The notes under the pieces: generated by a model
Databases searched by the model: none
The model's input: the letters and a program-made list of their open reading frames with translations, nothing else
Told to the model about the DNA's origin: nothing
IMG/VR virus record: IMGVR_UViG_3300046003_007892
Location: 124,001 to 188,000 of that record
DNA length: 64,000 bases
Reading direction: 5' to 3' (one strand)
Shown: positions 1 through 64,000 of the stretch, piece after piece
Position numbering within the stretch: the stretch's first letter is position 1
Layout of the letters: each line of letters starts with the position of its first letter
Program-made: the position numbers and the translations under genes

Positions 1-219
1 GGTCTGGTGGCTGAGATAAAACGAGATGCAGTCCGTGTGGGTCTCGAAGTTGACGGTGAAAATCAGGAAAGCGTCATCGGCCACGGAGATGACGTCAATG
101 TCCTTGAACTGATACCACAAGGTCTGCCCGCGATACCTAGAGCGTACTTCGCAGAAATCTTTCACGCTGCCGGTCATATAGAACCGGTAGGCAAACGGTT
201 CTCCGGTCTCGAACTTCAC
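1..219 (-). CDS. Hypothetical protein, 3'-truncated by window edge; member of small F-x4-D-x3-F-x-L family
   Basis: GTG at 219 overlaps the TGA of 216..446; open to the window edge; contains NFETHTDCISFYLSH. Confidence 0.6.
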   Translation of the reverse strand, partial: MKFETGEPFAYRFYMTGSVKDFCEVRSRYRGQTLWYQFKDIDVISVADDAFLIFTVNFETHTDCISFYLSHQT

Positions 220-446
220 TGGCCGACCATCTTGATGTGGCTGATTCGACATTCGGCGGCGTGACGGAGGAAGAACTCGACGGCGGCAGCCTCGCTCTCG
301 AACTCTTTGTTCACGACGAAATAAATCGTGCTGTCTTCCTCTACAATGGTTCCCTTGGTGAGACCAGTGGTGACGAGGACATCGACATCCCCGGTGAGAA
401 ACATGTCCTTCAACGGTCGCAAAAAGAACCGATACCGGTAGGCCAT
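216..446 (-). CDS. Hypothetical protein (small-family member)
   Basis: ATG 446 in ATGA overlap with upstream stop; EFESEAAAVEFFLRH. Confidence 0.7.
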   Translation of the reverse strand: MAYRYRFFLRPLKDMFLTGDVDVLVTTGLTKGTIVEEDSTIYFVVNKEFESEAAAVEFFLRHAAECRISHIKMVGQ

Positions 447-931
447 CAGTCTTCGGTGTTCTCGGTCAGCCCCATGAGCATGACGAGTCGCTCCCATTGG
501 CCCCGGTAGTCGTCGTTAGCCAGGATGGCGTCGAGCATGATCTGGAAGTCGCAACCCTTCTCGGCCGCGTTCAGGATGTTGGTCACCATGTCGATGTCGG
601 ACTGGTTGTTCTCCGTCGAGGCAAGCTCGCTGTCGAGTTCCTCTGACCGGGTAAACTGCCAACGCAGAGGGATTCGCCGCTCTAGCCCGCCCATGGAGAG
701 CATATTGAAGAAATTGCTGACCCGCTCGTTATTGCTACGCAGAAGAGCCACGTGTTCGGCGTGCTGGGACTTCAGTCTCGTGATCTCCGACATCCACCGT
801 TGCTCGGCGGCCTGCTCGATGGCGAAAGTGTCGGGAGTCTGCGAGGCCATCTGGATGAGGGCGGCGCGGAGATCATCAGAGCCGCCCTGCGAGTTGAGGG
901 CGTCGTTCATGTCGTCGTTGGTTTGGGTCAT
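446..931 (-). CDS. Hypothetical protein
   Basis: 161-aa ORF, AAGGA SD, coupled to the downstream ORF. Confidence 0.7.
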   Translation of the reverse strand: MTQTNDDMNDALNSQGGSDDLRAALIQMASQTPDTFAIEQAAEQRWMSEITRLKSQHAEHVALLRSNNERVSNFFNMLSMGGLERRIPLRWQFTRSEELDSELASTENNQSDIDMVTNILNAAEKGCDFQIMLDAILANDDYRGQWERLVMLMGLTENTED

Positions 932-951
932 TCGTCCTTTCGGCCGACGAC

Positions 952-1263
952 TTAAGCGGTCGGCTCGGTGGTGATCTTCACGCTATGCTGGCCGTGTTGG
1001 GCGCAGAAAGCGGTAGCGCGATCAACGCGCTGGTTTGCGACTTCACGGGGGTAGGTCCCCACGGTGGCGCGCTTCTTGTCCTGAATGGTCGCCGCCAGGG
1101 ACTTGGCCTCGGAGGCTTCCTTGTAGAAGATGGCCGCCAGCAGGGCGATCAGGAACTGCGGCGGCGCCGGGGTTCCATCCTCATTGTGAACGATGACGCG
1201 CCACAGCTTCGGCATCGAGAGCCGTTGCTTGGTACGGGATTCGGTCATCGTATCGTCGGACAA
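952..1263 (-). CDS. clpS: ClpS-like protease adaptor (divergent)
   Basis: PKLWRVIVHNEDGT...IF...A...ATVGTYPREVA...KITTEP follows the ClpS pattern; start could be ATG 1248. Confidence 0.8.
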   Translation of the reverse strand: MSDDTMTESRTKQRLSMPKLWRVIVHNEDGTPAPPQFLIALLAAIFYKEASEAKSLAATIQDKKRATVGTYPREVANQRVDRATAFCAQHGQHSVKITTEPTA

Positions 1264-1320
1264 GGGACACCTCTGAAAAACTTGAAATCAGAGCATGACC
1301 CCAAAACGCGATTTGGTCAA

Positions 1321-1352
1321 CTAAAAAAGACGGCCCCGAGAGGCCGCCTCCT
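1321..1352 (-). terminator. Intrinsic terminator after rpsU
   Basis: Minus strand GGCGGCC-tctcgg-GGCCGTC followed by T6. Confidence 0.85.
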
Positions 1353-1579
1353 TATGCGTTCTCGGCAGCGAGACGCTTGGCTTTGGCGACCCGGCGCGTG
1401 CCTTCGGCTGCCTTGCGACGACGAACCGTGGACGGTTTCTCGAAGAATTGGCGAGCACGAATTTCCTTGAGAATGCCCTCTTGCTTGACCTTGCGGTTCA
1501 GCAAACGGATGGCCTTCTCAATGTTGTTGTTGCGGACTTCGACCAGAAGGCCCCGCTTTTCAAAAGACTTTACAGCCAC
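1352..1579 (-). CDS. rpsU: Ribosomal protein bS21
   Basis: VEVRNNNIEKAIRLLNRKVKQEGILKEIRARQFFEKPSTVRRRK; GGAG SD; GTG start. Confidence 0.95.
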   Translation of the reverse strand: MAVKSFEKRGLLVEVRNNNIEKAIRLLNRKVKQEGILKEIRARQFFEKPSTVRRRKAAEGTRRVAKAKRLAAENA

Positions 1580-1620
1580 GAAAATAACTCCAAGTATTAC
1601 CCCTGCGGCAATACTATGAA

Positions 1621-1650
1621 ATTATAGGTCTTTACTGTATTGGTTGTCAA
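1621..1650 (-). promoter_or_regulatory. Sigma70-type promoter for rpsU
   Basis: TTGACA-N18-TATAAT on minus strand. Confidence 0.8.
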
Positions 1651-1653
1651 ATA

Positions 1654-2190
1654 TTATTGATGGCGTTCTTTGTAGATGTCAGCCTTCGACTTGACCGGAG
1701 CCAGGACGGCTTGCATGTCGCGACCACCATCGGCGAGGGGTTTGTCGAGCTTGTGCTCTCCGACCATCCCAAGGAAGGAATCGACTGTCGCTCGACCGAT
1801 ATCCTTGTGGGCCCGTTCGCGGCCACGGAAGCGGACCACGATCTTGACCTTGTTGCCTTCAGCGAGGAACCCTGCGGCCCGCTTCGCCTTGACGAGAAGA
1901 TCGTTGTCGTCGGTGCCCGGCCGTAGCTGAACTTCCTTGACCTCAATCGTTAGCTCCCGCTGGCGGCGGGCAAGCTCTCGCTCCTGTTTCTTTTTCTCGA
2001 AGACAAACTTCCCGGCGTCCATGATGCGGCAGACCGGGATATCCCCGCTCCCGATTTGAACAACGTCAAGGCCTTGGTGGCGGGCACTGTTGAGGGCTTC
2101 CTTCAACAGATACACACCCATCTGCTTGCCGCTGTCATCTACCAACCGGACCTTCAGGGCCCGGATTTTATCATTCACGAATACGCTCAC
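1654..2190 (-). CDS. infC: Translation initiation factor IF-3
   Basis: VNDKIRALKVRLVD...VCRIMDAGKF...KEVQLRPGTDDND...NKVKIVVRFRGRE; GTG start. Confidence 0.97.
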   Translation of the reverse strand: MSVFVNDKIRALKVRLVDDSGKQMGVYLLKEALNSARHQGLDVVQIGSGDIPVCRIMDAGKFVFEKKKQERELARRQRELTIEVKEVQLRPGTDDNDLLVKAKRAAGFLAEGNKVKIVVRFRGRERAHKDIGRATVDSFLGMVGEHKLDKPLADGGRDMQAVLAPVKSKADIYKERHQ

Positions 2191-2198
2191 GCGAGAGT

Positions 2199-3479
2199 TT
2201 AGCTTTCTACTACGACTGGGGTTGGGGTTGGCTCCACCGGCTTAGTCGGCCCAGTCGGGGAGTGTTCGAGGTGCGGTTGCTCGTGATTGGTCACGACGCC
2301 CTCGTGGACCCGAACCGTTCCGACGCCGTCGTTGCGGAGATCGGGAAGGCGGAACTGGGTCTTCATCAGGATAGTTTCGATGACGCTGCGGAGGCCGCGT
2401 GCGCCGGTCTTTTGGTCGATGGCCCGCTTGGCGATAGCCAGGAGGGCGTTGTCTTCGAAGACGAGATCGACTTCGTCGATCTTGAACAGCTTGGCGAACT
2501 GACGGATGACCGCGTTCTTCGGCTTGGTGAGGATGTGGACCAGTTGCTCCTCAGAGAGTTCATCGAGCACGGCGATGACCGGTAGGCGGCCAACCATTTC
2601 AGGGATGAGGCCGAACTTGACGAGATGGCTGGGCTGGATGTGGACCATGACTTCCGACAGCGGGCGATTGCCCTTGGCGCCGACGTTTGAAGCCGAGAAC
2701 CCGATGGTCGCGCCGGATTTCTCCATGTCCTTCTGAACGACCTTGTCGAGACCGACGAAGGCGCCGCCAACGATGAACAGGATGTTCTTGGTGTTGATCT
2801 TGATCATCGTGTGGTTGGCATTCTTCTTGCCACCCGAAGGAGGAACGTAAACTTCCGAGCCTTCGATGATCTTCAGCAGGGCCTGCTGCACGCCCTCGCC
2901 CGACACGTCGCGCGTTCCTGAGCCGCCAGCTTCCTTGGCTTTTTTCTTGTCGATCTCGTCGATGTAGATGATGCCCCGCTCGGCTTTCTCGACGTCGTGG
3001 TTGCACGACTGAAGGAGACGAGTGATGATCGACTCGACGTCGTCACCCACGTATCCGGCTTCGGTCAGCGAGGTCGCATCGGCGATGGCGAACGGGACGT
3101 CCAGGTAACGGGCGATGGACTGGGCGATCAGAGTCTTGCCCGAGCCAGTCGGGCCCAGCAAGAGGATGTTGGATTTTTCGATTTCGACGTCGTCGATGAT
3201 CGGATATTCAAGACGCTTGTAGTGGTTGTAGACCGCTACGGCGAGGGTCTCTTTGGCCGAATCCTGGCCGATGACGTATTGGTCGAGATGGTCTTTGATT
3301 GTCTGAGGGGTGGGGAGGGATTTCTTTTCCACCTCTTCGTTGGATTTGACCGTCTCGTTCATGACGGAGAGGCAAAGGTTTACGCACTCATCACAGATAT
3401 AGACACTGGGTCCGGCGATCAACTTTTTCACTTCCGTTGCGCTCTTCGAGCAGAAGGAGCAGTGCAGGGAATCAGACAT
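2199..3479 (-). CDS. clpX: ClpX AAA+ unfoldase
   Basis: Zn finger CSFC..ICDEC, Walker [36 protein letters not shown] loop, TGARGLR. Confidence 0.98.
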
Positions 3480-3509
3480 TTCAAATCCTTACTGGGAATA
3501 CTGTAGTAG

Positions 3510-3516
3510 TATTTAG
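3510..3516 (-). promoter_or_regulatory. Late-type promoter CTAAATA upstream of clpX
   Basis: Motif recurs 13 times upstream of genes; here followed by an SD-containing leader. Confidence 0.65.
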
Positions 3517-3546
3517 GAAAGCCGAGGCGGCTTCAATAATTACGAC

Positions 3547-4752
3547 CTAGGACGGGTCATTATCCCGTGGTTGAAAGTTTTCAGCCGTAAGCCACCCAGT
3601 ATCGACCATTTCTTGCTCAGATTTGTCGCTTTCGTGAACGGCGGCGACAATTTCTTCCAGGAGGTGAGGATTGTTTTCCAGGATGGTAAGCACCTGTTCC
3701 TTGGCCGATACTGAACTTTCTTCGGCAACTGTGGACTGAATTTCCGGCTCAGCTTCGGGTGTGTCCGCTACCGTATCGTCTTGACTCGCCAGAGCTTCTT
3801 TGGCAGCGATTTCAAAAATCGATGGTTCCTGGAGGAATGCCGATAGGCGTTCGTTCGGTGCCGGGACGAGTGGGATGACATCCTCGTAGGAAACCGGTCG
3901 TTCATCTTCCGGGATGAAGTCGTCCTCTGGGGAATCTTCTTCGATGACATCGGTCTCGCTGAGGTCTTCCTCGACTGGTTCCTGAACGGCTTCCACGACC
4001 ACCGGCTTCGGTTGGCGAGAACGTGACCATTCTCCAAGCGTGATCGTGCCTGAGATCATCAGGACGATAGCCAGAGGGTCGAAGGCGAACATCAGTGTTC
4101 CGATGACGGCTTGAACGGCTGCCGTGGGGTCTTTGAAGCCCATGGTGGTCAGGGGGCCCAGCTTGGCGGTGGCGGCGTTGGCCTGACTCCGCAAAGGTGC
4201 CATCTCGACGTTCTTGGCGGTGATCTGCGCGTTCAGGGCGGCGATCTCTCTGGAGATGCGATCACGGTCCCGGCGTTGTTGGCTCATGAACGTCGTTGCG
4301 CCCCTGGCCGAGCCGCCCGCAAGATAGGTGTCCACGGTCTTGTTGATGTTGGCTTGCTGGCGTTCCAGTTCCGTCCGTTGGGCGAGCAACTGGTCAAGTT
4401 GAGCCTGATGACTTTCAACCTGCATCGTGATCTCGGCCGCAGGCGCCTTCTGGTCGAGATGGGCCTTCATCAGATAGCCGTAGATGCCCAAGCTCGTGAT
4501 CAGCATCAGGGCGATGACCGCTGCGCAGAGGTAGAAGCGGTGGAACTTGCTGACGAGGGGGTTCTTCCAGTTGGAATGGACCCAACCCGCAGCGACGAGC
4601 TTGCTGACTTCGAGGACGACGCCCATGATGGCGACCGGCAAGAATGCAGCCGAGAACAAAGCAGCCAGTCCGACCACGCTGAAATAAGCCGCAACAGCGG
4701 AGATCGCCACGGCACAAAACAGGGTCAAGGACCCGACGAGAAGTTTTTGCAA
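3547..4752 (-). CDS. Membrane protein with coiled coil and acidic tail
   Basis: N-terminal hydrophobic helices, Q/E-rich heptads, further TM segment, D/E-rich C-terminus; start uncertain. Confidence 0.75.
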   Translation of the reverse strand: MQKLLVGSLTLFCAVAISAVAAYFSVVGLAALFSAAFLPVAIMGVVLEVSKLVAAGWVHSNWKNPLVSKFHRFYLCAAVIALMLITSLGIYGYLMKAHLDQKAPAAEITMQVESHQAQLDQLLAQRTELERQQANINKTVDTYLAGGSARGATTFMSQQRRDRDRISREIAALNAQITAKNVEMAPLRSQANAATAKLGPLTTMGFKDPTAAVQAVIGTLMFAFDPLAIVLMISGTITLGEWSRSRQPKPVVVEAVQEPVEEDLSETDVIEEDSPEDDFIPEDERPVSYEDVIPLVPAPNERLSAFLQEPSIFEIAAKEALASQDDTVADTPEAEPEIQSTVAEESSVSAKEQVLTILENNPHLLEEIVAAVHESDKSEQEMVDTGWLTAENFQPRDNDPS

Positions 4753-4756
4753 AGGT

Positions 4757-5143
4757 TTAGCCTTCTTTCACCAAAGTCAGGCCATGCTCACGATCAAGGA
4801 ACTTGTATTCAACCTTGACTGTCTCAAACACGCCTAGAGCTTCGATCACCATATCTGTGTCTAGCTCAGAGCAGGTGTAAAGATCAAATTGAAGAACAGC
4901 CGGAACGCATTCGTCCCATGAGTGCATGCCGATGTGGCTAGTCTCAATGATGGCGTCGGCGGTCAGTCCACGATTACCTTCTACTGGACAATAACGTGCA
5001 CGCGGCGCGGCGAGTTCTTTCATCCCGATATCCTTGATCAGCTTGGACATCCAAGCACAAACAGCGGCAATGTCCTTCTCCAGCGGAGGATTCATGACCT
5101 CGGCGCGGACAATGAGGTGTTGGTGGCGGTTATCGGGTGTCAT
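4757..5143 (-). CDS. speD: Pyruvoyl-dependent AdoMet decarboxylase-like proenzyme
   Basis: IIETSHIGMHSWDE...FDLYTC matches the ESH.S.HTWPE...DxFTC pattern. Confidence 0.85.
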   Translation of the reverse strand: MTPDNRHQHLIVRAEVMNPPLEKDIAAVCAWMSKLIKDIGMKELAAPRARYCPVEGNRGLTADAIIETSHIGMHSWDECVPAVLQFDLYTCSELDTDMVIEALGVFETVKVEYKFLDREHGLTLVKEG

Positions 5144-5212
5144 TATTCGTGAACGACCTCTCTAAAAGTAGTGGAACCGGAAATACTATCTAGGTTGTAG
5201 TATAGGTGCGAA

Positions 5213-5743
5213 TTAAATCGCGGTGACTGTGATGGCCGCTTCGGCTGCGGCAAGGTTTGCCGCCAGAGAACCCACGTCGATCTTCTCGATGCGAGTGCCA
5301 AAGCGGGCAACGTTGGTCGTGAGGCCAGCGTCATTCTCGGAGGCGGTTGCGGTGGGGTCGAAATAGTCTCCAGACTCGATACGGTTCGTCAGCAGAGAGC
5401 GGGCGATCACGCGCTTGAGCGCAGCGGCGCCGACCAGACCTTCGGCAGCCAAGCAATCCTCGCCGTGTTCGCTCACCAGAGTGAACGCGAACGTGGTGGC
5501 GTCCGTGTTGGCGTCAGCGTCCGACGTCACCGAGGTGACGTAGAGGTTGCCCATCATGCCCAGCATCCCGATCATCATTTCGTAGCGGGAGTTGCCGCGT
5601 TCCTTGGCGAGAGATGCGGCAACATCGGCAGCGAAATCGTCTTCGGCCATGTATTGTTCGATTTTTTTATTGTCGATGAAACCGTCGCCATCGGTTGCCC
5701 CGACCAGCGTTGTGATTTCAACTTCATAGGTTTTGCTCGCCAT
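5213..5743 (-). CDS. Hypothetical protein, probably virion structural
   Basis: Ala/Thr-rich ORF with GGAG SD, downstream of ATAAATA. Confidence 0.7.
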   Translation of the reverse strand: MASKTYEVEITTLVGATDGDGFIDNKKIEQYMAEDDFAADVAASLAKERGNSRYEMMIGMLGMMGNLYVTSVTSDADANTDATTFAFTLVSEHGEDCLAAEGLVGAAALKRVIARSLLTNRIESGDYFDPTATASENDAGLTTNVARFGTRIEKIDVGSLAANLAAAEAAITVTAI

Positions 5744-5768
5744 GGGGTATCTCCAGAATCCAGTCAGT

Positions 5769-5775
5769 TATTTAT
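5769..5775 (-). promoter_or_regulatory. Late-type promoter ATAAATA
   Basis: Recurrent motif. Confidence 0.6.
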
Positions 5776-5862
5776 CGTAATGCACTGTCCACGATTGTAT
5801 TTTGACTGTCGGGACTCTGCTTTGATAAATGGTTTGCAGACACCCTGTGTAAACGAGACCTA

Positions 5863-7731
5863 ATGACAACGACCAAAGAGTGGAAAAAGCTCAGCCCATA
5901 TCAACAAGCCCGCCAACGGACAGAGATGTGGCTAGGCTCACGCGACCCCCATACGCAATCCATTCTCGAATATACCGAGGATGGACCGGTCTCGGTTTCG
6001 ACGACCTGGGTCCCGGCCCTGTTCACCGCGTTCCGCGAACTCTTCGACAACGCTCTCGACGAAGTCGTCTCGCACGGCAACGGTGACCGCATCGACGTCA
6101 GCTATGATGAGACCAGCAAGGTGTTCAGCATCCGAGACAACGGACGCGGTGTCCCCATCGAATGGGACGAGACCGAACAGAAATATGCCGCCACCGTCCT
6201 CCTATCTGAGCAGAACGCGGGACGGAACTTCGAGGATGACCGTGGTGCGACTCGCGGTCTGAATGGCGTCGGCGGCGCCGTGGTCAATTTCACCTCGGAA
6301 TATTTCCTCGCACACATCATTCGTGGCGGTCAGTCCTTCACCCAGAGGTTCGTCGAAGGTTTGGAGCACGTCGCCGAAGACCCCGTCATCCTTCCGGCCA
6401 AGAAATCCGACGTCAACGGGACCCGCATCGAGTTCAAGCTCTCGAAGAAAGTCTTCAAGGACATGCGCCTGCCCGAATCGTTCATTCGTTCGCGAATGTT
6501 CGAGGCCGCCCTCTGCTACCCGAATCTCAAGATTTTCTACAACGGCAAGCAGGTGAAAACGCGCGGCGTCGAGAAAGACCTGTTCCCGAAAAGGAAGCCC
6601 ATCACGGTCGAGATCGACGAGCCCGGTTTCCGCTCACGCTTCTGGTTGGTCCCGCAGTTCTTTGCCGATGGAACCGAGACCTCCCACAGTCTCGTCAACG
6701 CCATCCCGATGTTCAATGGCGGCGTGCACATCGACACCTTCAAGCGGATGTTCTTCTCCGGGCTCATCAACGCGCTGGCCAAGGAATCGAAAAAGCGCAA
6801 GCTGACGCCGAACCGCTCCGACCTCGCGGACGGAATGCTGATCTACAACATCACCGAGATGGATGCCCCGCATTTCGACAGCCAGTCGAAGACCCGAGTC
6901 ATCAACGAAGGGGTGAACAAGATCGTCACCGCCGCGCTCGACAACCCGGATTTCTTCAAGAACGTCATCCGCAAAAATGGTGAATGGATTGAGGACGTCT
7001 ACAAGCGGTGCGCCGAGCGGACCCTGAAGAAAGAATCGTCGGAAATCTCCAAGCTGGCCAAGAAGGGCGGCAAGGTCCGCGTGGCCAAACTCAAGGACGC
7101 CACCCACTCCGACCGCCAGCAGTGCAGCCTCTACATCACCGAGGGCGATTCGGCCGTTGGTGGTCTCGTCGATGCCCGCGACGCCCGCATCCATGCCGCC
7201 ATGCCCCTGAAGGGGAAGGTGATGAATGTGCACGGCATGTCGCCCAAGCAGATTTACGAGAACGAAGAACTGGCCAGGATGATGAACGCCATCGGGCTCG
7301 TGCCCGGCCAGCGCGTGAACCGCCATCTGCTCCGCTATGGCCGCGTCTACATCACCTGCGACGCCGACGAGGACGGTAAGTCGATCACCGGCCTGCTGAC
7401 CAACTTCTTCTACCTGAACTGGCCGGAGCTTTTCGAGGCCGACCGCCCGTTCATCCACGTCTTCGACACCCCGCTCATCATTGCGGCGAAAGGCAAAGAG
7501 CGGAAGTATTGGTACGCCGACAATGAGCACACGTTCAAGCAGGAAGATTTCAAGGGCTGGGAGATCACCCGTGCCAAGGGTCTGGCCCAGTTGAAGAAAC
7601 CGGACTGGCAGTTCGCGCTCAATAATCCGAAGTCCATCCCGCTCACCGATGACGGCGACCTCAATGCCGCCTTGTCACTGATCTTTGACCCCAAAAAAGC
7701 CGACGCCCGCAAAGAGTGGATTGGCATCTAA
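5863..7731 (+). CDS. DNA topoisomerase II large (ATPase+TOPRIM) subunit, T4 gp39/60-like
   Basis: FRELFDNALDE, DNGRGVP, GLNGVG, EGDSA, PLKGK, DADEDG. Confidence 0.97.
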   Translation: MTTTKEWKKLSPYQQARQRTEMWLGSRDPHTQSILEYTEDGPVSVSTTWVPALFTAFRELFDNALDEVVSHGNGDRIDVSYDETSKVFSIRDNGRGVPIEWDETEQKYAATVLLSEQNAGRNFEDDRGATRGLNGVGGAVVNFTSEYFLAHIIRGGQSFTQRFVEGLEHVAEDPVILPAKKSDVNGTRIEFKLSKKVFKDMRLPESFIRSRMFEAALCYPNLKIFYNGKQVKTRGVEKDLFPKRKPITVEIDEPGFRSRFWLVPQFFADGTETSHSLVNAIPMFNGGVHIDTFKRMFFSGLINALAKESKKRKLTPNRSDLADGMLIYNITEMDAPHFDSQSKTRVINEGVNKIVTAALDNPDFFKNVIRKNGEWIEDVYKRCAERTLKKESSEISKLAKKGGKVRVAKLKDATHSDRQQCSLYITEGDSAVGGLVDARDARIHAAMPLKGKVMNVHGMSPKQIYENEELARMMNAIGLVPGQRVNRHLLRYGRVYITCDADEDGKSITGLLTNFFYLNWPELFEADRPFIHVFDTPLIIAAKGKERKYWYADNEHTFKQEDFKGWEITRAKGLAQLKKPDWQFALNNPKSIPLTDDGDLNAALSLIFDPKKADARKEWIGI

Positions 7732-7734
7732 GAC

Positions 7735-9078
7735 ATGAAAACTTCAGAATATATTCTCAAGACCAACCGCGAATATTCCCTCTACGTCTGCTCGCAGCGG
7801 GCCATCCCCAATATCGAAGACGGGCTCAAACCCTCTCAGCGGATGCCGTTGTGGCTGCTGCGGAACAAGGCCGGGAAGATCAAGGTCTCGGCTCTCTCGG
7901 GCATGCTGGCGGCCGAGAAAATCTACAATCACGGTGAGATGTCGGCCAACAACGCCATCTCCCTCCTGGCGGCGCCGTTCAAGAACAACAACTGCCTCAT
8001 CGAAGGCGTCGGTATGTTCGGCAGCCGCGTGGTTCCCGATGGCATCGGGGCCCCTCGTTATGTCGAGGTCGCCCGTGCCGCCATCTCAGAGAAGGTTCTC
8101 TACCGGGACCTCGATCTCGTTCCCCAGACGGAGAACTACGACGCTTCGACCATGCAGCCCATCCACATGCTGCCCATCATCCCTCTGGTGCTCCTCAACG
8201 GCATTGAGGGCATCGCGGTCGGTTGGTCCACCTCCATCCTGCCCAGGTCTCTGAAGGCCATCGTAGACGCCAGCATCGCCGCCCTTGAAGGCAAGAAGAT
8301 CAAGACCCTGGTGCCCCACTACGGCCGGTATGACGTCAGCGTCGCGCCTCTGGCCGTCAACCAGTGGGAAATCCGTGGCAAGGTCAAGATCGAAGACACC
8401 TCGACGATTCGCGTCACCGAGCTTCCTCCGGGCCTGCACGTCGAGAACTTCCTCAAGCGTCTCGACGAGATGGAAGACCGCGATCAGATCACCGGCTTCA
8501 CCGACAACTCATCCGAGGCCATCGACATCGTCGTCCGTTTCAAGCGCGGCACCCTGAAAGCATGGGACGAGGAGTCGGCCATCGACTTCCTCAAGCTGAA
8601 GGAGAAAGTCACCGAGCGCATCACCGTCGTCGATTTCGGCGGGCAGTCCATCCGCACCTATGAGAATGCCGAAGAGGTCGTCAAGGCTTTCGTCCAGTGG
8701 CGTCTGGGTTGGTATTCAAAGCGGTTCGACAAGATGCTCGCCGACGCCGTCTATGAGGTCAACTACTGGCGAGTCCTCAAGGCCCTGTTCGATGACGGCT
8801 TCACCAAACGACTCGGCACGTTCGCCGACAGGTCAGCCGTTGAAGCCGACGTCGAAAAGGTCTCGAAGAAGGTTAAGCTCAACCTGGACGCCAAGCAGTT
8901 GGACCGTGTCGTCAACCTCCCGACCTACCGGTGGACGAAGGCGTTCGAGGCCGACGTGGATGCCAAGATCATCGACATCGACGGGGCCATCTCCGACTAT
9001 CAGGCCATTCTGTCATCGCCGGACCTCCTCAAGTCCGTCTACGCGGGGGAACTCGACGAACTGCGGAAGAAAATCTGA
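7735..9078 (+). CDS. DNA topoisomerase II breakage-reunion subunit, T4 gp52-like
   Basis: RAIPNIEDGLKPSQR, YNHGEMS, GAPRY (catalytic Tyr), LLNGIEGIAVGWST; no CTD. Confidence 0.97.
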   Translation: MKTSEYILKTNREYSLYVCSQRAIPNIEDGLKPSQRMPLWLLRNKAGKIKVSALSGMLAAEKIYNHGEMSANNAISLLAAPFKNNNCLIEGVGMFGSRVVPDGIGAPRYVEVARAAISEKVLYRDLDLVPQTENYDASTMQPIHMLPIIPLVLLNGIEGIAVGWSTSILPRSLKAIVDASIAALEGKKIKTLVPHYGRYDVSVAPLAVNQWEIRGKVKIEDTSTIRVTELPPGLHVENFLKRLDEMEDRDQITGFTDNSSEAIDIVVRFKRGTLKAWDEESAIDFLKLKEKVTERITVVDFGGQSIRTYENAEEVVKAFVQWRLGWYSKRFDKMLADAVYEVNYWRVLKALFDDGFTKRLGTFADRSAVEADVEKVSKKVKLNLDAKQLDRVVNLPTYRWTKAFEADVDAKIIDIDGAISDYQAILSSPDLLKSVYAGELDELRKKI

Positions 9079-9256
9079 TGGTGGTGTTCGTCGTCGGAAC
9101 CGCGCTGTTCCTGTCTGTCATCATCGGCGTTCTCGCGGCCAAATGAATACGGTGTGACCGGGTCCTGCGGGGTCCGGTCATCGGTCGTGTCCTACCAGCT
9201 AACATTTTTTGGGTAGGGTATTGCGGCTCAATCGGCTTCACCGTATAGGTTCGGAA

Positions 9257-9529
9257 ATGATAGTAGATTTCGTACCCCCAACAAAAAAATATCGTTTTGG
9301 AACAGCGAGTAAGAGTGCGCGGCTCACCGACAGCATCGTGATTGCGATTCGTCAGGCTGACCCGAGAATTTCGTGCAAAACCCTTGGCGAACGCTACGGA
9401 TGTTCGCACGTTTCGGTATGGAAGGCCCGCACAGGCGCGTCCTGGAAGCACGTCCCCATGTACGCCCCCGTGATCGATCATTCGCTGGACGGTGAAACCG
9501 GTTACCTCGAACTCCAAACCGGGACTTGA
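9257..9529 (+). CDS. Stand-alone HTH resembling the DNA-binding tail of HNH homing endonucleases
   Basis: ARLTDSIVIAIR...TLGERYGCSHVSVWKARTGASWKHV. Confidence 0.6.
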   Translation: MIVDFVPPTKKYRFGTASKSARLTDSIVIAIRQADPRISCKTLGERYGCSHVSVWKARTGASWKHVPMYAPVIDHSLDGETGYLELQTGT

Positions 9530-9560
9530 AGGAGTCGGAAATGCCATCTATCGTGGCACC

Positions 9561-9782
9561 ATGACCATCAAGAACATCACCCACTGCTATCCGCCCGGTT
9601 TCGAGGACGGAGACGACGATGCGAAGACCTACGACGTCATCCAGTACGCAGACGGCACGGTGGTCATCCACAGCGAGTCCACCAGCCAGACCCTGACCGC
9701 CAAGGAAGGTGTTCCGCAGGAATTCCGTTCGGCGGTGACGCTCGGCAAGAAGCTGGCGAAACAGGCTATAGGGTGGCGATGA
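9561..9782 (+). CDS. Hypothetical protein
   Basis: 73-aa ORF with phage-like codon usage. Confidence 0.55.
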   Translation: MTIKNITHCYPPGFEDGDDDAKTYDVIQYADGTVVIHSESTSQTLTAKEGVPQEFRSAVTLGKKLAKQAIGWR

Positions 9783-10155
9783 TCTCGGCCTGAGGACAAC
9801 CGCGCTTCACGGCGGCCGGAGTGGCGGGGAGTTCGCCGATCAGGATGACTTTGATCGTCAGGTTCTTGCAGTCGATGACGTGCGAATCACACATGAACCC
9901 GTCCGAGTAGATTACGAGTTCGCCCTGGCCGCAGTCGTGCTTGTCCGCCCAATCGACGACCGGCTGGAACAGGGTTCCCCCACCAGAACGCAGACGCTGG
10001 CTCCGAAGCGAGCCCACGCAGGTCTCGGACATAACCTCCGTTGTGAATGTGCAGACGAAATCGAGGGGATGGCCGCGCTTCTCGATATCGGAGACCACCG
10101 CTTCCAGCGTCTCCGCCGTGATTCCACCCGACACGTCGATGGCGAACAGTCTCAT
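9766..10155 (-). CDS. Stand-alone vWA-like (MIDAS) protein
   Basis: AIDVSGGI, GGGTLF, VIYSDG. Confidence 0.75.
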   Translation of the reverse strand: MRLFAIDVSGGITAETLEAVVSDIEKRGHPLDFVCTFTTEVMSETCVGSLRSQRLRSGGGTLFQPVVDWADKHDCGQGELVIYSDGFMCDSHVIDCKNLTIKVILIGELPATPAAVKRGCPQAEIIATL

Positions 10156-10589
10156 GCGCGGGTTTCCTTGCGGGCTGCTTTCTGGCGAGCCAGGGACCGC
10201 TGGCGGTCACGTACCTTCTTGCGGATAATGTTCATGGTCGTGACGTCCATGAGTTCGACGGAGAACTCGTCGGCGGGGCCGTTGTATTCGGCCATCAGGG
10301 CGCCGACCAGACGCTCTGCCGGAGTGGCGAGCGGGAACACGCGTTCGCGGACGATGCAGGACGTGTCGTGCGCGAGTTTGAACTTGGCCGCGTCGATCTC
10401 GGACAGCCAGATGGGCCGCTCGTAGACGTCGGCGAGGGTATGGGAGTTCGAGCGGAACACGTAGAGGACCGTCGAATGATTGTGGGCGAACTTCCACGTC
10501 GGGCAGTTGTCGTCCAGCCATGCGATCACGGTCGGCCACACCGACGAGTGCAGACGGACGTTCAGGAACGCGGTGTTAGGGCGGCTCAC
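10152..10589 (-). CDS. Hypothetical protein (small-family member)
   Basis: GTGA overlap; VIAWLDDNCPTW...WLSEIDAAKFKLAH. Confidence 0.7.
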   Translation of the reverse strand: MSRPNTAFLNVRLHSSVWPTVIAWLDDNCPTWKFAHNHSTVLYVFRSNSHTLADVYERPIWLSEIDAAKFKLAHDTSCIVRERVFPLATPAERLVGALMAEYNGPADEFSVELMDVTTMNIIRKKVRDRQRSLARQKAARKETRA

Positions 10590-10891
10590 AGGCTCGTCCT
10601 CAGGCCGGTCACGCGCTCGAAGACGGGGCGGAGTTGGTCGTTGAAGAGACCATCGACCTTCTCGACCTCGGTGACTTCGAGGTTGGTCGGCGAGTAGCGC
10701 GAGAACGTGATGTTGTAGAGATCGGCCCCGGTGAGTTCGATGGTCACGCGGTTGATGCGCTTGAGGGCGCGGCCGATCTGGAACTGAAGGCTGGTCGGCG
10801 TGGACTGAAGGTTCTTCGCGCCGGTCATGGCAGCGAAGCGGCTTCCGCCAAGCTGGTTCAGGATGGTGTGGGCGACGGTTTGATCGGACAT
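10586..10891 (-). CDS. Conserved phage hypothetical protein
   Basis: TILNQLGG..FAAMTGAKN...DLYNITF...QLRPVFERVTGLRTSL. Confidence 0.75.
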   Translation of the reverse strand: MSDQTVAHTILNQLGGSRFAAMTGAKNLQSTPTSLQFQIGRALKRINRVTIELTGADLYNITFSRYSPTNLEVTEVEKVDGLFNDQLRPVFERVTGLRTSL

Positions 10892-11253
10892 CAGATTGCC
10901 ACCACGCCGCAGGTGACTTCACCGAACATGGCCGGGGTGCCGTTCAGGGGCGGGAAGATTTTGCGGAACTGGCCGGGGAGGACGCGGTCGGGCTGGTCTT
11001 CGCCGCCGATGACGACGCGGTCCACCAGGATGCGGTAGCGTTGGCATCCTTCGAGACGGTCATTCCCGATGGCCTCCAGCACGCCTTCCACATAGGCGGC
11101 GCGCTCGCTGTCGGTTTCCATCCCGAGCACGACGTTGCCGGGAGTGATGAGCGGGAAGTCGAAGGACCGGACCCGCTGGCCGACCGTCAGGGTCTTGCCA
11201 TAGATGTCGGTCGTCGAGGTCAGGGTGGCGGGGTCAAACGTCGGGTTCGTCAT
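10891..11253 (-). CDS. Hypothetical protein
   Basis: GGAG SD; coupled stop/start. Confidence 0.65.
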   Translation of the reverse strand: MTNPTFDPATLTSTTDIYGKTLTVGQRVRSFDFPLITPGNVVLGMETDSERAAYVEGVLEAIGNDRLEGCQRYRILVDRVVIGGEDQPDRVLPGQFRKIFPPLNGTPAMFGEVTCGVVAI

Positions 11254-11312
11254 GGCGATCTCCTCAAACTTGACTCGTTTTCGCATGCCGCGAAAATCTT
11301 GTCAAGTAAATA

Positions 11313-11453
11313 TCAGTGACCCTTGCGCGGACCCTTCGGCGGCTGGTTCATGCGGTGGAAGTTCTTGACCGGCTTGCCCGGAAGGGCACCGGCCTCGAAA
11401 CGGCTCCAGCGGCCATAGTTGTCCGAGAACCTGATGTTGAAGATCATGTTCAT
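11313..11453 (-). CDS. Small hypothetical protein (46 aa)
   Basis: ATGA overlap with upstream stop; MNMIFNIRFSDNYGRW. Confidence 0.45.
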   Translation of the reverse strand: MNMIFNIRFSDNYGRWSRFEAGALPGKPVKNFHRMNQPPKGPRKGH

Positions 11454-11740
11454 GTGTAGGCCTCCAGCATGTCGGCGGCGCGGCGAATGGCGCGCTCATA
11501 GTCGAGATCGGCGGACGGGTCGGCGGGCAGGTGCTTGCGCAGATCGGCCACGAGTTCATCCCGCTCGGTGACGCGGAGTTCGGCCAGGAGCTTCTTGAAG
11601 TCCTTGATGGCCGCGTCGCGGTCGGGCGTCAGCACGTGCAGGGCCTGCAAGTTGGCGATGTGACCCTCGGTCTGCTTGATCATGTGTTCGGTCGGGGCGC
11701 CGCTGGCGACGAGTACCCGCATCCCTTTGGCGAAATCCAT
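11450..11740 (-). CDS. Hypothetical protein
   Basis: TGATG coupling, GGGAGG SD. Confidence 0.65.
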   Translation of the reverse strand: MDFAKGMRVLVASGAPTEHMIKQTEGHIANLQALHVLTPDRDAAIKDFKKLLAELRVTERDELVADLRKHLPADPSADLDYERAIRRAADMLEAYT

Positions 11741-12036
11741 CACGCCCTCCCTGCCATAACGTTGTCGTAGTGTTCCTGGCCGTAGGCCCTGATGTAGGAG
11801 GCCTTGATGATCTCGGCCTTCCGGTTCTTCAAGACGGTGGCGCACATATCGAGCGAGTCGCCCGCCGAGATTTGCTCGAAGCCTTCGCGCCAGACGATCT
11901 TGGTGTGGCCGAACTTCACCACGGAGCCGCGCCCGTATTCGTCCACGACGATGGCGGCGGTCTTGGGGTCACGGCAGGAGGCGACATAGACGCCGTCCGG
12001 GCCGAACACTTTCCAGTCGTGGGATTCGCGAGCCAT
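11740..12036 (-). CDS. Hypothetical protein
   Basis: AAGGAG SD; upstream TTGACA-N16-TAGGTG. Confidence 0.7.
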   Translation of the reverse strand: MARESHDWKVFGPDGVYVASCRDPKTAAIVVDEYGRGSVVKFGHTKIVWREGFEQISAGDSLDMCATVLKNRKAEIIKASYIRAYGQEHYDNVMAGRA

Positions 12037-12098
12037 CAGTTTCTCCTTCACGACCATCACCTAGCATGGTTCGGCAAGGTGTCAATGTTTATTTGACA

Positions 12099-12130
12099 AA
12101 AAAGGGCCCCCACGCTTGCGAGGACCCCTC
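12099..12130 (-). terminator. Intrinsic terminator
   Basis: GC-rich hairpin followed by T6 on minus strand. Confidence 0.65.
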
Positions 12131-12139
12131 CGACCAGAT

Positions 12140-12235
12140 TTAGCGATGCTTCACGAGATACTGAGCGGTTCCTCTCGGGTGTTTCCGAGCGTCTCGCCAC
12201 GCGTTGTCACCGGTCTTTCTTTTTTGCCCAACCAC
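12140..12235 (-). other. Short transcription unit: 31-aa basic peptide or structured sRNA
   Basis: TTGACA at 12258-12263 and terminator at 12099-12130 bracket GTG..TAA encoding VVGQKRKTGDNAWRDARKHPRGTAQYLVKHR. Confidence 0.35.
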
Positions 12236-12402
12236 TCTGGATGCTGCCCCATTTCCTGTCAAGTAAATATTTCACTTTTCTGAAAAAGTATTTTGACCTC
12301 AAGGGGTTAACTATGGCTAAATAGGTTCACACGGGAATTCACCCGTGGTGGGCAGGAAGACCTCTCAAGACGGAGAGGCAGCTAAGACCCACAAGGAGAA
12401 AT

Positions 12403-13053
12403 ATGACTGCTACCCCACAAGGGCGGCGCGTAAATGCGCATGCCATAAAATCCCCCACAATCGAAACCCCCACCATCATCGAGTTTATCCTCGACGAGAC
12501 CGGCTCCATGGGTGTCTGCAAAGATGCTGTCGTGGCCGGGTTCAACGACTACATAGAAGAACAGCGAAGTGTGCCGGGCCTGTGCCAGATCACACTGACC
12601 AAGTTCGAGGGCGGCAAGCTCGTCACGCCGTATCAAGACCTCGACATCGGGCTCGTGCCCCTCATGACTGACCGGATGTTCAATCCTGGTGGCATGACCA
12701 ACCTCTACGATGCCATCGGCGAGCGGATAGCTTCCGTTCAAGAGCGCACTCGGGATTGGTCTGTGACGCCAAACGTCCTGATCGTCGTCATGACTGACGG
12801 TGCCGACAACCAGAGCCGGGACTATTCACACAAGGCCATCAAATCGGTCCTGTGGTCCCACCAGCGTCTGGGCTGGACGTGCGTCTATCTGGGCGCACAG
12901 GAAGGAGCGATGAAGATCGCCTCCGGCCTCGGCTTCAAAGAAGGCAACATCAAATGCTTCAAGCAAGCACAGATGAAAGAGACCATGCGTGATCTCTCTG
13001 CCGCCACCACGGTCTACCGCACTCAACCTGCTACCGCAGCAGCGTTCTTCTAA
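12403..13053 (+). CDS. vWA domain protein
   Basis: FILDETGSM, GGMTNLYDAIG, VMTDGADNQS; AAGGAG SD. Confidence 0.92.
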   Translation: MTATPQGRRVNAHAIKSPTIETPTIIEFILDETGSMGVCKDAVVAGFNDYIEEQRSVPGLCQITLTKFEGGKLVTPYQDLDIGLVPLMTDRMFNPGGMTNLYDAIGERIASVQERTRDWSVTPNVLIVVMTDGADNQSRDYSHKAIKSVLWSHQRLGWTCVYLGAQEGAMKIASGLGFKEGNIKCFKQAQMKETMRDLSAATTVYRTQPATAAAFF

Positions 13054-13063
13054 GGATAACGAA

Positions 13064-13954
13064 ATGAAAACCAACGAATTTGAAATCCGGCTCCTGATCA
13101 AGGGCCGCCCGGTCGTCGAATACCCCCACAACGGACGCACCTTCATTGAAGGTCGCGAAGGTAGTGAGTTCGAGATCGAGTTCATCAATCACCGCGCTGA
13201 GCGAGTCGAAGCCCTCATCTCCGTCGATGGCCTTTCGGTCACGGACGGCAAGACCGCTGGCATCGAGTCCACCGGCTATCTCGTCGAGCCAAACGGTCGC
13301 ATCACCATTCCGGGCTGGAAGCTCAACAACGAAGCCGTGGCGAAGTTCTTCTTCTCCGGCAAGAACAAATCCTACTCCACCCAGACGACCGGGTCGTCGG
13401 CCAACAACGGCGTCATCGGCGCCATGGTCTTCAGGGAGCGTTACGTTCTGCCCGTGCATGTGGCTCCTCCGGGCGTCTATCACCAGTACCTGCGCGGTGG
13501 CGTTTGGGGCGGGTCGGCAGGAGACGTCAACACCACGCTGATCGGCATGAACGGTGGTTCTGGTCTCGACGCGGATACCCTGGATGGCTTCGGAGTGGCG
13601 TCGTTCACCTCCGCAATGGCCTGTTCTGCTCCTCTTGAGCGGTCGCGGGCGGCTGCTCCCCCGAGCGGGGCTCGTCGCAAGGGTATCGCCACAACCCTTC
13701 AGAACACTCGGCCGGAAACCGTGACCTTGAACCAACTCGGCACTGGCTTCGGTCGCGCTGAGGAGTTCGCCACCACGGTGGTGTCGTTCGAACGCGGTGA
13801 TCTGGCTGCCCAGATCGTCGTCTACTACGACAACGCTCAAGGCCTGAAGGCTCGGGGCATCCAGGTCGGTCGTCCGTCGCGGCTCAAGTATGCTGTGGAG
13901 CCTCAGGCATTCCCTGGCATGGGCTGCACGCCGCCGAAAGACTGGCGGGCGTAA
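13064..13954 (+). CDS. Conserved hypothetical protein (beta-rich N-domain), vWA neighbour
   Basis: ISVDGLSV..G...GYLV....IPGW...F.F...SY...GVIGAMVFRE; strong codon bias. Confidence 0.8.
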   Translation: MKTNEFEIRLLIKGRPVVEYPHNGRTFIEGREGSEFEIEFINHRAERVEALISVDGLSVTDGKTAGIESTGYLVEPNGRITIPGWKLNNEAVAKFFFSGKNKSYSTQTTGSSANNGVIGAMVFRERYVLPVHVAPPGVYHQYLRGGVWGGSAGDVNTTLIGMNGGSGLDADTLDGFGVASFTSAMACSAPLERSRAAAPPSGARRKGIATTLQNTRPETVTLNQLGTGFGRAEEFATTVVSFERGDLAAQIVVYYDNAQGLKARGIQVGRPSRLKYAVEPQAFPGMGCTPPKDWRA

Positions 13955-13960
13955 TAAATA

Positions 13961-13993
13961 AGGGGGAGGGGTTTCGGCCCCTCCTTTCTTTTT
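13961..13993 (+). terminator. Intrinsic terminator
   Basis: GGAGGGG-tttcgg-CCCCTCC then T-rich run. Confidence 0.85.
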
Positions 13994-13996
13994 ATG

Positions 13997-14025
13997 TTGA
14001 CACCCTGAGTGGTATCGCCTACATT
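13997..14025 (+). promoter_or_regulatory. Sigma70-type promoter
   Basis: TTGACA-N17-TACATT. Confidence 0.75.
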
Positions 14026-14066
14026 CAAATCTCAACCCCGGCTCGGGTTCGCCCCGGCCACCTTTC

Positions 14067-14199
14067 GGAGACTACCGTCGTGACCATGTAGATTGCTACT
14101 AACGACATTCTGACCGACCACCAGATCGACTCCCCGTGCCTCCCGCACGGTACGGAGCCGGTCTTTTTTTGTGCCCGGAGTTCGCTCCAATGGAAATGA
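14067..14199 (+). promoter_or_regulatory. Attenuator-like leader: amber-interrupted uORF, terminator and SD-sequestering hairpin
   Basis: GGAG-N9-GTG ACC ATG TAG; readthrough frame stays open to TGA 14197-14199 overlapping ATG 14196; hairpin 14134-14150 and T7 at 14164-14170; GGAG-TTCG-CTCC at 14177-14188. Confidence 0.55.
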
Positions 14200-14525
14200 A
14201 GGATGACTTCTATGACGACAATCTAGATCGCACCTACAACGAATCGGACCTGGAGATACACGCTCTCCTGTTCGATGATGATGATGACTACGAGTGGGAA
14301 GACAGGCCCGCCATAGCCACTATCCGACAGCAGTATCCGGGCTGGTACTTGATGAAGATCATCAACTACTCGGCTCCCAAGCTCGCTGAAATCGAGAAGT
14401 GGCTCGAAGACAATACGAGGGGGCGTTGGGCCCGCATCGGTTGGTCTTCAGGCTGTGCCTACACGGTCGGTCTCGCTTTCGAGAACGACTACGACACCCT
14501 CCTCTACAAGCTGCAATGGCAGTGA
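14190..14525 (+). CDS. Hypothetical protein (small-family member)
   Basis: IEKWLEDNTRGRW...AFENDYDTLLYKLQW; start 14190 or 14196. Confidence 0.75.
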   Translation: MEMKDDFYDDNLDRTYNESDLEIHALLFDDDDDYEWEDRPAIATIRQQYPGWYLMKIINYSAPKLAEIEKWLEDNTRGRWARIGWSSGCAYTVGLAFENDYDTLLYKLQWQ

Positions 14526-14551
14526 AACTCATCTCATCAAAGGAAAACACC

Positions 14552-15124
14552 ATGTCTGCTCTGAACCTCAAGCCCACTTTCACCGACCGCGAATCCTACA
14601 AGGCCTGGATTGCCTCGTGGCGGGCCGCCTACCGCGAAATGTCCCAGGACATCCGCACGCGGAAATACAAGCTCAAGGACGCCCAGCGGGCCGAAGAGAG
14701 CAACGCCGGAACCCTTCAGGCCCAGCTTCGTCAGCACCGCCACATGGCGGCCAAGATGATGATGCTCCGTGAGGAGGCCACGCAGCGTCGTGACCGAATC
14801 CTGGGCATGCACAAAGCCCTGAAGGAACAGTTCGACTCGTTCCCGCTCGACCTCGGCACCTGCAAGAACGTCGATTTCCACTTCAACAAGGGTCACATCG
14901 AATTCCCCTTCCTGCCCATGTGGGCTCTGAAGGTGAAGGGCCAGACCTTCTACGTCCACAACATCGAGTCCGAGGCTCCGTGGAATACCCACGAGCGTTC
15001 CTCGGGTTCGACCAAGGGCGTGCTCCGCTTCAAGAAATGCAACATCGTGATCGATCAGTCCGGCACTGCTCGCATCACGGAGGCCGTCGATTTTTTCGTT
15101 GACGAAATGGCGGAGGCAGCATAG
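14552..15124 (+). CDS. Hypothetical protein
   Basis: AAAGGA SD; FHFNK...PMWALKVKGQTFYV...TKG; ends TAG GAG TAA. Confidence 0.8.
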   Translation: MSALNLKPTFTDRESYKAWIASWRAAYREMSQDIRTRKYKLKDAQRAEESNAGTLQAQLRQHRHMAAKMMMLREEATQRRDRILGMHKALKEQFDSFPLDLGTCKNVDFHFNKGHIEFPFLPMWALKVKGQTFYVHNIESEAPWNTHERSSGSTKGVLRFKKCNIVIDQSGTARITEAVDFFVDEMAEAA

Positions 15125-15417
15125 GAGTAAAGGACTGAGAGTGTCTTGGAGGCCGAGACCGCATTCTGGAACTAAGCGACTTCCCGCAAGGGACGCTCCA
15201 GATGCCCGAACGCTAGCCAAGTAGTCCTCCAAGCGGAGGCAAGAAGTGGGCGCACATCCTGCCGCACTCTCTAGACCCGGCGACGGGTCGAGGTAGAAGC
15301 TCTGAAGCACAAGGAAATCCTCTCGGGGATAGTGTGCCCTCGGAATTGGCGGCTCTTAGCGGGGTCGTCATGTAGCCGGGGAGGTATGGAGGTGAAAATC
15401 CCCCTGAGCATCTATTA
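15125..15417 (+). ncRNA. Unidentified ~290-nt structured RNA with predicted pseudoknot
   Basis: GNRA hairpins (tccc-GCAA-ggga, gacccg-GCGA-cgggtc, ggt-GAAA-atc); crossing helices 15131-36/15223-28 and 15137-44/15264-71; no plausible ORF. Confidence 0.7.
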
Positions 15418-15418
15418 C

Positions 15419-15487
15419 GCGCCCGAAAGGCCTATCCTGGGCTTCTAACCCCCAAGGGTGAGGTTTCGATTACCTCCGGGCGCACCA
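15419..15487 (+). tRNA. D-armless tRNA-like element; anticodon CUA by register (UCU alternative)
   Basis: Acceptor GCGCCCG/CGGGCGC+A+CCA; T arm GAGGT-TTCGATT-ACCTC; anticodon stem TGGG/CCCA; only 12 nt replace the D arm. Confidence 0.7.
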
Positions 15488-15494
15488 TTTTGAG

Positions 15495-15530
15495 GAAAGG
15501 CGGGGACCAGCGGGTCTCCGCCTTTCTTTC
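15495..15530 (+). terminator. Strong hairpin, probable terminator
   Basis: GAAAGGCGGGGACC-agcg-GGTCTCCGCCTTTC then TTTC. Confidence 0.75.
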
Positions 15531-15654
15531 ACAGGCTTCGGTGGCTTGGGAACCTGGGACCCAAGCGACTGTTGAGCCGCCATTGTCTTCGGAGGTGGCG
15601 GTGTGGGGGCGGTATGGATTTGGCGGCGCCGCTGGCCTGCCGTCCCCAACCAGC

Positions 15655-15730
15655 GCGTCGTTAGCTCAGATGGTAGAGCATCGGCTTCTAACACCGAGGG
15701 TCACGGGTTCGAGTCCCGTCCGACGCGCCA
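15655..15730 (+). tRNA. tRNA with CUA anticodon (amber suppressor candidate)
   Basis: 76 nt; D stem GCTC/GAGC; anticodon stem TCGG/CCGA with C31-A39 mismatch puts CTA at 34-36 (15688-15690); T arm ACGGG/CCCGT; G73, encoded CCA. Confidence 0.85.
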
Positions 15731-15783
15731 TTTCCTTTACAATAAATCTTGCCTTTGCTGCATTGCGATGGTATCCCTATTTT

Positions 15784-16371
15784 ATGCAAAATAGTAATGT
15801 CTCTTTGGTCCGAGCAGATGGCTCGCCCCGCATCCGCGTCAACCTGGACGTCGATGGCGTCATGTGTGATTTCGATGGCTGGTGCCGCACCAACTACGGT
15901 GGCGGCTCGCGCGAACTCTCGTTCGAAAACCCCGATGGCAGCATCCTGACTGGCGACGAAGCCCTGTGGGCCTATGTCGATCAGCACCCGGAGTTCTGGC
16001 TCGACATGCCGTTCTTCTACGGTGCCGACGAAATCATGGACATCTGCCGCCCCTACGGCGTCCGGTTCCTGACCGGCTGCCCGCGCGATGAGAATCGTTT
16101 CGCTCGCGCCTCGGCCGAAAAGGTCCAGAAACTGAACGGCAAGTTCCCCGGCATCGAAGTCGTCACGTGCTGGTCGAAGCACAAGATGCTCCACATGCAG
16201 GAGCCCGGCGACATCCTGGTCGATGATTTCATCGCCAACATTCGCCGCTGGGAAAAGGCGGGCGGCTGCGCGGTCTACTTCAAGACCCACAAGCAGGCCG
16301 TGTCCGATCTCCGTTCGGCTCTGGCTCGTCAGTTCCCCGACATCAAAGCGGGCGAGCGCGTCTGGGTGTGA
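15784..16371 (+). CDS. HAD-family 5'(3')-deoxyribonucleotidase-like
   Basis: NLDVDGVMCDF, FLTG, ILVDD...N...W..AGG. Confidence 0.88.
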   Translation: MQNSNVSLVRADGSPRIRVNLDVDGVMCDFDGWCRTNYGGGSRELSFENPDGSILTGDEALWAYVDQHPEFWLDMPFFYGADEIMDICRPYGVRFLTGCPRDENRFARASAEKVQKLNGKFPGIEVVTCWSKHKMLHMQEPGDILVDDFIANIRRWEKAGGCAVYFKTHKQAVSDLRSALARQFPDIKAGERVWV

Positions 16372-16757
16372 TGACCACGGTCCTCTATCCTCTGTCACCA
16401 CGCCAGAAGATCATGGCCTTGATCATTCACGCCCATGCGGCTGTACTGAATAAGAAAAGCCGGTCGTATCCCGACGCAGATTTCGGCGACATCGACTGGT
16501 TTTTCGAGGTCAAAGAGTTCGGCTACACGATGAACTTCAGACTATCGAGTCCTCACGAAATCATGACCCGTGACTGGAAGGTCTATATGGACCCTTCTCT
16601 TCAGGATATGAATTTCGTAGCCAACACCGATGACTTCGGATATTTCACCAAATCGTTCTGGCAACTCTACAGAGACGTCAACGCGGTCTTCGCCAAAGAG
16701 CCGACGCCCGACTGGTTGGTGCCTCGTCTGAAGAAAATAGGGGGCTGTCATCCCTAA
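16368..16757 (+). CDS. Hypothetical protein
   Basis: GTGA coupling; 129 aa. Confidence 0.65.
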   Translation: MMTTVLYPLSPRQKIMALIIHAHAAVLNKKSRSYPDADFGDIDWFFEVKEFGYTMNFRLSSPHEIMTRDWKVYMDPSLQDMNFVANTDDFGYFTKSFWQLYRDVNAVFAKEPTPDWLVPRLKKIGGCHP

Positions 16758-17013
16758 GGCGCGAAAGAAAAAATGTTTCCGGCGCCTCTACACGCCGGAC
16801 TCGACCGGACTCGAATTCCGTTTCGATTTCGTTCGTCCGCTGGGTTCTCGGGCGCGGGCAACGCACCCTCTACGGGATGACCAGTTGCAGGAAATGTGGG
16901 GGCATTGGAGCCGTGACAGCATCGAGCTAGATGACGAGCGGCAGATGATCTCGCTCTACTTTGAGGATGAACGTGATTTTGTCCTCGCCAGCCTGACAAT
17001 TCCCGCAGAATAA
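16750..17013 (+). CDS. Probable small-family protein lacking a canonical start codon
   Basis: Frame open 16741-17013 ending LYFEDERDFVLASLTIPAE; possible ATC start after GGGGG. Confidence 0.45.
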   Translation: MPKARKKKCFRRLYTPDSTGLEFRFDFVRPLGSRARATHPLRDDQLQEMWGHWSRDSIELDDERQMISLYFEDERDFVLASLTIPAE

Positions 17014-17055
17014 GCTTGCCAGGATGGCAACGGGCCTGTAAGGAAAGATTTCTAC

Positions 17056-17146
17056 GCGAGGGTGCCAGAGCATTCAAATGGGCCGGACTGCAAATCCGGT
17101 GGAGCCAATAACTCCTACGAAGGTGCGAATCCTTCCCCTCGCTCCA
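17056..17146 (+). tRNA. tRNA-Cys(GCA) with long variable arm (class II / Tyr-like scaffold)
   Basis: Acceptor GCGAGGG/CCCTCGC, U73, CCA; CCGGA-CTGCAAA-TCCGG; V-arm GGAG-ccaataa-CTCC; T arm GAAGG-TGCGAAT-CCTTC. Confidence 0.88.
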
Positions 17147-17164
17147 CCCTTTCTGGAGCCAGTC

Positions 17165-17641
17165 GTGAATGTCGTAGACGAACACGAATACGGCGACGAC
17201 GGCTACCTTCTCGAAATTCGCGACTGGTGGGGCGGAGAAAGCATCGGTGCCTTCGGTCATATCCCCATCAAGGAAGTCGCCACGCAGGCTCGGCGCGACG
17301 GTAGGTCGTTCGGCTCCCAGGTTCGCGACATCCGTGCATCGGAAGGCTACTACCTGAAATCCATCAACTACGGCGCCTACCATGAACTTCGAGTTGAGTT
17401 CGAAGGTCGGGCGGGTCGCCGGACCATAACCTTGGCTGAAATCTCGGACGCCGTCTACCGCACGTTTTTGGAGTTCAGCGTTTCGTTCGAGAAACCTTGG
17501 ACGTCGATGGTGGTCAGAGCCAGGAACAAACTCCCGGAAGGCTTCATCGTTGGTTTTCAGAGCGACGCCGACCTGACCAAATACATCATGATGCTGGACG
17601 CCGCGATTGCCAGCCTGAACAAACCCTTTATAGTCAAGTAG
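17165..17641 (+). CDS. Hypothetical protein (small-family motif at C-terminus)
   Basis: GGAG SD, GTG start; [16 protein letters not shown]. Confidence 0.7.
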
Positions 17642-17649
17642 GCCCCAAG

Positions 17650-19596
17650 ATGAGCAAGTATCGCACCCACACCTGTGGCAAAGTAGACAAATGGACCGCT
17701 GGCGTCCGGGTCAAGCTCTCCGGCTGGGTCCATTCGCGTCGCGATCACGGTGGCCTGTGCTTCATCGATCTCCGGGACAACTACGGCATCGTCCAACTCG
17801 TCGCCCACCCCGAGAGCCCCGCTTTCGCTATCCTCAACGATGTCCGCCTCGAAAGCGTGATCTGCGTCGAGGGACCGGTGATTATGCGGGCCAAGGAACA
17901 CGTCAACGCCAATCTGGCTTCCGGCGAGGTCGAGGTTCAGGTCATGGCCTGCGAAGTTCTCAGCGAAGCCGAACCCCTTCCGGTGCCGGTCGTGCCGCCG
18001 CGCAACAAGGAAGGTGAGGAAGTCCTCTACCCGGAAGAGCTTCGCCTCAAGCACCGCTATCTCGACCTCCGCCGTGACGCCCTGCACCGCAACATTCTCC
18101 TCCGCAGCGACGTCATCGCTCATATTCGCGAGGGCATGATCTATCAGGGATTCCGGGAGTTTCAGACCCCCATCCTGACCGCCTCTTCGCCCGAGGGGGC
18201 GCGGGACTTCCTGGTGCCCTCCAGGGTCCATCCGGGCCAGTATTACGCCCTCCCGCAGGCCCCGCAGCAGTTCAAGCAACTCCTCATGGTCGCGGGCTTC
18301 GACCGCTATTTCCAGATCGCTCCCTGTTTCCGCGACGAGTCCGCGCGTGCCGACCGCAGCCCTGGTGAGTTCTACCAACTCGACATCGAGATGTCGTTCG
18401 TCGAGCAGGACGAAGTCTTCGCTGTCGCCGAAAAGATTCTGTCGAGCACCTTCGAAAAGTTCGCCCCCAAAGGCATGACCGTCGATCAGGCGCCCTACGT
18501 CCGTATTCCCTACCGGGAATCCATTCAGCGTTTCGGCTCCGACAAGCCCGATCTCCGAAACCCTCTGGAGTTCCGTGACGTCACCGAAACTTTCCGGGAC
18601 GGTGACTTCCCGTTCTTCGCCGACATGATCGCCAAGGACCCCGAGGCCCGCGTCTGGGGCATCGTGGCTTACGACAAGCAGTATCTGCAAGGCCTGCACG
18701 ACCCTCTGCTCCCCGAAGGCTATCCACTGGTCACGTCGGGTTTCTGCAAGAAAATGGACCAGTGGGCCAAAGACGAGGGACGGGGTCTGGCTTATATCCG
18801 CTACGCCGACGACCCCTATGTCGATGGCGTGACCCCCTATGCCCATCGCCCGCATGGGCCGGTGGCGAACAAGATCGGCGAAGACGCGGCTGGCAAGATC
18901 GGCCAGGACTTCAACATCCTCGACGCCAACGAGTGTGCCATCTTCTTCGTCGCGGGGCGGCCGGATGAGATGTATAAGTTCGCCGGACTGGTGCGCACCA
19001 AGCTGGGAGAAGAACTCGACCTGATCGAGAAGAATGCCTTCAGGTTCTGTTGGGTGGTTGACTTTCCCATGTTCGAACTCAACGACGAAGGCCGGGTGGA
19101 TTTCTCCCACAACCCCTTCTCGATGCCACAGGGCGAGATGGACGCTCTGGAGAACCAGAACCCGCTCGACATTCTCGCCTATCAATACGACATCGTCTGC
19201 AACGGCATCGAACTCTGCTCGGGCGGCATTCGGAACCACAAGCCGGAGATCATGCTCAAGGCTTTCGAGATCGCCGGGTATGGGCCCGAGATTGTCGAGC
19301 AGCAGTTCGGCGGTATGCTCAATGCTTTCCGCTACGGGGCTCCCCCGCATGGCGGCATGGCGCCCGGTATCGACCGCATCGTCATGCTCCTGGCTGGTGA
19401 GGAGAGCATCCGCGACGTCATCGCCTTCCCGCTCAACCAGCAGGGCCAGGATTTGATGATGAACGCGCCCGCGCCGCCGACCGAGAAACAGGTTCGGGAA
19501 CTCGGCCTGAAGGTTCGTCTCAAGGATGGGCCGCACCTCATCGACGGCAAGACCGCAGACGTCAAGAACGGCGTCATCACGGTGGTGCAGGGGTAG
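17650..19596 (+). CDS. aspS: Aspartyl-tRNA synthetase, probably non-discriminating
   Basis: YRTHTCG, RRDHGG (His at the ND position), [35 protein letters not shown]. Confidence 0.98.
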
Positions 19597-19597
19597 C

Positions 19598-19912
19598 GTG
19601 AGGGGCATCGAACAACAGACGGTGTATGACAAGCCGCCGCCTGCGGTGGGTGTCCTCGCGGCTGCGCTGAACATCAGCATCCCGGAGGCCAAGGCGGCTC
19701 TTCGGGAGTTGATCTCCGCAGGCTACGTCATCGCCCCGCGTGAGCCTACAAACTCGATGCTGGTCGCCTACTTCGAATCCTACGGCAAAGTTGCCACCAA
19801 CCCGAATACGTTCGTGGTCGGTATTGGAAAAGCTCGGCGGCGATGGGCGGCGATGGGCAAAGCGGGAACAGCGGTCGCGCTCTCGACAAAGGCTATCCCA
19901 GATGAAACGTGA
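19598..19912 (+). CDS. Hypothetical protein
   Basis: GTG start 1 nt after the aspS stop. Confidence 0.6.
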   Translation: MRGIEQQTVYDKPPPAVGVLAAALNISIPEAKAALRELISAGYVIAPREPTNSMLVAYFESYGKVATNPNTFVVGIGKARRRWAAMGKAGTAVALSTKAIPDET

Positions 19913-20120
19913 TCTAGAAGCCATCGACGCCGCGACCGACGCTGCCGCAAAGGTGGTGTCGGCTCGCCTGCCGGAGATCATCCGCGAGCACATGGGCCGT
20001 GACATGACTTTCGCCGAGGTCATCCGTGCCGGTAATGCCGCTGTGCCCGACCCGGCCGCTGGGAGGTGCCGTGCGGCGATCTCGGTTGAACTCTATAAGG
20101 AAACGATGGCCCGCCTATGA
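19902..20120 (+). CDS. Hypothetical protein
   Basis: Overlap-coupled ORF. Confidence 0.55.
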   Translation: MKRDLEAIDAATDAAAKVVSARLPEIIREHMGRDMTFAEVIRAGNAAVPDPAAGRCRAAISVELYKETMARL

Positions 20121-20506
20121 TCGACATCGACGACGAGGACAGCGAAGAAAAAGTCTGGGATGATTTCCAGAAAAACGGGTCAGCTTCGATCAGCATCAAC
20201 GGCGAGGTCGTGACCCTGACCGAACTCTTCTTCTACCGAGAGCCCGACAACCAAATCTTTTGGGCCGGGTACGTGGAGCCGCGTCGTGGTCGCGGTGGCG
20301 GCTGTGAAGACCTCAACATCCCCGACAAAGCCTTAGAGGCGATCTGTCCTGGACTGGGCATACACTGGAACACGTGCGAGCAGGGGCACGAAGTCGGCGA
20401 GCCCATCTACATGGGACGGAACAAACGGTCTCAGCAGCCCTACGATGAGGCGGAAATGAAGAGAATCGAGGCCATCTTCGTCTCGAAGGGTTTCCGGGTC
20501 CTCTAA
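20117..20506 (+). CDS. Hypothetical protein
   Basis: ATGA coupling. Confidence 0.65.
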   Translation: MIDIDDEDSEEKVWDDFQKNGSASISINGEVVTLTELFFYREPDNQIFWAGYVEPRRGRGGGCEDLNIPDKALEAICPGLGIHWNTCEQGHEVGEPIYMGRNKRSQQPYDEAEMKRIEAIFVSKGFRVL

Positions 20507-20509
20507 CAT

Positions 20510-20541
20510 TTACTTGACAAGTCATCGCGGCATGCTACTGT
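20510..20541 (+). promoter_or_regulatory. Early-type promoter ACTTGACAAG-class
   Basis: TTGACA-N16-TACTGT; first 20 nt identical to 62407-62426. Confidence 0.75.
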
Positions 20542-20568
20542 GCGGCATCGCTTCACAGGATTGTCCCG

Positions 20569-21426
20569 ATGATCGTCGCCCCGCACCTTCACCTCGCCCT
20601 CTTCTGCCTCGTCAGTTTCCAGGTCTGGACTCGCGAAGACCGCGCGTGGGTGGTCGGCGCCAAGGATGAGATCGACCTCGATTTTGAGGGCGTGCAGGAA
20701 CTGATCGACCTCGGTCTCGTGGACCGTCAGGTGAACCCCAAGCAAGGCGCCAACGTCGGCAACACGTGGCTGCGCGTCGATGACTACGACAGCCCGGCCA
20801 ATAAGGCGTTCGACGAGACGTTCGCTGTCCATCCCCTGCCGGAACATCCGGGCCTGTGGGCCATCGGCGACTGGGATGAGGGCACGAACACCATCTACGT
20901 CCCGGCACCGGAAGGCAGCGTCCAAGGCGAAAACGGCGTCTTCGACAGCGAATCGAACGGTTGCCTCATGATGCCGGTCAATACGCCGGTCCCGCGTCTC
21001 CGCAACGCCTTCAACGAAGACCTCAGGATGTGGGGGCCGACGACCGAGAGAAACGCCTACTATGCGCGTTTCCGGGGTTCGAAGCGGCGTCACAATGTCG
21101 GCTACGCCGACGCCTCCATGCTGGCCACGCTGCGGTGTATCATCGAAGATGAGGTCTACTCGTCGGGTCACCTCTACTGCGTGGGGGTCGAGGACAAGTT
21201 CAAGGGCACGGGCAAGTATGCCCCTATTCTCGACAGCAGTGCCCTGTATGTGATGCTTCGCTTCGGCATTGCGGAAGTCACCCGCGAATACGAGCGCGGC
21301 GTCTCCAGCGAGGGCTACGGCGTCACCGACCTGGGCCGCAAGGTCTACGAAATCCTGATGGCCAACTACGACAAGTTGGCCGACAAGAAACGCTACGAAG
21401 AAATCGCCAAAGCGATGGGGTGGTAA
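20569..21426 (+). CDS. Hypothetical protein
   Basis: 285 aa, strong codon bias. Confidence 0.75.
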   Translation: MIVAPHLHLALFCLVSFQVWTREDRAWVVGAKDEIDLDFEGVQELIDLGLVDRQVNPKQGANVGNTWLRVDDYDSPANKAFDETFAVHPLPEHPGLWAIGDWDEGTNTIYVPAPEGSVQGENGVFDSESNGCLMMPVNTPVPRLRNAFNEDLRMWGPTTERNAYYARFRGSKRRHNVGYADASMLATLRCIIEDEVYSSGHLYCVGVEDKFKGTGKYAPILDSSALYVMLRFGIAEVTREYERGVSSEGYGVTDLGRKVYEILMANYDKLADKKRYEEIAKAMGW

Positions 21427-21427
21427 G

Positions 21428-21730
21428 ATGGCCCAGACGGGAAGACTTGTTCGGAAAACCGACCACGACACCGACGCCGGTATTCTGGCCGTCTACAGCA
21501 ATGGCCTGACCGGAAAGTTCGTCTGCCTCTACGACGGTGCCGCGCAGGGTCTGGACACCGACGCGGGGAAATACACCCTGCTGTGCACCTGCCACGGCCT
21601 GACGCTGTCCCACAACAACCGCGCCCAAGCGGCGCAGATGGCCCGCAACCCGACTGAATGGTGCGAGGAGTGCCGCGATGCGGACGACGAACTCCAAGCC
21701 CTGGCGGCCAAGATCAAAGGAGAACTGTAA
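21428..21730 (+). CDS. Hypothetical protein with possible Zn-binding motif
   Basis: CTCHG...WCEEC. Confidence 0.7.
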   Translation: MAQTGRLVRKTDHDTDAGILAVYSNGLTGKFVCLYDGAAQGLDTDAGKYTLLCTCHGLTLSHNNRAQAAQMARNPTEWCEECRDADDELQALAAKIKGEL

Positions 21731-21936
21731 TGCGTCTCGGCGAACTCAAGAAACAGATCGGCGACCATCCGGGCTCCGTCTTCGCTTGGTCGAACCTCCT
21801 CGATAGCTGGGTTGCCCAACAGAAGGGCAGTCTCAAGGATGCGCTCGACCACAAGTTCGAGAAGAAACGCAACGTCGAGACCTACATGAAGATCGAGCCC
21901 GCGACCGGGCGTCTGGTCCACGACCGCGAAGACTGA
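21730..21936 (+). CDS. Hypothetical protein
   Basis: TAATG coupling, GGAG SD. Confidence 0.65.
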   Translation: MRLGELKKQIGDHPGSVFAWSNLLDSWVAQQKGSLKDALDHKFEKKRNVETYMKIEPATGRLVHDRED

Positions 21937-21972
21937 CTTGACATTACCATCGGGGCGAGTATTGGGTATCGT

Positions 21973-22287
21973 ATGGAATGGTTCACCGAAAAATATGCAG
22001 CCCTGATGGCCAACGAAGTTTTCGTCTCGTTGGCCATGAGCGTGATCGCAGCCGTTGGCTCCACCATGCTGGTCGTCATGCCCCTCCTGGTCTGGTGCGC
22101 ATGGCGGGTGCGGAAGCACATGGCCGACATGGTCAACTGGGACGTCGTCCGCGTCGTCACCACGCAGGCCCACGAATATCAGATTCATCGAACCACCGGC
22201 AAGCGACGTGTGACCTCGCGTCTCATCCCCGTTCCGCCCATCGACAAAGACTGGCTGGCCGGTCGCACGGAGAAACTCCATGACTGA
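21973..22287 (+). CDS. Hypothetical membrane protein
   Basis: One TM segment; upstream TTGACA promoter. Confidence 0.65.
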   Translation: MEWFTEKYAALMANEVFVSLAMSVIAAVGSTMLVVMPLLVWCAWRVRKHMADMVNWDVVRVVTTQAHEYQIHRTTGKRRVTSRLIPVPPIDKDWLAGRTEKLHD

Positions 22288-22960
22288 CGCTCCAATCAAG
22301 ACGGCGGCCGAAATAAGCCGCGAGTATCGTCGCAGCCTCAACAAATGGCAGATCGCTTTTCTGTATCTGTTCTGCGCTTGCGCCATCGCCTTCCTTGTTG
22401 TGATCATCGCCGCCGTGAACGGTTTCCTACCGGAATCGTATCTCAAGACGGCGGTCGAGACTTTTCCGTGGGTCATCGGGCCGATCTTTGGCGCCATCAT
22501 GGTCTTTCAAACCATGAGCATCATTGCCGAAGGCAAAGCCTTACTGGCGAGAGATGTGCGCATCGCCGCCCTGATGGCCCGCCGCTACAAAATCTACACA
22601 GTGGTCTCCCGTGAGGCCATGGCCAAGATGGGCGACGAGGTCGGCAAGATGTTCGCACAGGGCGGACACGCCGCCCTTCATGCTTGGTGGGATTCCTTCA
22701 CTCGCTTCCCCCTGTTTGCTAAGGCGTACAAGGACAGCCAGCACGCTTTCAAGATCACTCTGGTCGTGGACACCGATGCGGAGCTTGAGGCCCTCTACGA
22801 GGCCTTCCAGCCGATTTGCGGGGTATCCCTGGTTCGAGACGCCGGGTTCACCGTTTTCAAGGAGCCCACGATCACCTGTTTGGGCATCGGCCCCATCGCC
22901 GACGAGGACCGGGGTGCGCTGGCCGACCTGAAGACCCTGAGGCCCGCCAAGTCGAAATGA
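22280..22960 (+). CDS. Pth2-type peptidyl-tRNA hydrolase with N-terminal two-TM extension
   Basis: GKMFAQGGHA, KITLVV, VRDAGFT, TITCLGIGP; two hydrophobic helices in the first 85 aa. Confidence 0.88.
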   Translation: MTDAPIKTAAEISREYRRSLNKWQIAFLYLFCACAIAFLVVIIAAVNGFLPESYLKTAVETFPWVIGPIFGAIMVFQTMSIIAEGKALLARDVRIAALMARRYKIYTVVSREAMAKMGDEVGKMFAQGGHAALHAWWDSFTRFPLFAKAYKDSQHAFKITLVVDTDAELEALYEAFQPICGVSLVRDAGFTVFKEPTITCLGIGPIADEDRGALADLKTLRPAKSK

Positions 22961-23325
22961 GTTGGCCCCCTCGCTATCTCGATATCCACAACTACTTCAA
23001 CGAGGATGAATTCCGCTCGTTGGGGTATGTGGATATCGGCCTCTTCACGCAGGCCGAACTCGTTGATGAGGATAGGCGGGTCGATCTGTCCCGCGTCGGC
23101 TTCCCCTACATCTTCCGAATCGAAGACACCGACCGCACGAGCGCATTCACCCTCGCCGTGGCGAACATGATCTTCGCCCAGCCGGGTCTCCTCGAACGCT
23201 GGACGTCGCTCCGGGTGGGGAGCGAGATCATCATGGGGTTCACGACCGCGCTCGAAGTGACCAAGTTCCGCCTCATGGTGGACCCCCTTCTGGCCGAGTA
23301 TCAATTTCAGATTCCCGATGATTGA
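22957..23325 (+). CDS. Hypothetical protein (small-family-like)
   Basis: ATGA coupling; GFTTALEVTKFRLMV. Confidence 0.65.
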   Translation: MSWPPRYLDIHNYFNEDEFRSLGYVDIGLFTQAELVDEDRRVDLSRVGFPYIFRIEDTDRTSAFTLAVANMIFAQPGLLERWTSLRVGSEIIMGFTTALEVTKFRLMVDPLLAEYQFQIPDD

Positions 23326-23785
23326 ATTCCTCACCCCGGTCGAGGATGACCACTTCCTTCGCGGCGCCCCAGCCGAGCCCCTGTTCTGCGACTGGTTCAT
23401 CCCCGAGCATTTCACCCATCTGGGCTACCAACCGCTGGCGGAATGCGGGCCCGTCATGAGCCAGGAAGACGGTGAGAACATCATCGACCTGACGCCCAGC
23501 GGCTTCGTACATTTCATGAAGATTCCGCGTGGTCGAGACCAGATCGCGTTCGGGAACGCGGTCGGTTCGGTCATCATCGACCAGAGTCTTTCGATGCGGT
23601 TTACGTCGATCAATGCCCGCTACGTTGGGGGCGTGTACGACAAGAGTATCGCCCACAAAAACGCCGCACGGCCCACGCTCCACGACGGCGACGGCTATAT
23701 CATGCTCACCAAGTTGTCCGAACTCGCCAAACTCAAGATGCTTATATTGCAAGTCACTGAGGACTATGGTTATCGTTTCAGATGA
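23318..23785 (+). CDS. Hypothetical protein (small-family-like)
   Basis: Overlap coupling; MLTKLSELAKLKML. Confidence 0.65.
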   Translation: MIEFLTPVEDDHFLRGAPAEPLFCDWFIPEHFTHLGYQPLAECGPVMSQEDGENIIDLTPSGFVHFMKIPRGRDQIAFGNAVGSVIIDQSLSMRFTSINARYVGGVYDKSIAHKNAARPTLHDGDGYIMLTKLSELAKLKMLILQVTEDYGYRFR

Positions 23786-24177
23786 CCTACAAATGCCCCG
23801 GCGACGAAAAGCAGCCGAACAACTGGTTCAATCCCGTCACCTTCAAGCCGTATGGCTACGTCGATTACATCGACCTTCGCGATAAAGGTTTCGAGACCCT
23901 GGTCAGCACTGACGGGGAGCGGCGAGAGTGGTCATTCGACACCGCTGCCGTGGGTTTCATGAAGGAATGCTATAGCATCTCTGGAGATCAGAGAACCATG
24001 GACATCATGATGGAGGAATTGGCCGTTCTCCTGATAGAGTACGGTCTCGTCATGCAACCCTGGTCCTCTGTGACCATACGGGGGACCGTCATGATGTTCT
24101 TTACCGACAAAAAAGATTTGACCAAGCTCCTCTTCATTGGAGACCCGGTTTTGGGAAAAATCCCTGACGCCGAATGA
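23782..24177 (+). CDS. Hypothetical protein (small-family member)
   Basis: MFFTDKKDLTKLLFI. Confidence 0.65.
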   Translation: MTYKCPGDEKQPNNWFNPVTFKPYGYVDYIDLRDKGFETLVSTDGERREWSFDTAAVGFMKECYSISGDQRTMDIMMEELAVLLIEYGLVMQPWSSVTIRGTVMMFFTDKKDLTKLLFIGDPVLGKIPDAE

Positions 24178-24179
24178 AT

Positions 24180-24209
24180 ACTTGACAAGTATCCATTATC
24201 CCCTACACT
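24180..24209 (+). promoter_or_regulatory. Early-type promoter ACTTGACAAG-class
   Basis: TTGACA-N16-TACACT. Confidence 0.7.
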
Positions 24210-24223
24210 GGCGTGAGGAGGAT

Positions 24224-24634
24224 ATGATGAAAACCACGACTTTGGATTTGGTGATGGACAAGCCGCTCGCCAACGCCCCGTATGTGCGCCCGCAAGAGAT
24301 GGCGCCCGCGTCGATGAACGGCATCATCTTCGGCGTTCGGTCGCGCATCCTGGTCCGCTCCGCCGATTATCTGCTGGTCTGGGTTCCCGGCCACACCATC
24401 TATCTGAATCGCATGCAGGGCTCGGGCTATGGCTCGTCGTCCCTCCAGGTCGTCGGCAACAAGCGGCCGGTCCAGTATTACCGCACGCTGGTTCGCGGTG
24501 GTCGTCTCAATGAGGCGATGCTCAAGAGCAAGGCGGTCGAGATCGACGAACTCTTCGGTGAAGGAACTGCTGCCGCCATCGATCTCAAAGCCACCTTCGC
24601 CCTCGGCACGCCCGACTGGTTCCAGCCCCGGTGA
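24224..24634 (+). CDS. Hypothetical protein
   Basis: GAGGAGG SD. Confidence 0.7.
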   Translation: MMKTTTLDLVMDKPLANAPYVRPQEMAPASMNGIIFGVRSRILVRSADYLLVWVPGHTIYLNRMQGSGYGSSSLQVVGNKRPVQYYRTLVRGGRLNEAMLKSKAVEIDELFGEGTAAAIDLKATFALGTPDWFQPR

Positions 24635-24909
24635 AGAAAACCACCTACGAGTATGGGGTCCACGAGACCAATGCGGAGGCCTGTCAGTTCGTGGTCTGCT
24701 TCCCGGTACGCCGACATGCAGGGCGTCACTGGGGCGACCGCAAGCTGATCATGAAATGGCTGCGCAACAACGCCCCCAAGGGCAGCTACCTCACGCCGTC
24801 GCACAACTTCCGCAACGAAGCCGGGGAAGAAATCTGGATGGTTCGCGTTGAGACCTTCACGCTCGCCACCGCCCTCTACTTGGTCTTCGGTGAAGGTTTC
24901 GGCGGGTAG
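24631..24909 (+). CDS. Hypothetical protein (small-family-like)
   Basis: LIMKWLRNN...VRVETFTLATALYLVF. Confidence 0.6.
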   Translation: MKKTTYEYGVHETNAEACQFVVCFPVRRHAGRHWGDRKLIMKWLRNNAPKGSYLTPSHNFRNEAGEEIWMVRVETFTLATALYLVFGEGFGG

Positions 24910-26570
24910 ACGGAGTCCACGATCTTCTTCAGAACGCCGCCGTGGCGGTCGTAGGCGCACGCGCCGATAGCACTCGTTCGGTCCAGCTTCTGGACGGCCA
25001 TCTTCATCTGCGCTGGCGTGAATTCCTTCTGCGGCATGTAGCCGACCATCTGCATCCGGTTGTAGGGCTCAAGCTTGTCCAGGAAATTTAGGAAGATCGG
25101 CATCGGGATGCGGTTGGCCTCATAGGAGGCATAATACTTTCTCGCGAACATTTCGACGTCGTGATCGAGTGTCGCTTGCAGGATAAACGGCGGGACGTCG
25201 CCGGGACCACCAGTCCAGGATTCAAGAACGTGGGGGTCGCGGGCAATCAGGGTTTCCATGTTGGCTTGGCTCATCCGCAGGCCCTGGTAATATTTTCTGA
25301 ACTTCTCGTGGTTCTGGAGAATGAACTGCTGAACTCCAGCGGACAGCTTGCGGCCGACTGCGCGGCGAGGCGTCTCTGAGATGATCTCGATCACCTGCTT
25401 GTCTCCAAACGGAGCGATGCTCATGATGAGATTGTCAGTCTCCCCCATGGCGCACAACGGGTCAGCCATGATGCGGTCCTGCACGGACTTCGGAAGATCG
25501 CTCCACTGTATACCATTGTTGCCCAGACCGGACAGCACGATAGACGACGTGTAGAGGAATGAGATGATCTCATCGTCGGACAGTTTGCCTTGCCGCATCT
25601 GGTTGATGAAAATCTGCGGCTTGGCCGACCAGATTGCACGGTTGGACTTCGGCTCGTTGCCTTCGTAGCGGTTATTGACCGTCTGGAGGAGCTTGATGCC
25701 CTTCATGGACATGAAGACAGCCTGCGAGGGCTCGTTCTCGTGGATGATGCCCTGGCCCTCGTGCTTGGACCAGTCGTAGTCCAGGACGCCGTCGTAGCCC
25801 ATCTTGCGAAGAATCTTGTTCCAGTCCAGAGACGGGTTGAGGCTTTCTTCGTCGTCGGCCCAAGAATTCTGGGTCTCGTATTCGTCGAGGTCGCGATGAT
25901 ATTGCTCTACCGCCCCCGCGTGGGTCTCCAGTGCCTCTTCCCATTCGTCTTCGCTGTCGAAGTCCTCGTATTCTGGCTCGTCGGGCCATTCCGGGCGGGT
26001 CAGGTCGGGGTCCACGAGACGCATCTTCGTTTTTTCGAGTGCGGCCTTGTAGAGAACATTCCACAGGGCGCCGCCCTCGGTATCTACGGGGAGATCGTCA
26101 TCCGGGACTTCGTTGAACTCCGAAGATGCGTAGCGGACATCCGATACGCTCACCTTGGCGAGGTCGAGAACATTCAGCGACGGGCTGATCTCGAATACCT
26201 GGATGTATGGAGCCGTGGAAGCGAACTCGACGCCGCCTTTGCCCTTATGGAGCACGTAGTCGATAGGGTAGGCGTAGATGCCCAGCGGTGTCCGATAGCT
26301 GGACTGGGGGTTGATGCCCAGTTTGGCTCCACGGGTATTGTGGGTCTTACCGGATGCGCCCGAGACGCCGCCGTCGCGGAAGTTCTTGCCTTCGATCTTG
26401 CCGCCGTAACTGCCAGCCTTGCCCATATGGGTCAGGTTGCCGACGTCTTCCGTGTAGGAGACGAACACGTCCTTTCGGCCCTCGTAGGGACGAAGCTGAT
26501 CTTCAATCGAACGCTTGAAGTTCTGGTCGGGATTCCGTCGCTGTTCGAGGAGGATTTCGTGGAAACGCAT
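24876..26570 (-). CDS. Putative internal head protein with ART-like motifs and acidic insert
   Basis: MRFHEILLE N-terminus; PLGIYAYP, GYDGVLDY, GIIHENEPSQAVF; CTAAATA 4 nt upstream of ATG. Confidence 0.75.
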   Translation of the reverse strand: MRFHEILLEQRRNPDQNFKRSIEDQLRPYEGRKDVFVSYTEDVGNLTHMGKAGSYGGKIEGKNFRDGGVSGASGKTHNTRGAKLGINPQSSYRTPLGIYAYPIDYVLHKGKGGVEFASTAPYIQVFEISPSLNVLDLAKVSVSDVRYASSEFNEVPDDDLPVDTEGGALWNVLYKAALEKTKMRLVDPDLTRPEWPDEPEYEDFDSEDEWEEALETHAGAVEQYHRDLDEYETQNSWADDEESLNPSLDWNKILRKMGYDGVLDYDWSKHEGQGIIHENEPSQAVFMSMKGIKLLQTVNNRYEGNEPKSNRAIWSAKPQIFINQMRQGKLSDDEIISFLYTSSIVLSGLGNNGIQWSDLPKSVQDRIMADPLCAMGETDNLIMSIAPFGDKQVIEIISETPRRAVGRKLSAGVQQFILQNHEKFRKYYQGLRMSQANMETLIARDPHVLESWTGGPGDVPPFILQATLDHDVEMFARKYYASYEANRIPMPIFLNFLDKLEPYNRMQMVGYMPQKEFTPAQMKMAVQKLDRTSAIGACAYDRHGGVLKKIVDSVYPPKPSPKTK

Positions 26571-26574
26571 CCAC

Positions 26575-26581
26575 TATTTAG
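26575..26581 (-). promoter_or_regulatory. Late promoter, leaderless configuration
   Basis: CTAAATA-GTGG-ATG; the TAA is also the stop of 26578..26994. Confidence 0.7.
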
Positions 26582-26994
26582 ACCGGGTCGCTGACCTCGA
26601 ACGAGTCGAAAATAAAAACGAGACGGTGAACCTGGGGGTTGCCGTCCATGGTGTTCATATTCATGTCGGTGACCGCGTGCGTGTAGAGACGGCAGCCGAG
26701 AAAGTTTCTCGTCGCCCCCTTCTCTCTCTTGCCCTGCCGATTGATATTGTGGGGCGTCATTCGAACCGCGACTTTGCTGGCCTCGTCATTGGAACCTCGG
26801 GACGACGCCATGCGGCCGATCATCCTGACGATGCGTCCGTCGAGATCATCGGCGGCAGCTAGCCAAACCCGATGAGCGGTGAGATCAAATCCGATTTCGT
26901 GGACATGGTTGGCCCAGATGCTCGGCTCATCGGCCAGCATGAGCATCATTCCAGTCACATCCACCACGAACCTGTTGGACGCGGTTCTGGTCAT
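26578..26994 (-). CDS. Hypothetical protein, paralog of 26991..27464
   Basis: RFVVDV...HRLVFIFDSFEV aligns by eye with its neighbour. Confidence 0.7.
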   Translation of the reverse strand: MTRTASNRFVVDVTGMMLMLADEPSIWANHVHEIGFDLTAHRVWLAAADDLDGRIVRMIGRMASSRGSNDEASKVAVRMTPHNINRQGKREKGATRNFLGCRLYTHAVTDMNMNTMDGNPQVHRLVFIFDSFEVSDPV

Positions 26995-27464
26995 CGGCCG
27001 CCCTTGCGGAGCTTGATCGGTTTCGTCTTCGGCAAACGGACCTCGAACAGCCCGTAGGTGAACGTCAGACGATGCGAGATCATGACCCGCTCGGATTCAT
27101 AGTCGCGCCTCATCGGCGTGATGCGGTCGTGCCGTTTCAGCACGAGATCGCTGAACACCTTGGTGTGCCCCTCTGTGAATTCGTCCGGGTCACCCTTGAC
27201 CGAAATCGTGAGCCCGTCTGGACAGTGGAGGCGCGACATCATCATGGCCACCTGACCATGGCGGTCCTCCGAGACGGTGAACCTTACGGTTTTCTTCGCG
27301 ACGTTGAAGTGGATGTTCCACACGAACCGACCGATATCTTCGCAGTCGTTGAGGGCCAGGAAGACCGAGTTGACGGTGACCTCGAAGTCTTGGTTGAGGG
27401 CCGTGAAATCGTCATCCTCTCCAAGAAAATGTTCGTCCTCGGGGTCGTACTTGTAGACGCTCAC
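26991..27464 (-). CDS. Hypothetical protein, paralog of 26578..26994
   Basis: DFEVTV...HRLTFTYGLFEV. Confidence 0.7.
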   Translation of the reverse strand: MSVYKYDPEDEHFLGEDDDFTALNQDFEVTVNSVFLALNDCEDIGRFVWNIHFNVAKKTVRFTVSEDRHGQVAMMMSRLHCPDGLTISVKGDPDEFTEGHTKVFSDLVLKRHDRITPMRRDYESERVMISHRLTFTYGLFEVRLPKTKPIKLRKGGR

Positions 27465-28072
27465 GCGCCCTTCTCCCCATGGATGGCTTTCACGAGGGCC
27501 ATCTGCGTGGTGAGCAGATGCTTGATGTTCTCGTAGGCGGCCTCCTGGTCGGGGAAGAGGCGACGAGCCTTCTTGATCATCGGCAGGAAGAACTCCTCGC
27601 CCTCAGCCACGTAGGCGAGTTGTTTCTTGGCATTGAAAACGCCCACCATGGAGTTGAAGTTGTGGCCCCGGTCGGCGCCCTTGCCGATGCTCGCATAGGG
27701 GTCTTGAGCGATGCTGGCGAAAACCTCGGTAGGGTTGCGTTTGACGCCCTTGAACTCCTTGGTCATCGCCCAGACAGAGGTCGCGACATCCTCGCCGAAG
27801 CGGCGGGCCTGTTCGTCGCGCGCAATCCCATAGTCTTCGGAGACGTCGTGGAGGAGACAGACCGTCAGGGTCTTCTCCATGTCGCGCAGCGCGGGCAGGG
27901 TGCGGACGTAGTGGCAGATCGCGATCTGATGACTGAACTCCGGCGTGACGCCGTCCTTGCGGAAGCCATTGTGATGGAAAGCTGCGAACTCCATGGCCTC
28001 TAGGGCGAGGTTGTAGCCTCGACCCAGAAGCCAGTATCGGAGGGCGATTTCTTGTTTCTTGAGAGGGTCCAT
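27461..28072 (-). CDS. HD-domain RelA/SpoT-type hydrolase (Mesh1/small alarmone hydrolase-like)
   Basis: AAFHH.G.RKDGVTPEFSH, LLHDVSED, KGADRGHN. Confidence 0.88.
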   Translation of the reverse strand: MDPLKKQEIALRYWLLGRGYNLALEAMEFAAFHHNGFRKDGVTPEFSHQIAICHYVRTLPALRDMEKTLTVCLLHDVSEDYGIARDEQARRFGEDVATSVWAMTKEFKGVKRNPTEVFASIAQDPYASIGKGADRGHNFNSMVGVFNAKKQLAYVAEGEEFFLPMIKKARRLFPDQEAAYENIKHLLTTQMALVKAIHGEKGA

Positions 28073-28102
28073 GACTTCATGATGGCTCCTTACTCAGGAT
28101 TG

Positions 28103-28789
28103 TCAAGAAGAAGGAGCATCAATTCCCGCAAGTCTGGCAAGAATTTCGCAGTCGCCTACGTTGACCTCGACCAGACCCATTGCTTCGGTGCGGTCAGCGA
28201 AGCATTTGTTCGCAGCTTCGGCCACAGCGACACCCGCATCGCGCTTGCCGTTGTCATATCCCTTGCCTTGTCCGAAGTGATGACCGAGGCCGAACATGAC
28301 GGCGCAGACGAACGTCAGAAGGAGTATGCTGCTGACGATCTCAACCACGCTGTGCTCGCCGGGTTTCTTGACGACGGGCTTGGGCTTCGGGGCATTGGTG
28401 ACGAGGGCGGCAGCCGGTGACACAGCCTCATTGAGGATTTGGCGAGAGCCGGAAAGACCCAGTCGATCACCTAGAGGGCTGTAGCCGTCGCTGATCAACG
28501 GCGCGATCAGACGAAGCTTGTTCAGTTTATCGATTCGGCTGTTTTCCAGTTTGGTGACGTCGAGGAGACCGCGCTCGACCGCAAACGACGTGGCGCCGAG
28601 AACATCACCGATCTCGTCGTGGATGAGGTCCAGGTTGGTCCTCTTCGATTTGTCGTCGGGATTGTAGGAGTCGTAGCCGTGGCGGAGGGTCTTGCCGATG
28701 ATCTGCACGACTTCGCCGCACTCTTCTGACAGGACGCCGATCTCGTATTGATGAGCAAGTTTCTCGGGATGGGGATGACGATTGGACAA
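28103..28789 (-). CDS. MazG-like NTP pyrophosphohydrolase fused to a C-terminal TM region
   Basis: LSEECGEVVQIIGKTLRHG...DEIGDVL; then SILLLTFVCAVMFGLG. Confidence 0.8.
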   Translation of the reverse strand: MSNRHPHPEKLAHQYEIGVLSEECGEVVQIIGKTLRHGYDSYNPDDKSKRTNLDLIHDEIGDVLGATSFAVERGLLDVTKLENSRIDKLNKLRLIAPLISDGYSPLGDRLGLSGSRQILNEAVSPAAALVTNAPKPKPVVKKPGEHSVVEIVSSILLLTFVCAVMFGLGHHFGQGKGYDNGKRDAGVAVAEAANKCFADRTEAMGLVEVNVGDCEILARLAGIDAPSS

Positions 28790-28842
28790 AATATGACCTA
28801 GTGGGACGTGGTTATAGGTCTGTTGCTGTCCCTCAATACGAC

Positions 28843-28867
28843 AAAAGACCGGGGATTAACCCCGGCC
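28843..28867 (-). terminator. Intrinsic terminator
   Basis: GGCCGGGG-ttaat-CCCCGGTC-TTTT on minus strand. Confidence 0.8.
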
Positions 28868-28909
28868 TTATGGTAACCGATAGGGTTCGGCAGAGCCGAA
28901 TTAAATCGA

Positions 28910-29218
28910 TCAGACGGCGCGCAGCGTCGGCGTTGTTTTGCCGCGTTGAATGCCGAACGGTTCTCCCGCGACCTGAAGGGCCTGCTTGGCGGTTTGCAGC
29001 GCGGCGAGGGCCTCGCCGATTTTGTTGATCTGGATGGTCTCCAGTCCAGCCCGCGTCTTCGACAGCGCAGTCAGGCGCGTGATCGAATCGTTGACGACCA
29101 GCAGGTTGCTCGTCAGTTCCTGTTCCAGGAGAGCAGGCAGGGACTGCGAGATCGAATTGATCTGGTCGATCACCGAGAGATCGGTTGTCGGGGCGACAGA
29201 TGCGGGAATTGCGGACAT
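28910..29218 (-). CDS. Small coiled-coil-like protein downstream of the large ncRNA
   Basis: GAGGAGG SD; L/I/A/Q-rich heptads. Confidence 0.75.
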   Translation of the reverse strand: MSAIPASVAPTTDLSVIDQINSISQSLPALLEQELTSNLLVVNDSITRLTALSKTRAGLETIQINKIGEALAALQTAKQALQVAGEPFGIQRGKTTPTLRAV

Positions 29219-29284
29219 GGGTTCCTCCTCAGGAATTTCACAGGATGGTCACAGAATATCCGGTTTCCCAAATTTGGAAAGGTT

Positions 29285-29938
29285 TTTTTCGGACTACGAG
29301 ATGTCCGACTGTCGTCGTCCATCTGCTTCTGTTCGTCTCACTCGCAAGCTCGTTCGCTTGAACATCAGCAATTCAGACACTTAAACAAACAAGTCATCAT
29401 CCCTAGATCGCGAAGCATCACTTTTATCCCCCTATGATTCTGGAGGTCCCCATAGGGGCAGAATCATAGAAGGAAAAGTAATCAGACACCCTGAGTCGGC
29501 TCATGACCAGCCACATCAGCCGCGATGTCGTTTTACGGACGGCTGGCGGTTCCCCGCTACCAGCATGAGCGGCCCAATCCCGGCGAGCTTACTATGGTGA
29601 ACGAGACCTCAGCTTGTTCCTCTGGATATCGATCAGGTCGATTTAATCCCCAGGAGCCTATGTCTCAGCGTGCTATTTTTGTGCCGAACGGTTATGGAAT
29701 TGCTTCCAAGCTTACACGGAGGGCGATGGGCGGACCCCACGTGCACGGATAGACGTCAAGCGTTAGACGTAGCTATCCTCTTTGTTTAAGTGCCTTTTCG
29801 CGAATACGAACTCCGCCGAGGGGCTGACCGCTGGGAAGCAAATCACCTCACTGGTCGTCCTACCCTGTAGCCGGTCATTCTTCCCGACTTTCAGTGTTGA
29901 GGCGGGCATCACCTCTAGTAGCCCTGGACGCGCTATGT
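29285..29938 (-). ncRNA. Unidentified ~650-nt highly structured RNA
   Basis: Own promoter; no credible ORF; 12-bp long-range helix 29378-89/29781-92; 11-bp helix 29432-42/29459-69 extended by G-U only on the minus strand; GGAA and GCAA GNRA loops; G(CUUG)C loop with tandem GA pairs. Confidence 0.8.
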
Positions 29939-29945
29939 AGGGGTA

Positions 29946-29975
29946 ACTATAGAATCGAATCCTCGGAGTCGTCAA
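29946..29975 (-). promoter_or_regulatory. Sigma70-type promoter for the large ncRNA
   Basis: TTGACG-N18-TATAGT. Confidence 0.75.
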
Positions 29976-29993
29976 ATAGAATCAGAGGTTGTA

Positions 29994-30803
29994 TTAGCGG
30001 CACCCCATGGCGCGTCTATACTGTGCGAAGTTTGCTTGCACCCATTGGATTACTACGCTCATGTCGTCGTTCACGAACAGAGGCCGCAATCCCCTGTTCT
30101 GGTTTTTGTTTATCACCTTCCAGGTCCCGCCATCGTTGGCGATGAAGACGATATCGCGGGGGTCAACGTCTGCTCCCCAGAACACGATCTGTTCTTCCTG
30201 ATCGCCGTGGTGGTCACACTTGACGCCTGAGTTCATGAACATGACGGCCTCTCGCCCATACTTGCTGCCGCTGTCGGCATTGCGGTAGTTGGCGTCGTAG
30301 GCGAAATTGTAGCCGCCGTGCTTTTTTGCCTCGTCTGAGAACCACGTAGTCAGCCCGAGCTTGTCCATCTCGTCCATTCCGTACTTGAAACCATAGAGGG
30401 AGATTTCGCGGGCGTTGTCCGAAAAATGGATGAGCCACGTCGTGCGAGGAATCAGGCGATCTTTCCCGAGTGTCATGTGGGCGGTGGTCGGGGCATCGGC
30501 CGGGTCGTGGTGCAAGATCGTACCGATGATATCCTGGGCGCATTCTTTCTGGATGTGCTCGGGGAGCTTGTAGAAAAAATCGGCATCATACGTGATGGAG
30601 TTGGCGAGATCGTTCCAGGTGACCTCTTCGCCCGCCGCCTCATTGGTCTCGTCGGGATAGTTGTCCACGAGCCATGACGCGATATGACTCCAGTGCTGGT
30701 AGGGGTCGAAATCTCCACCCTTCATGTACTGGAGGAAATTCGTGTTGTCGGGAGAATACTTCTCCATCACGGACTCGGCGACGATTTCGAAGTAGGTTTT
30801 CAT
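29994..30803 (-). CDS. Putative internal head protein, ART-like C-domain
   Basis: MKTYFEIVAE resembles the T4 capsid-targeting sequence; WLIHFS...NFAY...DQEEQIVFW; ATAAATA 5 nt upstream. Confidence 0.75.
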   Translation of the reverse strand: MKTYFEIVAESVMEKYSPDNTNFLQYMKGGDFDPYQHWSHIASWLVDNYPDETNEAAGEEVTWNDLANSITYDADFFYKLPEHIQKECAQDIIGTILHHDPADAPTTAHMTLGKDRLIPRTTWLIHFSDNAREISLYGFKYGMDEMDKLGLTTWFSDEAKKHGGYNFAYDANYRNADSGSKYGREAVMFMNSGVKCDHHGDQEEQIVFWGADVDPRDIVFIANDGGTWKVINKNQNRGLRPLFVNDDMSVVIQWVQANFAQYRRAMGCR

Positions 30804-30808
30804 CCACC

Positions 30809-30815
30809 TATTTAT
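30809..30815 (-). promoter_or_regulatory. Late promoter, leaderless configuration
   Basis: ATAAATA-GGTGG-ATG. Confidence 0.7.
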
Positions 30816-30850
30816 TGACTGGCCGGGCCCGGTTGTCCTATCGCTCCCGT

Positions 30851-31261
30851 ATGAACATGTCATTTGAGAGCCACGGCTTCACCTACCTGATCGGGCACCC
30901 GATCACCAAAATCGAAATCGGCAACTCGGGTGCCTATCTGCGTCTGACTGCCTTCGGCGTCGAGTATGCATTCGGAGCCTTCGGTGACTGCTGCTCGCAT
31001 AGTTGGATTGAGCACATCGACGGCGTCGCCGCTTTGCATTCTGGAATCGTTGAGGTCGAAGAAGTCACCCAGACCGTAGACGAGAAAGACAACCGGGACG
31101 AACTCGTTCAGGTGTATTTCTACAAGCTCATTACTGCGCTCGGAAATGTCACCATCGAGATGCGGAATGCCAGCAACGGCTACTACGGTGGCTGGCTGGA
31201 GACTTGCCCGCACGGCACTCCAAAGGACGTCGTGTGGAAGACCATCACGGAGGATTTCTGA
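30851..31261 (+). CDS. Conserved phage hypothetical protein
   Basis: GDCCSHSW...EMRNASNGYYGGWL. Confidence 0.75.
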   Translation: MNMSFESHGFTYLIGHPITKIEIGNSGAYLRLTAFGVEYAFGAFGDCCSHSWIEHIDGVAALHSGIVEVEEVTQTVDEKDNRDELVQVYFYKLITALGNVTIEMRNASNGYYGGWLETCPHGTPKDVVWKTITEDF

Positions 31262-31530
31262 TGCTAACCGCGAGTGATCGTGCCCTCCAACTCGCCTTGC
31301 TGGTTCTCGTCGTCCCATACGCGATTTTGTGTTGGGTGGTGGCTCCATGCTTCCTGCTTTTTGCCGCGATAATAACGCTCGGCGCCGCCTTGCTCGACCG
31401 GTGCGGCTTCGAAGAGTTCTCCGGGATGTTCATCGTCACGCTGTTTGTCGTCACATCGCCGTTCCGCTTCGTGTTCGACCGAATCTACGCAGCCGTGTTG
31501 GGTCGCGAACACGAGTGGAAGTTTCACTAA
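31261..31530 (+). CDS. Hypothetical membrane protein
   Basis: Two or three hydrophobic helices; TGATG coupling. Confidence 0.65.
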   Translation: MLTASDRALQLALLVLVVPYAILCWVVAPCFLLFAAIITLGAALLDRCGFEEFSGMFIVTLFVVTSPFRFVFDRIYAAVLGREHEWKFH

Positions 31531-31533
31531 ATA
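31527..31533 (+). promoter_or_regulatory. Late promoter, leaderless configuration
   Basis: CTAAATA-TGGA-ATG; the TAA is the upstream stop. Confidence 0.7.
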
Positions 31534-31537
31534 TGGA

Positions 31538-32122
31538 ATGCGTCTGACCGAACTCTCTATCCCGCACGACCGCGAAGAACTCTCGCTGGAACTCATGGTC
31601 GCAGGCTACAGTCCGTTGGGTTCCGGCGACTTCGCCGATGTCTACCACAAGCCCGGCGCCGCCTACGTCCTAAAGGTTTTCGAGCCTCGCGACGAAGCCT
31701 ATCGGGCATTCCTGACCCTGGCCCGCTCCCATCAGGACAACCCGCATTTCCCGAAGATCATCGGGAAGCTCGTAAATATCAAAAACAAATGGTTCGCTGT
31801 TCGGCTCGAAAAGCTGGAGCGGTATCGCTACGACAGCACTCTGATCTACCGCTACATTCGCTGGCGGGATGAGCGAGGCAAGCATGACCCGCAGGGTATG
31901 TTCGCGATGGAACTCGAAGACGCGTTCGAGTTCATGGAGGAATACCCGAAACTCCAAGAAGCATGCGATCTCATCATCGACAATCTCCTCACGCAGGGCG
32001 GCCAATCCCTGGCCGGTCATGTGCCGGATTTCCGTCAGGACATCCGCAACGACAACATCATGATGCGGGGAAATACCATCGTGATCGTTGACCCTATCGT
32101 GCCCAACAAAGAGATGAAGTAG
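31538..32122 (+). CDS. Protein kinase-like fold enzyme, putative head cargo
   Basis: LGSGDFADVY, VLKV, DIRNDNIM (DxxxxN), IVIVDP; MRLTE N-terminus. Confidence 0.8.
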   Translation: MRLTELSIPHDREELSLELMVAGYSPLGSGDFADVYHKPGAAYVLKVFEPRDEAYRAFLTLARSHQDNPHFPKIIGKLVNIKNKWFAVRLEKLERYRYDSTLIYRYIRWRDERGKHDPQGMFAMELEDAFEFMEEYPKLQEACDLIIDNLLTQGGQSLAGHVPDFRQDIRNDNIMMRGNTIVIVDPIVPNKEMK

Positions 32123-32132
32123 CGGATAGAAG

Positions 32133-32160
32133 AAAGGCCCGGACTTGCGTCCGGGCCCCT
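32133..32160. terminator. Hairpin between convergent genes
   Basis: GGCCCGGA-cttgcg-TCCGGGCC. Confidence 0.7.
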
Positions 32161-32161
32161 C

Positions 32162-32707
32162 TCAAAATCCTCTCAATCTTACAAAAACGTGCTGACCATT
32201 CCTCCAGGAGTGGAGCGGGTTTCGGGCCCAAGATGGTCTGACGCTGACGTTATGGAAGTGGGTAGCCCCTCCGGTCGGGTCGCCTGACGTGGCGAGATCG
32301 GTCCCATAGAGGGTATCGTAGGCGAGTTGCTGGGAAGCCAGCCAAGCAGAGCGTTCGCGGGGAATGATTCCGCCAACCGGGCGGGTCGTCCACGTGAACT
32401 GTCCGTCATCCCATACGACGCCGCATACTGTTTGCGGAAAACGAGGGGATTCGGAACGGTTGAGAACTACGTGCGCTACGGCACGTCGGCCGTCGATGTC
32501 ACGGACACCTCGGGCTTCATGATAGATAGTCAGAGCGAGACAAAGAAACTCACGACGCTCGTTATCTTGCAGTTCCTGGGCTTGTTGGAACACGGGCACC
32601 TGACTACTCAGGGGTCCCATCTTCCATGCGTTCGCGAACGCGGTAGTAGACGTAAAGAGTGAAATGACTACTGCCGCAGCCGCGAGAGCGGCTTTGGATA
32701 TCTTCAA
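32162..32707 (-). CDS. Secreted SleB/Hydrolase_2-family cell wall hydrolase
   Basis: Signal peptide; CLALTIYHEARG, AVAHVVLNR, FPQTVCGVV, QFTWT, GGATHFH; late motif at 32736-32742. Confidence 0.92.
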   Translation of the reverse strand: MKISKAALAAAAVVISLFTSTTAFANAWKMGPLSSQVPVFQQAQELQDNERREFLCLALTIYHEARGVRDIDGRRAVAHVVLNRSESPRFPQTVCGVVWDDGQFTWTTRPVGGIIPRERSAWLASQQLAYDTLYGTDLATSGDPTGGATHFHNVSVRPSWARNPLHSWRNGQHVFVRLRGF

Positions 32708-32797
32708 AATAGCGGTCCTTTTGCTGTTGAAGGGTTATTTAGGCATTTTGGTTGCCCAAATGTCAAAATCAGCGTGGCGCGCATTGTCGCAGCCAGT

Positions 32798-32923
32798 TCA
32801 CTGGCGGTGTTTCTGCCATGCGGAGATGCCCCACAGGGTGCCGACGAGGGCGCCGATCACGTAGCCGAGACCGAATGCGGGCATGGAAATGTTGGCGAGT
32901 TGGTCTGCTGTCAGGCCGTACAT
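32798..32923 (-). CDS. Small single-TM protein
   Basis: GGAG SD; FGLGYVIGALVGTLWGISAW. Confidence 0.5.
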   Translation of the reverse strand: MYGLTADQLANISMPAFGLGYVIGALVGTLWGISAWQKHRQ

Positions 32924-33067
32924 TTTCTGCTCCGAAACAATTTGATCGCGTGGGGAATAAACTCGTATAACCAAACCAGACGGAAACGTTCCGAGCCCGG
33001 CGTTCTGCAAATCATACCACGGGTTCTCATATTACAGCAAGGCTTCATTATTTTGTCCGCCAACACT

Positions 33068-33445
33068 TTGAACAATAACAACAATCGCCCGAGCACGGGT
33101 CCCCGCAAGCCCCGTTCGGAGACGGCTGTTCGTTCACCGAAAGCGGTGCGCCGCCTGTCGGACCCGGACGCCATCCACGATTTCGTCAAGCCCCTGCGGG
33201 ACCTCGTCGAATCCTTCGGTCTGCACGTCAAGCCGACCGTGCACGTCAATGGCCCGTCGTCGGACGCCGCCATCATCGTCGTCGATTTCGGCTCACCGCT
33301 CGTCCAGGTCCGCCTCAACTCCGAGCAGTCCGGTGAACTCGCTGCCCGCCTGCGCCGCCTCACCAAGGAATTCTACCAAGGCGAAGTCAACGTCCGCATC
33401 GGCGTCGATAACCAGAACGGCATTCACTGGTCGGCTCTCGCTTAA
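33068..33445 (+). CDS. Hypothetical protein
   Basis: Strong codon bias; start uncertain (TTG). Confidence 0.65.
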   Translation: MNNNNNRPSTGPRKPRSETAVRSPKAVRRLSDPDAIHDFVKPLRDLVESFGLHVKPTVHVNGPSSDAAIIVVDFGSPLVQVRLNSEQSGELAARLRRLTKEFYQGEVNVRIGVDNQNGIHWSALA

Positions 33446-33476
33446 TACTTGACAAGTTTTGCAACTGGTCTACAAG
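33445..33476 (+). promoter_or_regulatory. Early-type promoter ACTTGACAAG-class
   Basis: TTGACA-N16-TACAAG. Confidence 0.6.
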
Positions 33477-33518
33477 GGGGTTCCGAGCAATCGGAACCCT
33501 TTTTGGTTGGAGAGCGGC

Positions 33519-33746
33519 GTGAAGTTTTCTGAGGCTCCGGGTTCATCTCTACCCAACGACAGCAGTGGCTGGACCGTTATGGCGTGGATTGTCGGGCTAT
33601 TTTTCTGGAACGTCCGGGACTTCATTTTCGACGTTCCCCATGACCCCACCCATCTCGTCGTCGCTTTCCTGTGTGTGTTCGTCGTCGCATTGCAGATTTC
33701 CCTGAATCGCCTCACTGCGATCATTCGCGGCCTGGAAGGAAAATAA
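33519..33746 (+). CDS. Small two-TM protein
   Basis: GGAG SD, GTG start, two hydrophobic segments. Confidence 0.55.
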   Translation: MKFSEAPGSSLPNDSSGWTVMAWIVGLFFWNVRDFIFDVPHDPTHLVVAFLCVFVVALQISLNRLTAIIRGLEGK

Positions 33747-33747
33747 G

Positions 33748-34044
33748 ATGTCGCTTCATTTCGAACCCGTATCGACCACGGTCGCTCGCGTCGGCTATCG
33801 TGCTGGCAGGGCCCGCGACGTGAATCTCATCCGCTACGCCGTCTATAGCGACGGCGTCTTTGTCGGCCATGTCGCCAATGAAATGGTCACCTTCGAAAAG
33901 AGCCGTCCGGGCAAAAACTATGTGGACCGCCGCTGGCAGTCCCCGCGCTGGAAGTTCTACGAAGAGGACAGCGTGCGGTGCCGCGTCTATTTCGAAACCC
34001 GAGATCGGGCAGTGGCTGAGCTTCTCGCTCAAGTCGCCGCGTAA
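33748..34044 (+). CDS. Hypothetical protein
   Basis: GGAAGGA SD. Confidence 0.65.
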   Translation: MSLHFEPVSTTVARVGYRAGRARDVNLIRYAVYSDGVFVGHVANEMVTFEKSRPGKNYVDRRWQSPRWKFYEEDSVRCRVYFETRDRAVAELLAQVAA

Positions 34045-34124
34045 TTTTGGGTAAACGAAGCCTCTTGCAAACCTGCCAATATAGGTTGTAGTTTGCGACT
34101 CCCTGCCTCAAGGAGTCACCCCAC

Positions 34125-34592
34125 ATGGTCACCAAGCCACCCAGGAAAAACAACCTCAACCTCGCGGCGCAACCGTCCGCTCAGGGCTATCGCTTCATCG
34201 ACAAAGACCCCGACATGGAAGTCGTCGTCGCCGCGATTGCCAACTCGGGCCTCACGGTCGAAGCCATCAGCGAAATGACTGAACGGCAAGGCAACAAGGT
34301 CTCCGCCGCCGCCATGGTGGGCTGGATGTACGGCAAAACCAAGCGTCCCCAGAACTACACCCTCACCGCCGTCATGCAGGCTCTGGGCTATAATCGGAAG
34401 TGGATGGAAGCCAACATGGCCCCGACCGTCTCCATCGCCGTCGCCACCGCCGCCGTGGACAACATGGTGTCGAAGTTCAAGCTCAAAGGCGGTCTGCCGC
34501 CTCGGGGCCAGAAGGGCAAGACGGCCAAGAAAGCCCTCAAGGGAAAGACGGCCAAGTCCGGTAAACCGAAAGCCTTGGAGGCGACATCGTGA
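34125..34592 (+). CDS. Cro/XRE-like HTH protein with Lys-rich tail
   Basis: GLTVEAISE...VSAAAMVGWMYGKTKRPQNYTLTAVMQALG; AAGGAG SD. Confidence 0.7.
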   Translation: MVTKPPRKNNLNLAAQPSAQGYRFIDKDPDMEVVVAAIANSGLTVEAISEMTERQGNKVSAAAMVGWMYGKTKRPQNYTLTAVMQALGYNRKWMEANMAPTVSIAVATAAVDNMVSKFKLKGGLPPRGQKGKTAKKALKGKTAKSGKPKALEATS

Positions 34593-35653
34593 TCGACCCC
34601 AAGCACCTCTCGGAGTTCATCACCTCCCCCGACGCCACCGATATCATGCAGGCTTTCTCCTCCATGGACCAGGGGCCCTTCAGAGCCTCGCTGGTGGCTC
34701 ACCTGATGACGATGTCGTCCATGGCCGCCATGACCGCGAACGCCGCTCCAGCACCCGTTCCCGCGCCCCCTGCACCGGTCCCCGACCGACCGTTCGTCTC
34801 CGAGACTGTGGAAGGACGGATTCTGGAGCGTAAGCTTCGGGGCGAGACCATTCGCAGCATCGAGAAGTCGGAGAACGTCTCCTTCCGTTTCGTTCGCACC
34901 GTTCTGGACAAAGCGTCCAAGCAAGGCGTGGACGTCGGTCGCCTCCCGGCCAAAGCCCCTGCGGCCAAAGCCCCTCCGGCCAAGCACACACTGAGCAAGG
35001 AAGATCGCGGCCTGCGTCGCAAGGAAGCCATCCGTCTTCGCTACCTCGGGATGGGTCCCAAGGAGATCGCCGTTCAACTCGACATGTCGATTGGCAACGT
35101 CGGGAATGCGATCTGGGCCGCGAAGACTGGCGACAAAGGAGAGCCCGTCACGGTCTTTCCCGATATCGACGAGACCATCCTGGCGGGAAGCATCCCCGGA
35201 CCATTCAATGTGAAGTCTTCGGGGAAACGGTTCGTCTGGGCTGATCATCCCGAGATCGAGCACGCCGTGATCGACCGCTTTCTTCAGGGCGAACGAGCCA
35301 GCACCCTGATGAAGTTCATCCGCGAGCAATCCGGCGACGACATCACCGAGAACATGGTTCTGGGCCGTCTCTACAACCGCCGCCCTGAGTTCCCCGTCGA
35401 AGTCCTCCGCGATGGTCCGATCTCGTGGATGGAGGCGTGGACGATCATGTCGGTGGTGAACAAGTCCCCCGAGGGCTGGCTGACCAAACTGTCTGATCGT
35501 CTCGGTCTTCGGGAGCGCATCACGCCGCCGCAGGATATCAACGCGATTGCGGCGCCGGAGAAGATCGCACTCATTCGGTCGGCCTACCACGCGACCATTC
35601 TCGCGCGGGGAAATACGGGAACGGTTGCCCAAACGGTCGCCCAAACGGCCTGA
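34589..35653 (+). CDS. Multi-HTH DNA-binding protein (LuxR/sigma4-like and GcrA-like HTHs)
   Basis: GMGPKEIAVQLDMSIGNV; W...LQGERASTL...ITENMVLGRLYNR. Confidence 0.6.
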   Translation: MIDPKHLSEFITSPDATDIMQAFSSMDQGPFRASLVAHLMTMSSMAAMTANAAPAPVPAPPAPVPDRPFVSETVEGRILERKLRGETIRSIEKSENVSFRFVRTVLDKASKQGVDVGRLPAKAPAAKAPPAKHTLSKEDRGLRRKEAIRLRYLGMGPKEIAVQLDMSIGNVGNAIWAAKTGDKGEPVTVFPDIDETILAGSIPGPFNVKSSGKRFVWADHPEIEHAVIDRFLQGERASTLMKFIREQSGDDITENMVLGRLYNRRPEFPVEVLRDGPISWMEAWTIMSVVNKSPEGWLTKLSDRLGLRERITPPQDINAIAAPEKIALIRSAYHATILARGNTGTVAQTVAQTA

Positions 35654-35698
35654 CCCAACGATGGCCCCGGTGGTGCAAGCCACCGGGGTTCTGTCCGT

Positions 35699-35705
35699 CT
35701 AAATA
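35699..35705 (+). promoter_or_regulatory. Late promoter, leaderless configuration
   Basis: CTAAATA-AGCC-GTG. Confidence 0.65.
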
Positions 35706-35709
35706 AGCC

Positions 35710-36480
35710 GTGCGCATAGCGGTATGTATATCTGGGCAGTTGCGAAACTGGGACCAATGCGGAGCATGGTGGGAACCTCTGTTCTCCCATCTCGCCCCCA
35801 CGTATGACGTCTTCGTCCACACCTGGGATTACCGCACGGAGCCGGGCAGCACGGTCTCGGCCCCGGTCTCCGATATCGAACTCGCCGCCTTTCGGGATTG
35901 CTTTGACCCAGTCGCCATGCAGGTTAGCCCTGCGGCCGATTATGCGTGGCTGGACGAACGAGCAGCCAGGATTCCCAACACCTGCCACCTCGTCACACCC
36001 GGACGACCATCGACCCAGCACGCCAGCCAGTTCGATTCGATGCGGCGAGCCTTCCATCTCAAACGAGAGCACGAGATCGCCGAGGGGTTCCTCTACGACA
36101 TCGTCATACGCGCCCGCACAGACATTCGCATAACCAAGCCCCAGCCCCTTGCGGCTCCAGGACGCGACACCGTCATGGGTGAACTGTTCCGTCGTCTTGC
36201 GTGGCGGCACACCCATTTCTCCGACCGTTTCTTCATCTCCGATTCGGTGACGGCGGACAAGATCGGCAACGTCTTCGCTGCCCTCCCCATGATTCGCTCC
36301 GGCGTTTTCTTTGAACCCGACAAGGACATCACGCCCGAGACCGTTCTGCATTTCTACCTTCGAATGCTGGGACTCAAAATTCAATCTATCGACGTCGCCA
36401 CCCGCCTCGTTCGATCATCTCAATACGCCGCCGCCCAGTGCGAGCTTGGGCGCGGACTGGGAGCCCATGAAACGATCTAG
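35710..36480 (+). CDS. Putative glycosyltransferase-like protein
   Basis: RIAVCISGQLR...DVFVHTWD...YDIVIRARTD...SDRFF. Confidence 0.7.
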   Translation: MRIAVCISGQLRNWDQCGAWWEPLFSHLAPTYDVFVHTWDYRTEPGSTVSAPVSDIELAAFRDCFDPVAMQVSPAADYAWLDERAARIPNTCHLVTPGRPSTQHASQFDSMRRAFHLKREHEIAEGFLYDIVIRARTDIRITKPQPLAAPGRDTVMGELFRRLAWRHTHFSDRFFISDSVTADKIGNVFAALPMIRSGVFFEPDKDITPETVLHFYLRMLGLKIQSIDVATRLVRSSQYAAAQCELGRGLGAHETI

Positions 36481-37183
36481 AATTGCCGTCTGCCTATCGG
36501 GCCAGCCCCGCACGTGGAAGACCTGTGCGGCCAACATTCGAGCTTTCTTCGACCCGGCCGGAGACGTGGATTATTTCATCTCGACCTGGACGCGGAACAC
36601 ATGGTGGAACGACGGTCAGGCGTACCTCGAAGATGCCGACACTGAAGGACTATCTGAGGCTTTCAACCCTGTTGCTCTACGGATTGAACCCCTGCCTAAG
36701 AAATTCGGATGGAACGGTCTATTCGATTCGTTCACTTCTAGTGTGCATGATAAGAAAAGTCATGAAATCGCGAACTCTTTCCTGTATGATGTTGTAGTAA
36801 AAGGCCGGTTGGATTGCGTATTTGATCCTCGCTTGACGTTCAAGCCCGGCGCAGTAGAGTCCATGACCGCCTATTCTGTAAATCATATGGAGAGAATGCC
36901 CCACGAATACTATGGGGCCAATTTCTCCGACATGTGGTTCCACTCTGGAACCATGGAGATGGACATCCTCGCCGACTGCATGCGGGATGCCGACATCATC
37001 GAGCACGAGGACTACGGCCCCGGAGTTCTTCTCTGGAACCACATGACCAAGTATCGCATCCATCCAAGCTATTCTCCCGCGATGGTGCACAACACCATCG
37101 TCCGCAAGGAGTTCGAGCATCTCGACGGCCTCGTGGATTACGAGGAGATCAGGGACCGCTTCAAGGGCTGGGTGGGACGATGA
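36467..37183 (+). CDS. Putative glycosyltransferase-like protein (paralog)
   Basis: RIAVCLSGQPR...DYFISTW...YDVVVKGRLD...SDMWF. Confidence 0.7.
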   Translation: MKRSRIAVCLSGQPRTWKTCAANIRAFFDPAGDVDYFISTWTRNTWWNDGQAYLEDADTEGLSEAFNPVALRIEPLPKKFGWNGLFDSFTSSVHDKKSHEIANSFLYDVVVKGRLDCVFDPRLTFKPGAVESMTAYSVNHMERMPHEYYGANFSDMWFHSGTMEMDILADCMRDADIIEHEDYGPGVLLWNHMTKYRIHPSYSPAMVHNTIVRKEFEHLDGLVDYEEIRDRFKGWVGR

Positions 37184-38766
37184 CCGAGACTGTAGTCATC
37201 CTCGCTGCGGGATACGGGAGCCGCATGGGACCCTACGCGGACAAAATCGCCAAGACCCTCTTGCCGGTCGGCCAGAAAGCTGTGGTGAGTCACATCATCG
37301 ACCGCTTCGACCCCCAGACCCATTTCGTGATCGCGGTCGGTCATCTCGGGACGCAGATCAAATCCTATATCGCGATGGCGCACCCTCGGCTCAACGTCAC
37401 CTTCGTGGACGTCGATATCACTGCGGCGCCCGACTCCACTTTCGGACCAAACGCGGCCGGTCCCGGCACCACCCTCTTGGCCTGTCGCCCCGACCTCGGT
37501 GAAGGCCCGTTCTTTCTCGTGACCGGAGACACCCTGTTCGAACTTCCCGCCGACCTGACGGGCAACTGGGTTGGCATTCAGCACGTCGATGATCAGACCG
37601 AATACTGCAATGTCGTCCTCGACGGCGACATGGTCATAGAGGTGGCGGACAAGGTCGAGAAACCAGGAAGCATGGCCTGGACTGGTCTTGCCCACATCGA
37701 AGATCACAGCTTCCTCGACAAGCTCGACTACGCGTCAAACACCGGCCTTCCGCCTAGCGTGGTCAGATGGTTGAACGTGCGGACCAACCAGGAGAACTCC
37801 CTCTCGCGGGGTATCCGCCACCTGACCGATATGGGCACCCTCAAAGGACGTTGCCATGAGTGGTCGGACACGGGCACCTATGCGAAATACCGAGCAGTCG
37901 CAGGGGCAGAGGGGACATTCGCCTTCGAGAAAGAGGGTGAGTTCCTCTATCGGGTCGGAGATAGAATCGTAAAATATTTTGAGAATCCCAAGATTGCCTA
38001 TGATCGCGTCTGCAAGGCGACCATGCGGGAGGACGTCTTCCCCAAGATCGTCGGCTCCAGTGGGTCCTTCTATGCATACGAGTTCGTCCCCGGCCGGACC
38101 CTATACGAAGGTCTGACGCCGGGGCGTTTCATTGAACTCACCCTCTTTCTTCACGACCGGGTCTGGGACCCCAACGGCGACCCCGTGCACCCAACGCTCG
38201 TTCATGATTTCTATGTCCGCAAGACTGAAGCTCGTCTCGCGGCCTTCATGGAACGGAACCCCGATTTCGAAGAGGCCGAGTGCGTTAACGGTTTCGAAGT
38301 CAGACCCATCGCGGAACTCCTTCTGACCATTCCCGCGCACGAGGGCGTGAAGTCTTTCATCCACGGTGATTTGCAGTTCGACAACATCATCGACGACGGA
38401 ACAAAGTTCACCCTGATTGACTGGCGGCAGGATTTCGCAGGCCGGGTCGAGTACGGCGATCTCTACTACGATTTCGCAAAACTCCTGGCTGGCATATGGG
38501 TGGATTTCAGAGCCGTGAAAACCATTCAGCCAACCGTGGACGGTGGTCGAACGACAACCCTGTCATGCTTGCCGTCGATTGGTAACACGCTCGCCTACGC
38601 GTCGATTCTACAGGCAGCGGCGGCGCGGTATGATCTGGATTTCGCTGTCGTGAAAAAAATCACCGGCCTCATCTACTTGAATATGGCGGGACTCCACAAC
38701 AATCCGCTAGACTTGTATTTCTACAGTCTAGCTCAAGTGGTCCTCTCCGGTTATGATCTCGCGTAA
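37180..38766 (+). CDS. Nucleotidyltransferase + APH/choline-kinase-like fusion
   Basis: ILAAGYGSRM...KTLLPVG; IHGDLQFDNII...LIDWR...GDLYYDFAKL. Confidence 0.88.
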   Translation: MTETVVILAAGYGSRMGPYADKIAKTLLPVGQKAVVSHIIDRFDPQTHFVIAVGHLGTQIKSYIAMAHPRLNVTFVDVDITAAPDSTFGPNAAGPGTTLLACRPDLGEGPFFLVTGDTLFELPADLTGNWVGIQHVDDQTEYCNVVLDGDMVIEVADKVEKPGSMAWTGLAHIEDHSFLDKLDYASNTGLPPSVVRWLNVRTNQENSLSRGIRHLTDMGTLKGRCHEWSDTGTYAKYRAVAGAEGTFAFEKEGEFLYRVGDRIVKYFENPKIAYDRVCKATMREDVFPKIVGSSGSFYAYEFVPGRTLYEGLTPGRFIELTLFLHDRVWDPNGDPVHPTLVHDFYVRKTEARLAAFMERNPDFEEAECVNGFEVRPIAELLLTIPAHEGVKSFIHGDLQFDNIIDDGTKFTLIDWRQDFAGRVEYGDLYYDFAKLLAGIWVDFRAVKTIQPTVDGGRTTTLSCLPSIGNTLAYASILQAAAARYDLDFAVVKKITGLIYLNMAGLHNNPLDLYFYSLAQVVLSGYDLA

Positions 38767-39223
38767 GCCCCAGCATCTCATCTTCGACGTCGATGGCGTA
38801 TTCACTGACGGGAAGTTCTACTACACCGCTGACGGCAAAGTCATGAAGGCGTTCTGCTGCCAGGATAGCGATGGTCTCAGAGACCTCATGGGCGAGTTCA
38901 ACATCCATCTCATCACCGCCGACAAGAACGGCTTCGAAATCTCTCAGGTGCGGGCCAAGGATATGGGATTCCCCATCCATCTGGTCCCCAACGCAGACCG
39001 TGCCGCGCACGTTGCCCACTACGTCAAGTTCGGTGGTGCGATCTTCATGGGTGACTCGATGACGGACATCCCGGCCCTCAGGGAGGCCACCTACGCCATC
39101 GTCCCCAAACAGTCCCGCATCGAAGTCCGCGATGAAGCCGACTACGTGACCGCCTACGCTGGCGGAGAGGGCGCCGTCTTGGACGCCTGCCTGCATCTGA
39201 AAGAGAAGTTCCGAGCCCGCTAA
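38753..39223 (+). CDS. KdsC/YrbI-family HAD sugar-phosphate phosphatase
   Basis: IFDVDGVFTDG, KAF...D..G, FMGDSMTD. Confidence 0.88.
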   Translation: MISRKPQHLIFDVDGVFTDGKFYYTADGKVMKAFCCQDSDGLRDLMGEFNIHLITADKNGFEISQVRAKDMGFPIHLVPNADRAAHVAHYVKFGGAIFMGDSMTDIPALREATYAIVPKQSRIEVRDEADYVTAYAGGEGAVLDACLHLKEKFRAR

Positions 39224-39226
39224 ATA
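39220..39226 (+). promoter_or_regulatory. Late promoter, leaderless configuration
   Basis: CTAAATA-TGGC-ATG; the TAA is the upstream stop. Confidence 0.7.
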
Positions 39227-39230
39227 TGGC

Positions 39231-39740
39231 ATGCGATATGCCGAACTGAGCGAGAAGTGGGTTGGGGCCGTCAAGACCAAATGGTCCAACGATCACATCG
39301 ACCTCTACATGGACCCGTCGCGGGCTGAGTTCATGAAACTCATGAAGGAATGGGGCACCGCCGCCCGCGCACTCGTGTCCACGCAGGGCAACCTTCTTTT
39401 CTGGCATATGGACCAAGCCCTCCACAGCGAGGCCGCAATGTCGATTGAAGGTCACGCCTGGGTCCCCGCCCATCTTGTCCTGTATCCGCCCGGCAACGAA
39501 TGTTCGATCATCATCAACGAGTTCGAGAACTTCATGTGGGATGACGACTTCGATGACGCCAACGGCGGTGGCTATAAACCCCTGCTGACCCGCGTCGTCT
39601 CGACCCTTCAGGCCAACGAGCATCTCCAGCGCATCTACGGCACGGTCGAACTCTGGGGTCTCGCCGAAGACCGTGGTCTCGACAATCCCTACATCGCCAT
39701 CACGCCGGAATGGCTGGCTGCCAACGTGGTGAAGAAATGA
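39231..39740 (+). CDS. Putative internal head protein (domain shared with 41296..42525)
   Basis: MRYAELSE; LYMDPS...ARAL...FW...ALH. Confidence 0.7.
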   Translation: MRYAELSEKWVGAVKTKWSNDHIDLYMDPSRAEFMKLMKEWGTAARALVSTQGNLLFWHMDQALHSEAAMSIEGHAWVPAHLVLYPPGNECSIIINEFENFMWDDDFDDANGGGYKPLLTRVVSTLQANEHLQRIYGTVELWGLAEDRGLDNPYIAITPEWLAANVVKK

Positions 39741-40294
39741 AGTTCGACGACATCCTCCTCCATGAAGCGGTCGGCGACGACTACCTCTATCACGGCACCG
39801 ACTGCGACAACGCCGAGAGCATCCTGCACGCCAACGTCCTGCGCGGAGAGACCGATCACCATTCCACCACCCTGATGCCCATCAAGGGTTTGAACCGGGC
39901 CCACCCCCTGCCATTCCGGGCCAAGGAGGTCGAGCAGAACGGCCGAGTTTGGGGAGTGTCGCTGACCAGGAGCCTGAGGTTCGCCCGGCAGTGGACATCC
40001 GGCTGGGGTGCCGTCTTCGTCCTAGATCGGAAGAAGCTGGCAACCCGTCATCGGTTCGTCCCCATCGACTACGACAAGAATCGCCGCGAGGCCGAGGAGT
40101 TCCTTCTCGGGAGCATCGAGAGCCTTGATGACTTCCTGGTCCGCATCGAGATCAGCGGCGAAGCACACGAAACCCTTCTGGAAGCCAACGAGGATTTTCT
40201 CGACGGTCAGAAGCCCAACGAACTTCTCCTCGCGCACCCCAAGCTTGTCGTGGTCGGCAAGGCGTGGAACATCAATGGGATGGTGAATACCTAG
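39737..40294 (+). CDS. ART-like putative head protein
   Basis: MKFDDILLHE; YLYHGT, VSLTRS..FA, EAEEF. Confidence 0.65.
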   Translation: MKFDDILLHEAVGDDYLYHGTDCDNAESILHANVLRGETDHHSTTLMPIKGLNRAHPLPFRAKEVEQNGRVWGVSLTRSLRFARQWTSGWGAVFVLDRKKLATRHRFVPIDYDKNRREAEEFLLGSIESLDDFLVRIEISGEAHETLLEANEDFLDGQKPNELLLAHPKLVVVGKAWNINGMVNT

Positions 40295-40596
40295 TCGCGA
40301 GGCGGCACATAGAAGCCGTAGCGAATGCGCTCCCGGCGAATTTGCTCGTCGGCCATCGCCTGCTCGTCGTTGAGGTCTTTGTAGATGCCCCAGCGAAGAA
40401 CCCGCCACATTCCACTACCGAGTTTCTCGACCATCGCCTGAGCTTCCTCCTGCGAGCAGAAGCCAGCATAGACGGAGTTGGTCCCGGCACCAACGACGTA
40501 GATGCCGTTGCGGTCCTGCCACTCGGTCCAGGTCCCCTTCACGATCTTGTCGTTCGGGGTCATGCTCTGTTCGACGATGTCTATGATTTCGCGCAT
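40291..40596 (-). CDS. Hypothetical protein with head-cargo-like N-terminus
   Basis: MREIIDIVE. Confidence 0.65.
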   Translation of the reverse strand: MREIIDIVEQSMTPNDKIVKGTWTEWQDRNGIYVVGAGTNSVYAGFCSQEEAQAMVEKLGSGMWRVLRWGIYKDLNDEQAMADEQIRRERIRYGFYVPPRD

Positions 40597-40603
40597 ACCG
40601 CCT

Positions 40604-41299
40604 TTAAGCAGTGTAGGTAATATTTGTCAAGTTAATAGGTTTCTCATTGAGGAGATCGTATCTCTCGATCACGCTCTGAACAAACAGGGGAGAACCCTTG
40701 AGGACGCGAAGTTCGTATTCGTTCTCGCCGGTTTCCCAATCCATCCCGGCCATGATGGTGTGGTGCCAGTCAATGTGGGATGGGTCTACGACGGCGTGGA
40801 TGACCACGTTGACGCCTTCGGACTTGAGATCGCTCCAGACGGGTTCGAAATCCCAAGCATGGGGGTCGTAGGTCCAGTAGATGCCCAAGCTGGTCTGGCC
40901 GATGCGCTGGACGGTAGCCGCCCAGTTGGTCGGGACCTTCATGATGCGGTGGATGGAATACAGGCCGGAATGTTTCTCAATAGCGGTCAGGCGTGCGATG
41001 ACCTCGTCGTAGCGATTGTCGCACCACCACATCGCAAACGCACGGAACTCCGGCGTATCCTGGACGTCGATATCTTCCATGTCCGCGAATTGATCGGGGA
41101 ACGGATAGTTGAAATCACCCTCTCGCCAGTATTCAATCATGCGTGCGCCATTGTCGGAACCCTGGAACTTGCCCGGATAGGCCGCATGCGCTTGATCATC
41201 CCAGAAGAGACCCTGAACGAGGCTGTCCGTCATCTTGGCGCAGATGGCAGCCTTGTCCGTGGCGCCGACGCTTTCCGCGAGCGTGATCAAATGTCTCAT
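40604..41299 (-). CDS. ART-like putative head protein
   Basis: MRHLITLAE; IHRIM, SLGIYWT, ENEYEL. Confidence 0.65.
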   Translation of the reverse strand: MRHLITLAESVGATDKAAICAKMTDSLVQGLFWDDQAHAAYPGKFQGSDNGARMIEYWREGDFNYPFPDQFADMEDIDVQDTPEFRAFAMWWCDNRYDEVIARLTAIEKHSGLYSIHRIMKVPTNWAATVQRIGQTSLGIYWTYDPHAWDFEPVWSDLKSEGVNVVIHAVVDPSHIDWHHTIMAGMDWETGENEYELRVLKGSPLFVQSVIERYDLLNEKPINLTNITYTA

Positions 41300-42525
41300 C
41301 GGAACTCGTAGGGACGCAGTCCCGAGAAGAGTTTCTTGAAGGCCGGGTTGGCGAGCATCTGAGCGGCCGAGTGCTTCGGCACGTAGACGAACACGTCGCC
41401 GGTCGTGAAGAAGGCCATCTTGGAAGTTCCGCCGATTTCGCCCGCCGCATCGCCGAGGAGTTTGTCGAAGTCCGTGGCGGCCATGAAGGGAGCAACGGTG
41501 GTGATGTCGTCGGTCATCTGACGGTAAATCTGTTGGTGGATGGCTGAGTTGGCGTCCCAGATATAGACCGACGCCCCGAACGTGACGCCACGGACGAGGC
41601 CGTATTTGGCGTTAGCGATGAGGCTCCTGGTCGTGTTCGGTGTGGGGTCGATATGAACGATGACTTCGCGGTCCCGGACATCGAACTTCTCCATCCGTTC
41701 CGTCAGGGGGCGAGCCGATTTTCGCAACATCAAATCGCTGTCGGCGTCGAACTCAAATCCGAGACGTTCATACCAGCTTTCAAGATCGATCTGGCCGAGC
41801 GCATTCGTGTTGTCGTCCTCGGCGTTTCCGAACTCGACATCCGATCTAGGGAACAACTCCAGGTCCACGCTGAGTTGATCAGCCGTCCGCATAAGGTCGG
41901 TCATGATCTGGCGACCCTTCCCATCATGGCGTTCGCCAGCCGGAACATGGAGCCATCGAATTTCTACGGTGTCGTGGTTGAGCGCAATGAGCTTCAGGTT
42001 GCTGCGGTGATATTTTTCCGCCATCGCCTTGATGAGCGCAGCAGCGTTGCCGGTGTTCTCGATCAGGGAGCGTTTCATCTCCTCAGAGACGTCGATGATG
42101 CGCGGATTGAACATTCGCTGGAACGCCGGGTTGCCCATCAGGTCGCCCTCGGCACCAGCGGCGACATAGAAGAAACCGACCTCGGGGTCTTCGATGAAGG
42201 TGAAGAAGTTGGCCTTCTCGTATTCCCGACGCGCATCATCGACCACCGTTTGGAGATCAAAGCCCATCATGAACAGGCGGACCTCGTGGAACTGGTCTGT
42301 AACCTGACGCCAGATGTCGGCGTGGATAGCCTTGCTGGCATCCCAGAAGAAAATGTCGTTGTTGACCGCAAAGCCACGCACCATGCCGAACTGCGCATTG
42401 GCCAGCAGGGCTTCCAGCGTGTTCGCGGTTGGATTGCTGTGCACGACAACGTCGCGGCCACGAACATCAAACTGTTCGGCGCGCTCCGTGAGGTCGGACT
42501 CAGCGAGAGATATGAACTGACGCAT
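41296..42525 (-). CDS. Putative head polyprotein: repeat domain - GNAT - repeat domain
   Basis: MRQFISLAE; WLHVPAGERHDGKGRQIM...WYERLGF (GNAT); two copies of LTER..FDVR.R.V.VH..PT.NT...L.ANA..G.VRG. Confidence 0.78.
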   Translation of the reverse strand: MRQFISLAESDLTERAEQFDVRGRDVVVHSNPTANTLEALLANAQFGMVRGFAVNNDIFFWDASKAIHADIWRQVTDQFHEVRLFMMGFDLQTVVDDARREYEKANFFTFIEDPEVGFFYVAAGAEGDLMGNPAFQRMFNPRIIDVSEEMKRSLIENTGNAAALIKAMAEKYHRSNLKLIALNHDTVEIRWLHVPAGERHDGKGRQIMTDLMRTADQLSVDLELFPRSDVEFGNAEDDNTNALGQIDLESWYERLGFEFDADSDLMLRKSARPLTERMEKFDVRDREVIVHIDPTPNTTRSLIANAKYGLVRGVTFGASVYIWDANSAIHQQIYRQMTDDITTVAPFMAATDFDKLLGDAAGEIGGTSKMAFFTTGDVFVYVPKHSAAQMLANPAFKKLFSGLRPYEFR

Positions 42526-43064
42526 TACTCGTCTTCATGCCACGTCTGGGGATTGCCGTAGAAATGGCGAATCTGTTGTGCATCAGCGGGGTCCTGCATG
42601 TCAAACACTGCTTGACGGGACAGTCCCTCGACGTTCTTCAACCATCCATCCACGATGAAGCGATCATCTACCACGGCGAAGGCGTGACCGTCGCAATAGT
42701 CGGCCAGCGCGGATTCGTCGTTGTCCTCATAGTTGATTCCGCCTGCGCCATGCATCCAGAACCCCATTTTCTTGGCTCGCTCCGGTAGGGCGGCGACAAC
42801 GAAGCGGGCCCAACTATCACAGAACACGGCGGGGCCATGGTCTCCCATGACGTGTTGCCCGCCGCCCATGGCGTCGTATTCTTCATCGGAAAGATCATTG
42901 ATCTCGGGGGTGGACTCGTCGTGATCATCGAACTCGATGCTGTTTGGATAGTTGGACTCATCTCCGAAATAGTCTTCGAGTTCGGCCTTGACCTGGAGGG
43001 CCGTCTTAGGAGGCGTGGCGTCTCGGTGGCGAGCCATGGCTTCGAGGAGGTTGGCGTATCTCAA
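42525..43064 (-). CDS. Putative head protein
   Basis: TTG in TTGA overlap; RYANLLE; C...A...GHAF..VDD.FIVDGW could be a papain-like triad. Confidence 0.65.
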   Translation of the reverse strand: MRYANLLEAMARHRDATPPKTALQVKAELEDYFGDESNYPNSIEFDDHDESTPEINDLSDEEYDAMGGGQHVMGDHGPAVFCDSWARFVVAALPERAKKMGFWMHGAGGINYEDNDESALADYCDGHAFAVVDDRFIVDGWLKNVEGLSRQAVFDMQDPADAQQIRHFYGNPQTWHEDE

Positions 43065-43513
43065 CGGTTTTCTCCGATGCGGTCCCATAGGCCATCGAGT
43101 TTGCCACCGATGACCGTGCGGTAGAGGAACTGGTAGCCGTCGTCGCGGAGTTTATCGAAAGCCTGCACGTCTTCGTGCCGGTTATCGCAGATGAAATCTC
43201 CCCGGTCGGTGGTCACGCACAGGACGGCGTGACCCTCATTTTCTTCAGTCTTGCAGACAGTAAAGAGAAGCGCGGATGCGGGGAACCCCGCCTTGAGGAG
43301 CATGTCGAGTTTGTAGAGGGTGATGCCGTCACAATCCTCGATCTTGTCGCTAGCAACATCGCGCGGGAAATCCCAGCGTTCGATGACGCCCCAGGTCTCC
43401 TCGTCCGAGGTCCACACGACCTCATTGCCCAGACGATTGACGCGTCGGAGTTCAGCCCATGCCTTGGTGGTCAGGACGAGACGATTATTTCCATCAACGG
43501 TGTATTTCAGCAT
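43061..43513 (-). CDS. Transglutaminase-like cysteine peptidase (BTLCP/LapG-like)
   Basis: RVN...W...D...W...EDCDGITLYK...GHAVLCV.T..GD.ICDN. Confidence 0.85.
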   Translation of the reverse strand: MLKYTVDGNNRLVLTTKAWAELRRVNRLGNEVVWTSDEETWGVIERWDFPRDVASDKIEDCDGITLYKLDMLLKAGFPASALLFTVCKTEENEGHAVLCVTTDRGDFICDNRHEDVQAFDKLRDDGYQFLYRTVIGGKLDGLWDRIGENR

Positions 43514-43695
43514 TGTTCGAACTCCGGGTTGCGCTCGCAGAACTCTGTCGCCGCTGGGGGAGTTGTGACCCTGCCCTGCGTTTCCATGTGCTCAGCACAG
43601 GGCAGGCCGGGCTCTGGAGTGCAGTGATCGTATTTGGGTTGTTCAGTACAGCCCAAGACAAACAGCGTGGCGAGGATAGCAAAAGCAGCTTTCAT
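43507..43695 (-). CDS. Small lipoprotein
   Basis: MKAAFAILATLFVLGC lipobox; leaderless after CTAAATA. Confidence 0.75.
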   Translation of the reverse strand: MKAAFAILATLFVLGCTEQPKYDHCTPEPGLPCAEHMETQGRVTTPPAATEFCERNPEFEQC

Positions 43696-43700
43696 GCTGC

Positions 43701-43741
43701 TATTTAGACAAAGAAAATCCAGATAAGGTGGAGGATAAATA
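43701..43741. promoter_or_regulatory. Back-to-back late promoters
   Basis: TAAATA on minus strand at 43701-06 and on plus strand at 43736-41. Confidence 0.7.
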
Positions 43742-43769
43742 CCCAAAACACACCGTTTTGGAGAAACCA

Positions 43770-44267
43770 ATGTCTAAGAAACCCGCATGGCTCGAAGTAG
43801 CCGAACGTTACATCGGCACGAAAGAATATCCCGGCGCCGGAAACAACCCCGTCATCCTCCAGTGGGCCAGCAAGACCGCCCGCTTCCTCGGTATTTCCTA
43901 CAAACAGGACAGCGTGCCGTGGTGTGGCCTCTTCACTGCATTCTGCATCAACGAAGTAGGTCTGGTGCCGGTCAAGGTCGCGGTTCGCGCGTCCGAGTGG
44001 GCCAAGTTCGGCGTCGCCGTTCGGGAACCCGTTCTCGGAGCTATCGCGGTCTTCACCCGCGAGGGTGGTGGTCACGTCGGCTTCGTTGTCGGCCATGACG
44101 CCGACGCCCTGCACGTTCTCGGTGGCAACCAATCTGACGCCGTCAACGTCCAGCGTATCGCGAAGTCGCGCTGCTCTGCGATGCGCTACCCGGCCGGTCT
44201 CCCGACCCCGCGTCCGCTCGCACATTCGACCCTGGCTGATTCCCGTCTGAGCACCAACGAAGCCTAA
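43770..44267 (+). CDS. TIGR02594-family NlpC/P60-like peptidoglycan peptidase (endolysin candidate)
   Basis: WLEVA...GTKEYPG..NNP.I, PWCG.F, GGGHVGF, VLGGNQ. Confidence 0.9.
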   Translation: MSKKPAWLEVAERYIGTKEYPGAGNNPVILQWASKTARFLGISYKQDSVPWCGLFTAFCINEVGLVPVKVAVRASEWAKFGVAVREPVLGAIAVFTREGGGHVGFVVGHDADALHVLGGNQSDAVNVQRIAKSRCSAMRYPAGLPTPRPLAHSTLADSRLSTNEA

Positions 44268-44641
44268 TGCGCGATCTGATCAAGCTGGCCGAAGGCCTGC
44301 GGCTCCTGACCCTCTACCACGGCACCTGCGCGCACAACGCGAAGATGATCTGTAAGGATGGTTGGCAGCCGCATTCCGGGGCTCCCTACGGGGCCTCACA
44401 CGGCGGCCAGTCTGATTATCTCTACATGAGTACCGACGAGGAAGACGCTCTTTGGTTTGCCGAAGAGCAGGGCTGCACGACGGTCATTCAGGTCATCAAC
44501 GTCCCCATCGATTACTTGATAGTGGACCCCGAAGACGGTTGCTCTGAGACAGTCGAGGAAGAAATCTCGGGACCGTATCCGGGCAAGGTTGCTTTGACTC
44601 GCGCCCTTGGTCCCGAACACTTCATTCTTTCTCAGGTCTAA
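44267..44641 (+). CDS. ART-like putative head protein
   Basis: MRDLIKLAE; LYHGT, LYMSTD...A..FA. Confidence 0.65.
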   Translation: MRDLIKLAEGLRLLTLYHGTCAHNAKMICKDGWQPHSGAPYGASHGGQSDYLYMSTDEEDALWFAEEQGCTTVIQVINVPIDYLIVDPEDGCSETVEEEISGPYPGKVALTRALGPEHFILSQV

Positions 44642-44644
44642 ATA
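44638..44644 (+). promoter_or_regulatory. Late promoter, leaderless configuration
   Basis: CTAAATA-GCTG-ATG; the TAA is the upstream stop. Confidence 0.7.
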
Positions 44645-44648
44645 GCTG

Positions 44649-45983
44649 ATGATCAGAGAACTCGACTACTGGTATGGCGCGCAGACGAAGCGTTTCCTCG
44701 AACAAATCGTCCGCGCCTTCTCGGGCTATCAATACATGACCGGCTGGCGCAATGGCGACGAGCCCCAGTTGAAGATGGTCCCATGCCGGGTCGATTCTCG
44801 TGATCGCCTCGTCGGTCACATCATGCGCAACAACTCGGAGAACACCCTCCTGGCGGCGCCGATGATCACGGTGTCCCACACCGGCCTGACGATGCGCCGT
44901 GAGGACGTTCAGAACCTGACCCACATCGACACGCTCCAAATTCACGAGCGCGAGGTTGATGAGAACGGCGAGTACACGGGCAGATCGGGGAACCGCTACA
45001 CCGTGGAACGCCTGATGCCCCGGCCATTCAACATGCTGGTCAGCGTCGATATCTGGACCTCAAACCTGGACCAGAAGCATCAACTCCTGGAACAAATCCT
45101 GACCGTGATTGTCCCCACGTTCGAAATTCAGAACTCCGACAATCCGCTGGATTGGACAGCCAAGACGCACGTCGAGGTCGAGGACATCAACTGGTCCTCT
45201 CGTCAAATCCCCATCGGAACTGGCGGAGAGAACGATCTCGAAATCGCGACCATCACCCTGCGGGTTCCGATCTGGCTCTCTCCTCCGGCCAAGATCACCC
45301 AACAGCGTCGCATCGAGAAAATCATCACGAACATTCACGACGACACCATTGAGGGTGACACCGGCTCACCACACGTCGTGACGCCGGGCAACCACCGCAT
45401 CAGTGTCTCGGGCGACACCATTACTCTGCTGGGCTCCAAGGGAGCACTGAAGAATGACGCGAACGAATTCCACTCGTGGGCTGATTTGATCAACGACTAT
45501 TCGAAAGACCTTCGCCCGACCCTGAGCCAACTTCGTCTGAGCAAGAACCTCGTTCTCGAAGACGAAGACGAGATCGTGGGAACGCTTCAGTACGACAACG
45601 CGCACCCGAACAAACTCTTCTGGCAGATCGACCCCGACACCCTACCGTCCAACACCCTCTCGCCGGTTCTGGCGATCATCGACCCACTGCGGAACTGGCC
45701 CGATAACGGCCTGCCGGTTAGTGCCTCCGGTCAACGCTATCTGGTGGTCTCTGCGGTCGGTGCTTCCACTCAAGCTTGGGGCAACCTCGTCGCGTCTGAA
45801 AATGACATCATCCAATACAACAATGGTCAATGGTCGGTCGTGTTCGACGCCAGCGTGGCCATTACTGAGCGGCACTATATGGTAAACCTGAACAGAAGCA
45901 AGCAGTTGAAATGGACGGGAGAGAACTGGGTCGTGGCCATTGACGGTGACTATGCTCCCGGATATTGGCGTCTCGTGCTCTGA
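44649..45983 (+). CDS. Tail completion/sheath stabiliser (T4 gp15-like) with C-terminal extension
   Basis: YWYGAQTKRF...F, VP, MPRPFNM...DIWTSN.DQK.QLLEQIL, WT...EL. Confidence 0.7.
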   Translation: MIRELDYWYGAQTKRFLEQIVRAFSGYQYMTGWRNGDEPQLKMVPCRVDSRDRLVGHIMRNNSENTLLAAPMITVSHTGLTMRREDVQNLTHIDTLQIHEREVDENGEYTGRSGNRYTVERLMPRPFNMLVSVDIWTSNLDQKHQLLEQILTVIVPTFEIQNSDNPLDWTAKTHVEVEDINWSSRQIPIGTGGENDLEIATITLRVPIWLSPPAKITQQRRIEKIITNIHDDTIEGDTGSPHVVTPGNHRISVSGDTITLLGSKGALKNDANEFHSWADLINDYSKDLRPTLSQLRLSKNLVLEDEDEIVGTLQYDNAHPNKLFWQIDPDTLPSNTLSPVLAIIDPLRNWPDNGLPVSASGQRYLVVSAVGASTQAWGNLVASENDIIQYNNGQWSVVFDASVAITERHYMVNLNRSKQLKWTGENWVVAIDGDYAPGYWRLVL

Positions 45984-46055
45984 GTTTGTCAAATAAATGC
46001 TTGACTAGGTTTTTGACTCGTCCTATACATGTTCTCACACCGCTGGAGAACACCG

Positions 46056-46577
46056 ATGACCGACCGCAAATACCTCTCGTGCTCCGAAACCGCGAAGATC
46101 ATTCGGGCCGCCCTCAAGGAGAGCTTCCCCGGCGTCAAGTTCTCGGTTAGGAGCCAGACCTACGCGGGCGGTGCCTCGATCAACATCGGCTACCGGGACG
46201 GCCCTGCCGCCAAGCTCGTCGAAGCCATCACGAGCAAGTTCGAAGCTGCCTCGTTCGACGGCATGCAGGACTTGAAGACCTACAACCGCCACACCTACGA
46301 GGGCCGTGAAGTTTCGTTCGGCGCCGACTACATCTTCGTGCGCCGCGAGACGTCCCATGACGCCCTGGCCGCCGCCAAGGACCGCGCTGACACCCTGCGG
46401 GAAACCGACGTTCAGGCTTACTGCGACGCCGTGAACGGCAACCGCGATCTCGTCTATCGTCACGGTCCCGAGGACGGCGAACTCAACTATCGGGCTTGGG
46501 CCGAGTTCTTCGCTCTCAGCTACCCGGTCAAGCCCAGCCCGACTGCCGACAAGGTCGTCATGGTCCAGAAGGGCTAG
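46056..46577 (+). CDS. LPD29-like domain protein
   Basis: ETAKIIRAALKESFPGVKFSVRS..YAGGASI...FDGMQD...FGADYIFV.R; own TTGACT-N17-TATACA promoter. Confidence 0.75.
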   Translation: MTDRKYLSCSETAKIIRAALKESFPGVKFSVRSQTYAGGASINIGYRDGPAAKLVEAITSKFEAASFDGMQDLKTYNRHTYEGREVSFGADYIFVRRETSHDALAAAKDRADTLRETDVQAYCDAVNGNRDLVYRHGPEDGELNYRAWAEFFALSYPVKPSPTADKVVMVQKG

Positions 46578-46855
46578 TAGAAGAGCGGCTCTCCCCGATG
46601 CGGGTGAGCCGGTTCTTCGCGAGGCGAGGACGGCGTTGTCCGCACATAGGCGGCTGGTGGCTCCGCGTAGGTTCCTTGTGGGGGAACGCTCATGACTGCT
46701 TGCGCGGGCGGGGCCACGACCACAATCCTGACCTCCGGGTCAACGACGGTCGGCATCCGACGATCAGGCTCGGGAGGCCTGATGTCCTTGGCGAGCCAAA
46801 GGCCAGCCAGCACGGCAGAGCCCACGAGACCGATCACAAACATGACTTTCCGCAT
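46574..46855 (-). CDS. Hypothetical protein, N-terminal TM, Pro-rich
   Basis: GGAGG SD. Confidence 0.55.
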   Translation of the reverse strand: MRKVMFVIGLVGSAVLAGLWLAKDIRPPEPDRRMPTVVDPEVRIVVVAPPAQAVMSVPPQGTYAEPPAAYVRTTPSSPREEPAHPHRGEPLFY

Positions 46856-47017
46856 ACTGTCCTCCTGACGAGCCAACGGAAATCTCATTGGTCCGTTCCG
46901 CGTCAATAGCCTGGGATTGTGGAAATAACCAGAAGATTTCGTGGTGCGAAAAAACCGTTGCACGTCTGGCTAGTATATGGGATAGAGGTAATCTCGCTTT
47001 CCCCTTGAGGACTTACC

Positions 47018-47452
47018 ATGCCTGTTCAGAGCCGCGACGAACGCATCGACGCCGACCCAACCATCGAAACCATCGAGAAAAAGATCAAGGGCAAGGTCGT
47101 CTACGTCGCCGACAAAGCCAAGGGGGATTTCCTCGCCAAGGCGGTGCTGGTTTCGCGTGGCGCGGACACCAACATGATCGTCCACCTGGAATGGAAGGGC
47201 AAGGACGGCGGCCTTCGGCGCGACACGGCCCCCTACGCCAACATCCGAACGCTCGACGAGGTCGCCTCGGCCCTGAAGTCGGCGGCCACGGACGCGGTCT
47301 CGCGTGAGAACGTCGAGCGCACCGTCACCGACCTTTACGCCAAGGCCAAGACGCTGGTCCCGGACACCCGCCTTCTGCGCGGCACCGCGATGGCGGCCTT
47401 CGGCATCTTCATGGAGCGGGTCAACCGCCGCAAGGGCGACGACACGAAATGA
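47018..47452 (+). CDS. Hypothetical protein
   Basis: GAGG SD, strong codon bias. Confidence 0.7.
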   Translation: MPVQSRDERIDADPTIETIEKKIKGKVVYVADKAKGDFLAKAVLVSRGADTNMIVHLEWKGKDGGLRRDTAPYANIRTLDEVASALKSAATDAVSRENVERTVTDLYAKAKTLVPDTRLLRGTAMAAFGIFMERVNRRKGDDTK

Positions 47453-47892
47453 TCGAGTATCCGGCCTCATTCTATTGTGCGGTCGGAGAAGGTCATATCC
47501 GGGACCGCAGGCAAGACGGCGAATGGCGGTGGTTCACCATCGACGACCAACACGGTCTGGCCATTCCCCTGATTGCTCTGCGGGCCAACGAAGTCGATGC
47601 GAGCGGCGATCTCTCATACACGGGTCGCTTCGCCAATCTGGTTGAGGATGATCTCGGTCTCGCCGTTGTGGTCATGATCGATTTCTCCCTCAAGCACCAT
47701 CAGGCGTTTCTGAACGACATTTTTCGTTTCGTCGTTGAATCCGGTTCCCCTTGGACGATGCGGGTGGCCCGCCAACTTGAGGTGGCCCCCGTGCAGATGA
47801 TCATCGGGACGGCATGCTTCCGCACCTATGCGGCCATGTTCGAGCAGTGGCCGAAGGACGTCCTCGACGCAACCGACCCCGCCTACCGATAG
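47449..47892 (+). CDS. Hypothetical protein
   Basis: ATGA coupling. Confidence 0.65.
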   Translation: MIEYPASFYCAVGEGHIRDRRQDGEWRWFTIDDQHGLAIPLIALRANEVDASGDLSYTGRFANLVEDDLGLAVVVMIDFSLKHHQAFLNDIFRFVVESGSPWTMRVARQLEVAPVQMIIGTACFRTYAAMFEQWPKDVLDATDPAYR

Positions 47893-47899
47893 GGCCATC

Positions 47900-48808
47900 A
47901 TGTATTCGAAAATCAGAGACCTCCATAACGTAGCCGACGCGGTGTCTGATCGCACGGCACCGGACTCCGTCGTCAACCAAGAGATCGATTCGGCTTGCCG
48001 GGACGTGCCCGGATATCGGTCTCTCGACTATGCGGGTTCCTCGGAAAATGCTCTGGTTCTTGTTTCCCTCCTGGCCGGGACCCGCGTTCGTGTCCTGATC
48101 GATTCGGACCCAGACCGCAGCCCCGAATGGCGATGCCTCATCCGTCTTTCAGGAGAGGATGGGACCTCGGCCCAAGGGTTGACCCATCACAGCATGGCGC
48201 GCGCTATTCTGCGTGCTCTGTTCGCCCACATAGCGAACCAGTGCAGTCATACCTGGACACCAGCCATGGCCAGCTATGGCATGTATTGTGGCACCTGTGG
48301 GGTGTTCTCGACGGCGGTGTTCGACGGCGATGACCCGGTCGAGAAGGTCGTGAACCAAAAATCCATCATCGACGTCATTGATACCCCCGAGGCCCCCAAG
48401 GGAAGTCAACGATTTCGGGGTGAACTCGGTGAGCTTTATCATTGGGCTTCTCAGCACATCGACCGCACACCCAAGCTCCCGTGCGCCGTCACCGATATGA
48501 CCCCGAGGGAGTTCAAGATTTTCGAGGTCACCGCCTACGCGTGCGGGTTCGGCCTGTTCATCCGCGATCTTCTTCACGCCCGCCTTGTGCGCGAGCAGTC
48601 TGAATCCGTGACCGACGCTCTCAATGCGGCGGCAGAGGCTATCGGGACCTGGGTGTGCACCTACGCCTCTGACATGTGCTCAGAGGAAGACGTTGTCGAA
48701 GCCCAGAATCGCATCGCCGAAGGCGGCGGCACGCTCGCCTATACGGCCGAGGTGGGGCGCCGCATCCAGAACGCCATTGATGACATCAAAGGGCGGAAGG
48801 ATGTCTGA
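47900..48808 (+). CDS. Hypothetical protein
   Basis: 302-aa ORF. Confidence 0.65.
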   Translation: MYSKIRDLHNVADAVSDRTAPDSVVNQEIDSACRDVPGYRSLDYAGSSENALVLVSLLAGTRVRVLIDSDPDRSPEWRCLIRLSGEDGTSAQGLTHHSMARAILRALFAHIANQCSHTWTPAMASYGMYCGTCGVFSTAVFDGDDPVEKVVNQKSIIDVIDTPEAPKGSQRFRGELGELYHWASQHIDRTPKLPCAVTDMTPREFKIFEVTAYACGFGLFIRDLLHARLVREQSESVTDALNAAAEAIGTWVCTYASDMCSEEDVVEAQNRIAEGGGTLAYTAEVGRRIQNAIDDIKGRKDV

Positions 48809-49562
48809 CGCCGAACTCCTCCTTGACCCCAAACACAGAGGCGAAGTCTCGCGGGTGCTCCGCAGTGCCTTGGAGATCAAGGACCGTGACCGCCACATCA
48901 TGGCGGTCTACCAGAAAGCCTTGGAGGCTATCGAGCACCATGGCACCAACACACAGTCGGCCTTCGTTGGTCACGTCCGTGGCGTCGTCCGCTACGCCTT
49001 GGGCGAAGTCCAGCGTCTCAAGAAAGAAAACACCACCGCCGACCATGAGATCGCCGTCAATCCCAAGATCGCCGCCATCGTCGAAGAGTGCTGGCGGTAT
49101 TGGGAACAGGTCAAGGGGAACTGCGGCGACGACATCAACATCGAAAACCAGGAGTTCAACGTCGGGCTCATCTCGTCTTGGGTTCGGGCCACGCATTCTC
49201 TGTCGAAGGCTCCCGGCGAATACATGATCTACGAGAAAGACCTGGACGCTGACTTGATCTTCGACGAAGCCGCTGTCGCCTATCTCCTCGCCCAGCAAGG
49301 GACCACGACATTCAAGACCGATGCGGCCACTTACGTGGACATGTCGGGAATCACGACAGCCATGACCGAGATGGTCAAAATCCTTCTGTCGATCTCCCGC
49401 GTCCGCATCATTCTCATGAACCGTACCATGAAGGAGTTCGCCCGCGAGGCCGAGCACACCGAGCACAAACTCCGGCAGGAGAACATGCTCCTCAGGGCAG
49501 AGCGGGACCAACTCAAGAAGCGGCTCGACAAATATGAGCCGGACATTAAGTCAACGATGTAG
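48801..49562 (+). CDS. Hypothetical coiled-coil protein
   Basis: GGAAGG SD; C-terminal heptads. Confidence 0.7.
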   Translation: MSDAELLLDPKHRGEVSRVLRSALEIKDRDRHIMAVYQKALEAIEHHGTNTQSAFVGHVRGVVRYALGEVQRLKKENTTADHEIAVNPKIAAIVEECWRYWEQVKGNCGDDINIENQEFNVGLISSWVRATHSLSKAPGEYMIYEKDLDADLIFDEAAVAYLLAQQGTTTFKTDAATYVDMSGITTAMTEMVKILLSISRVRIILMNRTMKEFAREAEHTEHKLRQENMLLRAERDQLKKRLDKYEPDIKSTM

Positions 49563-49640
49563 CCCTAAATAATCTCAAGCCGGTTGACGAGCGACCCGCG
49601 CGCAGTTACCATTTTTTGGTAGCCCGAGATTGGTTTGAAA

Positions 49641-49844
49641 ATGATCGATTGTCTGCATCGTCCCGCGCCCTTCCACCGCATCCTCGTGGACGGCGTCATA
49701 GGCGTCATCCACAAGATCACCCATGGCCCAAAAAACACTAGACTTATCGTAGTGGTTGTGGGTAAAACAGAGCTTACAATTCCCTTCGCGGCCCTTGCTT
49801 GGGACGCGACGAATGCGCTCTGGAGACCTTTGTGCACGATCTGA
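49641..49844 (+). CDS. Possible small hypothetical protein
   Basis: Follows TTGACG-N17-TACCAT; overlaps the serS start. Confidence 0.35.
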   Translation: MIDCLHRPAPFHRILVDGVIGVIHKITHGPKNTRLIVVVVGKTELTIPFAALAWDATNALWRPLCTI

Positions 49845-51151
49845 AAGCAATCACGTCTGACCCCGAAGCATTCATCACCCGGTCGTTGGGTCGAGTGGAT
49901 GCCCAAAGGGTCAAGCAGATTGCCGAACTTCATAGTGGCGCCAAGACTCATCTTCGCATCGTCGAAGAGGCCGCAGCAAACATAAAGCATCTGAGCCGTC
50001 AGATTGGCCCTCTGATGCGAGACCCCGTCGCCAACGCAGAGCAGATCGCGGAACTCAAGTCCCAGGTCGCCGGGTTCAAGGACGCCGAGGTGCGCTCGGC
50101 CGCCCATCACGAAAAGCTCGAAGAAGCGGCACAGGCCGCTGCTCTGGCACTCCCCAACCTGCCCGCGCCAGACGTCCCATTCGGCGTTGGTGAGGAAGAC
50201 AACGTCCAGACCGCAATCTGGGGCGATCTACCCGTGATCGCCAACCCGCTCGATCACGTCGCCATCGGCGAGCGTCTCGGGATGGATTTCGAACAGACGG
50301 TCAAGATGTCGGGCTCGCGCTATGTCACCCTGCGGGGCTCTCTGGCCCGACTGGAACGCGTGCTCGGGCAGTTCATGCTAGACACCCACGTCGCCAACGG
50401 TTGGGAAGAGGTCACGCCACCCCACATCGTCAAGCCCGACGCCATGTTGGGCACGGGTCAGCTTCCCAAGTTTGGCCACGACATGTTCCATACCGGAGAG
50501 ACTGATCTCTGGACCGAGGACACCCGTTTCCTTATCCCGACCGCCGAGGTCTCCCTGACCAATCTGGTCCGCGAAACCCTGATGGACGCGGAACCCCAGC
50601 ACCGCATGGTTGCCCTGACGCCCTGCTACCGCCGCGAAGCTGGTTCGTCGGGTCGTGACACCAAGGGGATGATTCGCCTCCACCAGTTCAACAAGGTCGA
50701 GTTGGTTTCGGTCGTCGCCGCCGAGCATTCGGAAGCCGAACATATCCACATGCTGGAAGCCGCCGAAGGCATCCTGCGTCTGCTCGGCCTGCCGTTCCGC
50801 CGCATTCTCCTGTGCAGCGGTGACATGGGCTTCTCGGCTCGCAAGACGTTCGATCTCGAAGTTTGGGTCCCGAGCCAGGACACCTATCGGGAGATTTCGT
50901 CGATTTCGAACTGCGGTGACTTCCAAGCTCGCCGCATGGATGCTCGCTGCCGTCGCGGGAGCCGGTCGGACCCGCACCGCAAGGGAACTGACTTCGTCCA
51001 TACCCTCAACGGGTCTGGCGTCGCTGTTGGCCGCGCCCTCGTGGCCATTCTGGAAAACTATCAGGAGCCGGACGGCAACGTCCGCATCCCTGGCGTCCTG
51101 CAAGATCGTCTCGGTGGTGCCGAACTCCTCACCCCGGAAGGTTTCAAATGA
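49832..51151 (+). CDS. serS: Seryl-tRNA synthetase
   Basis: GTG-HDLKAI start with GGAG SD; LIPTAEV, CYRREAGS.GRDT.GMIR.HQF.KVE, EISSISNC.DFQARR, HTLNGSG.AVGR. Confidence 0.98.
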   Translation: MHDLKAITSDPEAFITRSLGRVDAQRVKQIAELHSGAKTHLRIVEEAAANIKHLSRQIGPLMRDPVANAEQIAELKSQVAGFKDAEVRSAAHHEKLEEAAQAAALALPNLPAPDVPFGVGEEDNVQTAIWGDLPVIANPLDHVAIGERLGMDFEQTVKMSGSRYVTLRGSLARLERVLGQFMLDTHVANGWEEVTPPHIVKPDAMLGTGQLPKFGHDMFHTGETDLWTEDTRFLIPTAEVSLTNLVRETLMDAEPQHRMVALTPCYRREAGSSGRDTKGMIRLHQFNKVELVSVVAAEHSEAEHIHMLEAAEGILRLLGLPFRRILLCSGDMGFSARKTFDLEVWVPSQDTYREISSISNCGDFQARRMDARCRRGSRSDPHRKGTDFVHTLNGSGVAVGRALVAILENYQEPDGNVRIPGVLQDRLGGAELLTPEGFK

Positions 51152-51312
51152 GTGAAGACGAAACGCTGACCGAGGACGTCAAGCGCGCATATCAGATTTC
51201 TCGTAATTCCACTGGTTTCTCTGGCGATGCCTTGGCGTCAGTGGTGGCTGGTGTTTTGACCGTCATGGCGATCAACCGTCTCACACAGGCGATTCAAGAC
51301 CGTGAGGAATAG
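51148..51312 (+). CDS. Small hypothetical protein
   Basis: ATGA coupling to serS. Confidence 0.5.
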   Translation: MSEDETLTEDVKRAYQISRNSTGFSGDALASVVAGVLTVMAINRLTQAIQDREE

Positions 51313-51547
51313 CGTCCCGCACGACAAGCTCTCGCCGGGCTTCTGGTATATCCATATCGACGTCAAACCCTTTTATTCTATCGTGGAAATCACGCGAGAT
51401 ATCACCGGGTTCACCAACACCGGAGAGATCATCTTCGGTGATTTGGTCGTGTGGTCCATGGACCATGAAGGCAATCACGAACTCGGGGCCTACTGCCCTG
51501 ACCAGTTCATCGGTCTCGTTCCCGCCCCTCTGCAAGCAATGCCATGA
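51302..51547 (+). CDS. Hypothetical protein
   Basis: Overlap-coupled. Confidence 0.55.
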   Translation: MRNSVPHDKLSPGFWYIHIDVKPFYSIVEITRDITGFTNTGEIIFGDLVVWSMDHEGNHELGAYCPDQFIGLVPAPLQAMP

Positions 51548-51717
51548 GAAACATTCTCGAATACCCCATCACCGACGAGGAAATGCTCAACGCCATCGAC
51601 CGTGCAATTTCGGAGGTCGATTTCAGCACGCTCGCCATGGGGGACATGCATTTGGCTTCCCTTCACGCCGCGCGCGCCCGCCTTCTCGCGACCTTTGAAG
51701 TTCCTCCTTCAATTTAG
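51544..51717 (+). CDS. Small hypothetical protein
   Basis: ATGA coupling; YPITDEEML. Confidence 0.5.
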   Translation: MRNILEYPITDEEMLNAIDRAISEVDFSTLAMGDMHLASLHAARARLLATFEVPPSI

Positions 51718-51751
51718 TTGACGAAAAAATGAAAGACGGTAGTTTGTCAGG

Positions 51752-53548
51752 ATGGATTTCCTGCCCTCTGCCGCTCTTCGCTCCTGGCCGCATCGCCAAG
51801 CCATCGACGTTCTGCGTCACGTCGTAAAGACGCGCCTGCCGAGTGCTGCTCTGAAGGACGCTATGGCCCTGCTGTCGCAGGGTCGGGTCGAGGAACTCAT
51901 CACTGCGTTCCCGGCACTGTCCGGGCGTCAGGTCACCTTCCAGACCGGCTACGGCCCTTCGGGTGCCCCGCACATCGGCACCTTCGCTGAAGTCGTGCGG
52001 ACCTCGTGGGTCCAGCACGCTTTCCGGCACCTGACTGGAGACCGCATCAAGACTGCCCTCTACGTCGTCAGCGATGACTTCGATGGTTTCCGCAAGGTTC
52101 CCGATGGTCTCCCGGCGTGGATGGAAGAGGATTTCGGAAAGCCCCTGACGAGCGTTCGGGACCCCGATGACATCTATGAGAGCTTCGGCGCCGCGAACAA
52201 CGCCAAGCTCCGTGCGTTCCTGGCCAACCTCGGCATCGAACATTTCTTCGTCTCGGCGACGCGGGCGTATGACTCCGGCGTTTTCAACGACGAACTCCTC
52301 AACGTCTTCGATCATCACGACGCCATCCTGGACATCATTCTCCCGACGCTTGGCGAAGAGCGGCGCGCGACTTACTGCGCCTTCATGCCCCTCTCGCAGG
52401 AGGGGCGTCTGCTCCAGACCGGAACCCGTCTATCGCAAAACCATCGCGGCTTGCTCCTCTACGATGACCGGTTCGGCTGCCAGACCGGCAACGTGGTCAC
52501 GGATGGCAACGCCAAGCTTCAATGGAAGGTCGATTGGGCCATGCGTTGGGCTGCGCTCGGCACCGACTACGAAATGTCGGGAAAGGACTTGATCGAGTCG
52601 GTCAAGATCGGCAACCAGATCGTGCGCGTTCTGGGCAGCCAACCGCCCGTGCAGATGACCTACGAGATGTTCCTCGACGAGAATGGCGAGAAGATCAGCA
52701 AGTCGCGGGGCAACGGCCTCTCGGTTGAGCAATGGCTCCGCTATGGCTCGCGCGAGGGTCTGTCCTACTTCATGTTCGGCAACCCCACGGCGGCGAAGAA
52801 GCTCCACGTTGGCGTCATCCCACGCGCCGAGGACGACTATCTCGAAGACCTGGAAGCAGTCACGCCGGATTCGCCGTCGTGGCATATCCACCGAGCCGCC
52901 CCGCCCGCGCCGCTCACCACCGAAACCTCCTACGCGATGTTGGTCAACATGGCGTCGGTTTCGCGCGCCCCGGACCCCGGCATCCTCCTCCAGTATCTGA
53001 GCCAGAATCGTCCCATCGCCGAGGAAGAGATCGCCCGCGTCCATGCCCTGGCGCAGACGGTGGTCAACTACTGTGCTGGTGAGGTCTATCCGCACATGAA
53101 GCCCCGCGTGGCGACCAAGATGGAGAAGGTTGCCCTCTACGAATTCGCCTATGAACTCGAACAGATGGCCGATGGCCTCACGGCTGAGGAATACCAGACG
53201 GTCGTCTACGAGGTAGGCAAGACGCGGGGCTATGCGGACGACCTCCGTGCATGGTTCCGGGTCATCTATGAGACCGTCTTCGGTTCCGAAGAGGGCCCGC
53301 GCATCGGAGCGTTCATCTGTGCCATCGGCCGCCTGAACGCCATCTCGCTTTTCAACGGCGTGCCGATGGCTCGCGACCCCTTCATTGGTCGCAACCCCAC
53401 CGAGGTGCGCGCGTGGGAGATCGCCCGCGAGGCGCACGGCCCAGATATCCCGAGCCCGCACGAAGGCATGCCGCCCTCGGTGTGGTGCGCATTCGTGGCT
53501 GCCGCCGAGAAGGAACTCGGGCTGAGCAAGGAAATCGGAAATGCTTGA
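51752..53548 (+). CDS. lysS: Class I lysyl-tRNA synthetase with C-terminal extension
   Basis: TGYGPSGAPHIGT, SDDFDGFRKVP, KLQWKVDWAMRW, GKDL, KISKSRGNG, GPRIGAF. Confidence 0.97.
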   Translation: MDFLPSAALRSWPHRQAIDVLRHVVKTRLPSAALKDAMALLSQGRVEELITAFPALSGRQVTFQTGYGPSGAPHIGTFAEVVRTSWVQHAFRHLTGDRIKTALYVVSDDFDGFRKVPDGLPAWMEEDFGKPLTSVRDPDDIYESFGAANNAKLRAFLANLGIEHFFVSATRAYDSGVFNDELLNVFDHHDAILDIILPTLGEERRATYCAFMPLSQEGRLLQTGTRLSQNHRGLLLYDDRFGCQTGNVVTDGNAKLQWKVDWAMRWAALGTDYEMSGKDLIESVKIGNQIVRVLGSQPPVQMTYEMFLDENGEKISKSRGNGLSVEQWLRYGSREGLSYFMFGNPTAAKKLHVGVIPRAEDDYLEDLEAVTPDSPSWHIHRAAPPAPLTTETSYAMLVNMASVSRAPDPGILLQYLSQNRPIAEEEIARVHALAQTVVNYCAGEVYPHMKPRVATKMEKVALYEFAYELEQMADGLTAEEYQTVVYEVGKTRGYADDLRAWFRVIYETVFGSEEGPRIGAFICAIGRLNAISLFNGVPMARDPFIGRNPTEVRAWEIAREAHGPDIPSPHEGMPPSVWCAFVAAAEKELGLSKEIGNA

Positions 53549-53855
53549 GTCGTCTGGAAGAATCACCCGCGATGCCCTGCGGTCCATGTGCGAGAACTTC
53601 ATCCATCGGGCAGAAGCCGAGGCCGACGAGACGCGTGAACGTCTCCTGGCCCGCGAGGGCGAGCGACGCCATGGCTGGTTCACGTCAACCGAAAAGCTCC
53701 TGACTGCGCGCAAGCACGAAATCGACGACGCGGTGGCGACGGTCCATGGTCCCCGGTTGGACCGCGCCCGCACGCTCCTCAATTTGGCCAACCACGACGA
53801 ACTCACTGATCTCCGCATCAGTGCAAACGATCTCGCATTCCTCGAAGGTGCCTAG
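53541..53855 (+). CDS. Hypothetical protein
   Basis: Overlap-coupled. Confidence 0.6.
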   Translation: MLESSGRITRDALRSMCENFIHRAEAEADETRERLLAREGERRHGWFTSTEKLLTARKHEIDDAVATVHGPRLDRARTLLNLANHDELTDLRISANDLAFLEGA

Positions 53856-53857
53856 GG

Positions 53858-54082
53858 ATGTTCGCGTTCACTGGTCGCATCGAAACCCATCTCGACGATG
53901 GTGGCCAAGCCCGCATCGCGGAAGACCTGTCCTGCGTGAGCATCGATCATCCAGAAATCTTTGTCCGATTGCAAAGCTGGCATGACGCGGACGACTGGGG
54001 CGACAAGGGCCCCCGCCACCCGGCCATGGACGAACTCGAAGGCCGTAAGGTGATGATCACCATTGAGATTTTGCCCGAATGA
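53858..54082 (+). CDS. Hypothetical protein
   Basis: FVRLQSW...H...ELEGRKVMITIE. Confidence 0.6.
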   Translation: MFAFTGRIETHLDDGGQARIAEDLSCVSIDHPEIFVRLQSWHDADDWGDKGPRHPAMDELEGRKVMITIEILPE

Positions 54083-54345
54083 AAAAGATCACGCTCGAAC
54101 TCGACCTCGATATCCCGGACGAGCTTATGGCTCTGACGAGTGACGCCCTCCTTCTTGCTGCCGCCTCCAACGTAGTTGGCTTCGCCATAAAGGGTCACCT
54201 CCTCACGGTCATATCCAACCTCGGAATCAAAGGACTGCCCGCAGAATCCCAAGCCATTCTGGATAGGAGCAACCTGTCCCACAATGGCTGGGCGGAAGTC
54301 CTCTCTGCCTGCACGGAAGACGCCATTCGAGTGAGGCCGAGATGA
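54079..54345 (+). CDS. Hypothetical protein
   Basis: ATGA coupling. Confidence 0.55.
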   Translation: MKKITLELDLDIPDELMALTSDALLLAAASNVVGFAIKGHLLTVISNLGIKGLPAESQAILDRSNLSHNGWAEVLSACTEDAIRVRPR

Positions 54346-54557
54346 AAAAAGTTCGCCTGAAATCTTTTCCGAAAAAGAACTCTCGCCGAGAGCAAAACCG
54401 GATTGCCCGGCTGATGGCGAGTGAGATTTTCGATGATGGTGGTTCGCCCGCTCGGCCGGTCGCTCCCGGTCAGACGCGCCAGGACTACGTGGAGAAGAAC
54501 TGGCGCGTCCACGAAGATCGCGCCCGCTCCGCCGTGACGCTGAACAAGAGATACTGA
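54342..54557 (+). CDS. Small basic hypothetical protein
   Basis: ATGA coupling. Confidence 0.55.
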   Translation: MKKVRLKSFPKKNSRREQNRIARLMASEIFDDGGSPARPVAPGQTRQDYVEKNWRVHEDRARSAVTLNKRY

Positions 54558-55033
54558 TGAAGACGCTGGAATGCTCTTTCAATCAGGAAGGCATCGGCAA
54601 GACGCTGTCGAACTTGACCTTCCATCCATTCACCTTCCGAGACATCCGTTTCGGGAGCATTGAAGGTTTCCTGCAATCGTTGAAGGTCCGCGACGCCGAC
54701 CGTGCCGCCGACGTTCGCGTGCTGGCCGGATACCGGGCGTGGAAGCTCGGTCAAGAGGGCAACTCCTGGCAGGATAGCCAGACCCTGTGGTTCGATGGCG
54801 CCGCCTACCCCCGCGCCTCGCGCGAGTATCGCGAACTCATCACCGCAGCCTATGATGCCTGCTTCGAGCAGAACGACGGCTTCGTCATCGCCCTGATCGA
54901 GAGCGGCGACAGTTGCCTCGTCCACACCATCGGGAATCACGACCAGACCCGCACGACCCTCACGGAGTGCGAATACATCTATCAACTCTATCGGCTCCGC
55001 GCCCGCGCTCAGCAAATCCTGCGGGAGGACTGA
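54557..55033 (+). CDS. NADAR-like protein
   Basis: LSNL..HPF.F....F.SIEGFLQSLK...A...G...AL..SG...L.H. Confidence 0.7.
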   Translation: MKTLECSFNQEGIGKTLSNLTFHPFTFRDIRFGSIEGFLQSLKVRDADRAADVRVLAGYRAWKLGQEGNSWQDSQTLWFDGAAYPRASREYRELITAAYDACFEQNDGFVIALIESGDSCLVHTIGNHDQTRTTLTECEYIYQLYRLRARAQQILRED

Positions 55034-55452
55034 TGTGGTATGATGAAGAGCGCATTTGCCAGTTCACGATGGTGGACCAGCCGCGCCCCGCCGACCTCAA
55101 CTACTTCAACCTGGGCCGTTTCTGCGGCCCCTATGGTTCCCTGCGCACTCACCTCAAGCTTCGTGACGTCAGCGACGCGACCATAATCGGCCGCCCTGAC
55201 CACAAGCTCCACATTCACGTCTACTATGAGGGCAGAGAGGTGTTGCAGGATTTGCGGCGGGTCGGCTCAGAGCTTGCGAAGATGGACGTAACTTTGCGCC
55301 CGTGGTCGGCAGTGCAGATCGCTCAGCATGGTCGGGGTGACGCTAACAAACACCTGATCGTTCTTATGTTCTCGTCCGAAATCGACGCCATTATTGTTTG
55401 CGGAATGGTACTCCCGTCTCCAACCAAGAAGGTCACCCATGCCGTTCGCTAA
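55033..55452 (+). CDS. Hypothetical protein (small-family member)
   Basis: LMFSSEIDAIIV. Confidence 0.65.
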   Translation: MWYDEERICQFTMVDQPRPADLNYFNLGRFCGPYGSLRTHLKLRDVSDATIIGRPDHKLHIHVYYEGREVLQDLRRVGSELAKMDVTLRPWSAVQIAQHGRGDANKHLIVLMFSSEIDAIIVCGMVLPSPTKKVTHAVR

Positions 55453-55870
55453 TCTGCAAGACCTCTTCAAGGGTGACATCGAACCCTACGAGTGCACCCG
55501 CGTCGGCATGGTGCCGAGACACGAAGTCAACCGTCCCGCCGAAGTGACGTCGTGGGACTGGCCCTATGATTTGATTCTACCGCACATCGGTGGTTTCTCC
55601 GGCCCTGGTTTCTCTGGTTTCACCAGCTATCTCATCTATCGGGATACCATCGACAATCATTTCGCCATCGCCAGTGCTTGCGCTGATCTGATCAGTGCTG
55701 GAACGGTTCTATCGCCCTGGTTGGCCTTGTGCGCTGATATGGACCGTGTCCAAATTTTGTTATTTTCCAATGACAAAGATCAGATTGTAATGCGCATGAT
55801 GATCGATGCAGAAATCATAGTGGTCGAACCAAAAAAACCCTATGCAAGTAATACCCGCCATGCTAGATAG
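55439..55870 (+). CDS. Hypothetical protein (small-family member)
   Basis: LLFSNDKDQIVMRM. Confidence 0.65.
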   Translation: MPFANLQDLFKGDIEPYECTRVGMVPRHEVNRPAEVTSWDWPYDLILPHIGGFSGPGFSGFTSYLIYRDTIDNHFAIASACADLISAGTVLSPWLALCADMDRVQILLFSNDKDQIVMRMMIDAEIIVVEPKKPYASNTRHAR

Positions 55871-55900
55871 CCCATCTGATCTAAGAAAGGTCCCTTGAAC

Positions 55901-57064
55901 ATGTCCGAACCCAAGCCCGTCAAAATCACTCCGACGCCGTCACGCAAGAAAGCCGAAACGCCCTCCGTGCAGCAGGCCACCATCCTGGCTGAAATCCCGG
56001 TCGCGGCCCCGCCCGCTCCGCCCATCCTGTCAGTGGCGCCGACCCGCTCAGCGGTCGCGGTCCAGCAGGCCCCGCTGTCCATCACGGAAATCTCCCAGAT
56101 GGGCGGAACCACGCTGGTCAAGACGGCGGCCATCTCGGGCAAGATCACGTCCGTCGCCAAGGCTGGCGACATGGACGAACTCGGCAAGCTGGTCGGCCAA
56201 CTCCTCATCAAGGCGAAGGAATACGACCCGAGCAAGCTCGGCAAGGGCGGCATTCTGGGCTGGTTCCGCAAGTCCAAGCAGCAACTGCTGAACCACTATC
56301 AGACCGTGGACCAACAGGTCGGCGGCCTCGTCATCGAAGTCGATAAGCGTGTCGGCTTCTTCCGTGGTCGCGTCGCCGATCTGGAAGAGATGTTCAACGC
56401 CAACGAAGAATATCACGAGGAACTCGGTCAGACCATCGCGGCCATGCAGGAGCGCGTCGAGTGGATGCGCAGCAACCAGCCGGTCGTGGACGAGGCCGAC
56501 GCCTTCTCGGCGCAGAAGGCCGCCGACTGGCAGCAGGTGATCACCTTCGCCGAGAAGCGCATCGACGACCTGAGGCGCGGGCAGATGCTGTCCGAGCAAA
56601 CCGGGCCGCAGATCAAGCTGATGGCGATGAACTCCATCGCGCTGTCGCAGACGTTCGACGACATCAAGGTCACCACCATCCCGACCCTGCAACGGACGTT
56701 CGCCCTCTACATCATTAACAAGGAACAGCAGCAAGGCGCGGACATGGCGGAGGCGGTGCGCAACACCACCAACGCGGCCATCATCCAGAACGCCGACCTG
56801 TTGAAGTCCAACACGTCCAAGGTCCACACTCAGCTTTCCAGGTCGAACATCGACATGAAGACGCTGGAGCACAACCAGCAGGCCGTGTTCGATTCCTTGA
56901 AGGAAGTCGAACGCATCCGCGCCGAAATGAAGTCCCGGCTGCAATCGGAGGCACCGAAGATCGAACGCCTGTCGGCCGATCTTCACACCCGCATGGCCGA
57001 GTATGGCCGCGCTCTGCCGGGCGGCAACTCCGCCAAGCAGATCGAACAAACCGCGACCTTCTAA
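55901..57064 (+). CDS. telA: TelA/KlaA-family toxic anion resistance protein
   Basis: Long helical ORF; GWFRK...YQTVDQQV...FAEKRIDDL...QIKLM..N..L...F...TIP. Confidence 0.85.
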   Translation: MSEPKPVKITPTPSRKKAETPSVQQATILAEIPVAAPPAPPILSVAPTRSAVAVQQAPLSITEISQMGGTTLVKTAAISGKITSVAKAGDMDELGKLVGQLLIKAKEYDPSKLGKGGILGWFRKSKQQLLNHYQTVDQQVGGLVIEVDKRVGFFRGRVADLEEMFNANEEYHEELGQTIAAMQERVEWMRSNQPVVDEADAFSAQKAADWQQVITFAEKRIDDLRRGQMLSEQTGPQIKLMAMNSIALSQTFDDIKVTTIPTLQRTFALYIINKEQQQGADMAEAVRNTTNAAIIQNADLLKSNTSKVHTQLSRSNIDMKTLEHNQQAVFDSLKEVERIRAEMKSRLQSEAPKIERLSADLHTRMAEYGRALPGGNSAKQIEQTATF

Positions 57065-57076
57065 GGGAAACCCAGA

Positions 57077-57829
57077 ATGCCCATCGAACTCGACAAGAAA
57101 GCCGAAACCGTTCAGCGCGTGCTGCTCGACAAGGGCTTGGCCACGGCGCCGACCATGCGTGTCGCCGTCGCCATCGACATCTCCTACTCGATGAAGGATG
57201 AATTCGAGGACGGCAGCGTCCAGAAAGTTCTCGACCAGCTTCTCGGCGTCGCCAAGACGTTCGATGATGACGGCGCCTTCGACATGTGGCAGTTCGACGA
57301 CCGCACCGATTACATCGGTCAGGCGTCGGAAGCCGACTACGGCACCTACGTGCGGTCCAAGCGTCTGGGCGTCCGGGGCGGCACCCTCTACTCGCCGTGC
57401 CTGCGCGATATCACGTCGCGGATGTTCGGCGCGGCGCAGACCCAGACGACCACCCAGAAGAAGGGCGGCTTCCTCGGCTTCGGCGCCAAAACCGTGCAGC
57501 AGACGGCGAACATCGGCGGCTCCGACGAGCCCGTCATGGTCCTGTTCATCACGGACGGGGCCCCGCAGGAAACCATCTCGGCTGTCCGGGCCGTGCTGAA
57601 GGACGCGCAGAAGCACAACATCTACTTCCAGATGATCGGCATCAACAACCAGGGAGAAGAGTTCGAGTTGCTCTCGACCCTGGCCGACGAGCTTCCCAAC
57701 GTCGGCTTCGTCAAGATGAACGGCTTCCGCAACACCGACGAGCAACTCTATCGCGCCATGATCACCGACGAACTCGTCGCGTGGGTGTCGAAGTTCGCCA
57801 CGTCGGCTGCGAAACCCGCCGTCGCCTGA
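57077..57829 (+). CDS. Ter-associated vWA protein
   Basis: AIDISYSM, FDDDG, GGTLYSP, FITDG, IYFQMIG. Confidence 0.88.
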   Translation: MPIELDKKAETVQRVLLDKGLATAPTMRVAVAIDISYSMKDEFEDGSVQKVLDQLLGVAKTFDDDGAFDMWQFDDRTDYIGQASEADYGTYVRSKRLGVRGGTLYSPCLRDITSRMFGAAQTQTTTQKKGGFLGFGAKTVQQTANIGGSDEPVMVLFITDGAPQETISAVRAVLKDAQKHNIYFQMIGINNQGEEFELLSTLADELPNVGFVKMNGFRNTDEQLYRAMITDELVAWVSKFATSAAKPAVA

Positions 57830-57924
57830 TTCACCCTGCCGGGGGCGGGCAGCCGCCCCCGGTTCCTTCTCTGCTCAAAGAGTGCATTTCTAGAAAAGGG
57901 GCCCAAGTGCCGCAACGATCTTTC

Positions 57925-58989
57925 ATGAGCTACTTCCGTGGCTCGTTCATTTTCGCCGTCATCGCCATCATCGCGGGCGGCGTCTATGGATACTATACGG
58001 GCGGCACCATCGCCGCCACGCTCACCATGGCGTGGGTCGTCGCCGTGCTGGCCGTCCTTGAGACGAGCCTGTCGTTCGACAACGCCGTCGTCAACGCCAC
58101 CATTCTGGAGAACTGGGATGACAAGTGGCGCCGCATCTTCCTGACCTGGGGTATCTGGATTGCCGTGTTCGGTATGCGGATTGTCTTCCCCATCGCGGTC
58201 GTCGCCATCGCGGCGAACATGAACCCCGTGGACGTCATCAACATCGCCCTGTTCGACCCGGCCACCTATGAGGCCAGGATGCACGAGGTCCATCACGAGG
58301 TCGCTTTCTTCGGCGGCGCCTTCCTCGCCATGGTCGGTCTGGCCTTTTTCTTTGAAGAGCGTCAGGTCTACTGGTGGGAAGCCCTTGAGAGCAAGCTCGG
58401 CAAGGCCGGTGAGATCGAAAGCCTGTCCGCCATTCTGGTCATTCTGGTCGCCGTCTTCGCGTCCGCTGGCCTCGGCGAAGAGCGCATCTCGGCCCTTCTG
58501 GCAGCCATCTTCGGCGTCGGCGCCTTCATCGCCGCCCACGCCATGGGGACCCTGCTCGGCGGTGGTGAGGACGACGGCACCGGCAAGAAGGTCATTCGTG
58601 CTGGCGTCGGTGGCTTCCTCTACATCGAACTGCTCGACGCATCCTTCTCCTTCGACGGCGTGATCGGCGCGTTCGCCCTGACGAACCTGCTGGTCATCAT
58701 CGCCCTCGGCTTGGGTGTCGGCGCCTTCTTCGTCCGCTCGATGACCATCTATCTGGTTGACAAGGGGACGCTGGCCGAGTTTCGTTACCTCGAACACGGG
58801 GCCTTCTACGCGATCATCGCACTGGCCGCGATCATGTTCCTGAGCGGCGTCGGCATCGAACTGCCCGAATGGATTACGGGTCTCATCGGCGCGGCGTTGA
58901 TCGGCGCAGCCCTCGGACACTCCATCCTGGCCAATCGCAAGGACAAGAAACTCGAACAAGCCCACGTGATCAATCAACCGGGCACCTGA
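57925..58989 (+). CDS. TerC-family (DUF475-type) membrane protein
   Basis: LETSLSFDNAVVNA, WGIWIAVFGMR, ELLDASFSFDGVIGAFA, YLEHGA.YAI. Confidence 0.93.
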   Translation: MSYFRGSFIFAVIAIIAGGVYGYYTGGTIAATLTMAWVVAVLAVLETSLSFDNAVVNATILENWDDKWRRIFLTWGIWIAVFGMRIVFPIAVVAIAANMNPVDVINIALFDPATYEARMHEVHHEVAFFGGAFLAMVGLAFFFEERQVYWWEALESKLGKAGEIESLSAILVILVAVFASAGLGEERISALLAAIFGVGAFIAAHAMGTLLGGGEDDGTGKKVIRAGVGGFLYIELLDASFSFDGVIGAFALTNLLVIIALGLGVGAFFVRSMTIYLVDKGTLAEFRYLEHGAFYAIIALAAIMFLSGVGIELPEWITGLIGAALIGAALGHSILANRKDKKLEQAHVINQPGT

Positions 58990-59061
58990 CAACCTCCGGG
59001 AGCCCGCCCTTTCTTGGGCTCTCACTCATCCTCTGTTCAACTCTCGAAGGACCATAAGACC

Positions 59062-59661
59062 ATGGGTATCAATCTCGACAAAGGCGGTCGCGTCGCTCTC
59101 GGCAAGGACGACGGCCACACCAAGTTCATCGTCGGCCTCGGCTGGAACGCCAATCCCGGCACCGGCGCCACCTATGACCTCGACGCCTCGGCCTTCGGCT
59201 GTGCGCCGGACGCTGGCGGCGACCCCCATCTGATCGGTGACGACTACTTCATCTACTACCGCAACCTCAACTCGCCGTGCGGCGGCATCACCCACTCGGG
59301 CGACAACCTGACCGGCGACGGCGATGGCGACGACGAGCAGATCGTTCTGGACCTGTCGAAGGTCCCGGCGCATCTCCAGGAAATCGCCTGCATGGTGACC
59401 ATCTACGACGCCGCCTCCAAGGGTCAGAACTTCGGCCAAGTCCGCGCCGCCTACATCCGCATCGTGGACGCCGAGACGAATGTCGAGGTCGCCCGCTACG
59501 ACCTGACCGAGGACTACCACGACTCGACCGCCATCCAGTTCGGCTCGGTCTACAAGAAGTCGGACGGCTCGTGGGCCTTCAAGGCCATCGGCCAGGGCTT
59601 CAACACCGATCTGCGCGGCCTGCTGGGCGTTTACGCCCCCAACGCGCAGGTGGTCGGCTAA
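59062..59661 (+). CDS. terD: TerD-family protein
   Basis: VGLGW, YDLDASA, HSGDNLTGDGDGDDEQI, IYDA..GQNFGQV, W.FKAIGQG. Confidence 0.95.
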   Translation: MGINLDKGGRVALGKDDGHTKFIVGLGWNANPGTGATYDLDASAFGCAPDAGGDPHLIGDDYFIYYRNLNSPCGGITHSGDNLTGDGDGDDEQIVLDLSKVPAHLQEIACMVTIYDAASKGQNFGQVRAAYIRIVDAETNVEVARYDLTEDYHDSTAIQFGSVYKKSDGSWAFKAIGQGFNTDLRGLLGVYAPNAQVVG

Positions 59662-59688
59662 CCCGCCCTCCCCGGCTGTTAGACGACG

Positions 59689-59719
59689 GAAAGGCGGGTC
59701 CTCGGGCCCGCCTTTTTTC
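59689..59719 (+). terminator. Intrinsic terminator ending the Ter operon
   Basis: GGCGGGTC-ctcg-GGCCCGCC-T6. Confidence 0.85.
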
Positions 59720-59800
59720 GTCCACCGAAATGTAAAATAAAGTCTGGACTTTTAACCTAGTTCCCCTTACGGTGGCAGAGGTGAGAATGGGAGTTCAAGA

Positions 59801-60823
59801 GTGGCGCGCGATAAGGGTTCAACGAAGAAGCTGAAAGCACAGGCGACGGATGTTGCCGGTGAACCCAAGCCTATCGCGCCAGCCTCCCAAGTTGTTGTTC
59901 CGTTCGTTCGGAACGGCGTCAATACCGAGCCGAAAGCTCTGGACCCGACCCGTTTCGAGCCCCGCGCCATCCGCCTCCCGGAGACCCACTTGACCCCGAA
60001 GCCGCCGAAGCCAATCGCGCCAGCAGCAGCCCTGCCGGAACCGGCCGCTCCGCGCTCGCTGATGGACCGGCTGCGCAACAACCCGCCGCCCGCTCCGAAG
60101 CCCCAGCCGGTGGCGCCGCCGCGCGCGTTGGCACCTCCCCGTCCTTCCCCTCCTCGTGTGGAGCCCGTCAAGCCCGTGCCAAATCCGTACAACGTCACGA
60201 TTGACGACAAGATCGACCGCCTGATGGAGCGCGCCTTCGAGATCGACCCCCAGACGACGTCGAACATTCGCTTCCGTCCCCGACTGGACAAAGCGGTCAG
60301 CCAGACCGCCCGCGAGTGGATGGACTGGGGCCAGCGCGGTCTTGAAACCCTCCGCACCGTGACGGTCAAGAACGCCGAGTTCGTCAACAAATACACGACC
60401 CTGAACGCCGCGCAGTGGATTCAGGAGACCCAGAACGCCGCGAACAAGCCGCCGTCCTTCATGGACCGCTTCAACCGCAAGCCCGTCTCCTTCTATGAAG
60501 GCCAGATGGACCGCATTCGCGCCGACCTCGCCGACCTCCTGGTTCCGCTGGAAGCCGAGATCGCCGATCTCCGCCCCCGCTTCGACACCCTGCGCTTGGA
60601 TGTCCTGACCTTCTCGGTCCTCTACGAGACCCTGTCGGACCCGCACGACATCCAGGTCGTGCAGACCCGTCAGCGCACGCTCGTGAATGGCCAGACGTCG
60701 GTCGCCCAACTCCTCCAGATGATGGAGAACACGCGGGCGTCGATCACCCAGAATATCCAAACCATCGACGACCTTCTGCTGACCCTGATTCCGCAGTGGA
60801 AGATGGCTGAGAGCCAGCGGTGA
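59801..60823 (+). CDS. Pro-rich N-terminus + helical domain, possibly a remote TelA paralog
   Basis: SFMDRFNR...YE.QMDRI..DL...Q.RQRTL...QL..M..T..S...NI..I...LIPQW parallels TelA. Confidence 0.6.
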   Translation: MARDKGSTKKLKAQATDVAGEPKPIAPASQVVVPFVRNGVNTEPKALDPTRFEPRAIRLPETHLTPKPPKPIAPAAALPEPAAPRSLMDRLRNNPPPAPKPQPVAPPRALAPPRPSPPRVEPVKPVPNPYNVTIDDKIDRLMERAFEIDPQTTSNIRFRPRLDKAVSQTAREWMDWGQRGLETLRTVTVKNAEFVNKYTTLNAAQWIQETQNAANKPPSFMDRFNRKPVSFYEGQMDRIRADLADLLVPLEAEIADLRPRFDTLRLDVLTFSVLYETLSDPHDIQVVQTRQRTLVNGQTSVAQLLQMMENTRASITQNIQTIDDLLLTLIPQWKMAESQR

Positions 60824-61278
60824 AACGGCGGCAGTTCACGCCCCACGCGTCGATCAAGCCCCTTCCGACCGTGCACCTCTGGGAGAATCGCAACTCGCTC
60901 ACGGGGCAGAACCCGCACGAGGTCAACTTCATCTACACGATCAAGGGTGCGCTTCGAAACGCCCGCACGCTGAAGCAATGGGGGAGCTACAAGCCCGCCA
61001 AGCCGCTCGCCCACAAAGTCGTGCTGGTGTTCAAAGAACCGCTGACTTCCCGCTGGCTGATGGATTCCCCGTTGCTCTCGCTGGTGGCGTGGTTGACCGA
61101 ACACAGCCGTTCGACATGGGAAATCTCGCCACCGTTTCGTGCGCCGATTGATTATACGGAGTTTCCGAGAAGAGAGAATCCGCCCCAGGTCACCGTGGGT
61201 CTGGCCGATCACACCGACTTCGTAGCTCTCATGTTGCTCGGTGAACAGGCCTTCTCCTATCTGGAGACCCGGCCATGA
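60820..61278 (+). CDS. Hypothetical protein (small-family member)
   Basis: LVAWLTEHSRSTW...GLADHTDFVALML. Confidence 0.65.
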   Translation: MKRRQFTPHASIKPLPTVHLWENRNSLTGQNPHEVNFIYTIKGALRNARTLKQWGSYKPAKPLAHKVVLVFKEPLTSRWLMDSPLLSLVAWLTEHSRSTWEISPPFRAPIDYTEFPRRENPPQVTVGLADHTDFVALMLLGEQAFSYLETRP

Positions 61279-61703
61279 TTCCCTGCTGGGAGGCGTTGAA
61301 TAATCGACCGGGCGTTGGGGTGTCTTCGAGAGACCATCTGGAACCCCGGACGGAAAATCAGAAACGTTTTGTGGAAGAACTCCACCCGACGCAGAACCCC
61401 TGCATGGGTCGCGTCCGCAACGGAGTAGACTTCCGTGGTGGCTACGATGAGACCCAGTATATCGAGGTCCAAATCGTCCCGCCCCAATATCCAGACGAGC
61501 CCGACTTGTCTGTGACTCCTCGTTGGGTCATGCTCAACATTCTGGGATGGCTCCACTACGAATCTCGGGGCCGGTGGCGTATTGAGGGCTGGGACAAGTT
61601 CAAGATCGGCATCTCCTTCTGGCACCCCAGTGATGCGGCCGAGTTCGCCATGAACCCGCAGGGTCTGGCGATGTATCTGGAGGACCGCATATGGAACTCC
61701 TGA
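61275..61703 (+). CDS. Hypothetical protein (small-family member)
   Basis: ILGWLHYESRGRW...SFWHPSDAAEFAM. Confidence 0.65.
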   Translation: MIPCWEALNNRPGVGVSSRDHLEPRTENQKRFVEELHPTQNPCMGRVRNGVDFRGGYDETQYIEVQIVPPQYPDEPDLSVTPRWVMLNILGWLHYESRGRWRIEGWDKFKIGISFWHPSDAAEFAMNPQGLAMYLEDRIWNS

Positions 61704-62008
61704 CCGAACACCTGACCGCCTATCTGGGTCAGCACCCCCTCCCTATCCCCGACTTTGGCGAGTTCTTCGAGTTCGCCATGCCGGGCGATTACGCCATGCT
61801 GGTTCTTCCGTGCGGACTCCACTGCCTTATGTGCGATAGCGGTGGCGGCCACGCCTTGCTCGTTCATGCCATGGAGCGCGACGGGCAAGCTTGGAAAGAT
61901 GTCGATTTCGACGAGGCAGACCCCGAGGCCAACATGCGCTGGGCCGACGACGAAGATCGCGCGGCCTTCGTCCTGACCTTGCTCGCCGCCACAAGGGGAA
62001 CCGCATGA
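61691..62008 (+). CDS. Hypothetical protein (small-family member)
   Basis: RWADDEDRAAFVLTL. Confidence 0.65.
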   Translation: MELLTEHLTAYLGQHPLPIPDFGEFFEFAMPGDYAMLVLPCGLHCLMCDSGGGHALLVHAMERDGQAWKDVDFDEADPEANMRWADDEDRAAFVLTLLAATRGTA

Positions 62009-62406
62009 CCGAGGCGTCAATCGAATGCCCGACGTGTGGGCGTCGGTCCTGGCACCCCAAGGACGTAGAGCACCAGTGGTGCGCCGCGTGTGAACGGTTC
62101 CACTGCCTAATGTTTTACCGGACGATGTTCCACATCGTCACCGTCAAGCCCCTGACGTTCATTTGCCGAATGATCGGAGATGGCCTCATTGACGGCGATC
62201 TTGAGGAAGATCGCATCTATACGCCCGCCAGTCATGGAATCCTTCCCCCGGATTCCAGACCCGGCGACATCTGCACCGCCTATATGAACATCAATGCCGT
62301 GCACCGCCACAAACGGTATGATGGGCTCATCCTCCACACCATTGAGCGACAATTCCGCGAGGGTGAACTACCGACGTGGGAAGACCTCATGGAGTCTGAA
62401 ACATAA
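62005..62406 (+). CDS. Hypothetical protein with N-terminal Zn ribbon
   Basis: CPTCG...WCAAC. Confidence 0.6.
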   Translation: MTEASIECPTCGRRSWHPKDVEHQWCAACERFHCLMFYRTMFHIVTVKPLTFICRMIGDGLIDGDLEEDRIYTPASHGILPPDSRPGDICTAYMNINAVHRHKRYDGLILHTIERQFREGELPTWEDLMESET

Positions 62407-62438
62407 TTACTTGACAAGTCATCGCGCTCGGCTATTGT
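62407..62438 (+). promoter_or_regulatory. Early-type promoter ACTTGACAAG-class
   Basis: TTGACA-N16-TATTGT. Confidence 0.75.
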
Positions 62439-62458
62439 GCCGCTGAACGGAGGACACA

Positions 62459-63097
62459 ATGGTTCGCAAGATCACCTATCGGGGTTTCAACATTTCGTTC
62501 TGGGACGCGGCTTTTGACGTCTTGGACGAAAATGGCGTCAACGCCATTCCGGGGAATCTGTCCTTCGAAACCGTCAAGGCGGCCAAGCTCGCCATTGACA
62601 TTCTTTCTGAGGTTTCCTGCCGCCATGGCGCCGGAACCCCCGAGGCCGTGAAAGAGTTCGACCGTCGTCACCGCCTGTCCCTGGCCCGCGCCGCGAACGC
62701 TGACCGGCTCGCCGAAGCGGCTGAGATCATGCTGCGTTCGGTCTCTGCTGACTTCCACAACGACCAGGAGGGCCTCGCCCTGCGGATGGTCTTGCAGGAT
62801 ATCGCCAAGGCCGCCGACCCGCGAGCCACCAGCACGGTGCCGGGCCAGCCGGACAAGATCGCCTTCTACATCAACGACGATGGCAGCCGGGTTGCGGCCG
62901 ACGTCGCCTATCCGGTGATCGAGAATGGCTACAAGGACCCCGTCGAGGTCGAGTTCGACGGTCGCGTCTACATCGTCCGCTTCCGCAACGGTTGCTCGGC
63001 CTATTCGATTTCGGCCAAGGATAAATGCGACGTGCCGGTAGATTCGGATGTCACCGGAGCCATCGCCGACTTGGCCCGCCCGCTCGCGTGCTGCTGA
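62459..63097 (+). CDS. Hypothetical protein
   Basis: GGAGG SD. Confidence 0.75.
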   Translation: MVRKITYRGFNISFWDAAFDVLDENGVNAIPGNLSFETVKAAKLAIDILSEVSCRHGAGTPEAVKEFDRRHRLSLARAANADRLAEAAEIMLRSVSADFHNDQEGLALRMVLQDIAKAADPRATSTVPGQPDKIAFYINDDGSRVAADVAYPVIENGYKDPVEVEFDGRVYIVRFRNGCSAYSISAKDKCDVPVDSDVTGAIADLARPLACC

Positions 63098-63140
63098 ACT
63101 ATTTTCTTGACAAGTAATGCAGATCGACTAGATTGACGTC

Positions 63141-63719
63141 ATGGCCCTGATTGACCCCCGCCCCGCACACACTCTTACGGCTCGCGACCGCAGCTATGCT
63201 GAAAAGCATGCCGCCTCTGGCGCCAAGATGCCGGTGCCGTGGTTCACCGGGTCCACGATGGCCCGCCCCCTCACTTTCCTGATCGATCAGATCGAGGAGA
63301 ACCGCCTGCGTCCCCTTCAGGAGGGCGAACGCTACTGTGGGCCCTTCATTCTGCCGCCCTTCCAGCGTCCGGCCACGTGGTCGCTCGAACAGAAGGTTGC
63401 CCTGATCGAATCCATCTGGGCCGGGCTCCCCATTGGCTCGCTGGTCGTCAACGTCGCTGAGACCTATGCCTCGCGCTTCTCGTCCTGGCTGATCGACGGG
63501 CAGCAGCGTGCGACCGCCATCACCGAATACGCCGCCGACGCCTTCCCGGTGAACGGATGCCTGTGGTCCGAACTCGCCGAGGTGGACCGCCGCGTGTTCC
63601 GCATGGCGAAGATCATTTCCGTCTATGAGACCAAGTTCGAGGACGAGGACGTCCTCCGCGAGGTCTACAACCGCCTCGCCTACGGGGGCACCGCCCACAC
63701 CGAAGAGCAACGGGCGTGA
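63141..63719 (+). CDS. Stand-alone DUF262 (ParB/Srx-like) protein
   Basis: LPPFQRPATW, LIESI..GLPIG, LIDGQQR.TAI; upstream TTGACA-N16-TAGATT. Confidence 0.88.
   Translation: MALIDPRPAHTLTARDRSYAEKHAASGAKMPVPWFTGSTMARPLTFLIDQIEENRLRPLQEGERYCGPFILPPFQRPATWSLEQKVALIESIWAGLPIGSLVVNVAETYASRFSSWLIDGQQRATAITEYAADAFPVNGCLWSELAEVDRRVFRMAKIISVYETKFEDEDVLREVYNRLAYGGTAHTEEQRA

Positions 63720-64000: not shown

What the first reader, a model, noticed from the sequence alone, without database searches (positions are those of the whole stretch)
3510..49571. TAAATA late promoters placed to make leaderless mRNAs, often reusing the upstream stop codon
Seen: (C/A)TAAATA at 3510, 5769, 12318, 26575, 30809, 31528, 32736, 35700, 39221, 43701, 43736, 44639 and 49566. 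In seven cases (26575, 30809, 31528, 35700, 39221, 43701, 44639) the start codon lies 4-5 nt downstream with no room for an SD. In four cases the TAA is the previous gene's stop. Established: T4 late promoters (TATAAATA) initiate about 5-6 nt downstream. Inference: much of the late programme is leaderless, giving a rationale for phage IF3/bS21.
Basis: partly seen in the sequence, partly recalled or inferred. Interest (0 to 1): 0.7.

Follow-up and report, generated by a model that had tools for sequence, protein, structure and literature searches.

The report
Start-codon-hugging late promoters in a megaphage
In this uncultured lake megaphage, a T4-style late promoter motif (TAAATA) sits 4-5 bases before the start codon of about 45 genes, so many late messages probably have no leader; this is well supported by sequence but has no RNA evidence yet.

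Summary

**Counts.** TAAATA occurs 17 times in the window against about 3 expected. It occurs 90 times in the 240-kb record, which is a roughly 45%-complete lake-metagenome phage. About 44 of the 90 end 4-5 nt before an ATG that opens a real ORF, where about 1 is expected. These genes have no SD and start almost always with ATG. Nineteen head divergent gene pairs, with as little as 22 nt between the two start codons.

**Other copies.** Fifteen sit 13-56 nt upstream of genes, mostly with GGAG-like SDs. Ten are the reverse complement of sigma70-like early promoters on the other strand. Almost none lie inside genes.

**Relatives.** Closer uncultured relatives (56-69% gp15 identity, contigs up to 576 kb) keep the same bimodal spacing. 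One of them encodes a gp55-family late sigma. T4, Atu_ph07, Phosso and PA5oct do not show it.

**Reading.** Best reading: gp55-type late promoters fused to start codons, giving leaderless or near-leaderless late mRNAs. No RNA data exist, and N4 needs a start site 1 nt closer than in T4.

**IF3 and bS21.** Both genes are real, but the proposed rationale runs against published work, since IF3 inhibits leaderless initiation.

**New.** About half of these genes share a T4 capsid-targeting-like N-terminus.

The parts
26568..26580 (-). TAAATA-N4-ATG. Start of a 564-aa gene (24876-26570) with N-terminus MRFHEILLEQ. The motif's TAA is the stop of the upstream gene 26578-26949.
   Evidence: an orthologue in relative L234 keeps N4 and the N-terminal motif
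30801..30814 (-). TAAATA-N5-ATG. Start of a 269-aa gene (29994-30803) with N-terminus MKTYFEIVAES, which resembles the T4 capsid-targeting sequence.
31528..31540 (+). TAAATA-N4-ATG. Start of a 194-aa gene (31538-32122).
35700..35712 (+). TAAATA-N4-GTG. Possible start of a 256-aa gene (35710-36480). It is one of only two GTG cases; the coding model prefers a TTG 10 codons downstream.
39221..39233 (+). TAAATA-N4-ATG. Start of a 169-aa gene (39231-39740). The motif's TAA is the stop of 38753-39223.
43693..43706 (-). TAAATA-N5-ATG. Start of a 62-aa lipoprotein-like gene (43507-43695, lipobox LGC). It heads a minus-strand operon that runs into CTS-like genes 41296-42525 and 40604-41299.
   Evidence: the same arrangement is kept in relative L231 with different spacer letters
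43736..43741 (+). Leadered TAAATA: a 28-nt leader with GGAG, then the ATG at 43770 of an endolysin-like gene (43770-44267). It is divergent from the 43701 promoter.
   Evidence: Phosso, Atu_ph07 and L231 have the same leadered TAAATA in front of their endolysin
44639..44651 (+). TAAATA-N4-ATG. Start of the T4 gp15-like tail-sheath stabiliser/completion gene (44649-45983). The motif's TAA is the stop of CTS-like gene 44267-44641.
   Evidence: PF16724; start methionine shared with homologues; N4 kept in L231, N5 in L233
3510..3515 (-). Leadered TAAATA: a 30-nt leader with AAGGA, in front of the ClpX - IF3 - bS21 - ClpS operon.
1352..2178 (-). Phage IF3 (1654-2178, with both IF3_N and IF3_C domains) and bS21 (1352-1579).
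5769..5774 (-). Leadered TAAATA: a 25-nt leader with GGAG, in front of a 176-aa gene (5213-5743).
32736..32741 (-). Leadered TAAATA: a 28-nt leader with AAAGGA and a TTG start, in front of a 181-aa gene with a signal-peptide-like N-terminus (32162-32707).
12318..12323 (+). TAAATA followed by a hairpin. The next gene starts 79 nt downstream. Role unassigned.
49566..49571 (+). TAAATA 227 nt upstream of the seryl-tRNA synthetase gene. Role unassigned.
11300..11312 (-). Not a late promoter. The plus-strand TAAATA here is the reverse complement of TATTTA-CTTGACA, the AT-rich stretch and -35 box of a sigma70-like early-type promoter reading the minus strand. A second copy lies at 12257-12269.

Best explanation
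TAAATA is the core of a T4-type late promoter, recognised by a gp55-family sigma, with a -10-like element only and no -35 box. In this megaphage lineage it has been placed so that transcription starts at, or within a base of, the A of the start codon. About 45 genes in the 240-kb fragment would then give leaderless or near-leaderless mRNAs. These would be translated without an SD, presumably by 70S/IF2-type initiation on a 5'-terminal AUG. The host is probably an alphaproteobacterium. The only experimental precedent for frequent leaderless mRNAs in that class cited here is Caulobacter crescentus. The same promoter is also used in the ordinary way, with a 20-35 nt leader carrying a GGAG-type SD, for about 15 other genes, including the endolysin and the ClpX-IF3-bS21-ClpS operon. 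Early genes use TTGACA-N15/16-TAnnnT promoters with SD-bearing leaders, so the mode of translation initiation would differ between early and many late messages. About half of the start-adjacent genes also begin with M-[KR]-x-x-hydrophobic-[DE]-hydrophobic-x-E, which resembles the T4 capsid-targeting sequence. The promoter, the ATG and this targeting peptide together form a compact 5' cassette on otherwise unrelated genes. Shown: the motif statistics, the spacing, the absence of SD, the gene context and the conservation in relatives. Inferred: promoter activity, late timing, the exact start site, the leaderless translation mode and capsid targeting.
For: - **Enrichment.** 17 copies against 2.9 expected in the window. 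Of 90 in the genome, only about 5 lie inside predicted genes, although about 81% of the genome is coding.
- **Spacing to the first ATG opening an ORF of at least 50 aa.** N4 31 and N5 7, against about 0.5 expected per bin. A second broad mode lies at N13-38, with almost nothing at N8-12.
- **SD.** 0 of 46 start-adjacent genes have a 4-nt SD core, against about 33% of other genes and about 10% at random positions. The leadered copies mostly carry GGAG-like runs.
- **Start codon at N4/5.** 43 ATG and 2 GTG; other genes have 206 ATG, 59 GTG and 24 TTG. This matches the AUG bias of true leaderless mRNAs in C. crescentus (PMC8459731).
- **Structure.** The first 42 nt are less structured than in other genes (mean MFE -4.7 against -6.6, p = 4e-4).
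- **Gene order.** 19 of 46 head divergent pairs. Three pairs have both start codons only 22, 26 and 35 nt apart, each with its own TAAATA. A promoter must therefore lie in that short stretch or inside the neighbouring gene.
- **Upstream sequence.** No conservation upstream of the motif except the absence of T at -1, as expected for a -35-less late promoter. The T4-like phage Aeh1 uses CTAAATA.
- **Start-site hint.** In non-start-adjacent copies, A is enriched at the 6th nt after the motif (17 of 34), the T4 start-site position.
- **Downstream genes.** They are of late type: gp15-like tail protein, endolysin, lipoprotein, virion structural hits, ADP-ribosyltransferases and homing endonucleases.
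- **Relatives.** At 56-69% gp15 identity, relatives show the same bimodal spacing: 40 motifs, 9 at N4, 8 at N5, 11 at N20-34. The motif stays at the gp15 and lipoprotein starts while the spacer letters differ. The 576-kb contig among them encodes a gp55-family sigma (phrog_12791, 5e-80).
- **An unrelated case.** L044, an unrelated GC-rich element with a gp55-family sigma, also has 6 of 12 motifs at N4/5.
- **More distant phages.** Phosso, Atu_ph07, PA5oct and T4 have the sigma but no N4/5 peak.
Against: - No RNA evidence exists; no RNA run was listed.
- No gp55, gp45 or gp21 homologue is in this 240-kb fragment, even with an exhaustive local profile search. The record is only about 45% complete, so this is inconclusive.
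- Published T4 geometry puts +1 at the 6th nt after the motif. The dominant N4 class has the A at the 5th, T at the 6th and G at the 7th. RNA polymerase could therefore start at the G and miss the AUG.
- In 27 of 46 cases the gene follows another gene on the same strand. In 12 of the 44 motifs within 7 nt of a start, the gap is only 7 nt. These genes could also be translated from read-through transcripts by restart.
- Late timing is inferred from gene content only.
Confidence: 0.62

Rival explanations
1. TAAATA is a late promoter, but the N4 transcripts do not carry a 5'-terminal AUG. Initiation would be at the G of ATG, or at mixed positions. The genes would then be translated mainly from longer read-through transcripts, and the promoter-start overlap would be a by-product of extreme genome compaction.
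For: T4 geometry places +1 at the 6th nt after the motif. A is enriched at that position in the leadered copies. N4 puts a T there, flanked by A and G. 27 of 46 genes have a same-strand upstream neighbour.
Against: 19 genes head divergent pairs with 22-77 nt of spacer, so no same-strand upstream transcript is available without a long antisense overlap. ATG is nearly obligatory at this spot (43 of 45), and there is no SD to serve internal initiation. The spacing is kept in relatives while the letters change.
Confidence: 0.15
2. The element is mainly a translational signal rather than a promoter. An AU-rich, unstructured, SD-independent ribosome landing or stop-restart site at a fixed distance from the AUG on polycistronic mRNAs, perhaps read by ribosomes carrying phage bS21 or IF3.
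For: The fixed 4-5 nt distance lies where an SD would sit. At 12 of the 44 motifs within 7 nt of a start, TAA is the upstream stop. The phage encodes bS21 and IF3. In a 58% GC genome, TAAATA locally lowers structure.
Against: The identical motif stands 13-56 nt upstream of about 15 genes, mostly with an ordinary GGAG SD in between, which a ribosome-site reading does not explain. It matches the gp55-type promoter core used with leaders by the cultured relatives. Divergent pairs need promoters exactly there. Both roles could coexist.
Confidence: 0.12
3. The pattern is historical. A promoter-ATG-targeting-peptide cassette has been copied or recombined onto many genes, as proposed for T-even internal-protein loci, and its spacing is simply inherited.
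For: About half the genes share the N-terminal peptide. Metagenome contigs show a further near-identical 34-nt copy of one CTS-coding segment behind its own TAAATA-N4.
Against: Spacer letters and upstream sequence are not conserved. The 46 proteins are mostly unrelated. Genes without the peptide (gp15-like, lipoprotein, endonucleases) have the same spacing. CTS-like genes also occur with SD leaders. History would not exclude function.
Confidence: 0.06
4. TAAATA marks an RNA-processing site, an AU-rich endonuclease cut that trims mRNAs to near-leaderless form, rather than a start site.
For: The motif is AU-rich and close to start codons. Phages of the T4 type do process mRNAs, for example with RegB.
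Against: No nuclease candidate was tied to it. The motif equals the known late-promoter core. Divergent pairs would still lack promoters.
Confidence: 0.03

Closest known systems
T4 late promoters (TATAAATA, gp55/gp33/gp45-dependent) and the CTAAATA variant of phage Aeh1
   Same: The core TAAATA is the same and there is no -35 element. The sites stand before virion and lysis genes. Relatives of this clade encode a gp55-family sigma.
   Different: In T4, Phosso, Atu_ph07 and PA5oct the promoter is followed by a leader with an SD, and there is no N4/5 peak. Here half the copies abut the start codon. The dominant N4 spacing needs a start 1 nt closer than the published T4 position. The TA that precedes TAAATA in T4 is replaced by C, A or G.
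Leaderless middle/late transcripts of Thermus phages (phiYS40; Lalka27a)
   Same: This is a phage late programme in which most transcripts begin with the A or G of the initiation codon, driven by a -10-type element without -35 (bioRxiv 10.64898/2026.04.20.719267).
   Different: The promoter consensus differs (TAGGGT in Lalka), as do the phage lineage and the host phylum. Those cases are mapped experimentally; this one is not.
Bacterial leaderless mRNAs, e.g. Caulobacter crescentus (385 mapped) and lambda cI from PRM
   Same: No SD, a strong AUG preference, an unstructured 5' end, and a -10 element at a short fixed distance before the start codon (PMC8459731).
   Different: Here the -10-like element is a phage-sigma motif, and the class is confined to one temporal set of phage genes.
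T4 capsid-targeting sequence of internal proteins (IPII/IPIII N-terminus MKTYQEFIAE; Alt MELITELFDE)
   Same: Three genes here begin MKTY-x-[DE]-hydrophobic-hydrophobic-x-E, a pattern found only in T4 ipII/ipIII among the five genomes scanned. About 25 more have the looser M-[KR]-x-x-hydrophobic-[DE]-hydrophobic-x-E form. The cargo includes ADP-ribosyltransferases, as with Alt.
   Different: There are far more carriers (roughly 27-35 in half a genome). The T4 ip genes have SD leaders. The gp21-type protease is not in the fragment. No virion data exist.
Translation genes of huge phages (IF1/IF3, S21, S1, aaRS, tRNAs)
   Same: This phage carries IF3, bS21, SerRS, class I LysRS and at least 24 tRNAs, as described for huge phages (PMC7162821).
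   Different: In what I read of that paper, these factors are not connected to a leaderless gene class. Here they sit behind a leadered TAAATA promoter in a genome rich in SD-less late starts.

Membership tests
T4-type (gp55-dependent) late promoter | A conserved (T/C)ATAAATA-like -10 element with no -35 element | tested here: met
   TAAATA is invariant. Position -1 is C, A or G and never T. Positions -40 to -2 carry no information. The CTAAATA variant is known in Aeh1.
T4-type (gp55-dependent) late promoter | The phage encodes a gp55-family sigma factor | tested here: inconclusive
   It is absent from the 240-kb, roughly 45%-complete fragment. It is present in Phosso, Atu_ph07 and PA5oct. It is also present on the 576-kb contig of a 57%-identical clade member.
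T4-type (gp55-dependent) late promoter | Sliding-clamp (gp45) and gp33 co-activation | tested here: inconclusive
   phrog_223 (gp45) was not found in the fragment. gp33 was not searched. Half the genome is missing.
T4-type (gp55-dependent) late promoter | Sites stand upstream of late (virion, lysis) genes | tested here: met
   gp15-like tail protein, endolysin-like gene, lipoprotein and virion-structural hits. The head module is not in the fragment.
T4-type (gp55-dependent) late promoter | Transcription starts 6 nt after the motif, late in infection | not testable with these tools
   No RNA run was listed. There is only indirect support: A is enriched at the 6th nt in leadered copies.
Leaderless mRNA | The mRNA 5' end coincides with the first base of the start codon | not testable with these tools
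   No transcriptome is available. This is inferred from the 4-5 nt promoter-start spacing only.
Leaderless mRNA | No Shine-Dalgarno sequence, and a -10 element at a fixed short distance from the start | tested here: met
   0 of 46 have an SD core. Spacing counts are 31 at N4 and 7 at N5.
Leaderless mRNA | Strong preference for AUG and an accessible 5' end | tested here: met
   43 ATG against 2 GTG. Mean MFE of the first 42 nt is -4.7 against -6.6 in other genes. The criteria come from PMC8459731.
T4 capsid-targeting sequence (internal or ejected head proteins) | An N-terminal peptide of about 10 residues ending in hydrophobic-x-E, shared by otherwise unrelated proteins | tested here: met
   46% of start-adjacent genes carry it, against 4% of other genes. 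The proteins are mostly unrelated. The MKTY pattern is shared only with T4 ipII/ipIII.
T4 capsid-targeting sequence (internal or ejected head proteins) | A gp21-type prohead protease (Peptidase_S77) that cleaves after the Glu | tested here: inconclusive
   It is not in the fragment. It is present in Phosso, Atu_ph07 and PA5oct.
T4 capsid-targeting sequence (internal or ejected head proteins) | Proteins are found processed inside virions | not testable with these tools
   The phage is uncultured and has no proteome.

The most novel reading that the evidence does not exclude
A clade of roughly 450-600-kb environmental megaphages switches translation-initiation mode during infection. Early genes use sigma70-type promoters with SD leaders. 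A large late regulon is transcribed by a gp55-type sigma directly from the start codon, as leaderless mRNA. Phage IF3 and bS21, themselves late, would retune the ribosome for or around this switch. The promoter-ATG-targeting-peptide unit would be a portable 45-nt cassette that both times expression and loads about 30 diverse effector proteins into the capsid for injection.
Probability: 0.3. Interest if true: 0.85.

Novelty: new variant of a known kind. Interest (0 to 1): 0.64.

Why it matters
If the start sites are where the geometry says, this is the first T4-type late-transcription system that builds leaderless mRNAs wholesale. It would also be a natural case of a virus separating its early and late proteomes by initiation mechanism.

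It gives a concrete, testable context for why huge phages carry IF3 and bS21, which is an open question since their discovery.

Practically, gene finders that expect an SD will mis-start these genes. One relative's gp15 was called 58 codons too long, from an upstream GTG.

The capsid-targeting-like cassette flags about 30 mostly unknown proteins as candidate injected effectors. They include ADP-ribosyltransferases, a kinase-like protein and a wall hydrolase.

Tried and rejected
- **RNA evidence.** No RNA run was listed for the gp15 junction.
- **Microdiversity.** DNA contigs from four lake runs, laid on a 5.8-kb stretch with five start-adjacent promoters, gave only about 35 SNPs and none in the motifs. 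That is too few to test selection.
- **Direct search for late machinery in the fragment.** The gp55 families phrog_234 and phrog_12791, a local profile built from 122 gp55 homologues run with hmmsearch --max, gp45 (phrog_223) and the gp21 protease (PF03420) all gave nothing.
- **Conservation at the gp15 start.** Eighty IMG/VR relatives at 41% identity or less, plus Phosso, Atu_ph07 and PA5oct, lack the motif there. Those genes are coupled to the upstream gene or carry an SD. This at first looked like evidence against function, until closer relatives were found through the large protein collection.
- **Reaching the large contigs as whole records.** It succeeded with the L044 sigma as query.
- **Single-protein scan of viral contigs for gp15.** It found nothing.
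- **Annotation of the start-adjacent and promoter-proximal proteins.** Most are ORFans.
- **Repeated mobile element.** Rejected, because neither the upstream DNA nor the proteins are related.
- **Stop-codon recoding, prompted by a CUA-anticodon tRNA.** TAG ends 22% of predicted genes and the standard code gives 81% coding density, so there is no sign of recoding.
- **Host from IF3.** The nearest Atlas clusters are viral or mixed, which is uninformative.

Full report
**What the sequence is.** The window is bases 124,001-188,000 of a single 240,363-bp IMG/VR virus record. The record is linear and CheckV rates it about 45% complete. GC is 58%. It is held in many lake-water metagenome runs.

Its gp15-like tail protein (window 44649-45983; PF16724, phrog_11196) is 41% identical to Sinorhizobium phage Phosso, 40% to Agrobacterium phage Atu_ph07 and 32% to Pseudomonas phage PA5oct. 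These are distant T4-superfamily jumbo phages. Closer uncultured relatives (50-69% identity) lie on contigs of up to about 610 kb, so this is half of a megaphage.

The best 80 cellular relatives of its class I LysRS are all Alphaproteobacteria. Together with the hosts of the cultured relatives, this points to an alphaproteobacterial host. That is an inference.

**The observation.**
- TAAATA occurs 17 times in the window, against 2.9 in shuffles.
- TAAATA-N4-ATG occurs 4 times against 0.06 expected, and N5 twice against 0.03.
- Genome-wide there are 90 copies.
- I measured the distance from the motif's end to the first ATG that opens an ORF of at least 50 aa. It is 4 nt in 31 cases and 5 nt in 7, against about 0.5 expected per bin. 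There is almost nothing at 8-12 nt and a second broad mode at 13-38 nt.

**How the 90 copies divide.**
- 44 lie within 7 nt of a start.
- 15 have a leader of 8-60 nt by the class bounds (13-56 nt observed).
- 10 are not late promoters at all. They are the reverse complement of TATTTA-CTTGACA, the AT-rich stretch and -35 box of a sigma70-like promoter class on the other strand. In the window these are at 11307 and 12264.
- About 21 could not be assigned, partly because small genes were missed.
- Only about 5 lie inside predicted genes, although about 81% of the genome is coding.

**Are these real starts?** A codon-usage model that knows nothing of the motif picks the same start in 33 of 40 cases. 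For the gp15-like gene the first methionine aligns with that of its homologues. The shared N-terminal peptide described below begins at that methionine.

**Features expected of leaderless genes.**
- None of the 46 start-adjacent genes has a 4-nt SD core. About 33% of other genes do, and about 10% of random positions.
- The start codon at N4/5 is ATG 43 times and GTG twice. In other genes the counts are 206 ATG, 59 GTG and 24 TTG.
- The first 42 nt fold less stably than in other genes (mean -4.7 against -6.6 kcal/mol, p = 4e-4).

These are the three determinants measured for true leaderless mRNAs in Caulobacter crescentus. There, 96% start with AUG and each extra 5' nucleotide halves translation (PMC8459731).

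**Why a promoter rather than a ribosome site.**
1. The same hexamer stands 13-56 nt upstream of about 15 genes, most with a GGAG-like run in between. Window examples are 3510 (ClpX operon), 5769, 32736 and 43736 (endolysin-like). Phosso, Atu_ph07 and PA5oct have exactly this leadered form in front of the endolysin/gp15 block.
2. Nothing upstream of the motif is conserved except the absence of T at -1. This is as expected for -35-less T4 late promoters. The T4-like phage Aeh1 uses CTAAATA (PMC1524935).
3. Nineteen of the 46 genes head divergent pairs. In three pairs both partners are start-adjacent, and the two ATGs are only 22, 26 and 35 nt apart, each with its own TAAATA. There is no room for any other promoter or leader.
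4. A clearly different promoter class exists: CTTGACAAG-N15-TAnnnT, about 30 copies, with 25-50 nt leaders carrying strong SDs. The genome therefore distinguishes two transcription programmes.
5. In copies that are not start-adjacent, A is enriched at the 6th nt after the motif (17 of 34). That is the published T4 start position.

**Comparative evidence.** Phosso, Atu_ph07, PA5oct and T4 show no N4/5 peak. Eighty IMG/VR gp15 loci at 41% identity or less lack the motif at that gene. Closer relatives do have the architecture:
- L231 (69% identity) keeps TAAATA-N4-ATG at gp15, with different spacer letters. It keeps TAAATA-N5-ATG at the small lipoprotein and the leadered copy at the endolysin.
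- L233 (57% identity, a 576-kb contig, GC 52%) has N5 at gp15.
- L232 and L234 carry several N4/5 genes, including the orthologue of the window's 564-aa gene.
- Pooled over five loci (84 kb, 40 motifs): 9 at N4, 8 at N5, 2 at N6-7, 11 at N20-34 and 10 with none.

Spacing is kept while sequence drifts, which argues for selection on the geometry.

The 576-kb contig also encodes a gp55-family sigma: P0252, phrog_12791 at 5e-80 and the T4 gp55 family phrog_234 at 1e-18. It lies on the same ENA record as L233.

An unrelated GC-rich 33-kb element (L044) with a gp55-family sigma also has 6 of 12 motifs at N4/5. The arrangement may therefore have arisen more than once.

**Weak points.**
- There is no transcript evidence.
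- The fragment itself has no gp55, gp45 or gp21 homologue. Its missing half presumably holds them, together with the head genes.
- T4 geometry puts +1 at the 6th nt after the motif. That fits N5 exactly, but in the commoner N4 class the A is 5th, T is 6th and G is 7th. Polymerase would have to start 1 nt closer, or it could start at the G and lose the AUG.
- In 27 of 46 cases a same-strand gene lies upstream. At 12 of the 44 motifs within 7 nt of a start it ends in the motif's own TAA. Read-through plus restart could contribute there.

I put the promoter reading at about 0.85, and the full 'leaderless or near-leaderless late regulon' at about 0.62.

**IF3 and bS21.** Both are real. IF3 is at 1654-2178 and has both domains. 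It aligns end to end with bacterial IF3, and no domain is missing. bS21 is at 1352-1579. They lie in a ClpX-IF3-bS21-ClpS operon behind the leadered TAAATA at 3510. They are therefore probably late themselves.

The literature says IF3 inhibits leaderless initiation (PMC8459731). A link remains possible but would need an altered or antagonistic role. Huge phages are already known to carry IF3 and S21 (PMC7162821).

**An unexpected layer.** The 46 start-adjacent proteins are mostly unrelated to each other. Yet 46% begin M-[KR]-x-x-hydrophobic-[DE]-hydrophobic-x-E, against 4% of other genes. Three begin MKTY-x-[DE]-hydrophobic-hydrophobic-x-E. This is the pattern of the T4 internal-protein capsid-targeting sequence, MKTYQEFIAE, which I read from the T4 record. 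Among the five genomes scanned, it occurs only in T4 ipII/ipIII and in this phage.

The cargo includes two ART-PolyVal ADP-ribosyltransferases, a cell-wall hydrolase, a kinase-like protein and virion-structural hits. The same peptide also occurs on genes with SD leaders, for example window 40294-40596, 40604-41299, 41296-42525 and 44267-44641. It is therefore a protein signal and not an RNA feature of leaderless starts. Relatives show it too. The cultured relatives encode the gp21-type protease that would cleave it. Capsid targeting is an inference.

**Comparison and novelty.** T4-type late promoters are known. So are leaderless late transcripts in Thermus phages. In the relatives and papers I examined I found no example of the two combined on this scale in a megaphage clade, with the compact promoter-ATG-targeting-peptide cassette. 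I rate it a new variant of a known kind. It is interesting mainly because it makes the role of phage-encoded initiation factors directly testable.

Noticed in passing
window 29994-30803(-), 24876-26570(-), 40294-40596(-), 40604-41299(-), 41296-42525(-), 44267-44641(+); about 25 more in G000: Otherwise unrelated proteins share an N-terminus of the form M-[KR]-x-x-hydrophobic-[DE]-hydrophobic-x-E (e.g. MKTYFEIVAES, MREIIDIVEQS). It resembles the T4 internal-protein capsid-targeting sequence. This suggests a very large set of packaged or ejected proteins.
   Followed up: partly
window 11300-11312(-), 12257-12269(-), 20513(+), 24181(+), 33448(+), 62410(+), 63106(+); about 30 in G000: There is a second promoter class, (TATTTA)CTTGACAAG-N15-TAnnnT, with 25-50 nt leaders and strong GGAG SDs. 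It is presumably read early by host sigma70. Ten of the genome's TAAATA hits are just its reverse complement.
   Followed up: partly
window 446-3479(-): A ClpX-like ATPase, IF3, bS21 and a ClpS-like adaptor lie in one operon behind a leadered TAAATA. This is an unusual pairing of proteolysis-targeting and translation-initiation genes.
   Followed up: partly
window 15655-15730(+): This is a tRNA with anticodon CUA (an amber suppressor; ARAGORN labels it Pyl). TAG still ends 22% of predicted genes and the standard code gives normal coding density, so no recoding is evident.
   Followed up: partly
window 49799-51151(+), 51752-53548(+); tRNA arrays at G000 26.6-27.3 kb, 40.7-43.3 kb, 64.7 kb, 82.9-83.3 kb: The phage carries a seryl-tRNA synthetase, a class I lysyl-tRNA synthetase and at least 24 tRNA genes. 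All of the 80 best cellular relatives listed for the LysRS are alphaproteobacterial.
   Followed up: partly
L044 (IMG/VR record labelled provirus, 33 kb, GC 62%): This element is unrelated to the phage but has a gp55-family sigma, and 6 of its 12 TAAATA copies lie 4-5 nt before ATGs, including its lysozyme gene. It may be an independent case of the same design.
   Followed up: partly
L006:11729-11762 (G000 86,729-86,762): Contigs in two lake runs join a different upstream sequence, ending in its own TAAATA-GAGG, exactly at this gene's ATG, and diverge again 34 nt later. The targeting-peptide coding segment therefore exists in near-identical copies elsewhere, which may be a recombination substrate.
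   Followed up: no
window 13955-13960(+): This TAAATA directly follows a TAA stop and precedes a GC-rich hairpin with a T run. It looks like a terminator context and an incidental match.
   Followed up: no
L233:10001-11533: The public gene call for a relative's gp15 starts at an upstream GTG (510 aa). The TAAATA-N5-ATG start gives 452 aa, in line with homologues. SD-based gene finders mis-start this gene class.
   Followed up: no
window 55895-58989(+): A tellurite-resistance (TerC-like or TerD-type) gene and membrane-protein genes lie downstream of the tRNA synthetases.
   Followed up: no

Follow-up and report, generated by a model that had tools for sequence, protein, structure and literature searches.

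A UAG-terminated mini-ORF upstream of a conserved jumbo-phage gene and its possible gating by amber readthrough

Why should a phage that uses the standard genetic code carry a tRNA with a CUA anticodon, and why should a very short reading frame ending in UAG lie between a promoter and a gene in the vicinity of that tRNA? These questions are raised by a locus in a 64,000-nucleotide stretch of a 240-kb IMG/VR contig (record IMGVR_UViG_3300046003_007892, positions 124,001 to 188,000; hereafter the window, or W; all coordinates are those of the window). The contig is from a jumbo phage related to Sinorhizobium phage Phosso and Agrobacterium phage Atu_ph07, and encodes topoisomerase II subunits, an AspRS and tRNAs. 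An initial sequence-only reading had proposed that expression of the operon downstream of a leader at 13997-14199 depends on amber readthrough, and that the leader could form a positive-feedback switch. We first asked whether the elements are present as described. They are, and in order along the plus strand the locus comprises the following.

13962..13994 (+), intrinsic terminator of the upstream gene, which ends at 13954; an 11-bp stem followed by CTTTTTATGT (-18.1 kcal/mol), which insulates the leader from upstream transcription.
13997..14025 (+), sigma-70-type promoter: TTGACA (13997-14002), a 17-nt spacer and TACATT (14020-14025), 10 of 12 matches, with the transcription start predicted near 14032.
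14040..14059 (+), 5' stem-loop of the leader transcript, specific to this phage.
14067..14070 (+), GGAG, the Shine-Dalgarno (SD) site of the mini-ORF, 9 nt before the GTG.
14080..14091 (+), mini-ORF GTG ACC ATG TAG; the proposed gating amber codon is at 14089-14091 and is followed by A.
14092..14199 (+), readthrough frame of 35 sense codons, crossing the terminator and the gene A SD and ending at TGA 14197-14199.
14123..14170 (+), intrinsic terminator (attenuator): a bulged hairpin at 14123-14164 plus U7 (T7 at 14164-14170 in the DNA).
14177..14188 (+), GGAG-UUCG-CUCC, with the GGAG (SD of gene A) inside a weak 4-bp UUCG hairpin.
14190..14525 (+), gene A, encoding a 111-aa phage-only protein of unknown function.
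14552..15124 (+), gene B (190 aa).
15419..15487 (+), tRNA-like element without a D arm, with a UUCUAAC (CUA) anticodon loop and an encoded ACCA, followed by a hairpin at 15499-15522 plus a TTTCTTTC tail.
15655..15730 (+), tRNA with a CUA anticodon, the candidate amber suppressor.

The promoter is the best sigma-70 match in 9000-20000. Moreover, TTGACA-N16-18-TANNNT occurs six times in the window against 0.38 expected, and every copy lies directly upstream of a gene. The other five promoters have leaders of 7-42 nt whereas this one has 165 nt, so the leader is unusual for this phage. The terminator hairpin folds at -22.8 kcal/mol (z -3.3), and none of 200 shuffles is as stable. No other hairpin followed by a T-run was found on the plus strand between 14170 and 15419. 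Three details of the sequence-only reading required correction. Homologues of the product of gene A begin MELK or MEYN, so the gene starts at ATG 14190 and not at 14196, and the TGA lies 7 nt inside gene A, still at coupling distance, rather than overlapping its start codon. The terminator stem is longer than the 14134-14170 first assigned. Finally, the hairpin that was thought to hide the SD site of gene A is no better than shuffles (-5.6 kcal/mol, z -0.6), and stable sequestration of that SD is therefore not supported in the window.

The tRNA at 15655-15730 was called by ARAGORN and matched the Rfam tRNA family (57.7 bits). The tRNA-like element at 15419 was called by neither, but could be aligned to a homologous element in one of the related loci described below (L012). 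We then asked whether TAG might simply be a sense codon in this phage, through local or constitutive recoding, in which case the upstream frame would be a normal N-terminal extension of gene A or a normal overlapping gene. None of the long, clearly coding ORFs of the window contains an in-frame TAG, and 18 of 96 genes in a rough gene call end in TAG. Whole-genome TAG recoding is thus rejected and the phage uses the standard code. Conversely, because TAG ends about 19% of the genes, efficient suppression would extend many proteins, and suppression may therefore be weak.

In the window alone, the open frame behind the TAG is unremarkable: the probability of an open frame is about 0.4 in shuffles. 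The fold of the whole leader is not exceptional either (z -1.0) and, since much sequence had been scanned, a look-elsewhere effect applies. On this evidence the mini-ORF and the open frame could be accidents, and the hairpin with its U7 just a leaky terminator or the end of a small RNA. To distinguish chance from function we turned to relatives. A DNA search of GenBank phages with 12900-16400 matched little beyond the tRNA (one 124-nt, 71% hit to Phosso inside gene B). The only close relative of the leader (L004) is 100% identical and thus uninformative, and a word-based protein search gave only that relative. An exhaustive HMMER search with gene A, however, found 70 homologue clusters, none with a named function. 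We collected the loci with upstream DNA (designated L001 and so on), in part with a locus scan based on a 10-sequence alignment, and removed duplicates (L003-5 are the window itself, L007 equals L009, L016/17 equal L015, L019/20 equal L018 and L026 equals L025). L013, with only 27 nt upstream, was not included. This left 16 distinct leaders with at least about 70 nt of upstream DNA (GC 40-62%), mostly unalignable between lineages.

Fourteen of the 16 leaders share one layout: the window, L012, L014, L018, L021, L022, L024, L025, L011, L009, L015, and Phosso L001, L010 and L023 (GC 0.42 to 0.62). Each has a -35/-10 promoter and a mini-ORF of two to eight codons, and although the length and codons of the mini-ORF differ, its stop is TAG in 14 of 14. 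Behind the TAG, the frame stays open until -5, +1, +1, +7 or +8 nt from the gene A ATG in five leaders, and continues in frame into gene A in nine. Thus, the frame relation is not conserved but arrival at the start codon is. Between the TAG and the gene, this frame has 0 stops in 458 codons, whereas the other two frames have 12 and 17 stops in 454 and 445 codons (29 in 899); the expected number is 14.8 (P about 4e-7), and the product of the per-leader shuffle probabilities is 10^-7.6. These figures treat the leaders as independent, which they are not entirely: L001, L010 and L023 are alignable, and W, L012 and L014 share a 12-nt motif. Removing two of the three Phosso-type leaders, however, changes the exponent by less than one. 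The base after the TAG is A, C or G, and never T, in all 14 leaders.

Within the Phosso group, a 12-nt insertion and a 1-nt indel occur without creating a stop. The 1-nt indel, between Phosso and L010/L023, switches the frame from being fused to gene A to ending at a TGA that overlaps the ATG. As a control, we scanned all loci, on both strands, for a promoter followed by a leaderless ATG and an ORF of at most 9 codons. The scan found 11 cases ending in TAG, ten of which are the gene A leaders, with 21-153 open codons behind the stop; it found 9 cases ending in TGA or TAA, mostly with 1-14 open codons behind (two outliers, 44 and 50). Chance is, in view of these results, close to refuted, and we consider it very unlikely. 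A scan of the window for other TAG-gated leaders gave only false positives (12313 lies inside the -10 region of a promoter, and 43788 inside another gene). An ATG TAG at 15370, with 143 open codons through the tRNA genes, is not conserved in L012, L018, L024 or L025 and was set aside as probable chance.

The relatives also bear on the recoding alternative. In its favour, the frame is continuous with gene A in 9 of 14 leaders, and gene callers sometimes annotated part of it (P0011, P0008 and P0016). In the other five, however, the frame is out of phase with gene A and stops at its start. Moreover, the readthrough peptides are not conserved, gene A keeps its own SD and ATG everywhere, and the frame contains terminator hairpins. 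Together with the ordinary use of TAG as a stop elsewhere in the phage, this makes it very unlikely that the leader frame is a normally decoded coding sequence.

In 13 of the 14 leaders, the ATG of the mini-ORF lies 4-7 nt (mostly 6) after the -10 hexamer, so that the transcript would begin at or next to the AUG, the arrangement of leaderless mRNAs. The window is the exception, and supplies a 5' hairpin and a GGAG instead. Its GTG ACC ATG TAG nevertheless matches the ATG ACC ATG ACG TAG of L021, and it shares the motif TAGATTGCTA(A)C with L012 and L014. The motif ATGTCGTAGATYGCTAAY had no exact match in IMG/VR.

Importantly, every one of the 14 leaders has a stable hairpin between the TAG and gene A, and the readthrough frame runs through it. 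In nine (W, L012, L014, L018, L021, L022, L011, L024 and L025, the last with two in tandem), the hairpin is followed by a U-run, as in an intrinsic terminator; z is -2.9 to -7.0 for the seven folded as isolated hairpins, whereas L024 and L025 were folded only as longer stretches. In the other five (L001, L010, L023, L009 and L015), the 5' arm of the hairpin pairs with the SD site of gene A (z -2.2 to -3.9); with L002 included, the range is -2.2 to -4.0. Between Phosso and L023, the changes of GUGC/GCAC to GUGU/ACAC and of GUU/AAC to GUG/CAC are compensatory. Structure is conserved while sequence is not, as function predicts.

These hairpins are significant on their own, and it remains possible that the leader regulates gene A through its terminator or SD hairpin in response to some other signal (a protein, a small RNA, temperature or RNase processing). 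The mini-ORF would then always terminate at UAG, and would act as a ribosome-loading or peptidyl-tRNA drop-off minigene or protect the 5' end. Mini-ORFs of two and three codons do seem to resemble the lambda bar minigenes (2-4 codons in 9 leaders), and PTH2 peptidyl-tRNA hydrolase genes lie nearby in Phosso, L012, L015 and L017. This view, however, explains neither why the stop is always TAG, nor why the frame behind it stays open up to the gene start across unalignable leaders and across indels, nor the linkage to CUA tRNAs, and we regard it as unlikely. Less likely still is a T-box-like sensor, in which the UAG of the leader RNA would pair directly with the CUA anticodon, without translation, to control the terminator. 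The codon and anticodon are complementary and a terminator lies downstream, but Rfam finds no T-box or any other family in the leader, at the gathering threshold or at E<=1. Furthermore, the UAG lies 6-24 nt from the predicted 5' end with no Stem-I-like structure, and the model does not explain the in-frame ATG at the transcription start, the open frame, or the SD-hairpin class that has no terminator.

We next examined the association with suppressor tRNAs. Gene B lies downstream of gene A in every locus with enough downstream DNA (tblastn hits in 15 loci). A CUA-anticodon tRNA follows gene B, directly or after a further tRNA-like element, on the same strand in five lineages (W, L012, L018, L024 and L025). 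In contrast, L013 has a CUA-type tRNA on the other strand, and in Phosso the tRNA lies 3.7 kb upstream. The related isolate AP-J-162 is also reported to carry a CUA "tRNA-Pyl" (PMC11242549). The two leaders that lack the element are informative. L008 has no leader at all, as the upstream gene overlaps gene A. Atu_ph07 lacks the TAG mini-ORF, and has a published opal (UCA) suppressor and no amber suppressor (PMC6102473). In this phage, the gene A SD is buried in a strong hairpin (z -4.0); the upstream gene ends ATG AAG TGA, and six codons later a TAG sits inside the anti-SD arm. Opal readthrough there would carry a ribosome into the hairpin. This is a single case (no further Atu_ph07-like locus was found) and only hints that the gate codon tracks the type of suppressor.

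Taken as a whole, the anatomy, its conservation and the gene order lead us to propose that the leader turns on gene A, and what follows it, only when UAG is decoded as sense. In this model, a ribosome initiates on the mini-ORF, at the GTG preceded by GGAG in the window or at a 5'-terminal AUG in relatives, and meets the UAG after 2-8 codons. If release factor 1 (RF1) wins, the ribosome leaves and the downstream hairpin forms, so that transcription stops at about 14170 in the window, and at the U-run in the eight other leaders of this type, or the SD site of gene A is occluded in the remaining five. If a CUA-anticodon tRNA wins, in the window the phage's own at 15655-15730, the ribosome translates on through the 5' arm of the hairpin, which prevents termination or frees the SD. 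It then stops on top of the gene A start codon or runs in frame into gene A, which couples translation of gene A to readthrough. Translation of the mini-ORF, readthrough by the phage tRNA, antitermination and coupling are all inferred from sequence, as are the promoters and transcription starts. With this reservation, we consider it likely that readthrough-dependent gating is the conserved function, in line with the sequence-only reading. We are less sure of the antitermination step in the window, which we judge only slightly more probable than not. The kinetics are uncertain: a ribosome would have to load and pass the UAG within the 30-110 nt before RNA polymerase reaches the U-run, and we identified no pause site and, in the MFE and centroid folds, no antiterminator hairpin.

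Where the tRNA-CUA lies downstream of the attenuator in the same transcription unit, in the window and four other lineages, basal readthrough would make more tRNA and hence more readthrough, and the circuit would be a positive-feedback loop. The gene order in these five lineages supports this idea, but it is not general, because in Phosso-type phages the logic would be feed-forward only. It also seems possible, if unlikely, that the device reads RF1 activity, which might fall through host stress, host shut-off or a phage anti-RF1 factor, rather than the amount of suppressor tRNA. Readthrough depends on the ratio of tRNA to RF1, so that the sequence cannot distinguish the two, and in Phosso the tRNA is not under the control of the leader. 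Against this stand the tight linkage of the module to tRNA-CUA genes in six lineages and the absence of the TAG mini-ORF from the amber-less Atu_ph07; in addition, no RF1-targeting gene was identified.

The proposed device may be compared with several known systems. In the E. coli pyrBI leader, a promoter-proximal ORF also appears to run through the intrinsic terminator, and a ribosome closely following RNA polymerase probably prevents the hairpin from forming without an elaborate antiterminator structure; pyrBI, however, appears to sense UTP through polymerase pausing, whereas here the decision point would be an in-frame UAG at codon 3-9, and the leader ORF ends on, or fuses to, the start of the next gene. 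The trp/his/leu-type attenuators likewise place a short ORF with regulatory codons upstream of a terminator, with the position of the ribosome deciding termination, but they sense charged sense-codon tRNAs by stalling and use alternative 2:3 and 3:4 hairpins, while here the regulatory codon is a stop codon and no alternative antiterminator hairpin is evident in the MFE or centroid folds. In prfB and tnaC, expression is set by how efficiently an early in-frame stop codon is recognised by a release factor. prfB uses UGA and a +1 frameshift and senses RF2, and tnaC uses RF2 inhibition and Rho; here UAG would set RF1 against a suppressor tRNA, with no frameshift. Melting by an upstream ribosome of a hairpin that hides the next SD is probably also the principle of MS2-type coupling and of the erm/cat leaders; five relatives, and Atu_ph07, have such hairpins, but entry of the ribosome would here require readthrough of a UAG, and in the window the terminator dominates.

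An engineered transcriptional switch, in which a TAG is placed in a leader peptide to control downstream transcription (reviewed in PMC6412442), follows the same logic, but is synthetic and built on the tna and trp leaders with orthogonal tRNA and synthetase pairs. In TAG-recoded (code 15) phages, suppressor tRNAs have been proposed to gate late or lytic genes (e.g., PMC9523058, PMC10879173), and there too a phage-encoded CUA tRNA would make expression of particular genes conditional on amber decoding. Those phages, however, carry many in-frame TAGs inside coding genes, whereas here the code is standard and a single TAG sits in a non-coding leader mini-ORF acting on a terminator or an SD hairpin. 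In full-text literature searches we found no description of a natural leader gated by amber suppression; what appears new is the sensed input.

The product of gene A offered no clue to the purpose of the gating. It has no Pfam, PHROG or NCBIfam match, its confident AF2 model (pLDDT 84) has no PDB fold match with E<0.7, the Atlas gives only phage hypothetical proteins, and no relatives were found in bacterial genomes. Gene B is likewise unassigned.

Many phages that use the standard genetic code carry suppressor tRNAs for reasons that are not known, and the published descriptions of this group simply list them as a "suppressor" or as "tRNA-Pyl" (PMC6102473, PMC11242549). A conserved cis-element whose only sensible input is amber readthrough gives these tRNAs a concrete and testable job, that of a trans-acting regulator or timer of a specific gene module, and cultured isolates exist (Sinorhizobium phages Phosso and AP-J-162). 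We think it more likely than not that a lineage of standard-code jumbo phages uses a UAG-terminated, mostly leaderless mini-ORF as a gate in front of gene A, gene B and often the suppressor tRNA itself, which would give phage suppressor tRNAs a regulatory rather than a decoding role. Such a switch would add a new input, release factor against suppressor tRNA, to the classical repertoire of leader-ORF attenuation and translational coupling, and would be the natural counterpart of switches that synthetic biologists built by hand. It also names a phage-only protein family, gene A, together with the linked gene B, as likely partners of the suppression system.

Five further promoters of the TTGACA-N16-18-TANNNT type were found in the window, at 20514, 24182, 62411 and 63107 (+) and at 1650 (−). 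Four of them share TTGACAAGT, and all have very short leaders; they probably represent the early promoter class of the phage. Our gene call found no convincing ORF in three long stretches, 29219-29993, 32123-32806 and 39224-39709 (775, 684 and 486 nt, respectively). The 32123-32806 stretch continues the frame of the preceding gene through TAG, TGA and TGA, but its translation does not look protein-like. The gene call also missed a small ORF at 43694-43507 (−), with a lipoprotein-like signal peptide (MKAAFAILATLFVLGC...).

We also noted the following tRNAs and tRNA-like elements in the window and in L012, one of the related loci:
Window 15419-15487, tRNA-like element without a D arm, followed by a hairpin at 15499-15522.
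L012 2891-2956, element homologous to the one at window 15419-15487.
L012 2968-3044, tRNA (Rfam, 51 bits).
Window 17056-17146, tRNA-Cys (GCA).

The D-armless element has a 7-bp acceptor stem, a T arm, a UUCUAAC (CUA) anticodon loop and an encoded ACCA, but it is not called by ARAGORN or Rfam in the window. A homologous element precedes the second tRNA in L012, and thus the pair formed by a D-armless CUA element and a tRNA is conserved. The tRNA at L012 2968-3044 appears to have an anticodon loop of six bases (CUCUAC), and ARAGORN reports a two-base anticodon for it. The tRNA-Cys, at 91 nt, is unusually long for a tRNA-Cys.

A second ATG TAG, at window 15370-15375, is preceded by GTCGTC (compare GTCGTGACCATGTAG in the leader). 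The frame behind it stays open for 143 codons, to 15805, through both tRNA elements and a terminator-like hairpin, into the 5'-nucleotidase-like gene. This arrangement is not conserved in the related loci L012, L018, L024 or L025, so it is probably due to chance. In Atu_ph07 (locus L002, 4867-4949), the relative that carries an opal suppressor, the SD of gene A is in a strong hairpin (z −4.0). The upstream gene ends ATG AAG TGA, with a TAG six codons later inside the anti-SD arm. Possibly, this is an opal-gated version of the same device, although it is a single case.

Genes for PTH2-family peptidyl-tRNA hydrolases lie a few genes downstream of gene A in several relatives:
L001 (Phosso) 5865-6197.
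L012, from 4650.
L015 2626-2961.
L017 2040-2498.

Aminoacyl-tRNA synthetase genes also cluster there (Cys and Ser in Phosso, and Asp in the window, at 17650-19596). Finally, gene B (window 14552-15124, with homologues in 15 loci; about 175-217 aa, no family match) is always linked to gene A. In five lineages, gene B is followed, directly or after a further tRNA-like element, by the tRNA-CUA, and it is a candidate functional partner of the suppressor.

What the first reader, a model, noticed from the sequence alone, without database searches (positions are those of the whole stretch)
15125..15417. ~290-nt pseudoknotted RNA abutting the D-armless tRNA
Seen: three GNRA-capped hairpins on the plus strand; nested stems cttgg/ccaag and gcattctgga/tccagatgc; adjacent 5' strands AGGACT and GAGAGTGT pair with 15223-28 and 15264-71, a crossing topology reminiscent of the P7/P3 core of group I ribozymes but in permuted order; hairpin CCTCC/GGAGG competes with the AGGACT helix. 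It ends 1 nt before a tRNA-like 5' end, so RNase P cleavage would release it. I could not match it to a known class. Inference: a novel ribozyme, switch or tRNA-associated ncRNA.
Basis: partly seen in the sequence, partly recalled or inferred. Interest (0 to 1): 0.8.

Follow-up and report, generated by a model that had tools for sequence, protein, structure and literature searches.

The report
tRNA-like RNA beside phage suppressor tRNAs
The flagged 290 bases are not one knotted ribozyme: the last 125 bases are a conserved, tRNA-shaped but apparently non-chargeable RNA in a jumbo phage's suppressor-tRNA cluster, and the first 165 bases show no conservation and no more structure than chance would give.

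Summary
The window is part of a 240-kb Atu_ph07-like jumbo-phage contig. No Rfam family matches.

Only one distinct relative was found, a 2-kb Logan contig whose flanking protein is 65% identical. It conserves only 15292-15416, not the 5' 165 nt.

That 3' part is a cloverleaf:
- a closing acceptor-like helix;
- a 4-5 bp D-like stem whose AAGGAA loop carries an inserted hairpin;
- an anticodon-like arm, with a 24-nt hairpin insertion in the window;
- a conserved AGGUAU;
- a T-like arm with loop UGAAAAU next to the closing helix.

Unpaired columns are 75% identical and paired columns 49%. Pairing holds in 96% of cells, and 8 of 24 pairs changed on both sides.

A model built from the relative's copy finds the window copy (E about 1e-6); its next best hits are real tRNAs. 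The element has no encoded CCA and lacks U55/C56, and it fails tRNA models.

Best reading: a tRNA-derived, non-decoding RNA, co-processed with the adjacent suppressor tRNAs. Its function is unknown and expression could not be tested.

The parts
15125..15291 (+). 5' half of the finding: a G+C-rich spacer or 3' UTR after the stop of the 190-aa gene.
   Evidence: No counterpart in L002 apart from about 35 nt right after the stop codon. Helix counts and the crossing topology are at chance level. MFE z is -2.4. There are no tRNA-like or Rfam hits.
15292..15416 (+). The tRNA-like cloverleaf element, which is the conserved core of the finding.
   Evidence: A covariance model built only from L002:1398-1485 hits 15298-15410 at 35.3 bits, E 1.9e-6. 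The MFE is a four-way junction. Of the paired cells, 95.7% are paired, and 8 of 24 pairs changed on both sides.
15292..15302 (+). 5' strand of the closing acceptor-like helix. It pairs with 15406-15416 as 4 bp, an A.A mismatch, then 6 bp.
   Evidence: MFE. The L002 equivalent is an exact 7-bp stem, GUCUUGG/CCAGGAC, of different sequence.
15307..15337 (+). D-like arm: stem GCACA/UGUGC, conserved loop AAGGAA (15311-15316), and an inserted hairpin at 15317-15330.
   Evidence: L002 has GCUCA/UGAGC, AAGGAA and a UUCG hairpin. The third stem pair is A-U in the window and U-A in L002.
15338..15381 (+). Anticodon-like arm: stem 15338-43/15376-81 with a 24-nt hairpin insertion (15347-15370) where L002 has the 7-nt loop UUUGGAG.
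   Evidence: CM alignment and MFE.
15382..15404 (+). Conserved AGGUAU followed by the T-like arm, GGAGG-UGAAAAU-CCCCC. The stem has one A.C mismatch and lies 1 nt from the 3' strand of the closing helix.
   Evidence: This is the best-conserved block: 26 of 32 nt identical to L002 1445-1476. The T-stem has two pairs changed on both sides.
15406..15416 (+). 3' strand of the closing helix. It is not followed by CCA.
   Evidence: By contrast, 35 of the 40 phage tRNAs aligned carry an encoded CCA.
15419..15487 (+). D-arm-deleted tRNA(CUA) with an encoded CCA. It is context, not part of the element.
   Evidence: Phage-tRNA model R2 scores it 47.2 bits, E 7e-12, with the D arm skipped. ARAGORN calls it at a lowered threshold. 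Its 3' 51 nt are 71% identical to the canonical tRNA(CUA).
15495..15526 (+). A 14-bp G+C-rich hairpin followed by a U-rich stretch, possibly a terminator or processing hairpin.
   Evidence: Inverted repeat I3. The simple terminator scan did not flag it.
15655..15730 (+). Canonical suppressor tRNA(CUA) directly upstream of the NT5C-like gene.
   Evidence: ARAGORN and Rfam, 57.7 bits; R2, 83.5 bits. The same position is occupied in relatives L105-L107.

Best explanation
The finding is two different things.

(1) Positions 15125-15291 are an unconserved G+C-rich spacer. Its helices, including the 'pseudoknot', are what chance gives.

(2) Positions 15292-15416 are a tRNA-derived cloverleaf RNA that has been kept under selection. 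It has a closing acceptor-like helix, a D-like arm with an AAGGAA loop and an inserted hairpin, an expendable anticodon-like arm, a conserved AGGUAU linker, and a T-like arm with the loop UGAAAAU.

The conserved letters sit where a tRNA builds its elbow and core. The anticodon region and the acceptor sequence are free to change, and there is no encoded CCA. I therefore infer that it is not a decoding tRNA but a tRNA-shaped module.

The proposed mechanism is inferred, not shown. The element is transcribed with the neighbouring suppressor tRNAs. RNase P cutting at the 5' end of the tRNA(CUA) derivative 2 nt downstream would define its 3' end. It would then either persist as a small stable tRNA-like RNA, as T4 RNAC and RNAD do in the T4 tRNA cluster, or serve as a processing or punctuation element that separates the upstream mRNA from the tRNAs.
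For: Context:
- The window is a jumbo-phage contig with a translation island: a class II aaRS, PTH2, NT5C and tRNAs.

Homology and structure:
- L002 shares the element.
- The L002 copy alone folds by MFE into an exact cloverleaf: 7-bp acceptor, 2 nt, D arm, anticodon arm, then a 5-bp/7-nt T arm abutting the acceptor, z -2.2.
- ARAGORN at a lowered threshold also calls it tRNA-like.
- Model R1, built from L002 only, finds the window copy at 35.3 bits, E 1.9e-6. Its next best hits are real tRNAs aligned end to end.
- The independent phage-tRNA model R2 aligns the L002 copy in the same register at 10.9 bits.

Conservation pattern:
- 95.7% of cells are paired and 8 of 24 pairs changed on both sides. 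Slid controls give at most 1 such pair.
- Unpaired columns are 27/36 identical; paired columns are 23/47 identical. The orthologous real tRNA(CUA) pair is 50/77 identical.

Arrangement:
- The 2-nt spacing to the next tRNA equals the 1-6 nt spacing of tandem tRNA(CUA) pairs in relatives.

Precedent:
Against: - Only two distinct sequences exist, so the covariation rests on one comparison, and alignment A5 was fitted to the model structure.
- The window copy is the more degenerate one. It has an A.C mismatch in the T-stem, an A.A mismatch in the closing helix and a 24-nt insertion, and the phage-tRNA model does not detect it.
- Closer and more distant relatives lack the element altogether, so it is dispensable in the group.
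- No function is demonstrated.
Confidence: 0.6

Rival explanations
1. The element is a decaying tRNA pseudogene: a leftover of a tandem tRNA(CUA) duplication with no function, in a tRNA array that is turning over quickly.
For: - It has no CCA.
- It has lost U55, which is invariant, and C56, which is present in at least 90% of the 40 phage tRNAs.
- The window copy has mismatches and a 24-nt insertion.
- A D-arm-deleted tRNA(CUA) sits next door.
- The element is absent from other relatives.
- The array is rearranged between the window and L002.
Against: - The two phages are far apart: the flanking protein is 65% identical.
- Even so, the loops are 75% identical, while the stems are 49% identical and stay paired, with 8 pairs changed on both sides.
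- The derived features are shared by both copies: the D-loop hairpin, AGGUAU and UGAAAAU.
- The rest of the intergenic DNA cannot be aligned.
Confidence: 0.2
2. One reading: one pseudoknotted RNA of about 290 nt, a new ribozyme or riboswitch with a permuted group-I-like P3/P7 core, released by RNase P.
For: - The helices exist as described.
- The 5' half has a modest MFE z of -2.4.
- It adjoins a tRNA 5' end.
Against: - 99.7% of shuffles contain crossing helices of this size, and helix counts equal the shuffle means.
- The 5' half has no homologue, and the only relative lacks it.
- There is no Rfam hit to any intron, ribozyme or riboswitch family at E<=10.
- The MFE fold does not use the AGGACU helix.
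Confidence: 0.04
3. The element is a working but highly unusual tRNA. The L002 loop UUUGGAG would read as anticodon UGG. The window copy would need its 24-nt insert removed as an intron, and CCA would be added after transcription.
For: - L002 has a 7-bp acceptor, a 5-bp T-stem with a 7-nt loop, and a 7-nt anticodon-like loop with U33 and A37.
- This phage group carries other odd tRNAs: a 46-nt insert in L005, non-7-nt CUA loops, and a 91-nt tRNA-Cys with a G55 T-loop.
Against: - The anticodon-like loop is not conserved between the two copies.
- There is no encoded CCA, although 35 of the 40 phage tRNAs aligned have one.
- U8, U55 and C56 are missing.
- In the window the closing helix runs 4 bp beyond a 7-bp acceptor.
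- It is below threshold in Rfam tRNA and scores only 10.9 bits or nothing in R2.
Confidence: 0.07
4. Part of the 5' half encodes a short peptide. AAGGA is followed by GUG at 15141, giving 27 codons up to the TAG at 15222. The apparent structure there would then be incidental.
For: - The about 35 nt after the upstream stop are 69% identical to L002.
- Read in that frame, they give similar first residues, VSWRPRP against LRWRARP, with two synonymous differences. This is my own reading.
Against: - The similarity covers only 7 codons, after which the two sequences diverge completely.
- No protein evidence exists.
- High-G+C DNA produces many spurious ORFs.
Confidence: 0.05

Closest known systems
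Transfer RNA (Rfam RF00005), in particular the tandem suppressor tRNA(CUA) genes of related jumbo phages
   Same: - Cloverleaf topology.
- In L002, a 7-bp acceptor, a 2-nt link and a GCUC/GAGC D-stem.
- A 5-bp T-stem with a 7-nt loop that starts with U and has A at position 58, lying next to the acceptor strand.
- The position in a tRNA array, 2 nt from the next tRNA, as in the tandem pairs of relatives.
   Different: - No encoded CCA.
- A at position 8.
- T-loop UGAAAAU instead of UUCRAnU, so U55 and C56 are missing.
- A hairpin inserted in the D-loop.
- The anticodon loop is not conserved and is interrupted in the window.
- It fails the Rfam tRNA model and scores 10.9 bits or nothing with the phage-tRNA model.
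Phage T4 RNAC and RNAD (species 1 and 2 RNAs), small stable RNAs from the T4 tRNA gene cluster
   Same: A non-tRNA small RNA gene embedded in a phage tRNA cluster, with function unknown (PMC3014915, PMC9697503).
   Different: - No sequence relation was tested or is expected.
- T4 RNAC and RNAD are shown to be expressed, whereas expression here is untested.
- Whether they share the tRNA-like fold is not established here.
Viral and cellular tRNA-like processing modules: murine gammaherpesvirus 68 vtRNAs, and MALAT1 mascRNA (Rfam RF01684). This comparison rests on my own knowledge.
   Same: tRNA-shaped, non-aminoacylated elements whose role is to recruit RNase P or RNase Z and so define the ends of neighbouring RNAs.
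   Different: - Those are eukaryotic systems.
- There is no Rfam match here beyond a sub-threshold hit on a real tRNA.
- Processing of the present element is only inferred.
T-loop-containing modules: the cobalamin riboswitch L4 'GGUGAAAAUCC'-type loop and the RNase P J11/12 region. This is a resemblance recalled from memory.
   Same: The hairpin loop GGUGAAAAUCC preceded by purine-rich AGG motifs looks like the T-loop hairpins of those RNAs.
   Different: There is no Rfam match to Cobalamin, AdoCbl or any RNase P family at E<=10. The surrounding architecture is a cloverleaf, not those folds.

Membership tests
tRNA (RF00005) | Score at or above the family threshold in a tRNA covariance model | tested here: not met
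   There is no RF00005 hit on window 15292-15416 or L002 1398-1485, even at E<=10. Phage-tRNA model R2 gives 10.9 bits for L002 and no hit for the window.
tRNA (RF00005) | Cloverleaf with a 7-bp acceptor and a 5-bp/7-nt T arm stacked on it | tested here: met
   This is the exact MFE fold for L002. The window has the same four-way junction, but with an 11-position closing helix, one A.A mismatch and one A.C mismatch.
tRNA (RF00005) | Elbow nucleotides G18 and G19 with U55 and C56, plus U8 | tested here: not met
   The T-loop is UGAAAAU and position 8 is A. U55 is invariant and C56 is present in at least 90% of the 40 tRNAs of this phage group.
tRNA (RF00005) | 7-nt anticodon loop with U33, and a 3' CCA end | tested here: not met
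   L002 has UUUGGAG, but the window has 8 nt plus a 24-nt hairpin. Neither copy has CCA after the closing helix.
Group I intron (RF00028) | Conserved P3-P8 core with the P7 G-binding site; a covariance-model match | tested here: not met
   No hit at the gathering threshold or at E<=10. The crossing helices are expected by chance and are not conserved.
tmRNA, including permuted forms (RF00023, RF01849-51) | tRNA-like domain plus a tag reading frame; ARAGORN or Rfam detection | tested here: not met
   ARAGORN finds no tmRNA. The only RF00023 hit is 6.6 bits at 15605-15651, outside the region.
RNase P RNA and the cobalamin riboswitch | Covariance-model match to RF00010, RF00011, RF00373, RF00174 or RF01482 | tested here: not met
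   No hits at E<=10 on 14900-15800 or on 15280-15500.
Stable non-tRNA RNAs of phage tRNA clusters (T4 RNAC/RNAD type) | Expressed as a discrete stable RNA, processed from the tRNA-cluster transcript | not testable with these tools
Location within a tRNA cluster is met.

The most novel reading that the evidence does not exclude
The element could be a new class of phage ncRNA built on a tRNA scaffold. It would have a re-engineered elbow (AAGGAA, AGGUAU, UGAAAAU) and free expansion sites, and it would act in suppressor-tRNA biology. Possible roles include binding the phage aaRS, the conserved 190-aa protein that accompanies tRNA(CUA) genes, RNase P or a host tRNA-directed defence factor, and so controlling when TAG is read through.
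Probability: 0.12. Interest if true: 0.6.

Novelty: new variant of a known kind. Interest (0 to 1): 0.3.

Why it matters
If the element is expressed, it adds a case where a phage keeps a tRNA-shaped RNA that cannot decode, next to the suppressor tRNAs that jumbo phages use for stop-codon readthrough. It shows which parts of the tRNA fold (elbow and core) are kept when decoding is given up, and it gives a handle on how such tRNA arrays are processed. It is rare, being seen in two phage lineages only, and it is not the new ribozyme class that was proposed.

Tried and rejected
Known RNA families:
- Rfam at the gathering threshold and at E<=10 on three stretches gave no family.

Searches for more homologues:
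- blastn against the phage collection gave only tRNA hits and a protein-level hit to Sinorhizobium phage Phosso.
- Exact-motif scans of viral contigs found only the source contig and chance hits. Scans of metagenome and genome contigs found only chance hits. Models R1 and R3 confirmed no further member.
- My scans allowed a gap of at most 70 nt, so the window copy, whose gap is 74 nt, was itself excluded.
- L021 has the same 21-nt motif but was selected by that motif. It lacks the D arm and any tRNA context, so I did not count it.
- Synteny walks used relatives of the 190-aa protein and of NT5C. Only L002 carries the element.
- L084-L087 are the same phage, 100% identical over 901 nt, so they add no variation.

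Other ideas tested:
- A tRNA remnant in the 5' half: none found with R1 or R2 with filters off.
- The MAFFT pairwise alignments A1 and A3 were structurally wrong, so I replaced them with a CM-based alignment.
- ARAGORN's alternative reading of L002 as a long-variable-arm tRNA was rejected because its D and anticodon stems do not pair in the window copy.
- RNase P-like and cobalamin-like motif resemblances were rejected for lack of any model match.
- The promoter and terminator scan found nothing.
- Function of the 190-aa neighbour: the AlphaFold model is confident, but there is no PDB fold match.
- TAG recoding inside the window: no clear in-frame TAG in ORFs with high GC3.

Full report
**Context**

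The window is positions about 120,001-184,000 of IMG/VR contig IMGVR_UViG_3300046003_007892, which is 240 kb long. The nearest cultured relatives at protein level are the Rhizobiales jumbo phages Phosso and Atu_ph07.

The finding lies in a translation-related island:
- a 190-aa conserved protein of unknown function, ending at 15124;
- the flagged region;
- a D-arm-deleted tRNA(CUA) at 15419-15487;
- a canonical tRNA(CUA) at 15655-15730;
- an NT5C-like nucleotidase;
- a 91-nt tRNA-Cys(GCA);
- a class II aaRS and a PTH2 hydrolase.

**The observation**

The region ends 2 nt before the tRNA-like 5' end at 15419.

None of this exceeds chance:
- The whole region folds with z = -1.6, the 5' half with z = -2.4, and the 3' half with z about -1.4 to -2.1.
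- Dinucleotide shuffles contain on average 9.0 helices of at least 6 WC pairs (10 observed) and 8.0 helices of at least 8 WC/GU pairs (8 observed).
- 99.7% of the shuffles contain a crossing pair of such helices.
- The MFE fold does not use the AGGACU helix.

Rfam gives nothing in the region at the gathering threshold or at E<=10.

**Comparative evidence**

The upstream protein has about 40 relatives. I followed them and the NT5C relatives into their contigs and into 51 IMG/VR loci.

- Four contigs are the same phage, with 901 nt 100% identical.
- Only one distinct relative has comparable intergenic content. This is L002, from Logan run SRR23083720, whose flanking protein is 65% identical.
- Against L002, the first about 35 nt after the stop codon and a block at 15371-15402 align. 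The block is GCCGGnnAGGTATnnnGGTGAAAATCCC, with 26 of 32 nt identical.
- The 5' domain, roughly 15160-15290, has no counterpart.
- In other relatives the two flanking genes are separated only by an odd or normal tRNA(CUA).

**What the conserved part is**

L002:1398-1485 folds by MFE, with no input from me, into an exact cloverleaf (z -2.2):
- a 7-bp acceptor, GUCUUGG/CCAGGAC;
- AA;
- D-stem GCUC(A)/(U)GAGC, with loop AAGGAA followed by an inserted UUCG hairpin;
- AG;
- a 4-bp stem with the 7-nt loop UUUGGAG;
- AAAGGUAU;
- T arm UCGGG-UGAAAAU-CCCGG, directly abutting the acceptor 3' strand.

ARAGORN at a lowered threshold also reports it as tRNA-like.

The window has the same four-way junction at 15292-15416:
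- closing helix 15292-15302 with 15406-15416;
- D-like stem GCACA/UGUGC, with AAGGAA and a hairpin;
- stem 15338-43 with 15376-81, carrying a 24-nt hairpin insertion;
- AGGUAU;
- GGAGG-UGAAAAU-CCCCC.

Model searches agree:
- A covariance model made from L002 alone (R1) finds the window copy at 35.3 bits, E 1.9e-6, in 387 kb.
- Its next best hits are genuine tRNAs aligned end to end.
- An independent model of 40 tRNAs from this phage group (R2) aligns the L002 copy in the same register, though only at 10.9 bits.
- R2 scores the D-arm-deleted tRNA(CUA) at 47.2 bits.
- R2 finds nothing in the window element or in the 5' half.

**Is it under selection?**

On the model-based alignment, 95.7% of paired cells are standard pairs. 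Eight of 24 pairs are changed on both sides, whereas structures slid by 1-3 columns give at most 1.

Unpaired columns are 27/36 identical and paired columns 23/47 identical. The orthologous genuine tRNA(CUA) genes of the two phages are 50/77 identical, and the surrounding intergenic DNA cannot be aligned.

Conserved loops with covarying stems are the signature of a functional structured RNA. The caveat is that this rests on two sequences and on an alignment fitted to the model.

**Why it is not a tRNA**

- There is no encoded CCA, although 35 of the 40 phage tRNAs aligned carry one.
- Position 8 is A.
- The T-loop lacks U55, which is invariant in the 40 tRNAs, and C56, which is present in at least 90% of them.
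- The anticodon-like loop is not conserved and is interrupted in the window.
- Rfam's tRNA model does not reach E<=10.

**Mechanism (inferred)**

The conserved blocks are AAGCnCAAGGAA, AGGUAU and GGUGAAAAUCC. They occupy the D-loop, the variable region and the T-loop, which are the parts that build the tRNA core and elbow. The anticodon arm tolerates a 24-nt insertion, and the acceptor sequence is free to change.

This points to selection on shape rather than on decoding. The element lies 2 nt from the next tRNA, which matches the 1-6 nt spacing of tandem tRNA(CUA) pairs in relatives. It therefore probably arose from the first gene of such a pair and is processed with the array.

The element could persist as a stable tRNA-like RNA. 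In T4, RNAC and RNAD come from the tRNA region and have no known role (PMC3014915, PMC9697503). Alternatively it could serve as a processing signal.

**Attempts to enlarge the family**

All attempts failed:
- motif scans of viral, metagenome and genome collections;
- searches of all fetched loci with R1 and R3.

The element is therefore rare.

**Verdict**

The proposed 290-nt pseudoknotted ribozyme or switch is not supported. A smaller, real and modestly interesting feature remains: a conserved tRNA-derived cloverleaf RNA in a jumbo-phage suppressor-tRNA cluster. It is a new variant of a known kind.

Noticed in passing
window 15419-15487: A tRNA(CUA) with encoded CCA whose D arm is reduced to about 12 nt. 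It scores 47.2 bits with a model of this phage group's tRNAs, and its 3' 51 nt are 71% identical to the canonical tRNA(CUA) at 15655-15730. Its MFE fold (z -3.6) hides the CUA in a different hairpin arrangement, so its function as a suppressor is uncertain.
   Followed up: partly
window 14552-15124 (190-aa protein, family alignment A2); IMG/VR loci L032-L081: This protein family of unknown function, or its C-terminal domain of about 75 aa, has a tRNA with a CUA anticodon within 2.5 kb in 32 of 50 jumbo-phage loci. The AlphaFold model is confident (pLDDT 87; a long helical hairpin plus a beta domain) but has no PDB fold match. It may be a factor linked to suppressor tRNAs.
   Followed up: partly
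window 17056-17146; L016 4199-4289: A 91-nt tRNA-Cys(GCA) with a long variable arm, a 3-bp D-stem and an unusual T-loop (UGCGAAU or UGCAAAU, with G at position 55). tRNA-Cys(GCA) genes also accompany tRNA(CUA) in several related loci (L070, L075-L077, L080, L081).
   Followed up: no
L005 3632-3748: A tRNA-shaped gene with normal acceptor, D and T arms but a 46-nt insertion in the anticodon-loop region. ARAGORN in intron mode calls it tRNA-Arg(TCT). It lies just after the homologous 190-aa gene in a 570-kb contig.
   Followed up: no
L002 1588-1664; L033 3725-3800; L016 about 3579-3656: Suppressor-type tRNAs that carry CUA in anticodon loops that are not 7 nt long, or that have aberrant D arms. 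L002 1278-1351 is a tRNA-Lys(CUU)-like gene with a weak anticodon stem and no CCA. Odd tRNAs are common in this phage group.
   Followed up: no
window 15125-15160 versus L002 1160-1193: The about 35 nt after the stop codon of the 190-aa gene are 69% identical between the two phages. From an AAGGA plus GUG/UUG start they read as similar peptides, VSWRPRP against LRWRARP, and then diverge. This could be a short ORF, a conserved 3' UTR element, or chance.
   Followed up: partly
window 15143-15159: The hairpin GUCUUGG-AGG-CCGAGAC nearly repeats the two strands of the acceptor stem of the L002 element (GUCUUGG/CCAGGAC), as if it were an empty copy of that stem. The match is not significant (8.3 bits, E 0.07).
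   Followed up: partly
window 15495-15526 and 15530-15654: A 14-bp G+C-rich hairpin followed by a U-rich tail lies right after the D-arm-deleted tRNA. The 125-nt spacer before the canonical tRNA contains GGCGGTATGGATTTGG, which echoes the element's AGGTATGGAGGTG.
   Followed up: no
L021 2204-2267 (minus strand; metagenome contig Ga0172381_10005745): An unrelated-looking leader downstream of a TATAAT-like box carries the same AGGTATnnGGGTGAAAATCCC motif and scores 22-23 bits with the element models. It has no D arm and no tRNAs nearby. Because it was picked by the motif itself, the score is biased.
   Followed up: partly
L084-L087 (Logan SRR35488161, SRR35488121, SRR27419979; GCA_043533235.1): The same phage, with 901 nt around the finding 100% identical, is present in several independent public samples. 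These could serve as sources of expression data.
   Followed up: partly
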